Of a stretch of 64,000 nt of DNA, positions 1 to 64,000 are shown piece after piece. Both the position numbers and the translations under genes were made by a program. The notes beneath the pieces are model-generated. The model worked only from the letters and a program-made list of their open reading frames with translations, was not told the DNA's origin and searched no databases. The DNA is taken from contig OZ336885.1 of the NCBI GenBank assembly GCA_965287045.1, positions 61,628,001-61,692,000 on the forward strand, given 5' to 3'. The first letter of the stretch is position 1; each line of letters starts with the position of its first letter. This DNA is from Carcharhinus amblyrhynchos. Its lineage: Eukaryota.

Positions 1-917
1 GGAAAAGCAAATTGTGCGGAGGGTATGTAAAGTCTGCAGAGGGATCTAGATAGGCTGAGCGAGTGGGCGAGGATCTGGCAGATGGAGTACAATGTTAGCA
101 AGTGTGAGGTTATCCACTTTGGCAGGAAGAATATTCGGAGGGATTACTATTTAAAGGGCGAAAAGCTGCAGCATGCTACGGTGCAGAGTGACCTGGGGAT
201 CCTTGTGCATGCGTCGCAAAAACCCAGTCTGCAGTTGCAGCAGGTGATCAAGAGGGCGAAGGGGATGCCGGCCTTTATAGCGAGGGGGATAGAATATAAA
301 AACAGGGAGGTCTTGCTGCGACTGTACAGGGCACTGGTGAGGCTGCAGCTGGAGTACTGTGTGCAGTTTTGGTCGCCGCACATGGCAAGGATATTTTGGC
401 CTTGGAGGGAGTGAAGAGGAGGTTCACCAGGCTGATACCGGAGATGAGGGGGTTGGACTATGAAGAGAGGCTGAATAGACTGGGTCTGTTCTTGTTGGTG
501 TTTAGAAGGTTGAGGGGGGATCTTATAGAGACGTATAAGATAATGAAGGTAATGGATAGGGTAGACGAAGAGCGATTCTTCCCGCTCAGAAAGGACAGCA
601 GGACTCGAGGGCACAGCCTCAAGATAAGGGGGGGGGGGGGGCAGTTTAGAACGGAATTGAGGAGGAACTTCTTCACTCAAAGGGTGGTGAATCTTTGGAA
701 TTCTCTGCCCGTTGAAGTGATGGAGTGTACCTCGCTAAATATATTTAAGACACAGGTAGATAGGTTTTTGGTAGGCAAGGGAATTAAGGGTTATGGGGAG
801 AAAGCGGGAAAGTGGAACTGAGCAACTTCAGATCAGCCATGATCTTACTGAATGGCGGGGCAGGCTCGAAGGGCTAGATGGCCTACTCCTGCTCCTACTT
901 CTTATGTTCTTATGTTC
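1..917 (+). mobile_element. Young CR1/HER1-type LINE, 3' part (RT C-terminus, 3' UTR, (CTTATGTT)n tail)
   Basis: ORFs 82-414 and 369-821 give CR1 ORF2 motifs KCEVIHFG, LEYCVQFWSP, RRLRGDLIETYK and FFTQRVVNLWNSLP, with one frameshift near 380; the tail cttatgttcttatgttc ends at 917. Confidence 0.95.
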
Positions 918-1096
918 AAAAGAAGTCCAAGTAATGTGTTTTTCTGAAGAACTTGAAGGAAAACAAGTTTCTTAAACACATGGCATAAATCCTTCTCCAT
1001 TGAAAAAAATCTCTGCAAATTCTGCGGTATAACACTCCTGAAATATAATCAGTTACATTAGCAACATTCACTTTCCAGCGCATGCTTTGTGCTTAC

Positions 1097-1132
1097 CTTG
1101 CTCATTCGAAGCTTTCACGACACTGTCAAGTT
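1097..1132 (-). CDS. 36-nt phase-1 micro-exon, (E)LDSVVKASNEQ
   Basis: cctaattgcttacag|AACTTGACAGTGTCGTGAAAGCTTCGAATGAGCAAG|gtaagc. Confidence 0.8.
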
Positions 1133-1165
1133 CTGTAAGCAATTAGGACACAGCAGTTTGCAGTT

Positions 1166-3930
1166 ATAGATTCATAGATCTTCATAGCATGGAACAAGGC
1201 CCTTTGGCCCAAAATGTCCAAGTTGCACCTTTATTTTCCACTAATAAGCTTATCCCATTGCCCAGGTTTGGCCCAGAGCCTCGATAGCCATCTTAGCCAT
1301 GTAACTGTCTAAACTTTTTCTTTAAAAATAAAATTGTACACAAGTCAACTACTACCTGTGGTAGTTGGTTCCGGATGCTCACCAGCCTCTGTGCGAAAAA
1401 GAACGAATGTCCCTCCGGACCCATTTCTCTCTCTCGCCTCTCAATTTAAGCCTATGTCTTCGAGTTTTAGACTCCCCCACCTAATAGAATATATCTTGAG
1501 AATCTAGCTGACGTATGTCCCTCATTTGTTTTAGACAGCTATAGCATAACCTCTAAAATCCCTGTGCTACAGAGAAAACAAAAGTTGAACTCGATCCAGT
1601 CTCTTCATAGAACTCAAATCATCAATTTCTGGAAACATCCACTTGACTATGTACATATACTGCAACATTTGTATTTTAATAAGATCCTTTCTATATTAAA
1701 AAAGGCCCAAACTGTACACAATATCCGAAGTGTGGCCTTATTAAAATATTGCAAAACGTCAACAAGACGTCCCAACTCCTACATTCAATAATCTCACCGA
1801 TTAAACCAAGCACCCCACATGCCTTTTTCACCACTCAGTCCATCTTAGAATCCAGTTTCAAGGAGCAAGGAACCTGTACCTCTGGATGTCTTTGTTCTGT
1901 AGCTCTCCTCAACAATCTATTATAAACGGTGTAAGCCGTGCGCTGATTTAATCGACAAAAATGCATCATCTCGCATTTAACTAAAATAAGCTTCATCTGT
2001 TCTTCTTCAGCCTGTGGCCCATTGGATCAATGTCAGGTTGAAATCCTATATACACACCTTCCCCGTCCACGATGCCACAAATCTGGTTTTATTTGCAAAT
2101 TTACTAACCACGCCTCCTAAATTCTCATCCAAATCATTAATATGAATGTCAAATAAGATTGTACCTCGCACCGAACTCTGAGGCACGCTGTGAGTCACAC
2201 TGTTAGAATTTGAAGAACAATCCCTTACAGCCGCCAACTGACTTCTGTTATCAAACCATTTTTTTTTCCAGTTGACGACTTCACCTTGGATCCCGTGAGA
2301 TTTCACCTCATGCAGCAATCTGCCATGCGATACCTTCTCAATGGCCTTGCTAAGGCTCACGTAGACAGCAACAAGTGCACCCCCTTATTCGACCTTCTTG
2401 GGTTCCCCTTCAAGTAATTCAATCCGTTTTTTGTGAGACATGATTGTCCACTCGCAAAGCCATGTTAAATGTCCCTAACCAGGCCTTTCCTCTCCAAATA
2501 AGTATAGATACTGTCTCTCACGATACCGTCCTCAAACGTAGCCACTACAGATGTAAGGCTCACCGGCCTTTCGTTCCCAGACTTTTAGCTGCAGCTCTTT
2601 TAAAGCAAAGGCGTAAAGACAGCATATAGTATCCACCAATATTCAGGCACCTCACCTGCTGTTGTCGACGATTCCAACATCGCTGCTCGGGTATCCGCAA
2701 TTTCCCCCGAGCCTCGCACTACGTCCCTGGATTGACTTCATCAAGTACCAAACATTTTGCCACATTGTTGTGCTTCAAGACTCCCAGCTCTTCGTTCTCT
2801 GTGTATGCTCCTCACGATGCCATTGTTTATTTCCCGAAGTTTCCAAACATCCATGGCTTTCTCAACAGTAATTACTAATGATAATTATTCAGTTAGGACC
2901 TCAGCCATCTCTTGATGATTCGGATATACGTGAGCTTGCCGATCCTTAAGAGGCCCAATTCTCTCCCTAGATACATTATTGCCCTTTTATGAATTTGAAG
3001 AATATCTTTTGTTTCTCATTTGCCTTATCTGGGAAAACAAAATTCTGCCTCCTTTTCCCACCTTATTTCTCTTTAAAACGACTCCTACACCAACTCTTCA
3101 AGAGATCCAACTGATTCCCAGTTGCCTATGTTTGTCATGTGCCTCCTTCATCTTCTTGACCTGGACCTTAATATCCTGAGTCACCCAGCGTTCCCTTCTT
3201 CTACCAGCCTTGCCTTTAACTCTGAGATGAATGTGCTTACCCTGAACGCTGGTTAACAAGCTTTGAGAGCCATCAAATTTCCAGGCGTTTCTGTGCCCGC
3301 CAACAGACTCCCACAAGTAACTTTTGAAAGTTTATGTCTGATACCATCAAAATTGGCCTTACCCCAATGTAGTATTTTAAAATTTGGGTCTGACCTATCG
3401 TTCTCCACAGCTATCGTAAAGCTAATGCAATTATGGCTACTGGTTCCAAAGGAATGCCTCACTAACACTTTGTCACTTGCCCTTTCTTATTTTCCAAATG
3501 AGGTCAAGTTTTGCCCCCTCCCTGGTGGGGCCAAGCACATACTGGGTGACAGATTCCTCGTCAATACATTCAACAGTGGTTTCTCCATCCAATCCTCTAA
3601 TACTATAGCTTTCCCACGCAATGTTATAGAAGGTAACATCCACTTCTACTACTATGCCATTTCCCTTGGGGCTATGAGTAATCTGCTTACATATTTTCTC
3701 CTCTGTCCCACACTGACGATTTCGGAGGTAATTGTTACAACCCAGAAAGTTAATTTCCCACTCCTTATTTCTCAGTTTTATCCAAATGGACTCAGTTGGA
3801 GAGCCTACGTATATAGCCCCTCTCAGTACCGGCGTGAAGTTTTCCCCAAACAAAAGTGCAAATCCCCCAACTCTGTTACGTTTTATTTTAGCTTTCTTGT
3901 GACATCTCTACCCTGAACATTGAGCTGCCT
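1166..3930 (-). mobile_element. Old degenerate CR1/HER1-type LINE (endonuclease to 3' end)
   Basis: 3' tail near 1166-1210 (reverse of ...gggccaaagggccttgttcc); RT remnants SKAIEKVSHGRLL, VPQSSVRG, INDLDEN and KFAN in ORF 2046-2360; endonuclease remnant ESIWIKLRNK...PTREGAKLDLI in ORF 3473-3853. Confidence 0.85.
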
Positions 3931-4854
3931 GTTACGTCCCTCCTTGAGCCATGTTGCTGTAATAGTCAGAACGCCCCTGAAATGTCGAAAACATGAGTTT
4001 GCTAATTTGCATCGGAAGTGCAAGCTGCACAGAAGTGCATGCATATTCCTGGCATGCCCCCGTAATGTTGAATGAAACGAAAAATTTCAGAAAATGGTAT
4101 TTTTCTATCGAAATCTCATAACAACGAGTGTATTCGATTTCAACTAATGTTTGTTCATTCATTTTGGTTCTCTCCATTCAATTAACAATATGATACGAGT
4201 TGATTCACTCGCAAGCAAATATTTCTTTCAAGATTTCTCTTGGTGCATTATGGCACATGAAACGATAGGTGTGTCAGCTGTAAACAGCGACATCAAGAAA
4301 CCTAATCTGCATTGCTTGTCCCCGGAAAATAACATTACACTTCTACAATGTTGCGATCAGCGTGCATTTCACCCGAAATTTAATAGCTACCTACAAAAAA
4401 AAACACAATTTTCTAACCCCTTGCTGTTCAATTCTCATTTTTGCCATTGTTACGATCATCACGGTCATTGTTACCAATATACTTATTTCATAACATGCTG
4501 CTTTCCCAATAAAGACCAACATTTATTTCCAAATGCATATGGTCGTTAGGAATGTATTATTGAACGATATTTTTGATCTTCTGCAGTGCCTGCTGAAGAG
4601 ACACCCGCACTATAGTTCCAGGAAGTTCACACATAACAGAAAACAAAAAAAAGTCTTGTGAGTTGAGAGGAAACATGTAGTTATTTCTGCGTCTACGTTT
4701 CTGCTGTGCCGCGCAATGGCAGGTTGTGCAGTTCTTGGTTAAACATGTGCTTTCATAGGATTCACGTTAGGATACAGTCGCTGAGTCAGTAAATGGTTCA
4801 AATTAATTAAGTTTTGCATCTACCTTGAACGGAACGTTTGCGGAACGTGCAGAG

Positions 4855-5000
4855 TTACAAAGTTGCAGAGTTCCTACTGTGCAGGAGGCCATTCATCCCA
4901 TCGAACCTGCCCCTACAACATCTTCCTCAGGCCCTATCCCGGTAACTCCAAAAATTTCCTTTGTTGCACTCCTGCAGCTAAGGGACAATTTATTATGGCC
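4855..5000 (-). mobile_element. HE1-type SINE 3' fragment
   Basis: Resembles the better-preserved SINE tails at 38161-38480 (ggaggccattcatcccatcgaacctgc...ctaagggacaattta). Confidence 0.6.
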
Positions 5001-5730
5001 ATTCAAACGTAGCCATCACCTACAAGAGACACTCTAACCACCTTCGCTTGACATTCAATGGTATTACCATCAGTGGCTTCCCCAGCGGCAACATTCTTGA
5101 TGCAATCATTGACCAGAAACTGAAATGCACTCACCACGTAAACAGTGGCGACAAGAAGAGATCAGAGGCAAAAAATACTGCGGCGAGTTACTCACTTCAT
5201 GACTCCACAAATCCTACCCACCATCTACAAGACACACGTCAGAAAAACGATGGAATACTCCCCATTTTCCGGGATGAGCACAACTCCAAACCTCTGGTGC
5301 TTATTACACCATCCATAACAAAACAGACCGCTTCATTGGCACTACATCTACAAACATCCAGTCACTCCACCACCCACTCTCATTCGCAGCAGTTTCTCCT
5401 TTCTCCAAGACACACTGCAGCAAATATCCTTAGGCAGGACTTTCCAACCTCATCGCCATTTCCACCTCAATGAATAAGGAGAGTAGACACAGGGGAGCAC
5501 CACCACCTGCAGTTTCTCCTGCAAGCCACATCGTGTCTTGGAAAAATATTGCGGTTCTTTCACAGGCGATGGTTCAAAACCCTGGAAATCCCTCCTTAAC
5601 GGTATTGTGGGTCAACACACAGAACATGGATCGCAGATTCAAGAAAGCCGCTCACTGTCACCTTGCCAATGCCGACTAGGGATGGGCAACAAACGCTGGA
5701 TTTTTCAGCGACCCCCATGCCCCACGAATC
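5000..5730 (+). mobile_element. Degenerate LINE 3' part, same family as 36562-37360
   Basis: Shared blocks: cattgaccagaaact, ccatctacaa, cactgcagcaa, caccacctgca, gggatgggca. Confidence 0.75.
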
Positions 5731-6027
5731 AACAAAATACCAATATGCATTAACAACAGCAAGTTATGTCTGGAAAAACATAATGAAGTGAATTGTATTA
5801 GGATTTCCCATTCACATATGCCAGCCTCAGAATTCCCATCTTCAAGTGAACTTTGTTACGTGCAGAACGACATTTTTTTTTAGCCATTCAAATAATATAA
5901 TTACTACTGCAATATGATCAAGTGTGCTTGTTGCGATGAATGGCGGAACAATTAAAGTAGAGTTCATTTGCTGATTAAGGACATTTGTATCAATGTCTTT
6001 AGGCTGTTGAATTTCAACAATATGTAC

Positions 6028-6054
6028 CATTCTGCCTTTCCTTCAACATTTCTT
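6028..6054 (-). CDS. 27-nt phase-1 micro-exon, (E)EMLKERQN
   Basis: cattatgttttgcag|AAGAAATGTTGAAGGAAAGGCAGAATG|gtacat. Confidence 0.8.
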
Positions 6055-6425
6055 CTGCAAAACATAATGTATTAACTGTGAGCGACGAACAACAAAGTTT
6101 GATAAAAAAAAATTCCACTCAGATCGCATCAAAGATTGTTACTCATCCTTATCTCACATGGAGTTCATGCCACCAGCTTGGCCCGTAGCAAACTAAATGG
6201 AATTAAATATGGTCCAATATGTAACTATCAACCACACTGTCTAACCTCATTGTATTAATTGCATCTTTTGTGGAAATACAGCGCAGATATTAACATCAGT
6301 GTACATGAAGACAATGCAATGGTACGTGTGGTGAATCAATATGATCTGTATGGTTATCTCCTCATCTTAAATGATAGAATTGTCATGTTGGCGTTGACTT
6401 CTCACTATAAAATACATTTTCTCAC

Positions 6426-6461
6426 CTAAATCTTTCAAAGTTTCTTTGCATGCCTTAAGTT
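6426..6461 (-). CDS. 36-nt phase-1 micro-exon, (E)LKACKETLKDL
   Basis: caaatgtattacag|AACTTAAGGCATGCAAAGAAACTTTGAAAGATTTAG|gtgaga. Confidence 0.85.
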
Positions 6462-6639
6462 CTGTAATACATTTGTTTGTGACAATGTAAACTTGCCCAT
6501 TCTATGTCGGATTCCACAACAAATATGTTTATTTAAATTGACGGAACCGTTGAGGCAAATGTACACACCACGTTAAGCACAAACGACAACCAAATATTGA
6601 CAAGAAAATTAAAAAAAAGACGGAGGATTAGCGACTGTT

Positions 6640-8535
6640 TATAATTCAGCAGAGGAGAACCAAGTCATTGATTAAGAAGGGGAAGTTAGATTATGAAGTA
6701 AGCTAGGGGGATCATAAATTACTAACTGTGAAATTTTCTGGAGATGAGAATTTTTTTTATTATCAAAAACATTTGTTGGCCCCTTCAGTCAGAAAAGGAA
6801 GAATCCATAGCGGAGAATGAAGAAATGGTTGAGGAATTCAATCTGTACATTGCCTCAGTATTCACAAAGTAAAACAAATAATGTGCCAGAAATGTTGAGA
6901 GTAACATACTTTAGTGAGGAGTTGAAGGAAGTCAGTAGAGAAATGACTTTGGCGAAATTGATAGGATTAGTTGTGGGGCAAATCTTCGGGTCCTAATAAT
7001 CGTCGTCCAGAATGGCTTTGGAGAAAGTGATGGGATTTGAGGTAGACAAGTCTCCGGATCCTGATAATCATCATCCTAGAGTTCTTCAGGAATTGGCCTG
7101 GAAATAATAGATCCGTTGTAATTATTTTCCAAAATACTGTCAGCGTGGCAATATTTCACACAATTTGGATGTCCGCTAATATAAGCATGCTATTTTAAAA
7201 ACGGAGGTAGACATAAAACAATGCATTATAGACGAGCGAGCCTAACTTCGCTACTGAGGAAACTGCAAGAGCTTCGAATCAAGCATTTCATAACACCCAT
7301 TTGGAAGGCAGTAAAACAAAACACAAATTCTTCATGGACTTACACCGGGGAAATCATGTTTGACGAATCGACTGCATTTTTTTCAGGATGATACGAGTTG
7401 AATTGACGGAGCAGATCCAGAAGATGTGGTTAATTTAAACTTTCAGAAGTCTGTAGACGAGGTCTCACACCACAGACGACTAAAACACAGCTGATTGTAG
7501 CTAATGTCTTGAGGTGGACAGAAAGCTGTTTAGCAGTTGGGAAACTATGAGATGGTACAAATGGTTATCTGTGTAGTTAGCTGGGGCTAATGGGTTCCGC
7601 AAGGATCTGTGCTATGACCCCGAATGTTCCCATTATATATTACTGATTTTGGAAGAAGAAACTTCAATATCTTCAAATGTCCAGGTAACACAAAATTACG
7701 TTGCAGAATAAGCTATGAGGAGGATGCAGATAAGTTGCAGTGTGATTTGGATAGGCTACGTGTGTGGTCATCTGCCTGGCAGATGCAGTGTCATGTGGAT
7801 AAATGTGAGGTTATCCACATTGGTAGCAATAATAGGAAGACAGATTATTATCTGAACGTGTCCAAACTGAGGAAGTTGAATGTATAACGATCCTTGGATT
7901 CCTCGTGCATCAGTGGCTGAAAGCAACGTAGCAGGAAGTAAATAAAACAAGCGATGTGTTTCCTTCCATAACGAGAGGATTTGAGTATGATTTTGCTGCA
8001 ATTGTGTAGAGCGTTGGTGAGGCCACACCTACAGTATTCCGTGCAGTGTTGATATCCTTCTCTTAGGAAGGATGGCATTGGTAAGTAGGAAGTAGGGCGA
8101 CAGTTTACCAGCCTGATTCCTGGGGTGGCAATTTTGTCATATGAGAAGACATTAAGTCGATTACAATTATTTCACTGGCGTTCAGGAGAGTAAGAATGTT
8201 ACAAAATTCTAATCGGTGTCGGCACAGCGAATTTAGGAAGAATGTTACTAATTGTGGGGTATTCTAGAACGTGAGGTCATAGTTTGAGATCAGGGCAAAT
8301 CATTTGGGGTAAAAGTGAGTACAACTTTATTCAGCCACAGAACCGTGAATGTGTTCAATTCACTCCCAAAAAAATGTAGTCGACGCTAAAACGTCGTCTA
8401 ATTTGACTTTTTTTTAAATGATATGACTCCTTTGGAAACAGGATATTGGAGTAGAATGATCAACCATAATTAAGATGAATGGCTGCATAGGAATGGCCCA
8501 TTCCTGCTTTTAGTTTCTACGTTTATATGTTTCTA
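6640..8535 (+). mobile_element. Old degenerate CR1 LINE (RT to 3' tail)
   Basis: ORF 7624-7887 LQCDLDRL..WQMQCHVDKCEVIHIG; upstream SPDPD and GKSCLTN remnants; tail tttctacgtttatatgtttct near 8515-8533. Confidence 0.85.
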
Positions 8536-9749
8536 AGATCGGAGTATTGAAGTCAGAATTTCTCCGTACAGAGTACAACTACATAATGAAAAATAGATGA
8601 CGTGGACTTCGTGGAGCTTCTCTACATTGTGTGCTTCCAGCGAACAATTGTAATGGGGATAGGCCTCTTTCTAATAACTTGCAGTAGCAAAGCACTAAGA
8701 AGTAGGGAATCGTATCAAAAACCTTCAGGCTATCTGACTCACAATGACTATTTAATGGAAACATTATATGGCTTACGTTTGTATTGAAACAATCTCAGAA
8801 GTCAGTGTTATTGATGCAAACAACATTGGTGCTATTCGAAATGTGTACTTTTTTTTTCCTTTAGTTGTATTAAAACACTTCAGTTTGAAACAGTTAATAT
8901 AGCAAGTCAGAACATTAATGCACTTTCTGGCATGATCATCCTGAAATCATTATAATGTTCTTGTAGATACCTTTGTGAATACATTAAACTTTTCAAAACA
9001 ATATATGTTGGCATAGCTGTTCAGAAACTCCAACTACCAGAAACGAAGTGGCTGAATATACCGTGAATAGTTTGCAAGTTCCCGTCATCAATTTACACCA
9101 ACATTCAGAACGAGAACGGCGCAAACATCATATAGAAAAAACTATTCTATCGAAATTGAAGGACAGTGGAGGCCAAGAACATCTTGGCTCTTTTAACAGT
9201 TTGCTTAAAAGCCGATTTAAGTTTTAATAATTTCCAACAACATTGTAAATAATATGCATTCGCCCGTGGAACGAGTAAGATGAGTAAAACTCAAATTTAA
9301 GAAGTTCGATCAAAATATTTGTTTTATGCAAACAGCTGTTGTTTCGCTTACAAACGGCAGATTATCCCTTGCAGCTAATGATAGTTAATATACTCGTGCC
9401 AAATTCAGAATGCTGACATGCCTCCGTTTTTTTTTGTTCAAAGTCCCCCTACCAATTTGGAGCAAAAACATCGAGGCTGCAATTTCGGTCAAAAACAACA
9501 AAACACCCCAGCATAAACGGATCACTCATTTATGGTGACTGTCTTAAAATGTGCAAATGTCGTCACTGCAATTCGAATTCAAAGCGAAACGTTTGGTCTG
9601 GATACAAGCCCACAATCATCTGATTACAAATTCATAAGTACAGTGGTCGAATTATCACACAGCACTTTTCAGATCACAACGTTGGGTAAGGAAGGATAAT
9701 ATATCTCCCGCGGCAATTGTCAAAACATAAGAATAATTCAATCAATTAC

Positions 9750-9776
9750 CGTCCGCTGTTGATTGTTGCGTGTCTT
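9750..9776 (-). CDS. 27-nt phase-1 micro-exon, (E)DTQQSTAD
   Basis: ctaatattaaaacgttaatag|AAGACACGCAACAATCAACAGCGGACG|gtaatt; the pyrimidine tract is weak but length and phase are exact. Confidence 0.6.
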
Positions 9777-10455
9777 CTATTAACGTTTTAATATTAGTTA
9801 GATGCAATATTCCACAACTCGATACGCTTTTTGAAGAAGTTTCGAGGATTTTTCCATTTGGACCTTTTTAACGCACAGATCGTTCGTGAGTTAACAATCA
9901 GATTTGAGAAAAAAGAATAGACCCATGCCTTTCGTTCGGGGCACTTGAACGGGTTAACGACAGGGTAATTGAAAGATATGCGACAGAGATCGATTGCAAC
10001 AGCACTGAGCCTTCAAGTAGAAGACAAATTAATGTAGGTTCCATCAGAAGTTGGAATACAATTCAGTATAACACATAAAGTGCTGATTTTGTCGCAAACA
10101 TTAAGGCGTCCTGGCAAAACCACATGCTCACACTCGATTCAGGGGAAACCGACAACAGACATTAACTGCCGATAACTAGTATCCGTTCAGGATTTAAAAA
10201 TAAAATTGTGTTTTGATTGCATATTTGGCATCGTGAAAATGAGCAGGGTTGGCAGATAAAGCTAAACGTCGATCATGCTTTAAATTATCTACATGCAGCT
10301 CAGTTTGCCAAAATCCATTGTAATCTCATGCCCATGTGTCTATGGTGTGGTGAAAAAAAAGACAATTGTCATAGATATGTGGGATTGTTGAGATGCTGTT
10401 CAAACGGAATCAATTGCTGACTTTCAGAAAGATAGAAACTTGAATGTAGACTCGC

Positions 10456-10491
10456 CTATTCCTGCTCTGTATCGCCTGTTTCTTTTTAATT
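10456..10491 (-). CDS. 36-nt phase-1 micro-exon with GC donor, (E)LKRNRRYRAGI
   Basis: tattcgcatag|AATTAAAAAGAAACAGGCGATACAGAGCAGGAATAG|gcgagt. Confidence 0.6.
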
Positions 10492-12272
10492 CTATGCGAA
10501 TATAGCATCACTTGGCTGAACCCTTGGTTATTCATTCAAGGGATGTGTGTTTCACTGGCTGGGACAACATTAATTATTCTCGTCCGATTGCCTTGAGAAT
10601 GTCGTGGTCAACTCCCTTGTTGAAGGTGAGAGGTCGAATGCTCCTGAACCCTGAAGTGTTCCCCAACAGGACTCCAATACCACCACAGATGTTCAGCTCC
10701 TTTCCCGTGTTTGTAAAATGTCTGTAACGAAGTCATTAGCTGAGCAGCTCTAATGCAAGAAAAACATGGCTCCGTTTAGTGAGTTAGTGATCCAGAAGTA
10801 GTGTTTCATTCACCTTTTTATTATGTTTTCCATCACGTTACCAACGAACCAGATCAAACAGATGGAACCATAAGTTGGCTGATATCATTAGACGTATGCT
10901 GCGTGATAGAATGTTGTTGATTATTTAAACAAATTGTATCACGCATGCCGATTAATCCGACAGGCATCCTCCTCCTCTTCCCGAATTCTATTAGAAACTC
11001 TCCTCCAAACACTGGAGATAATCCGTAACGGCAGCCAATTAAGGTCAGCTGTATAAAAATGAACTCGCAAAAAACGACCCACACTGTATTGCTCAGTGAC
11101 ACTGTAATAACTCTGAGGCCGTAACCAGCGCAATTGGGCAGGGGACCTTAAAAAAGAAACAATGCAATGTCAACAGGCCAAAATCTTAAATCAGGCTGGA
11201 ACAAAGGTAAATCACTTTCTCAACTTTCATCCACTAATTTACGGGCCAGCAACTATGAACAATATGATGTGTAATGCGGTGCAAAATAATAATTTCACAT
11301 CTCATTACCCTCCTCGTTTATTTTTATTTCCTCAGTTGTTGATGTGCATCGTAGAACAAGAGGGCAAAAATTAAACATCTTTCAATTTGAAAAATGTTTT
11401 GAGATTATATCAGCCAAATTAATAATGTTCCGATTTGATGAGATTTTTGAGTCACATAAATTTTCTGAGCATAATGCAAAGTAAGGCGATACTGAATGGA
11501 CGCAGATGCGAAACGTCACACTGCAGATGCACGGCGATTATTTTAACGTCTTGCAGGTAAGAAGTATCAATTACGAATTCCCGAAGACGTGTAATTCAAT
11601 GTAATGTGCTGAAGATTTTTTTGACGAAAGTATTCATGACAAATGTTGTTGTTCTCATCTTAGATGGTGTAAACCCTTTCAATTGAAGTTTCAACAGATA
11701 ACATGCTGCATGAAAATGTTTACGGAGAGAGCCAGGATGTGATGCTATCCAAACGGCATGACAATGGGCATAGACAGCGTTGAAATGTGGAACACAAAGC
11801 CATACATTTTGGACTGTCGTGATGACTGCAATGTACCAAAACTCTGACTGATTAAGTAGTAATGTTATAATTTGGAATAGGTATAGCTGAGTACAGTCCT
11901 TCAATAATATGAGTGTTTGGTGTTTTGTTGCCTTATATCCGTATGGTTATTTATTTTGTTTTAGTCAAGAGGGGAAAATTAATTGTGTAATCAATAGGGG
12001 TGAAAAATGTGTTAATTTGCTCACAGAATATGGCAAACTCCCATTTCCCTTCTTTTAAGGAACATGTGATAAACCTAAAATATCAAAAGAATTCAATGCA
12101 AAATATATAATTAAAACTTTACTTAATTCCTACAGAGAAGCGTTAATGTGAAATGTGAAGTCCCATCCATTATCCTTGCTGCATGCTAACATTCAACCTT
12201 TCTTTTAGTATTTGCTAAGTGAATAAGTGTTATATTTTGAAACAATTATTTATCTACATATGTAAAGATCAG

Positions 12273-12407
12273 TTGCATATCTTGCCTTCTGATTTCGAGA
12301 AACGAAAATTTAATTTTTGTTCGAGATGGAACTAGAACTTGCATGTCTTGCCTTCTGAGTTCGAGAAACGAAAATTTAATTTTTGTTCGAGATGGAACTA
12401 GAACTTG
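12273..12407. repeat. Two-copy tandem duplication, 66-bp unit
   Basis: ttgcatRtcttgccttctgaKttcgagaaacgaaaatttaatttttgttcgagatggaactagaac at 12273 and 12339, with 2 mismatches. Confidence 0.95.
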
Positions 12408-14065
12408 TTTTCAACATGCCTATGTTTAATATTATGAAATCACTCTTTTAGGATTGAGTTACATTTCAGAATCATACAAAGTCTGTTTATCTATCGAAAT
12501 CCGAGACAAAAGAATATCCAAATACGTTGTAAACATTCTTAATTATTTTTCTTAATGTTTTGTTGCTTTGTTTTCTATGAGGGGGGGGGGGGACAAAGCC
12601 CGGATTTGGTGCCCAAAAGACAGTCCGAAACATGAATTAAACAATCGACCAGCATTAAAGTTCTTCACACTAAGTTTCGCTGAGTGAAAATCTTATCTTG
12701 TCTCTTCCCGCCAGAATATCCCACACCGACCAAATTCCGGGACGGTCGAAGGTCAGAGGAACTGTGTTGGCTTCAGGCGGGATCGTACGGAAAACTGGCG
12801 GAAATACCGGTTAAATTAGGCCCACATATATTCTTCCGCGTAAATGTTCACATTTGATCAGTTCCCTCATTATGGATGTTGGAATACAATGGAGAATTTG
12901 ATTTTCTTTTATAGAAATATAGAACAGGGCAGCACAGTACAGGCCCTTCGGCCTTCTGCCGAGCTTCGTCCGAAACCAACACACCAATCATTTTCTGCTA
13001 AACTGCGTCATTGTTAGCCTTTCTGGCATTGCGTAGTTGTTGAAGCAAGTATCTGCACTGTTACGAAAAATAACTAGCCATTATACGTCCATTTTAATTT
13101 TAAAAACAATCTTCATTAATTATTTTTGATGTACTTAAACTTTTACATCACAGGTTGGGCTGAATCAAACATGAAAACATAGCAGGAAACTCATAATCGT
13201 TAAGGAAGGCAGAAGTTACTTCATTTTCGCATCTGCTAAGTAGTGCCCTCAGATAGAAGTGTTCAATTGGTAACTGAGGATGCGTAGGGGAGGAAACCAA
13301 CTAATTAGACACTAAATGGCTGAAGGCAACCACAGAAGCAGTTAAATGGATTGGCACGTCTGATTCACAGGTGGGAGGATTTGATGGATTGCAAATACCT
13401 GGGAGCGTCATGTTTTGCGTATTTGTTTTCAGTAAACGATGGTTCAGAGAGGGTTGAAGTATCTGAAGTATCTGACATGCTTATCGGGTAGGGGAAATAA
13501 AATAGTCTTGCGGCATTATTCACCGATTCTGAGCATGTATGTTAACGTTCTTTCATATATGCAACTATGAGCTTCAGAAAAGAGAAAACTCAGTATGGGC
13601 CATTTCTTTGTATGACCATTTCCTTGATGCGAATTCGTGCAATTCATTGCAAACTGGACAGTCAATGGTTTATAGTGGATCATCCTATTCACCAAGTTCT
13701 TTGGAAACCGTATGAAGAATTTTGCGGACATGTTGCAAAACTAATCATTCAACATGAATTTTAACTAAATGCCCAGTTTGAAACTCATGACCGATCAGAA
13801 ATAGCACATAATCTCACGTCGCTGCAGTTGAAACTTACAACTGAAAAACTTCCTTAGATGTAGGGCCGAAAGATTCGAAATGGTGGTGAGCTGCCGGAGG
13901 AGGGAGCGGGAGAAGGCGGGGGTGGGGGGGTGGTGCTGAGGGTAAGGGGGCGCTGGTGGGTGGGTGTGAGGGAGCAGTTGGCGGAACTGTTGTTGATACT
14001 TTGTCAGAATGGGCCGAAGGCCTCATCTGCGCTGCCTGGATTGGATGGTTTTAGGGAGCACTTAC

Positions 14066-14092
14066 CTTCTTCCCTGGATTTCAGTTTTATTG
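14066..14092 (-). CDS. 27-nt phase-1 micro-exon, (A)IKLKSREE
   Basis: gatgtaccttaacag|CAATAAAACTGAAATCCAGGGAAGAAG|gtaagt. Confidence 0.8.
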
Positions 14093-16064
14093 CTGTTAAG
14101 GTACATCAATAAAATTAGAAATTAGAATACACAATAAATAAAAAAAGCATGACTTTGAAAGTATATGTATTATTGCTCCGACCAAGCGATAAGTTGGTGA
14201 AACATGGATTGGCAACATATCTACTCCAAAATCACTATGAGGGTGGCAACTGATTATGTGTCCAGTATTCCTCAACCAGTCGAAGTATATATTTGTTGGG
14301 AGGTGTGAGGACCCTATAAAGAATAATTATTTCCAACCTTGGCTTGAATTCACTTGAGAAAGTAATATTAAACAATGTCCAAACGTACATGCTCAAGCTG
14401 AAGGTGATAGGAAGCACTTAGAATCGAAGTAACTATTCCCACTGATTGGACATTCACAGATAATTATCTTCAGCAGATCAAGAACTAAAGCTCGTGACAA
14501 TACAATATTTCAAAACTGAAAATCTAAAAGCACCACTTTCTCCTCGTAGAAATTACGTGCTTCGTGATTAACGGCAGCTCAGCGCTCACCAACCATGTTC
14601 TAAGCAAAATGTCAAAATGAGTGTGCCTAAAAGTGGCGGTTATTCCGAACCTCCATAAAATATGTAGATAATTGGCATCGTAAAAAATATTCCTGACAAT
14701 ACATTTAAATGGATGTTACTATGAAGATGTCCTGCTGAAACAAAAAACGGTTATGCGGCAGTACCTTCCCAACCGACGATAGCTAACATCTAGATTAAAA
14801 AAAAACACCACCTGCAGCAGAACACACCCATCGGGAGCTTTCAGTCCCTCAAGCACCGACATAGAAAGCTATGTTGGTGCCAAATTCTGGAATGTATTCC
14901 TTGGTAGCATTCTGGGTGTATCTAAGGGAGCGTTGAGTTCAAGAAGGCAGCTTAGTGAAGGGGGGCTAAGGACAGGAAATGAAGGCTCGTTTAGTCAGAT
15001 AACCTGCCTTCCCTCGACAAAATACGAAAATAAAGCATGCGTTCAGTAACACCTCCAGGATTTTCAAACCGTTTCTGTGAATGGAAGAGAATACACTTAT
15101 AGCGATCAAATTATGATGTGACGCAGATATCACATGTGTTGCTCGCCTGTCACAGATTACGTTTTTTTTTACATATAGCACTGCAGGTATTTTCAGCATA
15201 TCCGCCTTTTCTCATCATCATCTATTTTAGCTTAGCGATCTCCAGAATGAAGCGAAATAAATTGGCAGGGTATCCTTCCGATACAACGGTGACATCTGGT
15301 TATACTTGTGGCCTGCAAGCGCCAAAAACAGAGTAAAAAATATTCAGGAATAATGAATTTCACGATGTATACATTGAACAGGAAATTTCGCAAATATACA
15401 GTTCAATTAATTCATTTTACTGCAAATTTCCTCAATAAAGACGAATATTTTACAGATGCAATAGAGCAAAAGCGACAATCAGATTGTGAAACAGAGCTTT
15501 TTGAGAGATGGAATAACAACGCGGAGATTCATTGCAACTGGCCCAAACGTTGGGAGGCATTTACTGGCTGCATTCGGAGATACACGTTTTCCCCAAAATT
15601 AGAGAATTAGACATGCCTTGCGAAAATGATGGACCCAATATTTCAAATAATTCAAAAAGCAAAGGTAGAATAAAACACAAAACAATACTCGATATGATGA
15701 TAAGTCAGTTCTTTGTCTTCCTTTCAGGTTTCTCACCTTTTTTGGCGAAATGTTTTTAGCAGTTTTTACTGCAAAAAAAAGGGCTAGGGAACGTGAACCT
15801 CATTTTCGCTTTGGCAAATTAGATTTGAATATCAGAAGTGAGAGTTGCATCAGGACTTCGGTTCCCTTAACATCAAATCCACATTCCTACCCACGCCCAT
15901 TAAGCTTCTGACAACTTGCTGAACGAACTATACTTCGGATAACCTTCACATATTCAATGATTCTGTTTCCACTCCATCTTGAGGAAAGGAATTCCAGAAA
16001 TTCATCATAATCTGAGAAAGAAATTGATCTAACCTTTGTCTTCAATGTGACCCGATGTGTCACC

Positions 16065-16270
16065 ATGCTAATCCCGACATCAAGTGTCAATCAACCATGT
16101 CCAATCACCTTCATCCTCATATCACTAGATTGTGCGTGGATTGTGGAACACCCGGAGGAAAGACACGCTGACAAGAGGAGAATGTTGAACTTCTACACAG
16201 AGATCCAAGCTAGAAGTGAAACCGGCTCTTGGTTGTCTGAGGCAGTTATGCCAATAGCTGTGCCAAAATC
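16065..16270 (-). mobile_element. Degenerate HE1-type SINE
   Basis: Resembles 38460-38650 (ggattgtggaacacccggaggaa...gaggcagttatgccaatagctgtgcc). Confidence 0.6.
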
Positions 16271-16499
16271 GCCCCCTTGCAAGAGTCAATGCAGCAAAAC
16301 GTGGCGTTATTTTTTCTTTACTTCGGAAGTGTTCGGCCAACCAAACATGTCGACGTTGTTTTGCTGTCATTACTCCAATAGTATAATAAAGAAAAAGTAA
16401 CTATTTATGTGGAGACATTTTCAGACTAATTCTGCCAAATTCGACGAATAAAAAAATGCTATTTGATAAGGCGGAAAATGTTTTAGAATCCATCATATA

Positions 16500-16900
16500 G
16501 ATTCAGAAGATTGGAAAATTTACAACATGTTTTCGTTGGACTTTGCTACAACATTGCAAGGAGCCAACAACAAGAAAACAGGTTAATGCGTTGAATTGAA
16601 AAATTATGAGAAATTTGCGATCCTGATTGCGAATGGATGGAAGATGTTCAATAAAGCGTTCATCCAGTCTAACATCCATTTTTCCGATGAGGCGCAGACT
16701 GCTTTTGGGAAAAGGGAATGCAAAGACCAGATGAAGGAGGTGCACGTGAAACGTTGCTTAACCTAAAGTGCAGTTTATGACCTGGGACGGGCAGCACGAA
16801 GAGGATAAAAATGAGGGTTCCGCATCTTCCACGATTGCATGGGAAGGCAAGGTGGGCAAGGGATCAGGTGTTGGATCAGATGGTGGAGTGGAGTCGGCGA
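16500..16900 (-). mobile_element. Penelope-like element GIY-YIG remnant
   Basis: ORF 16503-16745 LIGKMDVRLDERFIEHLPSIR parallels YIGETKRKLGEQFAEH at 53783-53971. Confidence 0.65.
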
Positions 16901-19900
16901 GATCAGTCTCTGTTGACGGTGGTGTGCGTGTGTAAGTTTGCGTGTGTGTGAGTGGAGCAGGGAAGGGATAGGAGAGGCCAATCAGTCATGATTGCTAGCA
17001 TCCACTGTTGTTTGCTTTTATTCAACTTCCTATCTTACATTATTGCGAGCATATTTTTATTGATTCCTTGCTCTCCAATTCCCACCATTCTTAAGTGATT
17101 GACTGAATTCTAATTTAATTAGTTAAGAATATAAAAAAAAACATATGTTCCATTAATACCGAGTGCGCTGCCGTATCAGACAACGAAGTGCAAAGGTGTA
17201 ACCGCTCAGGACGCGTGCCACACGTTAACATTAAGAAAATAAATATTGGCAACGAAACAGCGATGACCCACCGATTCGCATACAAATGCAATTTTCTCCC
17301 TTTTTAAAAAAATAAAAACACTTTCTATTCAACTTCAGTAATTTTGTAGATGAAAGATCTGAAGTTAATTCGAAATTGCCATTCCTTTCGTGGCAGCTAT
17401 TAGAATCAAGATGCTGGAACCCAACAAATTGCCTTGTAATTAAATTTCCACTGCCTCCTCATTGATACGTGTATGTCAATATTAGCCGGAAATAATTACA
17501 CATTTTTGTTGAGCTGAATGGTGCAGCGAATGGAACAATAGTTCGCTCGACGGATTTCCTTTGACCACATTTATTATTAATAACTTTGCAATCATTGAAT
17601 TTCACAACGCAACTCCTTCTTTATTTTCTTTGATCGTTTCTTTTGGAAACCAAAAGAACACGGGGCTTTGAGAGGCAACTGCACATTTTACGTGCTCGGG
17701 CATCAGTCCAAAAAATAGTAATAGTTATGCAGCATTTCTGTACCACGTCGATACTGGGCCTTATAGCAGATGATTGGTTTTCTCATTGTGACGACGTAAC
17801 ATCCTACGCTGTCCAAAGAGACTTTGTGCCAAAGAAATGCTTCGCATTTAACACTGATTAAATGTTTGAAAGTATACTTTGAAACTTCCAACAAAATCCA
17901 AGAAAATTACATGGTGAACTAAGTGACCATTATTGCCCCTCAGATCTGGCGAATAAAAAGAACAGACATTATCGTTTCAGGCCAGAAAGGTTCATGTTGT
18001 GCTCATGATGTTTGTTCATATAATCCCATTCTTCAATTTAGCAGTACGATTTAAATGAACAATTACTGCAATCATTATTCACATACAGTGGCAAATATTA
18101 GCACAGTGCATGTGTAACAATTTGCTTTTTCAGAAGGTTGTTGCGTTTTTTCCCCTTAATTTCTTTTCCCATCAGGTACGTCACGTCAGGAATGTTATTT
18201 TTGGGAAGCAAGTTAGCAGTACCTTAAGCGATGGATGAGTTACAAACTAGAACGCGTAACCTTAATTTCGACGCTAAAAATGTGCATTTTTACCAAAATC
18301 ACTGCCTCACATGGTGATGTAAAATAAGAAAAAAAAACTTTTGATGATTAATCATGTAGAATAGATCAAAAGCTATCTTACTGAAACAATTGGAAGTGCT
18401 TATATAGATGATTTGATCACTTATGCGTTGCACTTCTAAATATAGCTATATCTCAGGATTGGGCACATTTACATTATTAATTGCTATTTGCAAACCCCGA
18501 CTGATGAAGGACAAAACAGTTGTCCAAGTGGCTTAGGATTTAAAATCCATTTTTTTTTTCACAAATATTTAAGAATTTCACTTCGAATAAAGGTATCTAG
18601 TAGCCATGTAACTTTATGTGGCTGTGAAATATCACCGATCGATCATTTTCAGGCACAATTGAAATATAGCGTCGTTTACATGTACTAAAGATTGCATGTA
18701 CTAAAGTTTACATTATACTAAAATATAATTTTACAGGCAAGAAAAAGTAAATATACTAGAATTGGAAAACGACTCAGAATTATGCGTGAAAGCTCGATTA
18801 ATAATGCAGAAAGGCATGGAATCGGTGGGAATCCAAAATTCTCTGAGGAAAATGATTGCATCTTGCTCTAAAAGGCATCGTTAATGAATTATGCGTCATC
18901 CATTTTTATAAAACTTTGTTCTTTCAGCTGTGAAATAACTATTTGGTGCCAAATTATCGTGATTAAATTTTGGACAGGCTATTTTGAACTTGAATCAGTA
19001 ATTGTGCAGAAATTTAGATTCAAAGTGTTATGCAGCACCGGAAAATCCTTTTGGCTCATCATGTCTGTGCTGGACATCAAATAACTGACCGTTCCAATCC
19101 AATTTCCCAGATGCCCATTTGTAACCTTTCACACTGCAGTGTATCAAATGTTGATCTACCTGTTTCAAATATGTTTGTGAACTATTTGAGCAGAGTTCAT
19201 TTTACTTCTACTGAAATGGATAATAACGTCCTGGCAGCGGACATGCTCCATCGGAATTGTACAAGTAAAAGCTTAATTAATTATTCTTAAGAAGTTGCTC
19301 AAATGTCTGCTACCTGGTTTGGCTTAAAGGCCAAAGCAAAGATATTCCTTAATGGTCATTTTTACTTTCAACGCCAACAGAATTATGATAGCAACGTCCA
19401 CTTTTTTGAAAGTGGAACTGTCTTTAAAGAATAAAGTGTCAGGCGCAGCTGACATGAAATAAGGAATGCAATTGAATGAGATTGGGCTGGTTTGAAACGT
19501 TGCGACTCTAGGCGAGAGGGCAGTGTACAGCGATCAGGCAACAAATAACGGGGCATGTTAACAGACGCAGTCAGACAGGAAGGGGACAGTGTGTCTTTGG
19601 AGCTACCTGACATCATTCCTTCGAGGCACAAACAAACATCTGTGCTATTCTCTGAAATCTCCCCGTGCAATCTTGTTTTTAATCTGATCATTCAGTGTCC
19701 ATGGAATGATTTTGGAATCAGTATCGGCAGTCTGATATCAATTCAAATTGCAGATTTTCAGCAACTGCAGTTGACCAGTGGTGGCTTATTTTGTTTCAGC
19801 ACATTCAGTATTTTTATCAGTGGATATATGAAGGTGAGGGTTGCATTGATGGAGAGGGAAAATTGAGTAGTTTTTTTTTTCGCCGAATGCTGTGTAGAGA

Positions 19901-19943
19901 AGGTTTCCTTTACTAAATAGAAATGGTGATCATTTTCATTGAC

Positions 19944-19970
19944 CATATGATGCTTCCAGAATTGTCTTCT
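19944..19970 (-). CDS. Candidate 27-nt phase-1 micro-exon, (E)KTILEASY
   Basis: catacaaaaatag|AGAAGACAATTCTGGAAGCATCATATG|gtcaat; both splice sites are weak, but length, phase and position after a 36-nt exon fit. Confidence 0.4.
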
Positions 19971-20228
19971 CTATTTTTGTATGCAAAACAAACATGTTGA
20001 ATCACTTTCTCTATATTGAGTCACGTGACTCTAGATTGAATATTAAATTGGTATTAAGTTTCAGAACAACTTTGTCACTTCGGGGGAGTACGATTCTCTC
20101 TAAAGCCTGTTTGCACTTTTGTTTTTCGTAGAGCATATATCATGTTACTCAATGAGGTCAGTATTGCACACGTTAGAGGAAATTCCCAACAAGTATTTCC
20201 CAGACAGCAACACAAGTTATGGGACAAC

Positions 20229-20264
20229 CTGAGTATTCGTTGGTGTTTTTGAATTCGTCCAGCT
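20229..20264 (-). CDS. 36-nt phase-1 micro-exon, (E)LDEFKNTNEYS
   Basis: ctattctactttccag|AGCTGGACGAATTCAAAAACACCAACGAATACTCAG|gttgtc; paralogous to 42876-42911. Confidence 0.75.
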
Positions 20265-20439
20265 CTGGAAAGTAGAATAGGGAATCACTCCAGTTATGTA
20301 CAGTCTACATTTCATTTGCCTTTCTGTTCAAACAATTGCTGCCCTGAATTCAATGCCCTTTAACAACCAGAGCAACCACTGACAATCTTTACTTATTTGA
20401 TGTTATTCATTTTCTTATTGCCTTATTTATTAGTCAACA

Positions 20440-20600
20440 AGAAAAAAAAATGAGTCTTGCGCGCTGTACTGTCAAAACTTACCAAATATTGAGCAGGAAA
20501 GGAGTGCAAATTGCAGTTTTATAGTCGTAGCTGGGGTATAGAGAAAGATGTATCTAATGTGTGGTAGATTCATTTAACAATCTGATGGCAGACATAGCAA
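20440..20600 (-). mobile_element. Degenerate LINE (L2/Rex-like) 3'-end fragment; uninterrupted paralog of the element split at 37462/40301
   Basis: cttgcgcgctgtac...gaaaggagtgcaaattgcagttttatagtcgtagctggggtatagagaaagat aligns across 37410-37462 joined to 40301-40345. Confidence 0.6.
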
Positions 20601-21155
20601 ACAACATTTCAGAAATATAATCTGGCATATGCGTTGCCTTTCTTTCCCTTTTGCGTATGCAGTATATGATTCATACTAACGCAGGTGACAATGATCCGAA
20701 AACAATAAGTTCACATTTCCACTTCTTTATTTTCCTCTAACAGTATTGGAAACTTCCTGCTTCGGCTGTGACAATGTAAGGGGCCGTACTTATCTTGACC
20801 TAAATTATTAGATTCTCAGGCAGCGTCTTTCACAAAGAGCACTTTCACACGTTCGCAGCCAGAGTGCTGATATTAAGGATTGCATGAAATATAAATGTAT
20901 TTCTACATGTCTATTCAAAAATTGACTAATGGTTTATAGAATGTTTTTGCTCATAATCGACATCTCAATCACAAGCACAGTCACCAATAAATGACTCGTG
21001 AAGAAGTGCCACGAAGGCATTCGAGTTTTTTTTTGCTTTTCAGGTGCAACACTACTAATACCCATACCTTTGCGAAGTGCACGGTATACATATCAGCATA
21101 CCTTGTTAACACTGTCTCTAAATACTTTCACTGGTTAGAGTGCAAAATTGTGTAC

Positions 21156-21182
21156 CCTCTTGTTTTGCTTTCAGTTCTTCTC
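21156..21182 (-). CDS. 27-nt phase-1 micro-exon, (R)EELKAKQE
   Basis: ttttttttacag|GAGAAGAACTGAAAGCAAAACAAGAGG|gtacac. Confidence 0.85.
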
Positions 21183-21568
21183 CTGTAAAAAAAATAGTCA
21201 TTAACATTTGGAATCAAAGCTCAGATGCAGCAGTAATAATTGTCCTCAACAAATCAGTGATGTCTAATGGCTATTTACATGGTGCTGGGAGCACCGCATT
21301 ATCAATGTGTGTTTGTTACGGAAAGCAGAGAAAATCACATCCAAATGTTTGTTTCTGGAAATAATTTTCGATGGAAATCGCTGAATAAATAATTGCTTGT
21401 ACGGTTTTCTTGCTATTTAATGTCGTGCAAGTGAACAGAACTTAACCAAATTCGATCGAGGTGAAAATGGGATGTGAACGTCAAAGCACATCCACTAAAG
21501 CCCCATACTTGGTTAATTTCCTCTCATGTGAACGCACGCTGGTTTCAAGAACTAAAAAAAAAACTCAC

Positions 21569-21604
21569 TTAATTTGTTCAATAAGTCTTTGTATTTGCTC
21601 AGCT
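21569..21604 (-). CDS. 36-nt phase-1 micro-exon, (E)LSKYKDLLNKL
   Basis: atcttcattccag|AGCTGAGCAAATACAAAGACTTATTGAACAAATTAA|gtgagt. Confidence 0.85.
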
Positions 21605-24600
21605 CTGGAATGAAGATTTTGCAAATATAAACATATTCATTACTTGTAACGTTTCCTTGCGTTTCCATGTTGAAATATCAATAAATATGTTTCAGAAAAG
21701 TTTAGTGAAACGTGCGCCACGATTTCTGCGCAGGAAGTGTGATAAAGCATAACGAAAAAGTTTCAATTAATCAATAAGAAATTATTGCCTGCTTTAAAAA
21801 AAAAGTCGCGAAAGATTAGATATTTGATAAACGATGAATTCAAGCGACTGGATAATTGACAGTTGAAGGGGCAGTTTAGTAACCACTATCTGTGAAACAC
21901 CGGCCAGAATTCGAGGAATGAAACTAACTTCCCGTGTCAACCAAGACGAATTCTAACCAAGTAGGGTGGAGTGATATATCCGCTGCTATAATCGCACATA
22001 ATTTATCTTCTGGCTTCCTATAAGCATGATATAAATGCGAACATAGCGACACATCTATATTTCCAACAACAAGTAGAGGAGATAGTAAAGCGTCGACATA
22101 CCAGTTGACAGAATGTAATGCTTTGTTGAAAGAAAACCATGTAATTCAAGGAAAGCTAAGAACGGTACGGTAGTCGAGGCAAAAATGCAGAAAGGGAAAC
22201 TTAACACTCAAGTTTCGTTTTGGGTTTGATCTCTGATATTGACCTGATTTTGATTGTAAATGGCTGGGTGCAGCGAGTGGTTACAAACTTGGCATATGCA
22301 CATAGAGAAACTGTATGTACACGAACTAAAATCTGACTTGAGTGCGTTTGAGTTGTGAATGAGTAAAATTCGCAGAGATGTCAAGCATGTACCATCGAAT
22401 CAAAATTACCCCGACCTCGAATAACTCTACAAATCTCATCCATGAGTGGTCATGAAAGGTACTTCTACGCATGTCTCTTGTAGTCGAAGCGCGAAAACAT
22501 GGGGGGAAAAGAATCAAATTTACACAGCATATAAAATAATAGTTTCGAAAATAAATTACTGTCCTCATTTGATTCGTTTTTTTTCGTGTATGAGAGCACG
22601 TTACACCATGTTAAAAAACAATTATCGCTTTGCAATGTGAACAGCATTTTAATATTTGTTGCGATTTCGCACAAGTAACTTGCAATATCCTGACGCTGGG
22701 CTTAGTCTCGTTTCATTATTTCCATTCCACTAGTTAAATATATTGAGCTCGGAATATCGTACTGCAGAGTGGCTACAGGCATTGTCAGGATTTTCCAGTA
22801 ACATCACGAAGTTTAGTCTCGACGTTACTTAGGTACGACGTTTAAACGTGAGCCAGCCCACATTTTGAAGACGAATTAAACATTAGATAGATGACAGGCA
22901 GTTAGGCATTGCTCTTGAGGGTCAAAATTTTTTTAAAAAGGAACAGCATTATACTGTAACGAAAATCTACACGTAGCATTTAAGTGCGGAGTCGACAATC
23001 TATGAGCAACGGGAAAATAGAACAGTCATCGAAATTTGCTGTGGAGGCTGTAGTCAATGCACACTCGATAACTTACACCATGAAATGAATTGACTTGTAT
23101 TAGAAACCCATAAAACAAGGCGTTTAATTAATCCCATTAATAGTCGTTTCGATCAGTCTCATATTTGGAACTCTTATCCCCGTTGGTCCCGAATTCCAAT
23201 TAATTAATTTTGTACCGGATGTGCTTCATTCAAATCGGAAGTCTTATTTTTAACCTGCACATAATAAATTTTAATGTCTTGATGACCTATCTACAATGGG
23301 TGTAAAAAATATTAATATCTTCACAGTGGTAAACTCGATTGTTCTAACTGAGGGGCAACTTTATTTCTGCAGAAAATGGATAGACCAAATCATTGGATTA
23401 ACTATGTGACACGAACATGTACACTGAAACTCTGCATAGTGTACACTCGTTTGGCGAATCACTCCATGAAGGTTGAATGCCTTTGATTTTTCTCTTCAGC
23501 TTATCTATTAATGCGTGTTTGTATTCTTAGGCTTCTGAGGGACGGGCAACTAAACGAGAAATGTTTCAAACCAAGAAAACACGCAACCTCAACCCCACTA
23601 TTCGCGCACTTGTTAAGGAAAGTAAAAGATGTTTAATGGACGTGATTGTGTTCTAATATCATACATTTTTTTTCCGATGAAGCCCGATTAAATTATCGGC
23701 TGAGTAGCCTATACTCTGACATGCCGAAACATATAACTGCCAACATTTTGAAAGCGAGTGAATGTTTGTACCGTACTTTGGTAAACTGAAACTGAAAACA
23801 TGCGGGCATGTTTTCACTGTTTCATAGAACAAACTGTTGAGTCTGGATGTTTATGTAGTTTGCAGTACACGCAAACGATCCGCACTGTGATAGGTTCTGA
23901 CATTTTTTTTTCAGTAATTCTCAGCAAATGGACGAGAAATTAACTTAAAATATATTAAAAAACACACTTAAAGTTTTGGGATCACATGTATTGATGGACG
24001 TTGTCATTATTTAATTAAAATAACGTGTTATTTGTGCATTGTCTCTCCCAGGTGAATTTCTTGCATTAGTTTGGGATTGTTGTTTGGGATTGAAAGAAAA
24101 CATATTAGACTTCTCTTGGTTTAGATAGGAAATTATCCCAACAGGTGTAAGTGTAAGAAGCAGAATGATAACTCGATTAAACGTGAATGCAGATAGAGGC
24201 ATAATGGATTAAGAGCCAAAGGGATGGGAGAGTTATTTCGCCGGCTTATATCTGAGAAATAATTATAAAGGAATACCTTTTGCAATTCGATGAATAGTTG
24301 TTTCGCAACACACATTTAGATTCGACATGAACCTGAACGCAGGAGCACTGAGGCGTTAGGTATTTCTCCGTTGACGCTTGTTGTAATGGTTGTCGTACTC
24401 CAGCAACAGATACGCTTGGACGTAATAAACAATTGGTTTAAATGTTTGAAACAAAGTTATATTGATGTTGACATTAAATTAGATTACGTTTAAGATGACA
24501 AAGGACCGAAAATCGTATTAAGAAGTTATATAACCGACCTGATTTTACTGATAACATTAAAACAATTCGAGCGGTCCAGTTACTCTGGATCAGAGATCAT

Positions 24601-27314
24601 AGAAATAATTTCGGCAATTGATCACGGGTATTCAATTAAGTTTTTTTTTACGTTTATGGTGTGATATTTGTTTCCTGAGTATATTGAAAAACAAGTCGGA
24701 TTCCGACGCTTACAGATATGACTCCCCCAGTTCCCTAAAATTATTGAAACTTCATGCAATTCCAGGACATTCTGTGGGAGACGGGCGTTTGATGTCCAAA
24801 CGTAATAACTTACGAAATAGGCATCATAACATGGTCTGGTCACGACGCCTTGTATTCCTCTTGTTAAACTTGATACAGACAATTTCAGCATCTAGCTGCA
24901 TGTTCAAATGATTCTCGCTCTTTTTGCGAAATTTATTTAAAAAACACTTGATTGAAATGTGGGAGGATAGAATTTGGATTTTGTAAAGTGGTAAAATGTT
25001 AAGAAGAGGAAGCAATACAATGGTCTGTTTAAATGTGTTTTCTGCGCGCTTAAAGGTTTGAAGATCAGGTATATGGAGTTCACAAAATTGAAACAACTGT
25101 ATCCAAAGACCAAACAGCAATGTTACCAAGGCAGCAGGCTTGCACGCATTTCGATCTATTGACTTGCACCGATAAATTTGAATTAAACACTTAGATGTCA
25201 TGAAACTATTAAACTAAAATCCATAGTTTTGCAGCCAAGGGGAAATACCATTGCGGAAATATTTGTATGATACCACGGATATAAAATAAGAGACAAAGTC
25301 GCAGTTAACATCCATCTGCCATAACTCTTAAGCTCTTAACTCAAACACTAAGGTAGATACAGGGGAAAAGATGAAAGAAGAAGGAGGAAAAAACAAACAA
25401 ATCAAATCTGAACGCAGAATATTCCAGAAGACACAAAACTTCGTTGCAATTTACAGATTGGCTTTCATTCTAGTTGATTTTTCATGAATGAGAATTGTAT
25501 TTATTGGAACAACATTCTATTGCAATTGTGTTTTAGTTCGTTTGATAATAGTTCAGTCAAGTCTCCCATTCTTGGTTACATTAAAATAAATCTGGATCAT
25601 TTCAGAGAGCGTGTCAGAGAGTTATTTTAATTTGGTCTGTTTGAGAACAGATTGTACAAATTCACATTCACTTTTCGCAGATTGTAGAATGGTGTATGGG
25701 CCGAGTAAGTTCTCAGCGTTGGAGGAGACGGGCGGTGGGAAGGAGGGGGGGGGGGGGTGGTGGTGTGGGGCGGAGGGATGTGACCGGCCCAAGATCTAAA
25801 TCTACTCCTAAATAAACGATCATTGAGACGTGGAAAATCTATGAAATGTTGGCGCCTTGTTGTCGGTTGAATCAAAAGAGGGGGAATGGGTTTAAACGTT
25901 GCTCATGTGTTATTGGAGTTCGAAAGTGCTTCCCAACTTTGTCACGAAAGTTTAGAAATACAAATAAATGACACTTGTAGTTGTGGCAAAAATGCAACAT
26001 TGGATTCAAGCGGGGATAAAAGGAATGATGAAAGTATAATGGAGTTAGCCAAGTATTTATGTGTGTCAGGGCAACAGTAATGTGCAGTGGAGTTAGAAGA
26101 GATAAAACTGCAAATAAGACAATTGGAGTTGGAAAGTTAACCTAAAAGGCTGGAGATAGAAAAAAAATGAAGAAGGGGAAAGATTATTCGAGTTGGAAAG
26201 GATGATGTTGGAATGGCAAACAGAAAACAAAACATCCAGTGACAGACGTAAAAGTTCAAGTTAGAAGTGAAAATGGACAAAATTATCGTAGCCATCCGTC
26301 TGGTAGCCATACATTGAAATATGACCACATATTATCAAAACCTGATAAAGAAAGAAGCAAGATTTTTGTTGTTGTTGTTTTCATTCCATTGAGAAATTGG
26401 CTACGCATGTAAACTGGCTAGATGAGGTGTGGGTAATGTAAATTCAGGCCAAATTGATGAGCAGGGCTACTGAAATATTAGCAGCGCTGTCAGACTAAGT
26501 GTCAGGAAAATTTGGAGAAGGAAAGCATGATATTTTGAGTTCTTACAAATGTCTATCGATAATACATTAAGTTTAAATCTGGCGGCGTTTACAAACTAGG
26601 TCTAATCTTCTTGTGGGGAAAAAAATGATACGTAACCACAGGCATACAAGAAGGGGGCAGTGGAGCAACGGAAAAATAACTTTTGCCAGCCACATCTCTA
26701 TGCTCAAAGCTCGAATTCTCATCGAGATAATAAAGTTATTAAAGAGGAACGAAGAAAGAAAGAAGAGGAAAGAATCAACAGAGAAGAGCGAATTTATTCT
26801 GGAAGACATAAAGCTGATTTTAATTTGGAGTGGCTGACATCCATTTTTTTTCATGTGTGGGAATTTCATTAGTTGGACCTGCATTCTATTGGAATCGTAT
26901 TTTACTCGATGTGACAATAGTTCAGTTTTATTTAGATAAATAAATTGTTATTTCTGGATTTTAGAGATGGTACTGGAGATTTTTTTTTAACAACTTAAAG
27001 TTGTTGCAGAGCAGATCGTACCAATGTCCACGTACATTGTTATTACAGATTATGGTAGGTGCTCCACTTTAAGTAGTTCGGTGTTAGTTCTCAGCGGAAG
27101 GATCAACTTCTGACTTAAAAACATTCTATTTATACGATTGCTGCTATGACTTATCTTATATTGCTCGGAAGGTAAGTAGCCGATGTATAGATTAATATGT
27201 GAAATGAATCGAGAACACCCCCACAGATTTCAGAGCTCACGCGTCAAGGAAGCGCAGTTATGTTGTCACTTCTGTTGCAAATCTGAACTTCTGCTCAGAA
27301 GCGTCCGACATGGC

Positions 27315-27400
27315 ATGTAATGAAGTGGTAGTCCCCCAAAAGCTCTTGGTAGCAAATAAACATGTTGGACTTTAACCTGACGTTGTGAGGCTTCTTGCTA
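27315..27400 (+). mobile_element. Penelope-type terminal repeat remnant
   Basis: aatgaag...aaaagct...aaataaacatgttggactttaacctg..gttgtgag resembles a common shark Penelope end (recalled from memory, not searched). Confidence 0.5.
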
Positions 27401-28721
27401 TATTATGACACGTAAGGAGATGGTTATATGTAGCTGTGTATTAAATATTTCCGCCTCCAAATGTCAGAAATATGCAAGGGCACAAGATCAGTCGTCGTTC
27501 CATCGAAGTGGTTTTTATTATCTAACCCAACGTGGCACTTTGCGAGCGGTGGGCTTACCGAGTACCAGGCGGCAATATAATGTGTGTCAACATCCCTGGC
27601 ATCGTTGAGAATAAAGCCTCATACACCACCTGCTGAATTTAGAAGTGTAATGACTACTGAGGCACACAGTGGTCCAGGTCGTCATGATATTGCCATGTTC
27701 CAAACATCTATTACTTTAGTAGCTGATACGTGGCAAATAGTCAATGAATTTCACATGTAACCATAGCCATGGCCACCCTGCTAATTTGCACCTCCTAGTC
27801 TTCACGAATGCTAACGAATCCTACGTGAAGACAATCGCAGATCATGTCCGTCAACCCGTCCAGCGAATTGGCCGATGATTGATATGATTTCCCAATAGGA
27901 TATGTATGCATTTTATCGATGACGCACATTGTGATTCTTTCAGCTGAATAACCTAAATGGCAGAAATCCACTGATTTAGTTCCCCAGCAATGCCTTGGAT
28001 AACCGTGGTCAATCTGTCTGCTTTATACTTCAAACAATGTTGTCAGTAAGTTCCTTTTGGGAATGCTTCCATTAAAAAAAAGTTTTCCAATTAATCACCA
28101 TTTTCTCCATCATTATAAAATACTGTTTTCATCTCATAACGATATGCATGTGAGGTTTCATGATGAGTAAAAGATGAAATACACCAGCTCTCTAATCAGC
28201 AAAATCGGAGTTCTACGCTGCCAATAAAACATGAGTTGATTTCGGAATTAATAATGGCAACGTCCCAAGTTCTTATTTGCACTGTACATCTGTTCCTGCC
28301 AGATGATTGTTGCTCTGACAACCTACGGCACTATACTGTCGGTTAAATGAAACTGAATTTATCCTATTTCGAGAAGGAACCAAAAATACTCTCAGTTATG
28401 AACGACGATAATTCAACTCTCACACCGCATAACCTGGAAGTGTTGCATAGCAATTCCCGAAACCAGGCATTTGTATGCTAATCTATCCGTTTCCAATCCT
28501 CGCGTTTTGTTGACTCATTTGAGATCTGGAGCTAACGAGTACATCAAGAATTATTAGCAAGAAATAGTTTATAGAATGTTTTCCTCTGACACTTCATGAA
28601 AAACTATCCAATATTCGGTGGCAGGCATTCATCCTCATTTAGATCACTGTGTCTCACGATATGACTCCAAAAGTGCACGTCATATTTAATTCCTTCTGCA
28701 TAAGGAGCATTTTCAACCCAC

Positions 28722-29496
28722 CACTCTTTGCCGTCCAACAGAGGGTCCTCGGGGTCCTTGTGCATGAGTCGCAAAAACCCAGCCTGCAGGTGCAGCAGGT
28801 GGTCAGGAAGGCTAATGGGATGCTGGCCTTCATAGAGAGGGGGATTGAATATAAAAGTAGGGAGGTCTTGCAGCAGCTGTATAGGGCATTGGTGAGGCCG
28901 CAGCTGGAGTACTGTGTGCAGTTTTGGTCGCCGCACTTATGCAAAGATATTTTGGCCTTGGAGGGAGTGCAGAGGAGGTTTACTAGGCTGATACCGGAGT
29001 TGAGGGGGTTGGGCTATGAGGAGAGGCTGAATAAACTCGGCTTGTACTCGTTAGAGTTCAGAAGAATGAGGGGGATCTCATTGAGACATATAAGATGATG
29101 AATGGGATGGATATGATCGAGGTGGAGAGACTCTTCCCGCTCAGAAAGGACAGTAGGACTAGGGGGCACAGCCTCAAGATAAAGGGAGGGGGGGGGGGCG
29201 ACGGTTTAGAACGGAGTTGAAGGGGGACTTCTTCACTTAAAGGGTGGTGAATCTCTGGAATTCTCTGCCCGTTGAAGTGGTGGAGGCTGCCTCGCTAAAT
29301 ATTTTTAAGACGCGGATTGATGGGTTTTTGATAAGCGAGGGGATTGAGGGTTATGGGGAGAGGGCGGGAATGTGGAACTGAGCAACGACAGATCAGCCAT
29401 GATCTTATTGAATGGCGGGGCAGGCTCGAAGGGCTAGGTGGCCTACTCCTGCTCCTACTTCTTATGTTCTTATGTTCTTTTTGGCAGCGTCCAGTT
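28722..29496 (-). pseudogene. 36-nt micro-exon (E)LDAAKNWTAKS split by a CR1 insertion (halves 29478-29496 and 28722-28738)
   Basis: tttcgcatccag|AACTGGACGCTGCCAAAAA joined to TTGGACGGCAAAGAGTG|gtgggt gives 19+17 = 36 nt, open in phase 1. Confidence 0.75.
28739..29477 (+). mobile_element. Young 5'-truncated CR1/HER1-type LINE
   Basis: Highly similar to 184-917; ORF 28649-29098 contains LEYCVQFWSP; (CTTATGTT)n tail. Confidence 0.95.
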
Positions 29497-29978
29497 CTGG
29501 ATGCGAAAGGAGATAAGTCTTCAAAACGGCATGATTTGGAACTGGCTATTTCATATGTTTGCAATTTCTGTAAAAAAAAAGTGGACAAATGCCCGAAATG
29601 ACTATGTGTTGAGCAATCTACATGCGATGAAAAAGAAAACGATTTAAACAAAAAAAAAGTTGAATCCAGTTTTCCTTCACTAGTGCGGAAATGTCTGTAA
29701 ACACATTCAGTTTTGAATTCTTCATGAAGTGAAACACATCGACAGAATAAACTATCCAATATTTTCAATAAACTCCCTTTTCTTCATAAGGCTCTTTGGA
29801 AACATAATGGGTACGCCAGATAATGGCAATATCATTAACAGAAATAACGTTGGCGACATCTAGAAATGAATGCTAAACATATCGAATCAGCTGACGGGCA
29901 TGACTGTTTGAACGAGCATCTCTTATTCTACCTTGTAATGTCATTGTTATATGATGTTTCAATACTAAAAATGATTAC

Positions 29979-30005
29979 CGTCTTGCTTTGCAATCAGTTT
30001 TTCTT
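29979..30005 (-). CDS. 27-nt phase-1 micro-exon, (E)EKLIAKQD
   Basis: cattcttctacag|AAGAAAAACTGATTGCAAAGCAAGACG|gtaatc. Confidence 0.85.
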
Positions 30006-30364
30006 CTGTAGAAGAATGTGAATTAACGGTAAGTGTCAACACCATCGATTATTTCGAAGATATCAGGACAATATTGCATTTTTCGATATCTCTGTGACAA
30101 GGGAATTATCGCAGCTGAACATTAATCTGAACAGAACGTTGCTCAAATGTAATATAAAAAAAACACTCTATGGACCGCCTAAATGCATTGATCTTGCTGT
30201 TGTACAGTTTGACATTTAATTCCATGGAAGTAAATAGATCTGATAACGCAACTTGGATAAAACGATCCGTCAAAGCAATGATCCCCATGGGGCCAATCTG
30301 TCTCACTTCAATTTATAGTCCGGTCATCGAACGTGTATTTCGTTCTTCCGATTTGTTTACTCAC

Positions 30365-30400
30365 CTGAGTCTTTCAATGCTTTTTTGCACGTTGTGAGCT
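30365..30400 (-). CDS. 36-nt phase-1 micro-exon, (E)LTTCKKALKDS
   Basis: taacttgttccag|AGCTCACAACGTGCAAAAAAGCATTGAAAGACTCAG|gtgagt. Confidence 0.85.
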
Positions 30401-30994
30401 CTGGAACAAGTTAAACGAATTCATGGAAAATATAGTTTACGTGATTAATTTGAATGCTGTGCCGACCTTCATCATAATTTCAAACTGTTTGTTAGCATAC
30501 TTCCCATCGCCTAGCGCATTTTCTTTGCGCAAGGGAAGTGGGAAAATTAATAGAAGAAATATTGAGATATCTGACGAAAATACTTGCCAAAGACTCAGCG
30601 ATGTGTATGCAGTAATATATCATAACGACAATAAATAGCGAAGCTGAGCTGTACATAAGATAACCCCGAGCATTAAGATAATTCTACTTTGAAGAGCGCC
30701 TTGGCAGTTGTAAGGCGTCGGCAACAGCTATCACACAAGTTGTCATTTTTGGAGAACAGCAAATAAGTGGCAGTGTTATTTGTTGTGGTGAGTTTCAGGA
30801 AGGGATGAGTCACAGCATTCATGTGTCAGCCTCCACCCACACAACCACCCCGCCCACTCATCTCTCATTAAACACCCTCTCCCCTACCCCTTTCCCCTCC
30901 CCTTCCCTCATCCCCTTCTCAGGCAGTAACCGATTATGGAAAGTTATAACTTATTCGACAGTTTTGATTTGATTTGATGTGATTTATTTTTGTC

Positions 30995-31080
30995 ACATTG
31001 AGCAGCTTCATCAGGGGCTTTCGCTCCATCATAAGGCGAGAAGTCAGGATGTTCGCTGATGATTGCACAATGTTCAGCAC
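30995..31080 (+). mobile_element. Old LINE RT fragment, 5' half of the element interrupted by the LTR element
   Basis: atgttcgctgatgattgcacaatgttcagcac reads MFADDCTMFS (RT YADD motif) and continues at 36562. Confidence 0.8.
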
Positions 31081-31752
31081 TGAAGTAGGGAAAGGGTTAA
31101 TGGTTTTGTAATTAGAATATGTTGCAAACATAATCTTTCATTGTGATTGATCTTCTCAAGCTTATACTGCTCCTGGCAGTAATATAAGTTATTTGTGCAT
31201 GTATTACATACTTTAACTTTCATTTTTATAAAGACAGATAGTTTAATGTGGCTGTTAATGTGTGCACTTTGCAAATCTTACCTGCTTGTGTTGGTTGGAT
31301 ATCATTATACAGATGGTTCTTTACAATAACGGCTTTTGACAGCTCCTGATGGCAGATTGTGATACCGGCTTTAAACAGGAAGAGCCCTGCTGGGACAGCC
31401 ACGATCGCGCAAGTAACTTCAAAGACAGGGATGCCGGTACTGCTGCAGAAAGGCTTTGAACCGTAACCGTGCGCCATGACTGCAGCTACCAGTTGGGCTG
31501 TGAATTGTGATTAAACCTGGGGCTGTATCACGACCTAGGAAGGAAGGCCCGGAGTTCTGGCCGGAATGAGAAACTTGGAATCGTGATTGACACGAAGACT
31601 CATGATGTATACATGACCACTTGGGTTTGCCTTCTATGAGAAGTCTGTTAGTCCTACTACTCCCAAAATTCTAGAATAAAGCTCAGAGTTTTCAAAGAAA
31701 AATCACTGTATTTTGACTCACTAACAGCCTGAGGTATTATTTTACCGACACA
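31081..31752 (+). repeat. 5' LTR (672 bp)
   Basis: Collinear with 35294-35681 joined to 36317-36561. Confidence 0.9.
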
Positions 31753-34700
31753 ATTTGCTGTCGAATGTCGGGATCTGGTTGCTGGCTCAGATTGGATGGC
31801 CACAATCTGGGTACTGGAATAGATCATTGAACTTAATAGGGTGAGGCAAACTACAGTGGGGAATCATTTGTGATGAGAGTCTGTGATGAGAGACTTGAGG
31901 GTGCGAACGAGGTCTATACTGAAGATATGCGGACAAGGAGGCATTTCTCTTTAAACAAAAGCCTTAGACCGGTTGTTAAGAGGTGAAATCCCCCATGCGA
32001 TGGTCAGGAGTTTGAAGTGGGTGCAAAAGACTGAAGAAAGATGCTCTGACTGTGATGTTCAGATATCAGTGGGAAAGAGAGTCATTGATCACCGGAATTG
32101 AAGGAAAAGCCGGCTTAAAATTGAGTTTGATAGTGTAAGTTTGATCGTGTATGTTTGCAAGTGTAAGCGTTGGTACGGAGGACATTGATCACCACTGACA
32201 GGTATTACCGGACTCTGATAAGAGCAGCCTAGAAGTAGGAAAGTGAGATGGGAGAACGGAAGACTCCAGGTGGTAAGTATAAACTTATGTGTATTATGGT
32301 GGGTTCAGAAGGACAGTGCGCACCCCCGGTATCCCTGATAGATGAATACATAATTGACAGGAACAAATTCACTAAACAGGTGGGATAAAGGGGGTGGAAC
32401 TCATCTCATCCGTTAGACCAAAAACAAAAATGGTTGGGCAAGGAAAAGAAAGACAGAACTTAGAAAATTGGAGTCCTCTTAGTTCACCAATTAGTTGGAT
32501 TAATTGAACAAGTCTCAGTCTTTGATAAGAAATGGGCTGACGACAAAGCAAAAATCAAATTGTTCGAATCATGCAATAGAGAACAAGAAAAGAGTAACCA
32601 AATTTTTGGGAAGCATCCTAATTTGGGGAGCGACTCTTCAGAGTATATCAAGAATGTTTGGGAGTGCCCGAATCTGCCAGAACTAATAGAGTATTTTTTT
32701 TGTACAAGCATAAAAAGATGGGCTGTCACCAGTTTGCAAAAAAAACCTTAAAATGGGAATTCTCAGAGTGCAGAACTAGGACGAATTAGTCGAATGACAA
32801 TCTGGAATTAAAGATGGACCAGATGAGAAACCGTAAGGAAAAATCTTAGGATTTGTATTTCAGTGTGTTTGTCTGACCTGCTTGCTTGTTGAATGTAGGT
32901 GGTTGTTGTTGTATCAGATTGAGAGGAGAGAAGGTTTGTTCTCGTGGAGTATTTATTGTAGATAATAAATGCAATGCTTTACACTTTGGTTTAACTTCAA
33001 GGGGCTGGGGAAGTGTTAGAACTGTTAAATGTTAAGTGTAAGATTTCTTGAATTCACTTCTGTTTTGAGTTTAATTACAGTTCGGAAGAAAAAAAAAAGA
33101 AGGCGACTGTCTAAATTCGTTTTCTTTCTTTCGTTCTTTCAATGTTTTCTTTACATCCCAGTTCAAATTGTAGGATTTGAATAAAGGACAATGTGGGATC
33201 AATGTTGGAAGCTTCCATGTGTGTCTGCGTTTGTTTAGTAAAATTGTTGGGATGTTTATGACATTGTTTTTGTTGTTTTTAACATTTTAATGTTCTTTCC
33301 TTAATTGTGATTTTACAACAGCCGGTTTGATACAGAGTTTAAATAAACATTAGAAAGAATTTCAAAAGCAAGGTATACAAAATGCAATTTGGAATAACCA
33401 GTTTGAATTTTGAATAATCCTTGGTTCAAAGTTTGTTACAAATGTATTTAAACCTTGCGAGGAACCATGTGCTCTTTCCTTTGTCTTGAAAAAAGTCGTT
33501 TGAGACTAAGTTAATGAATTTGGCTCCTAACTGAAAGTATTTTTGTGTTTTGTTTTACGTAGATTACTCATGAATGACAAGCAAGATTGTTTTTCACAGC
33601 ATAGTGATAATTGCGAGTTGAAAAGTTTGGTTCATTCAGATTTTTTCATTGTCAACTTTTGAATTAAAGTTATTGGTTAAACTTAAGTGTTACATTTAAT
33701 TGATAGAATTAATTGAGTGCATAAAATAACGAACTTGTAAATGGAAAATTGCCTGAAGTTGTAAGAAGTAAGTAAATTTAATTTTGACAAATGGAAGATA
33801 ATGGAAATAAAATCTGCATGGGTTTTGTCTTTCAAAGAGGGATGTAGTCCGACATATTCTCAGTTTATGATGTAACCATTTGAAGGCGAGACAATGTTAG
33901 AAAGTAATGTCTGTTTGTTATGTGACCTTACTATACTGAGTAAGTGTATCTGTGGTAACCTTCATGTTCACATGTAAAGTTTGTCGAATTGATGTGTGTT
34001 AATGCTAACATATTTTCTGAAAGGCTAAGGGGTCTGGAGAGTGTCAATGACTTTACAACAGATGACGGTATTTTTCTTTGTATTTAGTTATTTGGCGTTC
34101 TAAGTGTTAAAATACATAAAAGAGAACAAATAAACCATTTGTGCAAATTACGTTATTCATAAATAAATTCACAGAATGATGGAGGACTTTCCTCTACAAT
34201 TTGTTAAACTGATGGAAACTTTTGAATTACTTTTAGTTTTACTTTGCTTACGTTGTGTTAATTGGATCATAAAAGAACAATGTATGTGTGTGCCAGAAGG
34301 TGATAGGTTTTGGACCGTTTCTGTGCAAGTTTAAATTTGACATGATATCTCTGACATGAAGTGTTTAATATGCAAATTTGGATCATTTTTGAAATATGAA
34401 TGCTTTGGAGTGTTAAACCTACCTCTTCAGCCCTTTTTTTGGTTGCATGACCCTCCAAAATCCAAATTTAGATGTTATTTCCTTTTGCATTTATATTAAT
34501 GATTTAGTATTGTCCTGTGCATAATTCTGAACCTAAAATGATGTTTAGAATATGCGACTACGTATATTTGTAGCATATTTTGTCTGTACCTTCTAGAATT
34601 TCAATATGTTGGGGGAATGTATTATTACTGTGCACGTCAATGTCTAGGCGTTGCTTGACATTTGAGTGACTGGGGGATTCCTGACAAACACTGGTCCTGT

Positions 34701-35293
34701 GATCCATCATGCTTCGCGTTCAGGGTGGAAAGGAGATATGTGACCTATGTGCCTCCAGTATCCACAGACATGACCGATACCCAGAGATCGCTGTGGCAGC
34801 GCCTGACTGGACTCTCATCAATAAGGGGGATCAAGTCCTGATTGATTGATTGGCAATGACCAAAAGGGGCGTGAAACCCAACCAAGAAGTAGTTACAGCA
34901 ATAGTGACTATCACCAGCGACAACCAGCAGTTGGAGAGCCACCAGAAGCGTGAAGGAAGGAAGGAAAACCAAAGCTACAGTGCCAAGCTAGACCGAAGAA
35001 CTATAATACGCAGAGGACGACCAAGACCGATGCACAAATAAAGTCCAGTGTTTGCTCGGGTACCTGCCAGTTAGGCAAGATTAAGTCAAGGTCTCGTATT
35101 GGACTTGAACTTTTATAATTTCACGTAAGATAATTTATTGTTGGTTGAGTGGGTGCTTATTGATTGTGTGGGCACAAAGAACGCCAAGTTGTCTTTTTTT
35201 TTGAACTGGGCGTGGGTCCATATGCTGGTAACATTTGGCTTTGGATTGGTCATGAGGCCACACTTGCGCCTGGCAGAGACCAAAAGGGGGGAG

Positions 35294-36561
35294 TGAAGTA
35301 GGGAACGAGTTAATGCATTTTGTAGTCAGAATATGTCGCCAATGTAATCATTCATTTTGACTGTTCTTCTCAAGCTTATACGAATCCTGGCAATAATATA
35401 ACTGATTTGGTCATGTATTACATGCTTTAACTCTCATTTTTTATAAAGGCAAATAGTTTGATGTAGCTGTTATTTTGTAGACTTTGCTAATCTTATCTAT
35501 TTGTGTTAGTTGGACATCATTACACAGATGGAGTTTACAATACCAGCTTTTGACAGCTGCTTATGGCAGATCACGATACCAGTTTTAAACAAGAAGACAA
35601 GGATGCCGGTACTGCTGCAGAAAGCTTTTGAATCATGACCGTGTGTCGTGACTGCAGCCGCCAGCTGGAATATGAATCATGGGGGCGAGGGGGATTGAAT
35701 ATAAAAGTAGGGAGGTCTTGCTGCAGCTGTATAGGACATTGGTGAGGCCGCAGCTGGAGTACTGTGTGCAGTTTTGGGCGCCGCACCTGCGCAAAGATAT
35801 TTTGGCCTTGGAGGGAGTGCAGAGGAGGTTTACTAGGCTGATACCGGAGTTGAGGGGGTTGAGCTATGAGGAGAGGCTGAATAAACTGGGCTTGTACTCG
35901 TTAGAGTTGAGAAGAATGAGGGGAGATCTCATTGAGACGTATAAGATGATGAATGGGATGGATAGGATAGAGGTGGAGAGACTCTTTCCGCTCAAAAAGG
36001 ACAGTAGGACTAGGGGGCACAGCCTCAAGATAAAAGGGGGGCGGTTTAGAACGGAGTTGAGGAGGAACTTCTTCACTCAAAGCGTGGTGAATCTCTGGAA
36101 TTCTCTGCCCGTTGAAGTGGTGGAGGCTGCCTCGCTAAATATTTTTAAGAGGCGGGTTGATGGGTTTTTGATAAGAGAGGGGATTAAGGGTTATGGGGAG
36201 AAAACGGGAAAGTGGAACTGAGCCACGACAGATCAGCCATGACCTTATTGAATGGCGGAGTAGGCTCGAAGGGCTAGATGGCCTACTCCTGCTCCTATTT
36301 CTTATGTTCTTCTGTTATGATTAAACCTGGGACTGTATCACGACCAAGGAAGGAAGATGCGGAGTTCGGGCCGGAATGGGAATCTTGGAATTGTGATTGA
36401 CACTAAGATTCATGCTCTATAAATGTCTACTTGTGTTTGTGTTGTATGAGAAGCCTGTTGCCCTTCTTCTCCCAAAATTCTGGAATAAACTCCAGAGTTT
36501 TGAAATAAATCCACTGTATGTTGACTCTCTAACAGTCTGAGGTATTATTATACCTATAACA
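35294..36561 (+). repeat. 3' LTR, interrupted by CR1 and lacking ~42 bp relative to the 5' LTR
   Basis: Direct comparison with 31081-31752; the indel is bounded by AAGA repeats. Confidence 0.9.
35682..36316 (+). mobile_element. Young 5'-truncated CR1/HER1-type LINE inside the 3' LTR
   Basis: ORF 35679-36221 is the CR1 RT C-terminus; tail cttatgttcttctgtt; ATG is present at both junctions. Confidence 0.95.
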
Positions 36562-37360
36562 GCACCATTCACGACTCTTCAAATATTGAAGCAGTCCATT
36601 TCAAATGCAGCAAGATCTGAACAATATCCAGGTTTGGGCTTACAAGTAGCAAACAAAAACACCAAACAAATGCCAGGCCCTCTAACCACCAGTGTGCAAC
36701 CATCACTGAATCCTCTGTTGTCTTTATCATTGGGATTAACATTGACCAGAAACTCAAAAATACTAAAAACAAAGTGGGGGTCAGCGCTCAGAACACTGCG
36801 ACGAGTAACTTACTTTCTGACGCCCCAGAGCCTATTCACACCATCTACAATGCACAAGTCAGGAGTGAGATGAAATAACCCCCACTTGCCTGAATGGTTG
36901 CAGCTCCAAGAACACTCAAGAAACTTGACAACATCCAACACAAAGCAGCCAACTTGGTTGCAGAGCATCTACAAACACCACCACCACCACCAAAGCTCAG
37001 TAGCAGCAGTGCATGTTCTCTAGAAGATGCACTGCAGCAATTCACCAATGATTTTAGATAGCAACTTATAAAACCATGACCACTTCCATCTAGCTGGACA
37101 GGACAACAGATAATTTGGAACAACACCACCTGCAAGTTCTCCTCCAAGCCCCTCACCATCCTGACTTGGAAATGTATCGTCGTTCCTACACGGTCGCTGG
37201 GTCACCACCCTGAACTCCCTGCCCAACGGCATTGTGGGCGAACGCACAGAATATGGACTGCACCGATTCAAGCAAGCAGTTCGCCACCACCTTCTCAAGG
37301 TCAACGAGGGATGGGCATTAAATGTTGGTCAGCCAACGACGCCTTTGCCCATCGAATGAA
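36562..37360 (+). mobile_element. Old LINE, 3' half (RT C-terminus and 3' end)
   Basis: Continues the FADDCTMFS frame (accattcacgactcttca = TIHDSS); same family as 5000-5730 and 58420-59250. Confidence 0.8.
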
Positions 37361-37460
37361 ATTGAAAAAAAATATACGTGCTAGCATAGAGTGAAATGTG
37401 TAATTTTTCCGCGCTATGCAGAAAATGCATACCGTTCATAGAAAAGAAAACGAGAGAGTG

Positions 37461-37940
37461 CATAAGAACATAAGAACATAAGAAATAGGAGCAGGAGTAG
37501 GCCATCCAGCCCTTCGAGCCTGCTCTGTCATTCAATAAGATCATGGCTGATCTGTCGTGGCTCAGTTCCACATTCCCGCCCTCTCCCCATAACCCTTAAT
37601 CCCCTCGCATGTCAAAAACCCATCAACCTGCGTCTTAAAAACATTTAGCGAGGTAGCCTCCACCACTTCAACGGGCAGAGAATTCCAGAGATTCACCACC
37701 CTTTGAGTGAAGAAGTTCCTCCTCAACTCCGTTCTAAACCGCCCCCCTTTTATCTTGAGGCTGTGCCCCCTAGTCCTACTGTCCTTTCTGAGCGGGAAGA
37801 GTCTCTCCACCTCTATCCTATCCATCCCATTCATCATCTTATACGTCTCAATGAGATCTCCCCTCATTCTTCTAAACTCTAACGAGTACAAGCCTAGTTT
37901 ATTCAGCCTCTCCTCATAGCTCAACCCCCTCAACTCCGGC
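37461..37940 (-). mobile_element. Young CR1/HER1-type LINE 3' end, forming the 3' terminus of the CORO2A-derived insertion
   Basis: ORF 37562-37942; the tail reads cataagaacataagaacataagaa on the plus strand. Confidence 0.95.
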
Positions 37941-38159
37941 AACAGGAGTTTTATTCAATGCTTTAAGATGTCTGCTCCCATTCTTTTAGTAACTTATCCC
38001 AGTGAAGTTTCTTTTTTGAAGCGATTACACACAGGCTTAACTAACCGCGCACAGAAAATGGATACCAGACACAAACAGTGTACGATTAAACATTACAATT
38101 ATCATGTTGCTGTTTGGGGGATCTTGCTGTGTGCTTATTCACTGTTGAGTTGCGTTGAA

Positions 38160-38652
38160 TCATAAGAATCCCGACAAGGCAGAAGGTGGCTATTTGGCCC
38201 ATCAAGTCTGCACCGACCACAATCGCACCTGTGCCCTAGCCCCATAACCCCATGCATTTACCCTAGCTAGTCCCCCTGATATTAAGGGGCAGTTTAGCAT
38301 AGTCAGACTACCTAACCCAAACATCACAGAAATCCCACAGTACAGAAAGACGCCCTTCGGCCCATCAAGTCCGCATCGACCACAATCCCACCCAGGCCCC
38401 ACCCCCATATCCCTACATATTTTACCCACTAATCACTCTAACCTAGGCATCTCAGGACACTAAGGGGCAATTTTAGCATGGCCAATCAACCTAACCCGCA
38501 CATCTTTGGACTGTGGGAGGAAACCGGAGCATCCGGAGGAAACCCATGCAGGCATGGGGAGAATGTGCAAACTCTGCACAGACAGTGACTCAAGCTGGGA
38601 ATCGAACCCAGGTCCCTGGAGCTGTGAGGCAGCAGTGCTAACCACCGTGCCA
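38160..38652 (-). mobile_element. HE1-type tRNA-derived SINE (near full copy ~38326-38652 plus a second 3' half ~38160-38325)
   Basis: Minus strand gtggcacggtggttagcactgctgcctcacag (A box), gggttcgattccc (B box), core ggtttcctcccacagtccaaagatgtgc, and a LINE-like tail. Confidence 0.9.
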
Positions 38653-39019
38653 CGTGCCACCTTGCATCGTAATTTCCTGCAGTGACTGCAGTTCCAAAGT
38701 ACTTCCCTTTTGTTCCATTCTTTATTTTCTTTCCTCTCCTCCCCGACATCCAATTCTTCCTCAATGCAATTTGCAAACCACATTAGTAATTTCAAGTCAA
38801 CAGCACCTTTTACAAGTTTTGTGCTCAGTACCTCTCAATAAATGCTCACAATTTCACGTGCACTTGGGTGACTGTCACTGGTGCTTGGAATGGTCAGTAG
38901 ATCAGATACAAGAGGGAGGGGGAACCAACACTGGCCAAGTCTATCAATGTCACTTGGTCACTCAGTTCCGAGCTCTGCATTATTTATCAGCCCTCAGATC
39001 TCCCTCAAGATATTGATAA

Positions 39020-39400
39020 AAGAAAAAAGAAGGCTTGCATTGATATAGCACCTTTCACAATTCCCAGGACATCCCAAAGCACTTTGCAGCCAATGAAGAA
39101 TAGTGTGCGGTGTAATGAAGGAAATAAGACAGTCATTTTTGCACAGCAAGCTCCCACTAACAGCAATGTGATAATGATCAGTTAGTCTAGATTTTGTGAT
39201 GTTGATTGAGGGATAAATATTGACTAGCAAGCTGGAGCCTACTTCCCAGCTCTTCTTTGAAATACTGACCTTTTACATCTCCTGAGGTTTGACATCTCAG
39301 CTGAAAGACGGCACCTGTGACAATGCAGCACTCCCAGACTGGACAGCAAATGCATTGGTGACAACAAAATTGCAGCAACAATCATATAATGCATGTCTGA
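39020..39400 (-). mobile_element. Deu-domain SINE (SacSINE1-like)
   Basis: Minus strand caatatttatccctcaatcaacatcac...tatcacattgctgttagtgggagcttgctgtgc...gctttgggatgtcc...gtgaaaggtgctatatcaatgcaag. Confidence 0.8.
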
Positions 39401-40193
39401 TCCCAGAATTGAGGTAGAACGTCATCCATGGCTGTACTGAATGGTAGAGCAGGTTCGAATGGCCTACTGCTTGACCTAAGCTAACTCTCCAGCCGGGTCA
39501 CCCATAACACCAGGGAGTCGGTTTGTTCTATACCCACACCATCTTCTTCTCACTTTTCCTTAATGGAGATTAACATCGAGCTGCCTGTAAAACCAGCCTC
39601 GTACCCAATCCAAGGCTTCTACCTATTTATCTATCCTTTTAGGGCAAGGATAGAGACATTTTTGAACAGTAAAGGAATTAAGGGTTATGGTGAGCGGGCG
39701 GCTGGAGCTGAGTCATGGCCAATGACTTTGATGGTTCTGGAATATCAATGGCGGCCATTGGCGAACCATCTCTGCCACTGGAACACGTGCTGCAGGGGGA
39801 GTGGGAAGTCCCGGCCAGAGTCTTTCTCCTGAACTGTTAAAAATGTTCTGTATAGTTCTACTTTTAATTGTAACAGCTCGATAAGCAGATAAGATGAGCC
39901 ATGATCTTATTGAATGGCGGAGCAGGTCCGAGAGGCCAGATGGTCAACTCCAGCTCTTTATTGTTCTTCTGATGCCCGGAGAATTAGATTAATATTAACC
40001 CCATTGTCTCTCTACAATGTCCTGCACACGCAGTATTAAAATCCATTTCATTAAAGATGGATAGATTGTTAATTCAGTCATGAGCTAATCCAGAAAAACA
40101 TGCCTTTTAACAACAATTCTGTAAAGGAATAAGGGTGTAAAACAAAAAGGTTTCTGGTAAGGTTCATACAAGTACAGTATGTATAAGACAGAC

Positions 40194-40301
40194 CTTTATT
40201 GACTCCATTTAGCCATTCTTGGGCAGTCATTGCTGGCTGTGCTCCTGCTGTCATTGGATAGATATCATCCTGGTATGATTCAGACCGTCGAGGCACAATC
40301 A
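40194..40301 (-). pseudogene. CORO2A: Retroposed coronin-2A fragment: 17 nt of one exon fused to the next 91-nt exon, then a GT donor
   Basis: IVPRR|SESYQDDIYPMTAGAQPAMTAQEWLNGVNK matches class-2 coronins and is closest to CORO2A (SESYQ..TAGAQP..TAQEWL). There is no AG acceptor before SES; the donor AAAG|gtctgt lies at 40193. Confidence 0.85.
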
Positions 40302-40560
40302 ATGTAGTGTCACAGTCATAGCGAGAGTGTGGAAGGAGATCAACTTACTGCAAGATAGGTCCATTCAAAAGTTTGACGGCAGCAGGGAAGAAGCTGCTCC
40401 TGATTCGGTTGGGACATAATCTCAGACTTTTGTATTCATTTTTTTTCCAACGGAATAAGGTAGACGACAAAATGACCGGTGTGCGTGGAGTTCTAAATTA
40501 TATTGCCTGTTTTGCGGAGTCAGTGGGAAGTGTCTACAGCGTAACTGGATTCTGTTCATA
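40301..40560 (-). mobile_element. L2/Rex-like LINE 3' region; other half at ~37370-37462
   Basis: aatgtagtgtcacagtcatagc...ggtccattcaaaagtttgacggcagcagggaagaagctg; continuity is supported by the paralog at 20440-20600. Confidence 0.7.
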
Positions 40561-41108
40561 GATAAACTGCATCAATACTTCATTATCCGTTCTAAGAGAC
40601 AAAATACAGCTCATAAAATGCCAAACTAGGTCCAATATTCTGGTTTCCTGAGGCGCTTCAAATTAATTTAGATCAAAATAGACTGGTTTTTTTTACTTAT
40701 TATCCATGTATAGGTCACAATATTGATAGAATATTCAGAAAGAAATGTTGGCAATATTGGATGAGGCCTTTGGAAATGTTTCGCCAAATTCAGAACACAT
40801 GTTTCCGTGTCATTCATCCAAAATGCTCTGCCGCAAAATACTTTGCAGGCAAACACAAAAAAAAACAAATCTAATGTCATCGGAATACAAGCAAATCATA
40901 AACTTCGGGTCAGGCCTGATTAAGGTCAAAACCCTGTATCAGTCAGATGTACTTGTAAAATAATTTAAATCAGGACGAAAATGAATATCTTTGTTCAGTT
41001 ATCTTACTTGCCGTCAGTGATTGGAAACATGAACAGGGGGTGGGGGACGTAAAGTAAACAAAAAAAAAACACTTGCCATGGTGAAATAACAATTTAATGC
41101 TAACGCAC

Positions 41109-41135
41109 CGTCCTCCTTTGACTTCATTTTTACTT
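41109..41135 (-). CDS. 27-nt phase-1 micro-exon, (K)VKMKSKED
   Basis: taaatcctgacag|AAGTAAAAATGAAGTCAAAGGAGGACG|gtgcgt; similar to the 48355 and 14066 exons. Confidence 0.75.
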
Positions 41136-41225
41136 CTGTCAGGATTTATTAACAACAATTTGAATCGGAATTAATCATTTTACTATTGCAAGAACGTTTT
41201 TCAGCTCCTTTAACTTGTCACGCAC

Positions 41226-41490
41226 GGCGCGGGGACAGTGGCCATATGCGCAGTCACTTTGGTTGGCACAGCTGCATCAGAGCGTCATGAATCCTGGTTT
41301 GATTCCACATTTGGGTCACTGCATTTGCAGAGACTGTTCATTCCCCTGAGACTGCGGGGACATTCCCCGGGTGTTCCGTTTTCCTCCCGTAGTCCAAGAG
41401 ACATGCAGATTGGGTGCGTTGGCAATGCGACTTTCTCCCCCAGGGTACCCCAACAGGCGGCGGAATGTATGGACTAGGGAACTTAACCTT
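41226..41490 (+). mobile_element. Degenerate HE1-type SINE
   Basis: ggttggcacagctgc...ggtttgattcc...ttttcctcccgtagtccaagagacatgc. Confidence 0.7.
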
Positions 41491-41811
41491 GGAGCATTTT
41501 CAGAACTTCATACGATACATTCCTTTCAAAATGCTAGAATGAGTCAATTCATTTTATCAACTCAGGTTTTGAGCATCGACTACATGACTATAAATAAGCT
41601 CAGGATCGTATGACCGCTGTCACACTTTGCAGCAAATAGTACTTCCACTCTCTGGAAATACGCGTGTTTACTGACAACAGTTAGCATTGTCAGCAACATT
41701 CACACCCGATGAATATGCGAATAATATTTGCTATGAAAAGTCAACCGAAACTGTGCAGACAACGTCGGCGGCCAGATTTTCTATTTGAGCGGCGTGTTCG
41801 CAATGCGTTAC

Positions 41812-41847
41812 TGCATAGGGACATCGAGTTTGAGTTTGCGTTAAGTT
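41812..41847 (-). CDS. 36-nt phase-1 micro-exon, (E)LNANSNSMSLC
   Basis: tttatccaagcacag|AACTTAACGCAAACTCAAACTCGATGTCCCTATGCA|gtaacg. Confidence 0.55.
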
Positions 41848-42875
41848 CTGTGCTTGGATAAACGTGGTTTAGAACTTTCATTTGATATGAACGCCGTTCA
41901 AACCGAGATGATTCAAAAATTTTTGCCCGCCTTCAGTTCTACACTACCTGTAATATAACATATAGTTTTGCTCCTTTGAACAGAGTACACAATCACATCT
42001 TCCTTTGCTCCGCAGCTCGGAGAAAAATACAGCTGCCAGATGTTACTTATCGTGCATTTCAACATCGCTTTGCCCTCACTGCAGTGTAATCGCAACATGA
42101 CGTCTGTTAATATCATTAATGATAGTCCTTAGGTAGCTTTCGAAAGGAAAAAATGAATTATCCACCGAAAACACATTTTTTAAAAATGGGCAAGTAATCG
42201 ATTATCACATTTATGGTTCTTCCTATGATTGCCTGGCGAGGTGAGGAGGGGTTGGGGGTGATGGGGGGCGGGGGGGTGGGGTCGCATTATCTAAAGCTAC
42301 AGGGCCGATCATTTCCTGTATCTTGATGAGATTTTTAAAAAAAATCTTTCCGACCGATTCATTTCTCTGAAAAGATTACAGAAATATTTTTTGCATCAAG
42401 TCTATTTTTAAGAAGGAGCTTGGAGGCAACCTGCTCTCGGTTTGATTGATTTTTGCTGTTTTTAAGAACGTTTCGTTCGGTTCTTTATCCAATGCGTAAC
42501 CTTGAGTTTTGTCACTGGCCGTGATGGCGAGTTCGTTCATCGCCGGGTTATTAGTGACCTCGCCTATTCTTAAGCGCAAGAACGTTAATATTTGTTGTGT
42601 ACGTCTGGAGCTCAGTAAACGGATCCCGCCATTATTATATGCCAAAACAAGCAATTTGTTTATCATATGGGACGCCCACAAATATCAAATTGCCACGACG
42701 TTTGAGAAAACTTCCATGATTTAATAGCACAGACCTATCAACAGAACGGATCGTTGAGAAGCGTTGTCATTTTTGTTTCGCTTCATTCTCCTTCTGACTT
42801 ACAGTGTGAATTTTATTCCTTAAACACATTTGCTAAGAAACATTCCCGAACGAGCGCTATGAGTGTTGTGAGAAC

Positions 42876-42911
42876 CTGAGTCATCTTCGGTTTTCTTTAT
42901 TTTTTCCAGCT
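42876..42911 (-). CDS. 36-nt phase-1 micro-exon, (E)LEKIKKTEDDS
   Basis: ttttatttgtttcag|AGCTGGAAAAAATAAAGAAAACCGAAGATGACTCAG|gttctc. Confidence 0.8.
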
Positions 42912-44232
42912 CTGAAACAAATAAAACCAGTCTATTGTAGATACCAAAAAACAAAGATAAAATATACATAGCAAGCATGGATTTTCCTGAAAAGGACCTA
43001 AGGATTGCTAAAGGCACAAATTTGGTATGATGCACGTTCCCTGATGTCTGCGGGGATATTTAACGGCTGACTCCTTGACCTCGCTGGCAATCACAGCCGT
43101 ATTGCCAGTTTGGATGTTCATAATTTCGGTGAAAATGGTAAATCCTTGTCTTACTCTATTTGCTGATCTCAACGAGATGGGGAAGTTTGACCAATATCGC
43201 CAGCGGCTGCAAGGCCATCGTATAGCTGAGGTGCAACGAGCAATGCAGAAAAAAAACATTTACAACACTGGCTGCATTAACGAAGTTCAATGAAAAGGGA
43301 ATAGCCAGGTTCCCAGATAAATCGATGCTGTTGTGCAGAAACGAAATGGAGTTGCAACCGGCAGCGGTAGGCCTGGGGGACTGAAAATGATGGATGATTT
43401 GGGTGGTGAGCGGGTGGGGGGGGGGGGGGGGGGCGGTGCTGGGCCGGGGTGGGTGTTGGGGGAAGGCGTCATTACCAAAACTCAGTCCAGGTTTTTAAAA
43501 TGTCGGAACAACGGTACAACATTTCTATTTTCCATGGAAAGCTTTCAGATTATCCGTGAGTTCAACGTGGGAACAGCAAACAAAATGTAATTTAGATCAC
43601 TTCGTGGTTCGCTTCTCAGCTCAGCAGATTTGTTGAGGCGAAGTTAGCCATTGTGGACAATTGCAGATAAAAATCTGGCCTGGGAACTTCCTCGAATCCT
43701 TTGCCACCACACCTATGGCATACCCACACTTTGGACGCTGGGGAGCTACGACGTTCGGGCCCGTCATTACCTGTTCCCAGCTCAGAGCAATTATTCCGGT
43801 AGACTTACGCCTGGCATTCAGTGTTATACGATTGATTATTTATTCTTGTAGGACGCTAATTAAGCGTTGCCTTTCATGAGAAGAAACAAATGCACCTAGC
43901 TGACGTGAAATAAATGCAAACAAGTAAGGATGCTTACATCTTAATTTCCAGCATATGTTAAACTTTTTATCATTTAAGGAAAACAAAGCTCCACTCTGTC
44001 AATACTCGTTACCTGTATTTTGTTTTCCAAAATGCAACATCAAATCCTCATGACATTATACCCGTTCACTCGGATATTCTTTTTGATTACGTCACGATTT
44101 GTCGCTCAGTGTTAATGCATAATTCTTAAATTTGTTCGTTTGTTCTTTGGCACGACTGGTTTAATGACTTCTATTTTCACTGCAACGTTGACTCGAATTC
44201 TTTCCAATAATTCAATTCCAATGCTATGTTAC

Positions 44233-44259
44233 CTTCCTGATTTGCCTTCAGCTCTTCCT
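44233..44259 (-). CDS. 27-nt phase-1 micro-exon, (K)EELKANQE
   Basis: cctccatttcag|AGGAAGAGCTGAAGGCAAATCAGGAAG|gtaaca. Confidence 0.85.
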
Positions 44260-44659
44260 CTGAAATGGAGGCGTCAGATGAATTTGAGATTCAATAGTTA
44301 ACGTCAATGCTATCAATGCGATTTTCCAAAGCGTATCACATTGCAGATCATTTCGGGGCTCATTGCGTTATCCGTCTAATCTGATGTTTTTTGACACATG
44401 ACCGAGATGTCAAGAGGTCCAGAGGTATGGTTCTTGTCATTATACTTGGGCAAACATAATAAATATTTAGTGCAAAGCAAATTTTCTGCTTTGTATTTAT
44501 CGTAATATTTGGACCCGTGGAAATGAACAGAATTAAAAATGCTCGGTAGTTTGAAAGTAACGGAAATGGGAAATAATTTGTGATCTATTCCTTTTGCAAG
44601 AGAAATATTTTGCGATTAAATCGTGCGCAAATTTTCAGAGTAAACGTATATTTTCTCAC

Positions 44660-44695
44660 TTAAATCTTTAATGTCCTCTTTGCAGGCCATGAGCT
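44660..44695 (-). CDS. 36-nt phase-1 micro-exon, (E)LMACKEDIKDL
   Basis: cattcttattccag|AGCTCATGGCCTGCAAAGAGGACATTAAAGATTTAA|gtgaga. Confidence 0.85.
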   Translation of the reverse strand, partial: SSWPAKRTLKI

Positions 44696-46742
44696 CTGGA
44701 ATAAGAATGTCAACTGATAAGTCCATTCGTTCAAAATGAAGACGAACCTCCGTTTAACGGTAACTACGAAAAGAAATAGAAAGGGAAAACTTTTATTCCT
44801 TCGATTTTGCTACCCACCACTAAGAACTGCACGCAGATGTCGTGCCGAAGAGATACAGAGTAGATCACGGTGTTTGTCTCTATTTTTTTTATATAGATCT
44901 CAATGCATATCAAAACATAAACGTATCTACAGTTATGCCGAATGTAACCGATAGAATAATTTCGGCTTCGTATCGCTAAATAGTTTAATACATGATCCAA
45001 ATTTTCTGTTGGCTGAAATCTGGAATGTCATTTCTCACGATATGGAGGAGCGGGATGAACTCGGATATTTCCCCACGCACCAAAACAAAATGATCGACAG
45101 TGTAGACTTTAAATGATGAAGAGTTGATTTAAGACACACAAAAAATAGGTTTTGTCCTCGTATTAGAAATTACTAATATTGTTGTTAATATGTATAAGTT
45201 TTAATTGTAAAACGGACAACGGATCAGAGGGATGTATATGTCGGTACTTGATTGGATGGTCTGTTCCCTTAATCCAGACTAGTGCGAATGAATGCATCAT
45301 AATCACAAATTCGTTACTACTTTTGGTAATTGAGGTAATTAATTAAGACTGAGTTGCAAGCCACGACATATTACACGAAATTACGAGAAACTTCTGCTTC
45401 AATCCTCGGGAAAATTGATCCTCCATTCTACTGGAATTATGACAGGACGCGCCAGGAACTACGAATCACATATTCAGTACTGCTGTCGATTATCAGTCTA
45501 ACATAAAATTCGATGGCAATTCAGTACAGCCTTAAACCAAGCAATCTCAAATAATGCACAGACTACCACCATCCGAAAGAGAACTGTCAGCATCTCATTC
45601 ACTTCTTCGACTCTCATTCACACATGCTGACAAAGCTCATTCTTCCTCCTCAGCTGAAATGCACAACAATCTTTGGTTTAATTGTGTTTCCCGTTAAAAA
45701 TATCGCTCCCCTTTCACATTCATTTTTTTCACATCTCACAAAAGAAATCAGAGTACAAGGTAAGCATTGCACAATAAGAAGTACTAAACAGAAGACTGCG
45801 AATGTTGGCTTTGATCCGTTCCACAGTGAAGCATGTCATGCTGATGTGCGGCCTAAAATATTTCAGAACTACGTTTCGAACTCCTTAGTATCAACACAAA
45901 TATTCCTTGCAAACATATACGCAACTCTTCAAATATCATGAAGCTCGTCACTCGGAAGTATGGTCAATGGTCAGCGTTCGAAACTTATAATATCATGTAA
46001 ATTACCCTGAGTGCCCCCGTGACTGCCAATGGGAATGTAAATTGTCAGAATCAAGACCTTGATGGTACAGAAACGGTTAATGTTTGGGTGTATCAGAGTA
46101 GCAGCGCCCTTACACACAAATTGAAGGAATACAGGAGAAGGTAGCGTTGTCAACGGAGGGGCTGGCCCTTGCGGCTACTGAGTTCGTATGCTGATCGGAC
46201 GTTAAAACGGAGAAGGGGCGGACGTTTATGGCTGGCCTAACAATGGATTCGCCCCACTTATGATTTGAACCAGATTATATTCAGTTTTCAGTCATGCACC
46301 GCACCTCAAGCCGTTCATAATAAAATTCAGGATCAGCCTGAGAGACAACTAAATGATCAACAATTGATAATATTAGTAAGAAATTACTGACATTGTTCAG
46401 ATAAAATTAGCAATTTTAATTGAATAATTTCCCAAGCGTTAATAGGATATAAAATTTACATGAATGGTTGTCACATTATTGTAATGACAACCAGCATCAT
46501 ATTGCGACTACCTGCACACTGACCGTTGCACATTCATCCCATGACTTTTTTTTTACAGACGAATTCCAGGAAGCAGACTGTTCAGGAGTCAACGCTTCCG
46601 AGATGATTTCCATCAACAAGAAGAAAAAATAAATTTCCGCAACCATTTTTCTCCTCTGCTGCAGAACAGCAGACAAGTAAGACAAGATTTGAATTGGCGG
46701 GTGCGGGCAAATGCATGCGTTGCTCGGATGTCATTCATATGC

Positions 46743-46744
<2 letters not shown>

Positions 46745-46819
<75 letters not shown>
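46745..46819. repeat. (TG)n microsatellite, ~37 units
   Basis: Perfect TG run with an imperfect extension to ~46860. Confidence 0.99.
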
Positions 46820-46820
<1 letters not shown>

Positions 46821-48354
46821 TATATGTGCGCGTTCATATGTGTTTGTGTGTGTGTGCGCGGGGTGGCGGAATGGTGTTGGAAAACTGATGTCCAATGGGA
46901 GTGTTGAATTCGGATTAGTCACACCTGTAGGATGTACTCCATCAACAAAACAACTGAGTTTCTGCCGCCCATTTTTGTTTCGTTGTTCGGAAACCAGGTA
47001 GGCAAAAACATACTTGCATTGCCAGTCCAGGGTCGCTGTTTGCGGCCGCTTAGAACGTAAGTTATTTTGTTGAACGAGGAGCTAGGTTCCCGGAAGAACT
47101 GTTGGGGGCGACCAGGTGTGAACCGAGCGGGCATTAAATTCCGATAACATTAAATTTGTATTTTGATATCCATGCATAAAAAAGGTATCTTTCTTGTGAC
47201 TCGGAATGTCCGGTCAAATATCCACAACAACCATGAAGCAACTGAAAGCGAAAAGCAACAACATTTTAATGACATTGCGTCTAAATTATTCGGCAAAGAC
47301 GTGGCCGATAAATTGTGCCATAAAAGGAATTATAAATGCCGAAGCAGAACGCTTGATGGAAGCAATTCCAAAGATCAGATGCAACATGCTGAATCTGAAG
47401 CGGAAACTTTTTTTAGGGATTGCAAGCGCTCATAGGCTACTGTTCACATGAGCTGTCGGGCAAATCGGGCAGCTTCTGAGCAGAGAGAATGAAACCAAGG
47501 ACTCTGGTCTGGATTTCCTGTGATCAGAACTGTCGAACTGTCATTCAGGCTCTCTCCACAGATGCTGAGATTTTTCAGTGCTTTCTGCTTTTCTTTCAGA
47601 TTCCATCATCCGAATATTTTGTATGAATGCATTGTTTAGTCGGTTCCAAGTTGTTGAAAAAAGAGTCCGCAATTTGGAGGGTTTGAGAACCTACTGGGTT
47701 TTACGAAAAATATCGTTTTTGTTCGTTATTTTGTGGGATTCTAACAATACAAAAACGTTGTACTTCATCATGTTTTCAAGGAAGTAGATACCTCTCAGAG
47801 AGTATAGGTTTGATCCAATAGCGTCTATACATTTATATACATTCATGGAATTCAAATAACAAAATGGCAGATTAGTGGTTATGCGTTATGCAACGTAAAT
47901 TATTAATGTCGAAATTCGAATCCGAAGATTACCCCTTCTGCTATGTGTCGAGGTCCTTGGATTCTTCGTTCCCAGTTCGGAGTGAAAATCATTGGGGTAA
48001 CCACTCAAGACGACCTCAGACAACATGTCTGTATCTTCATAACGGAGGAAATAATCCTCATAACGGAGAAAACGGCATCCATGTATGTCAGGTTAAATTC
48101 AATACAAATCCGGCAGATGCCAGCTCAGGCCGATCTGAATATAAGATAAACGAATCTGTCAGTCAGATCCAGAACAGTTTCCTGCATATCCTACCATTCT
48201 TATAGTCCTATCGTGTCTGCTGATGAGAGCGATTTGAGGCGTGTGTGTCTTTCTCATGGACAGGGTTGGGGTAGGTTCTGCAGGCCTGAAATGGGAATGA
48301 ATGGCATCATGCCTTCAATTATCTTCGTGGAATGCTAGTATAACCATCACTTAC

Positions 48355-48381
48355 CATTTTCTTTCGACTTTATTTTTTCCT
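48355..48381 (-). CDS. 27-nt phase-1 micro-exon, (E)EKIKSKEN
   Basis: cacatatcttatcag|AGGAAAAAATAAAGTCGAAAGAAAATG|gtaagt. Confidence 0.85.
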
Positions 48382-49489
48382 CTGATAAGATATGTGAAAA
48401 ACGGTTAGAATGGAAAAGTAAAAAATGTACAACTGGAAAATATTTCGCTGATTAATTCTGGTTTTGTACACTGTACTTACAGGCTGACGTCAAACGGAAG
48501 TTTCAACAGATGCAGATTTCAGAAATGTTAGGGATCGTAATGATCGTAGACAGCCGTCATCAATGTAATGTAGTATAACCACATCAAATTGGAGAAAGAC
48601 TTTACGAATTGCATTAAGCAAAATAAATCCCGCGTGTTTCGTGATTATACTTGAATGTCGAACAAAGAATTGAAAGACCATAAAAATATTAGCCATCTGA
48701 GATTTTCATGCGCTACTTCGACTTTGTTTTGTTTTGTCTTATGCTGGAACGGAACGAAATCACAATAAGCTAAGATTAGTCAAAAGTACTGGAGGGACAT
48801 TGCCAAAACAATAACAAAAATCATGGAAAAAAAACGGAAACTCACTAAAATAAAATGCAAGAAGAATAAGATCGAAGATGGGAAAGTGCACCAGGGCGCA
48901 CAACCTAACGGTAGCATTTTAGGACTGAAATGGGAGTTTTCTTTTCATGCGCCTGAAATACATGTAGTTATAAGTTATGTTCCATGATTGGGTGATACAT
49001 TTCGTGGTTTGCTCATCATACGTCACAGCATTGCAACACATTGCGGAACATTCACAGGTAAACAATCTCAGTAATTCTGGTGTTATTTTTTTTCAAATAT
49101 CCACCGATTATCACACCAAATTAATGCATTTCAATAAATGTATGCATTTTAAATAAGCTGAATCTTTGGCAAATGTGTGATGGCAGACAAAATATGTGCA
49201 TTCACCTTTTCTATGTGGATGTGATTCAACGTACACATTGATAAACAAGACCTTAGAAGCTTCGCTTGAATTCAAATCTGCTCAGCCAGAAAATGTGATG
49301 GTTGAGTTGGCCAAATGGTTATCCAAATGGTTGCTGGATTTCCGATAGCAATGAGGATCATCTGTGAATGCTTGGGCGGAGAGATTGCAGGTGGAGTTTA
49401 ACCCTAAAAAAAAAGTGTGGTAGTGCGATTTGTGAGGTCTAACACAGTTATGAAATATATAAAAAATAACAGAACCATTAAAAAAAAAC

Positions 49490-50220
49490 ATTGCCAGAGG
49501 GATCTGGGTGTACGGGTACGCAGGTCAGTGGATAAGGGATCGCAGATATAGAAGACGGTCAGGAAGGCACACACGCCTTCATCGACTGGGGCATTGAGTT
49601 GAAAATGTGGCAAGACATTGGCAGCTTTGTGGAATATCTGTTATGCCGCAAATGGAATGTAATGTTCAATTGTTGTCGCCACACTATATGAAGGATTTGA
49701 AGACGTTGTAGAGGTTACAAAAAATATTTACCAAGTTGTTGCCTTGTATAGAAGGCATTAGCTATGAGGAGAGCTTAGAGAAATTTGATTTGTTCTCACA
49801 GGGACCACGGAAGTTGAGAGGCGACCTGATAAAAAGTCTACATGGTTATGAGTGGCATGAACAGAGTGGATAGTCAGACGGGTTTCCTTTTTTCTAGCCA
49901 GGGTGGAAGAACAATTTACCAGAGGGCGTAAGTTTAAGCTGCGATGGGCAAAGTTCAAAGGTCGATGTACGATGCAAGTTTTATTTTTTACACAGAGAGT
50001 GGTAGATGCCTGGAAATCCCTGCCGGGTGAAGTAGTGAAAACACATACAATAATGAATATTAAGGGGCGCATTGCCCAATACGTGAATAAGAATTACATG
50101 TAGGAATATGGTTCACAGATTGGTGAGTGGCCTTTGATCAGTCCCGCACCATTTTTGGTGGAGGCTTGGAGGGCCGAAGAGCCTGTTCCTGTGCTAAAAT
50201 TTTATTTGTTCTTTGTTCTA
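49490..50220 (+). mobile_element. Old CR1 LINE 3' part
   Basis: cagagggatctgggtgta start; ORF 49903-50103 TRGRKFK...FFTQRVVDAWKSLP; tail gggccgaagagcctgttcctgtgct. Confidence 0.85.
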
Positions 50221-51610
50221 AATGTCCTTAGGTCCTATCCCTCAGGATCCCTTTGAAAAACATAAGCTGCAGACATTAGTCATGCCAGTGTGCCGTTCCC
50301 AGACGTTTCAATACAATCTTTCTTGAAATATGACTCAGTATTTGCCACCCTCAGTCGTCACATACAATATTTGTTACTACCAATGATTCAAATGTTTCTG
50401 CTACTGAAAACCACAATTTTCTCCCTAGTTTCCAACAAACTCCAGGGGCGGATTTATTCAGATCCCGGGGATTTATCTACCTTGATTCGATTTAATACTC
50501 ACAATACCTCATATACACATACCTCAACACATGACTGTTTATTTCCCGAAGTTGTCTAACGTCAACCCTTTTTGAATTTTGAATAGAAATTCAGGATTTC
50601 ACCTGATCTTTCTGACCCTTCGACAAAAGAGCTTATCGGTCATAAAGAATTCCTATTTTCTCCCCAGTTACTCTTTCGCCTTTCATTTGTTTGCAGAATC
50701 TCTTTGGGCTGATATTTTCCTCATCTACCAAAAAATATGTTATGTCCCTTTTCACTCTCCTGTTTTCTAGTTTTGGCTACTCTGACAAAATCTCTACTCA
50801 CCAAGGGAACTGTATATTCCCAGCTGCCTATACATTCCAAACTGCTTCTTCTTTTCGACATCATTCATCCATTCAGATTTTCCTACTTCTATTAGTCTTG
50901 TCTTTCATTCTGAAAAGAATGAGCTTACGACTCCGTAAAAAGCTTCCCAATTACCAAAAGGCCATTTACCGGCAGACAGATTCCCCCAGTCATCTTCTGA
51001 AAGTTCCTCTCCAGTACCATCAGAATCATCCTTACTCCAAATTAGGAATGCAACTTATGTGTCTGACCTAACATTTCCCATAAATATTTAAAAAATGGAC
51101 TTACGGTCGCTGCCCCCAAAGTGAACCCTCACTAATTTTTCCGTCACTTTCCTTATTTACCAAGATATTGTCAAGGATTTTTTTTACCTGTCTCTATCCG
51201 GGGAATCCACATATTGAGCAAAATTACCACCTCTTTTGTCTTGGAACGTTCCGGTAACTTACATTTTTGTTCCGCGATTTTCTGCCGACTATTTGAAGGT
51301 CTGTAGCACACTCTATCAATGTAATATCTCTCTTATTTCCCAGTTCTAGCTATATAAAAATAATGGGCGACTGTTTGCATATGTTCCCTCTCAGCACTAT
51401 CGTGATGTTCTCCCTATTCTAACACACCTCATCGCCTTTTATTCCCTATTCTATGTTTCCAATTGTGTTTTTCTTCCAAAAACTGTGGCTTTTTGGTCAT
51501 GCACCTCCCTTAGCTATATGTCAGTAATAGCTATACATCCCAATGCTATTCACCGATCCACACCCTGAGTTCTTCTGATTCACCCATCATATTGAAATAA
51601 ATATTACGTT
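50220..51610 (-). mobile_element. Highly degenerate CR1 LINE middle part
   Basis: Collinear resemblance to 2590-3930 (caggcacc / tttcccgaagtt / cccagttact / catgcacctccc blocks). Confidence 0.55.
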
Positions 51611-53104
51611 GAAGTTCATTGAGTTTAATGGAGGCAACCCTTCCTCTCTGCACTGCTTTCTCGCTTGCCATCTGTCATGTCATGTTTCGTGCACTCTCGC
51701 TGTGTTTTTTTTTTGACTTACTGGAACTTTTCAATGATTTCTTCACAGATTTTTTTCTACTGTGGGTCTTTTCCGTAGAAAAAAAAGGCTGTATTACTCG
51801 TGACAGAGGTGTACAAAAAATGCTTATGAGTGGAATGCATCTACAATTTTGTCTCTGATTGAATTTGTCTCTGACTCAATTGAATGCGCTATTGTTACTT
51901 CAGTTGAAATTGGTTCAGTGAAAATCACGCTGTTCCCTTATGCTAGTGAGACAATTGTTACCACATTACTGCTCGCTCAGATGCGGAACACACTGTCATA
52001 AATGCATTTGTGGATTATTTTGTGCAGACCATCAATTGCTTGAGTTTGTTTCTCTCTGCAATGCTTTTGTCCATATCAACGACCTGTTTCTGTAGCACAT
52101 TAGTTCTATTTCCCTCAAATATATACTCTTAGCATTAACATTCTTTCGGAGGGATAACAAGAGTTATTTCAAATGCGAGCGGTTTCTGTTATCTTTGCAT
52201 TAAATTACGGATAGGCAATCTGATTTACTGAGCAATGGTTCGATTGAATTAATGGATCCTTCGAAAAATAAATCAGGTTTTCTGGTAAATTGCATTCACA
52301 GCATTCTGTATTCTACTGTAAGGGCTGTCCGGTCGGTCCGTGGTTCGTACTGGTACTTCATTTCATTGGAACACTTCTGCGATGCCGCTGTTGGATGGCC
52401 TATTGTGTGGAACTTGCACATTCTCCCAGAGCCTGTATGTTACCACAGTCCAATTAAGTATTGGTACAGAGGACTGGCCATGCTAAATTAAACCCCCACG
52501 TCAAGTTCGATGGATTGGCCATCACACAACGTTGCGCGAATGAGGGATCGAGTGGGCCTAGGTCCAGTGCTCTTGCTGTTGATTGCTGCACAGTGGAAGA
52601 GCAAAGTGGCATTCTTCTGCACACACAATTCTATGAATTAATAGTGCAAACTTTAATTTAGCTACGCAGTTCATATAACATTCCGAAAATTCGGAAATGT
52701 CGTTTCTGTTAACCTGAAACGTCAACAGATTTTTTTTCTTTATTTCGTCCTGCCTGAGAAGGAAAAACAAATAGCTTGATATATTCACCAACGAGATATT
52801 GCAGTGCCAAAATATTTGCTTTCAGAGAATTCAGATGCACTGATGTAATGACGGATATTCTGATTTACCAACCTACACCATTTTAATCATTTTTTTCTAA
52901 ACTAAGTCAATGGCAATCAGCAATTGAAGAAACGATCCTGTTTCGATTAAGTCGTCGGATTTGCATGCTTCATATTTCACACTTCTGACAAATACAATTA
53001 AAATTGGGCTGAGAGTGAACAGACCAAAGAAACAATATGCAATGTTCCCGCTTCACGTTGCTTAAGCTCCACACAGCTCCCCCATATGAACGCTAATTAC
53101 AACT

Positions 53105-55280
53105 GATGACGGAATCTGAAACGAAAAGAGAAACCTTTGGAATATCTCAGCAGGTCTGCCAGCATCTGTAAGGTGAGCAAAGAGCTGACGTTTCGAGTCC
53201 GGATGATGCTTTGTCAAAGCTACAGTGTATTAAACGTGGGAGATATTTCTACTGTGGCCTGAGGGGATGGAAGTTGACAAGGGGAAAGACTGTGGATGGC
53301 AGTCCATGGAGAGAATAAGAGCTGTGACTCGCCAAACGTCAGAAAATCTGAAATCAGTGGGTAAACAATGGCAGATGAAAAAAATTGGTTTAGGGGATCA
53401 TGAGTGCGAGAACGTTAAAATTAGGGGAAAAAAAGCCGGAAGGGATCAAATTTCGAGAACCGGTTAAAAGGAGGGGAAATTGGTAGAAAGAGTGGCGGCG
53501 GGGAGCAAAAAAACAATTAAATAAAGGTTAAAGGCAGGAAAAAAAAATAAAAACAAAGGGGTGGTGGTGGGGAAGAGCTAACAATCTGAATTTGTTGAAT
53601 TCGACGTTGAGAATAAAAGGCTTTAATGTGCTGAGCCAGACGATGAGATGTTGTTCCTCCAGTTTGCGTTGAGCTTCACTGGAACATTGCAGGGCAGTCC
53701 AAGGGCAGTTATGCGGGTATGGAAACATGATCTGTGCTAAAATAGCAAGCAACGGAAGGTTAGGGTCCGCATTGCACAAAGACTAAATGTGCTCAGCAAA
53801 TTGTTCACCCAGCTTACGTTTGGTCTCTCCAATATAGAGGAACCACATTTTGTTTAGCGGATGCAACACACCAAATTGAAACACTGTTTTTCCTGGAATG
53901 GGTGAATTGGGCTTCATATGGTAAGCAGGGAAGAGGTAAAGGCGCAAGTGTTTCACCTTCTGCCATTGCATGGGAAGGAGCCATGTCTAATGGGAACGGT
54001 GTTGGATACAGTGGAGGAGTGGACATGGAGAAGATGGCCCCTGTGGAATGCTGACAGAGGAAATTAAGGAAAAACGTGCTTGTCTGTGCATCACACTGGT
54101 GTTGCGAAAAAAGTGGATGATTCTGCCTTGTATGTGAAGGATCGTTGATTGGAATCTGAGGAAAGGGGATCTCTACCCTTGTTCTGAGAAGCAGTGAGGG
54201 CTTGATGGCCATTGGACGGGAGATCGACCTCAGACTGTTGAGCACCTTGTCAAAAGCTGTAGGTGGGAAACAGTTGTTGAGAAATATGAAGTATATATTA
54301 GAAGAAACACTTTGGAAAGTGGCTTCATTGGAACAACGGTGAGGGAATGGAAAGAGTTGAGAAAAACAAGAAGTAACGGCATCCCTGCAGGAAATAGATT
54401 GGGAAGTACTGTGGTTCGTGTTGCTTTTCGAGACAATAGGCTTGTATTGCATATTGGTAAATAGCCCTTTGCCGAAAATGGGAACAGAAATGTGAAGGAA
54501 ATGAAGGGAAGAGAGTTGAATGAGATGGACCAAGTGTAGGTGATGGAGGGGCGGAAATTTGAATCAATTTTGATATTTTCTTTCCAGGACTTGACGAGAG
54601 CGGGAAGCAGCACGAAAATAGTATTCAATGCACTGATAAAGGAGGTGCGGGAGCGGACTCCCATACAAAATAAAAGCATAGGTAGGACTGATGCTCTTAC
54701 GCATTGGTACTCCTTTGATTTGGATAAAGTGGAATGTGCTAAATCCGAAGCTGTTCAGAGCGAGAAGAGTTCAGCCTTGCAGAGGGGAGAGGTGGAGGAT
54801 GGGCATTGTTCTGCCCTCTTTAAGAAATAAGCGAAAAGCTCTAGGGGCATCATGGTGTTGGATGGGGGTGCAGGTACATTACATGCCCACGATATTAGGA
54901 GACGGTTAGACCTGCTGTCAATATGATGCAGGGGACTTGAGGAATCTCAGGTGTAGGTGGGGATGTAATGGACAATTGGAGTGAAAACGGAGTTAAGATC
55001 ACAGCGAATATGTTTGGTGGGTCATGTAAATGCTGACGCAGTGGACCTACCAAGACACTCTTCTTGTGGATTTTGGGAAGTAGATAGAAGCCGCCTCTTC
55101 GGGGTTGGGAGACAATGAGGTTGGAAGCTGTAGGGCGAAAGAATCCGGAAGAAATGCGGTGGGTTACCCTGGTGGAGGGAATTGCTGGATGCACAGTGGT
55201 GCGGTTACGGTGCAGGGGGAGGTATGAGGACGTATTCGAGAGTTGGTGTTCAGACTTTGCAAGACTCAGATCAGGCGAAA
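53105..55280 (-). mobile_element. Degenerate Penelope-like retroelement (RT remnant, GIY-YIG, terminal repeat)
   Basis: FYLLPKIHK in ORF 54895-55338; LYIGETKRKLGEQFAEH in ORF 53783-53971; SEAQRKLEEQHLI in ORF 53528-53779; terminal repeat 53110-53221. Confidence 0.85.
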
Positions 55281-55678
55281 GCAACCCCTCCCCCAACCCC
55301 CCTCCTGCTTCCCCATTCAATTGTGAATCTATCCCCACCAGCTGTGAGCAATTTTGCTCCCGAGAAAAAAAACATTCGATCCTACCATTCGCAAGGTAAT
55401 GCTGACTTCGTGGAGAACAAAAAGCTGCATTTCATTAATAACCATAATTTGGCGCCGTCTGACTTTAACCGGCAAGAACTATGCCATAACATAAATTAAT
55501 CAGCGTTGAATTATGCGTCTTTTGTTCAGCTGATATAATGTGCAATTAGTTACAAAACATGATTAAATGGAGGCATTGCGTCGCATTGCAGAGATGTGGT
55601 TAAAATAAAACTTCGGTTCTGTTATATTCTGGCTTTGGAATTAATTGACTTCTTGAGCGCAATTTTAATTCGTCGTAC

Positions 55679-56083
55679 CGCTTGGTTTTGCTTTCAGCTT
55701 TTCTTAGGCAACTCGTAAATTATTGACATCGGATATGAATATCAATGCTCGCAGCAGGGACAGCAATTGTGGGAAGCTATTGCCTTTGTTAAAAATTGTG
55801 ATGCACACAGAATAGAAGAGAATGTGATAAGGGCGTTTTATATCAATTAAACGAAATTTCAGCCATCCAGGTCACTGTTGACGTACCGATTGAAGCAATC
55901 TGAAAATGGATGTTTCTGTATTGGCAATCTTTCGTGAGATACATTTTACAGCAAGAAGAACACAACCTTTCTCTCCGTTCTGTCACAGGTGAAGTTCCAG
56001 TCTGAACGTCGTGCCTATGTCTGAATAATATATTCATGTTTCCTCCTCTCAGTCATTCAAAAATTCCTTGCGTAGAGTGAAAG
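55679..56083 (-). pseudogene. Decayed copy of the 36+27 micro-exon pair (56048-56083 and 55679-55705)
   Basis: acag|CTTTCACTCTACGCAAGGAATTTTTGAATGACTGAG|aggag has an in-frame TGA and has lost its donor; AAGAAAAGCTGAAAGCAAAACCAAGCG|gtacga has an altered acceptor; the 342-bp spacing is like that of the intact pairs. Confidence 0.55.
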
Positions 56084-57239
56084 CTGTCATGATGGAGAAG
56101 TTCCAGTGATTATTTTAATTCGCAACAAACTATTTCCCTCATGCCGCTATGCATTGAAAATAAGGGAAAATGTGCAGGCAATCATGAACATAATATTTCG
56201 GAGGAAATAGCAAGGAAACTGGCAAACCCATTGTTTCATGTGCAGAAATCGTCGTTAAGCATTTGAATGATTTCGAGCGTCATGATTTAAGAACATAACA
56301 TTGCAATGCACATCATTTTTTGAGCTATGAACCTTTGGAGATCACAGAGAAAAAAAGCAAACTGCAATGCCCACAGTTGGCTGTTTGAGGCAACCATAGT
56401 TTGACAATAGTCAGTACTGTGGGAACGCATGTTTGCCCGGTTGCATTCATAAAGACTCGGACATCTGCGAGGGACATCATAGAAGCATGTTGATGGACGC
56501 TGCAGGAATATGAATTTTAAACCTCCTGTCATGGTTTTGAAAGCGCCCGGTACTGTGCGAACGGTAATTGAGCTGAAACCTCCGCCTCGTGCGCTGTTGT
56601 GAGGAGAGACATTGGCCTTATTTATTTGCATTTAGTTTGTTGGTCTGAATGCAGCAATCAGAAGCAGTCGACATTGGGTTTTTTTTTGCGCATGATTTTA
56701 AAAGTTATTTTGCAAAGATGCAAAACATATTTTATGAAATAAATGAATTTGTATTTTTTAACAACATTGTCATGACAACTAATCCCAATGATATATGACA
56801 ACGTGAATGTCCGGGTCTGGAATTTATTTCTGCATTCGGATTTTTCTATGTATTTTAAACAGCCTTTAACCATATTTTAAAAGACTCCTAGGTGCAACGT
56901 TGATTCAGCTCGTCGAGGGCTTCAGGAGAGTGAATCGTTTAAGATGGGGTATGCAAGCCTCCTTCAATGTTTAGCACACATATCAGAATTTTACTGCTGG
57001 ACATTGGTTCTAATGTAACTTGGCTAATAAAAATGCTTTAGGAAAACGGACGGCTTATGAGGATAAATTAAAATTTCCTGTAAGCCGATGTCAAGTTGAT
57101 GTTGCAGAATCCAGTGCAGCTTGGAAATAGGAATCATCTTCTGCCATTGAAAGAACATCGCGCTTTTCACTTATTTCTTAACTGAAGTTATTTTTATGAC
57201 TTTGATGTAGGCGTAAAAGAGTAACGTGTCAAGTGAATC

Positions 57240-57460
57240 AAATCCCTTCCTTTCGTCCTTTTGTTCCTCGCCCTCCCCCTCTTTCCTCACCTTTTTTCAC
57301 CTTCCCTCTTTTTCCTTGTCCCCTCTTATCTACTTGCCCCATTTTCCACCTCATTTCCCCTTCACTCCTTTCCTTCATCCTTCTCTTTCCGCTCTTCACC
57401 ACATTTCTCACCTTCCCCTTTTTTACCCTGCTTCGTATCATTCCCTCACTTCCTTCACTG
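57240..57460. repeat. Low-complexity polypyrimidine/polypurine tract
   Basis: Almost only C and T on the plus strand. Confidence 0.85.
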
Positions 57461-57964
57461 TTAAGAAGATAATTGTTACATGAACGAGTAGATACTTTAT
57501 TGATTGTTGTTGGAGAAATATATTTTGTATGACACTTAAATAGACGAGACAAATAAATATATCAGTGCAGCTGTTAAAGTGCTCAGTTACATGTTTACAT
57601 TGTATTACAGTTTTTGTCTTCCTGATATTATTTTTCTTAGTAGATATTCTTCACTATATTACAGAATTCAACTGAACATTGGAACAAAACGACTATTTAA
57701 ATATAATGTTGTGCAAATCATTTTTTAAACAGGTGGAACATTTAAAGATGAAAATAATAAACTGATTAAGCAAGGCAGAAGAGTACTATTGATAAACACA
57801 TCTAGTTTTTCCACGGTCCAAATAATGAATCCTCTTTGATCGATCTCATCCAGTCATCCAAATCATCTGTACGAAGTCCTGACTATATTCTGAATGAAAA
57901 CACACAAATACTTAGAAGCAGACCACACATATGAAAAAATTCCATAATTATACAATATCGATTT

Positions 57965-58232
57965 CGTGTTACACGGTGTCAAATGGAATAGCACTGCTGC
58001 CTCACAGGTCCATGGAAGCAAGTGCAATTCCGGCCTTGGGTGACTGTTTGTTTGGCGTGTACACGGTCTTGCGTGTCACCATGGGCTTTTTTCGTTCGCT
58101 TTGATTTTTTGCTGAAGTCCAAAGATGCATATGAATGTCATGGGGTCATTGGGATAGGATCTTACCGAATTTGGTGTCGGCCAAGTCTCAGTGGGCTGAA
58201 TTGCCTCCTTCTGCACTGTAAGGATTCTATAC
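57965..58232 (+). mobile_element. Degenerate HE1-type SINE
   Basis: tagcactgctgcctcacag...agtccaaagatg...tgggctgaattgcctccttctgcactgtaaggattctat. Confidence 0.75.
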
Positions 58233-58419
58233 GAGAAATGTTCTCGCTACATTTGCCCCCAAATTGGACAATCGAGCCCAAGTTTAACGTGTCCATGGTC
58301 TGCCCATCACGCGCTACCATTCCTGTGCTGGGTGGAAAAGGAAAATTCACCCCTATAATTGTATGTCTCGGTTAAAGTAATTTGTTCTTCTTATCCTTTG
58401 ATGCAAAAAAATAAAGCTG

Positions 58420-59250
58420 ATAAGGAAGTTGAAAAGAAAAGGCGGAAATATTAGCAGCAATCTTCAGCCGGTTTTGCAGAGTTGATGATCCATCTTGGCC
58501 TCCATCATTTGTCCCCAACATCTCATATGCCAGTCTCCATCCAATTCGATTCACTGCACGTGATATCAAGAACGGTTGGCGGCACTGGATTCAGCAAACT
58601 GAATGGGCCCTGATAACATTCCGGCAATAACACTGAAGACTTGGTTCCATAACTTGCTACTCCCCTAACCAAGTTATTCCAGTACAATTGTAACACTGGC
58701 ATCGACGAACAATGTGGAAAATCGCCCAGGTATGTCCTTTACAGAAAAAAAAAAGGACAAATCCAACCCGGCTAACTGATGCCCAACCAGAATACTCTCG
58801 ATCATCAGTTAAGTGATGGATGTGGTTATTAACAGGGCTATCAGGCAACGCCTGTTCAGCAATACACTTCTCAGTGACAGCCAGATTTGGTTTTACCAGG
58901 GTCACTCAGATCCTGACCTCATCCCAGCCTTGATTCCAACATGGACAAAAAAGCTGAATTCCAGAGGTGAGATTAGAGTGACAGCTCTTGACGTCAAGGC
59001 CGCATTCGACCGAGTGTGGCATCAACTAGCCCAAGCGAAACTGGAATCAATGGCTTTTAGGCGGTAAACTCTCCGCTGATTGAAATTGTACCTGGTGCAT
59101 AGGAAGATGGGGGTGGTTGTGGAGGGTCAGTCATCTCAGCTCCAGGACACCTGTATGACTCCCTCAGTGTATTATCCTAGGCCCAACAATCTTGACCGGC
59201 TTCATCAATGACCTTTATCATAAAGTCAGTAGTGGAGATATTCACCGATC
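58420..59250 (+). mobile_element. Old LINE RT fragment (family of 30995-31080/36562-37360)
   Basis: ORF 58813-59067 ALDVKAAFDRVWH; upstream GPDNIP remnant; PQ..ILGP remnant near 59160. Confidence 0.85.
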
Positions 59251-61086
59251 TGACATTGATTTGTTCATGACTGGCGTTTGCCTCTGTAGCACGTTAGTTA
59301 TACTTCCCGCAGATAAACACTGTGAACAAAAATACTAGGCATTCTGCCATAAATCGGGGTTAACTTTCGAATTCCGCCACTGATATGCTGTCCTTCATCT
59401 CTCATTGTCACATTATTTCATTACAGAATGATCATTGTGTTGAAGCAAGAACGCTACGCCGTGATTTTGAAGATACATTATTGGGGATCATGGCAAACAA
59501 CAGGTCTTCGGCTTCCGACAAACAAAAACACAGTACACACTGCAATCTGTTTTCTCTTACCACCAAGCTGAATAGTCTTTACAGACGAATAATCTCTTGA
59601 ATTAACCGTAGTCGAATTACATGATGGTATTTCTGTTGTTGTCTCGCTATAGTCTGAGCACGTCTTCAATTACAATCGAACAACGTACATTACTACGTTT
59701 TCAAGGCTATCAGCAAAAGCATTGTTACCATCAGCTCAATGCAGAATGTGCTGACTTAAGGCGTGTAATTTCAACGACTTTAAAATCTAGTTAAACCACA
59801 CTTTGACTCTTGATTGAATTACTCACTTCATGGCACTTGGGTGGCGTGAACATATCTTGCCGCTTTTCAGTCCAAGCTGGGATATTTGTTATATACTGCT
59901 TCATTACCTGACAACTCGGGAATGGTTCTGAAATTTATAGGATCATTTGCGGGCATTCCGCATCAGATCCCATGATCGAAGCATTCTTGCATCTGATGTT
60001 GGCTGGAAACAGAACACCAGCCAGAGGAAAACTGCAATTATATTTTGCGAACGAGGAGGTTGATATGAAACAATTACAACCCTGCTAATGTTTACCAACG
60101 AGGACTCGACATTTCACATTTGTAATCGTCTTAAATGCTATTCAGTCAATTTTTGCCGTTGATGTTATTCAGTGTTCAGCTGCTTTTGTTTTGAAACAAC
60201 GACTCGTTGTTGTTTTACTGTGGGGGAAGATAGCAAATTAGATTTAGAATCACAGCCAGATTGGCCTTGAACTTGTACCGTACAACAACAGCCTGATTTT
60301 CCCCCGTTCCTGAGTCAGATATTCAAATATGCACGCCCTATTCATTTCGAGGTGAAGTGGTAAGCTCTCATATTCCGTCATTCCAAACCAATAATGTTAA
60401 TAGTAGTGGGTCGGTACATGTCCGTCTCAAAGCTATTGTGTCACTGTCTTGTAATATGGTAGGGGGATCAACAAAGTTGTACGGTTTGAATTCCTACTCA
60501 TTTTGAAGTGAGGCTATGCTCTCCAATCTTCCTGAGACGTGTGACATTGTTTGGTACAATGAGATGAATATCATTTCAGGAATGTGAGAGATATTACGTA
60601 ATTTGAAATTAGCATTCTCTATTGCATACTTATACAATACATCTTACATTTAGACATTACACGATTTGAATTATGAAGATCGTAATACTTCCACTGAAAT
60701 GACTTGGCATGACTTACGCTTTTATTGGCCGCGTACTTTCGTATTTATCATTCTGAATCAGCTCAGTATCTATTGTGCCAGTCAGCCAGAATCAACCGCG
60801 TTAAGATAAACCAGACGTATTGTACGAAACACATAGAGTTGTATCCTTGTTTTAAATATCAAGTCAATATTAGCAGATTTTAGACACAGTTCCATCATCA
60901 TCAAGAGCGCAAAATCATCACCTCATCCCTGGCAGGCCAAGTGAACAGTTATTTCAAGAAAAACAAAATGAACGGGGCGCGGATTATTATCGTAGAATTG
61001 TGCCGAAGTTATTTGGGTGGCGTTGTTTAAATTACAAAATATGTCTTCTTAGTGCACTTGAAAATGACAATTTCTAAATCAATTAC

Positions 61087-61113
61087 CTTCGTCTGTTGCT
61101 TTCGCCTTTTCTT
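61087..61113 (-). CDS. 27-nt phase-1 micro-exon, (E)EKAKATDE
   Basis: tgcaatcgaacag|AAGAAAAGGCGAAAGCAACAGACGAAG|gtaatt. Confidence 0.7.
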
Positions 61114-62859
61114 CTGTTCGATTGCAATTGAAGCAATTAGACTACAGGACAAATATTGTTAAAATGTAACTCTATTTAGAGATTCGTTCTGAGTTTTTAT
61201 TTGGTAAAACCAATTGAATGAAAATAGTTTTCCTTGCATTAAAATTTATGTCTTTAATCTGGACATCGGTCCGAATAACGTCGGCACGAAATTTAAAGTG
61301 ATTGTTTGTAGATCGACCTAATTTCTATCCTTTATTTTTGAATATGTAAAATTGAAATGCCCTTGTATTACTCGGTTATCAACTTCACATAGTTAACAGA
61401 CGATTGTTCGGTCGTCTGTATTTGGATAAACAAAGTTAACCGGTGGACTTGGTTAAAGCATATTCATGCAAACGGATGAAAGCAATTTCATCCACAATGC
61501 ATCAACTGCTGATGTCAGAAAAAAAAACAAAACAAAGAGAAAATGTATCAGTATACGAAATACTTGGTGGTTTGAATAACAGTTTATTTTGCTCTTACGG
61601 CTCATGGTCAATCGAACTTCTCAAACTTGAGTATGCTATGTTCAATGATAACATGCTCAAGCGGAAAACAAACTATGCTTAATATGTATCTTCTACGATT
61701 TAAGTGAAATGTGTGCCACCTGATTTGCAAATTAGCGGAATGCTAGCGGAATTAGCGGAATTCTTGTGCAAAGATGTGGACAAAAATGTGTTACGTACCA
61801 ATGCGAATTTTCTCCTTAGTTGACGAATTTCGATTATTTTGTGTTGTTTTTTGATTACCCGTACTTCTTGCCCAAGCTAGCGATGCACGGTCGAAAATCG
61901 ACTACAAAGGATTGAATATCCAGAATTTTGAAGGAGGACCATACCAAAACTGCAGATTAACGCTTCATCAAAAGTGCCTTCAGGTTTTTTTTTATTGCAC
62001 ATAAACATTTTCACGCTGCTTAAATGAGAAAAATGTTGTTAGAATTGTAAATGAATATGAAGTCCCTGCATGATTAAAAAAACTACATCTTTGGCGAGCA
62101 AAAGGGAGTGTGACAGTTTGGGGCCAATGCGCTTCTGCACATTCCTGGCAGATCGCTGAAAAGACCTCCCAGCATCCAGATCACTGCCATGTAACACCCA
62201 CAGTCATCCCTGGCCTCATCGCTGGCCTTCTCAACTAGCACGACCCCGCCCCCCGCTCCACCTAGCACAGACACACATCATTGGCCTCATCGTTGACTCA
62301 CATAATCCCCCAGCTCACATCGCTGACCCTCACAATATCCTCCTCTCCTCCATAGACATCACTGTCCTCATTGCGGCGCCGCCCCAATCTCCCCTCATAC
62401 GCAGACATCGCCTCTTGCCTCTATGGATCCAGATAATGCAGATACCCAATTTGTCCCTCCCTTGAACACAATACCCTCATTGATGCCCTGAAGAGGACTT
62501 GTTGTGCTGGCATGCACAACTGCAGCTTTTGACCTTTCCCTCTTTTGAATTGGAGCCTTGAATATTGCACCCCTCCCCCGCCCCCTCCACCCAACCCCAT
62601 CCTTCTCCGCCACAAATACGGCAGCTCATCAATTAGGAGCTCTGAGTTTCATATCTCACACAGCCCCCACCCCCCAGACAAACCTGCGGATTGAATGGCA
62701 GCCAATCAGCACCCCGAGGGATGCCTGACACTCAACTGAATTCTCTCACAAACATTTGCTCTGATCGGGTCATTGACTGGCGACGCTCACTGCACTTGCA
62801 CTCGTCGAACAGACCAGAGCTGTATTTAAGCTTCAGGGATGAATGCACAGCCAATCACG

Positions 62860-63600
62860 CCATAAAGATTGCTGCGCGGAGACCTGCTCCCAGGTTTTCA
62901 GAGGCCGACCAGGACGACCTGGTAGATTCTTTGTTGGTGAAGCGTGATTGTTTCAACACTGGCCAGGGCTCCAACACAAGGTATGCATCCGCCATGACAA
63001 TGTGGGAGGTGATCGCAGAAGTGGTGAACGCCAGGTGCCTCATATGGTGCTATGGATTGCAGTGTCACAATAGCAAAACAAAACAAAAATCGACTTCTGC
63101 GAGCAGCGTGTATCAGTGAGCATTCCACATTGAACACGGCGCGTGTTTGGCACAAATTTCCAAACCAGCAAAGACACCTGAATAAATTGCAACAAGTTAG
63201 TCTTTCCCGGGGAACATAATCTAGCGCCTTTCCCCTCACACCGCAACGAGCACCCTTCAGTAGTGACCGATTGCAGGAGATGGTGAGGTCAGAGCATGAG
63301 ACTCAGTTCACCACTGCAATACTGGCGGCCACAGTGGAAAGTCTGGCTCAGGAGTCTGTTTTCCGTGGGTGAAAAGTCCAGGCCATCCTGGAGACACTAC
63401 AGGTCAGAGCCAAGTGTGTTTCCGGCATCGAGGAGGCACAGTGTCCGATGGCTATTGATGTCAGTGGCATGTGGAAGATATTGCTGGCCATGGCCGGGAC
63501 TCTCGCAGGCTTTCTGGAGATACAGCGAGCTATGGTGGTGAGCCTTGACAACTCAACACAGGCCCTGAGGGCTCCTGCTGAAGTGTGAAGAGCGTGGCTA
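62860..63600 (+). mobile_element. Degenerate Myb/SANT-like ORF, probably from a PIF/Harbinger DNA transposon
   Basis: ORF 62691-63119 RPAPRFSEADQDDLVD...WEVIAEVVNA...GLQC resembles Harbinger-associated Myb/SANT domains; it lies in a GC-richer block from ~62085 to the window end. Confidence 0.6.
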
Positions 63601-64000
63601 GTTCACAGAATACTGTAGTAAAGGGGCTCTGGACCTTGGCCGAGTCTCAGAGGGCGAGGACTGAGGGTTGACACATCACAGGACAGATGCATCGAGGTCT
63701 CCAGGACTGACAGAATCAGTTGACGCTGGAGCTTCTGGAGCTAAGTCCAGCTACCCTGGCATCTCATTTAGTGCCCCTTTGGTCTCTGGGCATCCCAATG
63801 GGGGAGGAATGGTTTGAGTGCATGCCGGGATCTTCGATGAGATCCCAGATATGCCAATTCCTTCTGTTTCCCTGCTCACCCCTCTCCCCATCTCCCCCTC
63901 CCCCCCCCCCCCCCCCCACCAAACCCCTACGTTCTCACACTGGATCATCTCAGGGCCAGCGAGATGAACAGGGTGGTACCAAAACAGTGTCATCCACGAG

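Follow-up and report, generated by a model that had tools for sequence, protein, structure and literature searches.

TRIM proteins with a PRY-SPRY region place a coiled coil ahead of a B30.2 domain and carry a RING and a B-box. The enterophilins of the guinea pig are cytoplasmic long leucine-zipper proteins of tens of heptads that end in a B30.2 domain and have neither immunoglobulin (Ig) nor RING domains. A trafficking role is described for enterophilin-1/SNX1 in one report (PMC13749957). Butyrophilins combine an IgV (IgC) portion and a transmembrane segment with a heptad region built from short exons and a C-terminal B30.2. The number of their heptads differs between species (PMC12841164). 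Chicken BG proteins have a single IgV and a transmembrane segment followed by a long heptad tail; the excerpts give 13-36 exons of 21 or 24 nt and describe zipper protein as a BG tail in soluble form, with a role in regulating how actin and myosin interact (PMC4046983, PMC8813856). In schistosome micro-exon genes (MEGs) most exons are symmetric, no longer than 36 nt, and skippable without loss of the frame (PMC8293314).

The present study examined a 64,000-nt stretch of the Carcharhinus amblyrhynchos genome (hereafter the window), for which an earlier note had proposed an array of 36- and 27-nt micro-exons encoding a modular coiled coil. We conclude with moderate confidence that these units are spliced into one giant gene (block B), whose product would be a coiled-coil rod in the cytoplasm, 2,100 residues or more in length and tipped by a B30.2 binding head; the cytoplasmic location is predicted because signal and transmembrane exons were not found. 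Block B shares with butyrophilins a heptad region from short exons and a C-terminal B30.2, whereas their Ig and transmembrane parts were not found there, its roughly 300 heptads compare with a few in butyrophilins, its module is 36 + 27 nt, and the B30.2 domains of its family occupy a separate branch (100/99 support, length 0.7) of an unrooted tree in which butyrophilin and TRIM rows intermix. The long heptad tail from many small exons resembles that of chicken BG, but only 15 of 210 exons here are 21 nt long, no IgV or transmembrane exon was found, and a B30.2, which the excerpted BG domain lists do not include, is present. The order of coiled coil and then B30.2 is also that of the PRY-SPRY TRIMs, although neither RING nor B-box was found in six relatives or in the locus (best E 0.86, with held-out controls at 67-136 bits). 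Searches for Ig, transmembrane, RING and B-box exons thus came back empty, and the predicted protein fits the definition of neither butyrophilins nor TRIMs. The likeness to enterophilins is one of architecture. As in MEGs, most of the coding region of block B is made up of symmetric exons no longer than 36 nt; MEGs, however, are schistosome-restricted and encode host-exposed proteins, whereas the units here make one heptad rod in megabase-spanning genes, and no homology is claimed.

All 19 minus-strand segments listed in the earlier note were recovered by splice-signal and profile scans of the window, 16 of them scoring well and three weakly. AG precedes every segment and GT follows 18, with GC after the one at 10491. 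As had been claimed, A[AG]+Leu opens all nine 36-mers, the in-order join contains no stop, and none of the 361 pairwise junctions makes one. Held-out profiles, trained on 69 + 61 exons outside the window, gave at least 15 bits for 15 of the 19 segments and 12.3 bits for a sixteenth (42911), and the comparison that the note had suggested returned one site on the plus strand and none in each of 20 dinucleotide shuffles; this test of chance is not fully independent because the training exons were grown from window seeds.

Read from the 5' side of the minus strand, the well-scoring 27-nt phase-1 micro-exons (held-out bits in brackets) lie at 61087..61113 (36.4), 48355..48381 (37.0), 44233..44259 (36.0), 41109..41135 (30.2), 29979..30005 (40.6), 21156..21182 (38.3), 14066..14092 (39.1), 9750..9776 (24.1), and 6028..6054 (32.7), and the 36-nt micro-exons at 44660..44695 (43.5; its flanks align with those of a paralogous exon outside the window), 42876..42911 (12.3; 26.2 by leave-one-out), 30365..30400 (50.2), 21569..21604 (30.1), 20229..20264 (22.2), 6426..6461 (48.2), and 1097..1132 (24.2). 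The three weak candidates, also on the minus strand, are a 36-mer at 41812..41847 (score 6.9, outside the best 14 held-out 36-mers), a 27-mer at 19944..19970 (-10.4 bits held-out, though the best 27-mer of its own interval), and the 36-mer with the GC donor at 10456..10491 (-5.5 bits held-out). Alignable paralogous flanks are lacking in all three, as they are in 13 of the 16 well-scoring calls. Three minus-strand features are additional to the earlier list, namely a borderline 36-nt candidate at 52714..52749 (7.0 bits held-out, 14.8 leave-one-out) and two 27-nt copies with dead acceptors, likely retired exons, at 55679..55705 (no AG) and 11309..11335. A look-up of sequencing runs for 41000-48500 listed no RNA run and one run of unspecified kind (share 0.37), and Tandem Repeats Finder reported nothing related.

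The extent of 60 kb given in the note proved too small. The window (1..64000, minus strand) lies wholly inside the predicted gene and amounts to 6% of a minus-strand run of 1.07 Mb in which 210 segments were catalogued (101 of 27 nt, 94 of 36 nt, and 15 of 21 nt). The catalogue is stricter than the set scoring at least 12 bits by leave-one-out, which numbers 103 minus against 4 plus sites for 27 nt (of 6557 and 6302 candidates) and 99 against 1 for 36 nt (of 6379 and 6149 candidates). Under a splice model trained on the array, length spikes stand exactly at 27 and 36 nt (61 and 65 vs 1 and 0). The two lengths alternate in 148 of 194 neighbours (mean of 10,000 shuffles 97.4, maximum 123), and in only 10 of the 46 non-alternating cases does a dead copy of the other type lie between. 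Two of the 210 exons bear stops, against about 19 expected under neutral drift (Poisson P 9e-7, or 8e-4 if divergence is only 0.05); these two, at 21.7 and 71.8 kb below the window, have to be skipped. Outside the window, also on the minus strand, block B has a run of 21-nt exons at about C16:62.056-62.104 Mb (the 21-nt model being unreliable beyond +427 to +477 kb, with 33 minus vs 15 plus sites), its 5'-most 36-nt exon found at C16:62153598-62153633, and a terminal B30.2/SPRY exon at C16:61084200-61084720. This last exon, 543 kb below base 1, is the single intact one downstream and lies at lower coordinates, as the note had anticipated. The signal, IgV and transmembrane exons that it expected at higher coordinates were sought by five approaches and none was found; a search for hydrophobic stretches yielded four, with no convincing transmembrane exon, and neither a start codon nor a first exon was found.

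The catalogue upholds the proposed phase-1 symmetric module, in which a 36 + 27 pair encodes 12 + 9 residues or three heptads, and the hydrophobic positions 2, 5, 9, 12, and 16 recur across 92 and 101 exons. In the predicted layout, position a falls on Leu 2, 9, and 16 and position d on Cys/Leu 5, Leu 12, and a mostly Lys 19. Joined, the catalogue gives 2,117 residues with a hydrophobic period of 3.5, which supports a coiled-coil rod. At the coiled-coil rise of 1.48 A per residue, a rod wound from two chains would measure about 300 nm. Its B30.2 head is predicted to bind a partner, and the rod may act as a spacer or tether by analogy with what has been proposed for the chicken BG heptad tail (zipper protein). 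The note had also suggested that rod length is tuned by exon skipping. Isoform models of relatives lend this indirect support, but by simple arithmetic the loss of a single 36- or 27-nt exon keeps the frame and shifts the heptad register by two residues, the register being kept only when 36 + 27 pairs or 21-nt exons are skipped. Alternative splicing would likely alter the length, pairs preserving register and single skips adding a kink, and over evolution the length would change through duplication of exon pairs and death of splice sites. A two-copy complex prediction for residues 17-295 of a skate relative scored 0.01 (mark 0.32) and was not used as evidence.

Although the note judged the gene's identity to be undeterminable from the window, the family could be identified, albeit only through neighbouring DNA. 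Five paralogous B30.2 exons lie within 6 Mb, each served by same-strand micro-exons, and the 2.064 Mb examined contain exactly six family B30.2 exons, all open, one per block, with no second one, intact or broken, in any block. In 34 sampled 10-kb pieces of the other five blocks, a hand count gave 65 calls that agreed in strand with the downstream B30.2 and 4 that did not. Blocks B and E share the order of a 36/27 group, a 21-nt run, a long 36/27 run, and the B30.2, and the first two exons of one match those of the other; upstream of these nothing in common was found, and cross-comparisons of the 5' regions returned repeats and, after masking, no more than these two micro-exons. For blocks A, C, D, and F no 5' end was located, and 63.684-63.734 Mb contained no micro-exon. 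Genome-wide PRY and V-set searches gave no C16 match among the 150 scored (of 373 and 1794 candidates) and are uninformative.

Single-sequence protein searches returned nothing above 35% identity, and the family was recovered with a six-paralog profile and a HMMER library search; one of the single-sequence searches and the six-paralog profile search covered proteins of up to 2,000 aa. Relatives occur in catshark, skate, electric ray, and elephant shark, carry the 12 + 9 module, and have B30.2 domains of the one distinct branch. With the B30.2 of block C, the catshark RefSeq model XP_038668997.1 shares 75.7% identity, and the peptide upstream in this model matches, in order, three separate micro-exons of that block. 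The 1,697-aa elephant shark model XP_042192744.1 can be divided into modules of 12 and 9 residues with a score of 141.6 (shuffle maximum 55.5), and four control coiled coils score within their own shuffles. This model begins with a short hydrophobic stretch for which no counterpart was found at block B, a point against the predicted cytoplasmic location; its first 328 residues matched nothing in the genome, also when sought as short exons. In three species the isoform models are set apart by clean 9-residue cassettes, and there is one cassette of 6 and one of 7. Most models are short (202-460 aa), so that full-length inclusion may be rare. We lean, somewhat less firmly than for block B itself, toward an undescribed cartilaginous-fish family of micro-exon megabase genes that predates the split between chimaeras and sharks and rays, with six members in 6 Mb, roughly 1,000 exons of 21-36 nt by extrapolation, and a largest gene of about 1.7 Mb; its products would be B30.2-tipped coiled-coil rulers of up to 300-400 nm, with lengths and kinks set by splicing of 12 + 9-residue modules. 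No description of such a family was found in searches of full texts, mainly of papers available without subscription.

That the array consists of chance AG...GT matches or pieces of dispersed repeats has next to no probability. A generic splice score does little to tell the strands apart (25 sites on the minus strand, 15 on the plus, including 11 of the 19 segments) and three of the 19 calls are weak, but the strand asymmetry, the shuffles, the length spikes, the alternation, and the protein matches in other species refute this reading for the array, and it may hold for 41847, 19970, and 10491. A very improbable reading is that several smaller genes or decayed remnants are present and only the exons adjoining the B30.2 are used; stretches of 25-50 kb without catalogued exons, the dead copies, and the two stop-bearing exons would fit it, and against it stand the one B30.2 exon per block, intact or broken, the depletion of stops across the catalogue, and the same large-scale order in blocks B and E. 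The comparison with butyrophilins drawn in the note held for the heptad rod and the B30.2 exon; it was not supported for the Ig and transmembrane parts, and the B30.2 falls on a branch apart from the butyrophilin and TRIM rows. A membrane-anchored butyrophilin- or BG-like receptor with a huge cytoplasmic tail, its Ig and transmembrane exons too diverged or distant to detect, is improbable. It would agree with the best solved-structure match of the family B30.2 profile, that of BTN3A1 (110 bits; TRIM21 93 bits), and with the 21-nt run near the 5' end, since the BG tail is built of 21-nt exons in the excerpt of PMC4046983. However, IgV and IgC profiles, which give 80-190 bits on most held-out Ig domains, reached a best E of only 0.28 in the 2.064 Mb including both head-to-head junctions, none of 106 Cys/Trp open reading frames (chosen of 258) matched an Ig family, and the six relatives scanned have SPRY/PRY and no Ig.

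It is also possible, though unlikely, that the exons are real but serve chiefly as a pool of cassettes, from which internal promoters or heavy skipping produce a large set of short rod-B30.2 isoforms while the 2,100-residue protein is never made, the purpose perhaps being variety, as proposed for schistosome MEGs. Such an outcome would suit the short models of the relatives, their alternative starts and skipped 9-residue cassettes, the mere 0.7% of all exon-pair combinations whose junction makes a stop, and the splice-dead copies (27 minus vs 5 plus). It would also suit the dN/dS of the rod, for which 10 recent duplicate pairs gave 0.58 (p 0.35) and 8 older pairs a value of about 1 (hand sum; 72 of 90 pairs, with flank identity under 0.73, were discarded as aligner noise), values that indicate weak amino-acid constraint. 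Against it stand the strict 36/27 alternation over 1 Mb and the continuous 3.5-residue period, both of which fit inclusion in order, the elephant shark model with its 1,697 aa of modules, and the conservation of the 5'-most exons between paralogs B and E.

If spliced as predicted, these would be among the most exon-rich of vertebrate genes, for which titin, with 363 exons, is the benchmark, and six genes would occupy some 6 Mb of one chromosome that resemble repeat DNA devoid of genes. In this locus one could naturally study how micro-exons that are nearly identical, and number in the hundreds, are recognized and kept in order, how coiled coils grow by birth and death of exon pairs, and whether a molecular rod can have its length fixed by splicing; it also bears on the evolution of B30.2 proteins with heptad tails (butyrophilin, BG). 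Standard annotation displays these genes only as short or misnamed TRIM-like models; the Atlas returned generic SPRY clusters only, and RefSeq names most relatives TRIM39-, TRIM58-, TRIM69-, or A33-like, names that appear to derive from the B30.2 alone.

All 19 minus-strand segments of 36 or 27 nt that the earlier note had listed within the window (G000:C16:61628001-61692000 of the 2.92-Gb assembly) proved to carry AG and GT or GC ends, and, as claimed, their in-order join is open, with stops in 0 of 361 pairwise junctions. A generic splice scan, which alone told the strands apart poorly, returned 25 minus-strand and 15 plus-strand sites, including 11 of the 19 segments; a profile built from those 11 recovered seven more, and the nineteenth was located at 19970. 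Profiles trained solely on exons outside the window gave at least 15 bits for 15 of the 19 and 12.3 bits for segment 42911 (segments are named by their minus-strand first base), left 41847, 19970, and 10491 as weak, and in the plus-strand and shuffle control returned one plus-strand site and none in 20 shuffles; this held-out scoring is not fully independent, since the training set was grown from window seeds. Beyond those listed, the minus strand holds a borderline 36-mer at 52749, called by the outside-trained profile, and, at 55705 and 11335, two 27-mer copies whose acceptors are dead.

The array, taken earlier to be a 60-kb feature, is not so confined: with window numbering continued beyond 1-64000, its minus-strand run reaches from +525,633 down to -532,590 in the 1.264 Mb of contiguous DNA examined. 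Leave-one-out scoring found 103 minus- versus 4 plus-strand exons of 27 nt and 99 versus 1 of 36 nt, and a length spectrum whose splice model was trained on the array itself showed strong AG...GT spikes at 27, 36, and 21 nt (61, 65, and 11 minus versus 1, 0, and 1 plus). The stricter catalogue for this predicted gene (block B) holds 210 exons: those of 27 nt number 101 and those of 36 nt 94, and the 15 exons of 21 nt all sit in a single run from +428 to +476 kb. The B30.2 exon anticipated at lower coordinates was found intact, the only one in the run, about 11 kb beyond the last strong micro-exon (B30.2/SPRY; flanking piece L095:6720-6200, ~-543,300); its acceptor is phase 1, and it has a stop and AATAAA signals. 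A recent ~28-kb tandem duplication of ~90% identity at G000:C16:61.130-61.185 Mb (L085-L090) copied at least nine catalogued micro-exons, and recent short duplications at G000:C16:61.976-61.994 Mb (L069-L071) left three near-identical consecutive 36-nt exons.

The open frames are under selection: stops occur in 2 of the 210 exons versus ~19 expected among still-detectable exons in a neutral-drift simulation set at half of the nearest-paralog distance (P = 9e-7). Sizes alternate between 36 and 27 nt in 148 of 194 steps, versus a mean of 97.4 and a maximum of 123 in 10,000 shuffles. The a/d hydrophobic spacing proposed for the 36+27 module was borne out across the catalogue, with large hydrophobic residues at positions 2 (71%), 9 (80%), and 12 (52%) of the 36-mer and position 4 of the 27-mer (85%), Cys or Leu at position 5 of the 36-mer, mostly Lys at the sixth core position (55/101), and a hydrophobic period of the joined exons peaking at 3.5. 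Cys at position 5 is limited to the middle third (26/51 exons versus 1/14 and 0/27), where it could cross-link chains or bind metal. The amino-acid sequence of the rod is loosely held, which counts against function; dN/dS was 0.58 for ten recent duplicate pairs (p = 0.35) and about 1, by hand sum, for eight older pairs, with 72 further pairs excluded as aligner noise. Copies with a non-canonical acceptor or donor number 27 on the minus versus 5 on the plus strand; none of the 27 contains a stop, and a few could in fact be exons of 30 or 45 nt. We infer that exons are duplicated and retired continually, and that selection acts less on their sequence than on frame, size, and core pattern.

The signal, IgV, and TM exons expected at higher coordinates were absent from five kinds of search: Ig, TM, RING, and B-box exons were not recovered by motif search, by Pfam on 106 of 258 ORFs, or by tblastn with fish and mammalian butyrophilin (BTN) and TRIM proteins, TM exons by a hydrophobic exon scan, or Ig, RING, and B-box by profiles able to detect held-out domains. 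The start codon of the block B gene was not located, and blocks B and E (a paralog) have no common sequence upstream of their first micro-exons, consistent with a first coding exon that is very short. Block B resembles the heptad tails of BTN and chicken BG proteins in the way the rod would work; it differs from BTN in that Ig and TM were not found, from BG in having a B30.2 and few 21-nt exons, and from TRIM in that RING and B-box were not found. BG genes have 13-36 tail exons (PMC4046983), and the array is a real feature of this heptad-plus-B30.2 kind at far larger scale. No published description of the family was found in the full-text literature searched, and comparison drew on PMC12841164, PMC4046983, PMC8813856, PMC8293314, and PMC13749957.

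The five closest genome paralogs of the block B B30.2 exon all lie on C16, open and 37-47% identical; the paralog search placed those of blocks A, D, and E on the minus strand at 60.449, 63.149, and 63.736 Mb and those of C and F on the plus strand at 63.068 and 66.436 Mb. Forty 10-kb samples were taken, and by hand count 65 calls in the 34 within blocks shared their strand with the downstream B30.2 and 4 did not, and the six outside or between blocks gave two micro-exon calls; exon types in the sampled blocks were throughout those of block B. Block E spans ~65.42 to 63.74 Mb and shares with B the order of small 36/27 group, 21-nt run, long 36/27 run, and B30.2, the first two exons of each being mutual best matches. 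The 5' part of block F (G000:C16:65.505-65.596 Mb, plus strand) consists mostly of 21-nt exons, which brings the blocks with a 21-nt run to at least three (B, E, and F). Extrapolated from the 340 kb sampled and block B, the 6 Mb would hold about 1,000 micro-exons. Off C16, the best B30.2 match (G000:C9:106383661-106384164, 34%, E = 2e-28) may be a seventh, more distant member, and very large PRY-exon clusters on G000:C9 (96-112 Mb), C41, C46, C53, and C73 (150 scored of 373 candidates) are likely a TRIM-type expansion.

A six-paralog profile and full HMMER search found relatives in the catshark (XP_038668997.1, 75.7% to block C, and a second gene), electric ray, skate, and elephant shark (two genes). 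These matches mark the source of the DNA as a cartilaginous fish, likely an elasmobranch. SPRY/PRY is present in six relatives examined, and Ig, TM, RING, and B-box in none. In an unrooted tree of rows picked by similarity, the relatives and the six local B30.2 domains are set apart by a long branch (100/99) from 26 BTN, TRIM, and other rows. The pre-B30.2 peptide of XP_038668997.1 aligns, in order, with three distinct AG...GT segments of block C, which measure 24, 27, and 27 nt and score 36, 31, and 34 versus an opposite-strand best of 24. An elephant shark model of 1,697 aa parses into 12- and 9-residue modules with a score well beyond its shuffles. Three shorter relatives surpass their shuffle maxima more narrowly, which one short relative piece and four control coiled coils fail to do. 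In databases the family appears as incomplete models whose names are TRIM-like or unrelated.

That this micro-exon gene family exists we regard as very likely. Splicing in order would yield at least 2,117 rod residues and a B30.2 of about 172 residues; as an unbroken dimer, the rod would measure about 300 nm. B30.2 domains serve as heads that bind ligands (PMC8813856) and the heptad tail of BG, in soluble form, regulates how actin and myosin interact (PMC4046983), and by analogy the rod may serve as a cytoplasmic tether or spacer. Whole heptads would go if a 21-nt exon or a 36+27 pair were removed; loss of a lone 36 or 27 would put the heptads out of register by two residues and introduce a kink or looseness into the rod. 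Splicing could therefore determine how long and how flexible the rod is. Exact 9-residue cassettes set isoform models apart in catshark, electric ray, and elephant shark, and models of such kind are normally based on RNA alignments. The main rival, in which the exons are a cassette pool giving short isoforms only, seems to us rather unlikely; a giant in-order coiled-coil rod with a B30.2 head, acting as a tether or spacer of spliced length, is the reading we favor as a whole, with much less firmness than the family itself.

Several repeats occur in and around the window. Five truncated LINE 3' end copies with reverse-transcriptase C-terminal ORFs (184-917, 28643-29477, 35676-36321, 37462-37945, and 39638-39965) lie on both strands and are mostly 83-96% alike; one piece, at about 35680-36315, breaks the second of two copies of another repeat (31104-31649 and 35318-36459, 82-85% alike). 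The window also holds a (TG)56 microsatellite at 46745-46856 and a tandem pair of 66-nt units at 12273-12407. Between blocks B and C lies a palindromic ~900-bp element bearing inverted ends (flanking piece L112:5260-6190), in all probability a DNA transposon of the non-autonomous type. Low-copy repeats that have decayed and contain LTR/retroelement-like ORF fragments lie at G000:C16:61.076-61.081, 65.446-65.454, and 62.140-62.144 Mb, the first two being 64-75% alike.
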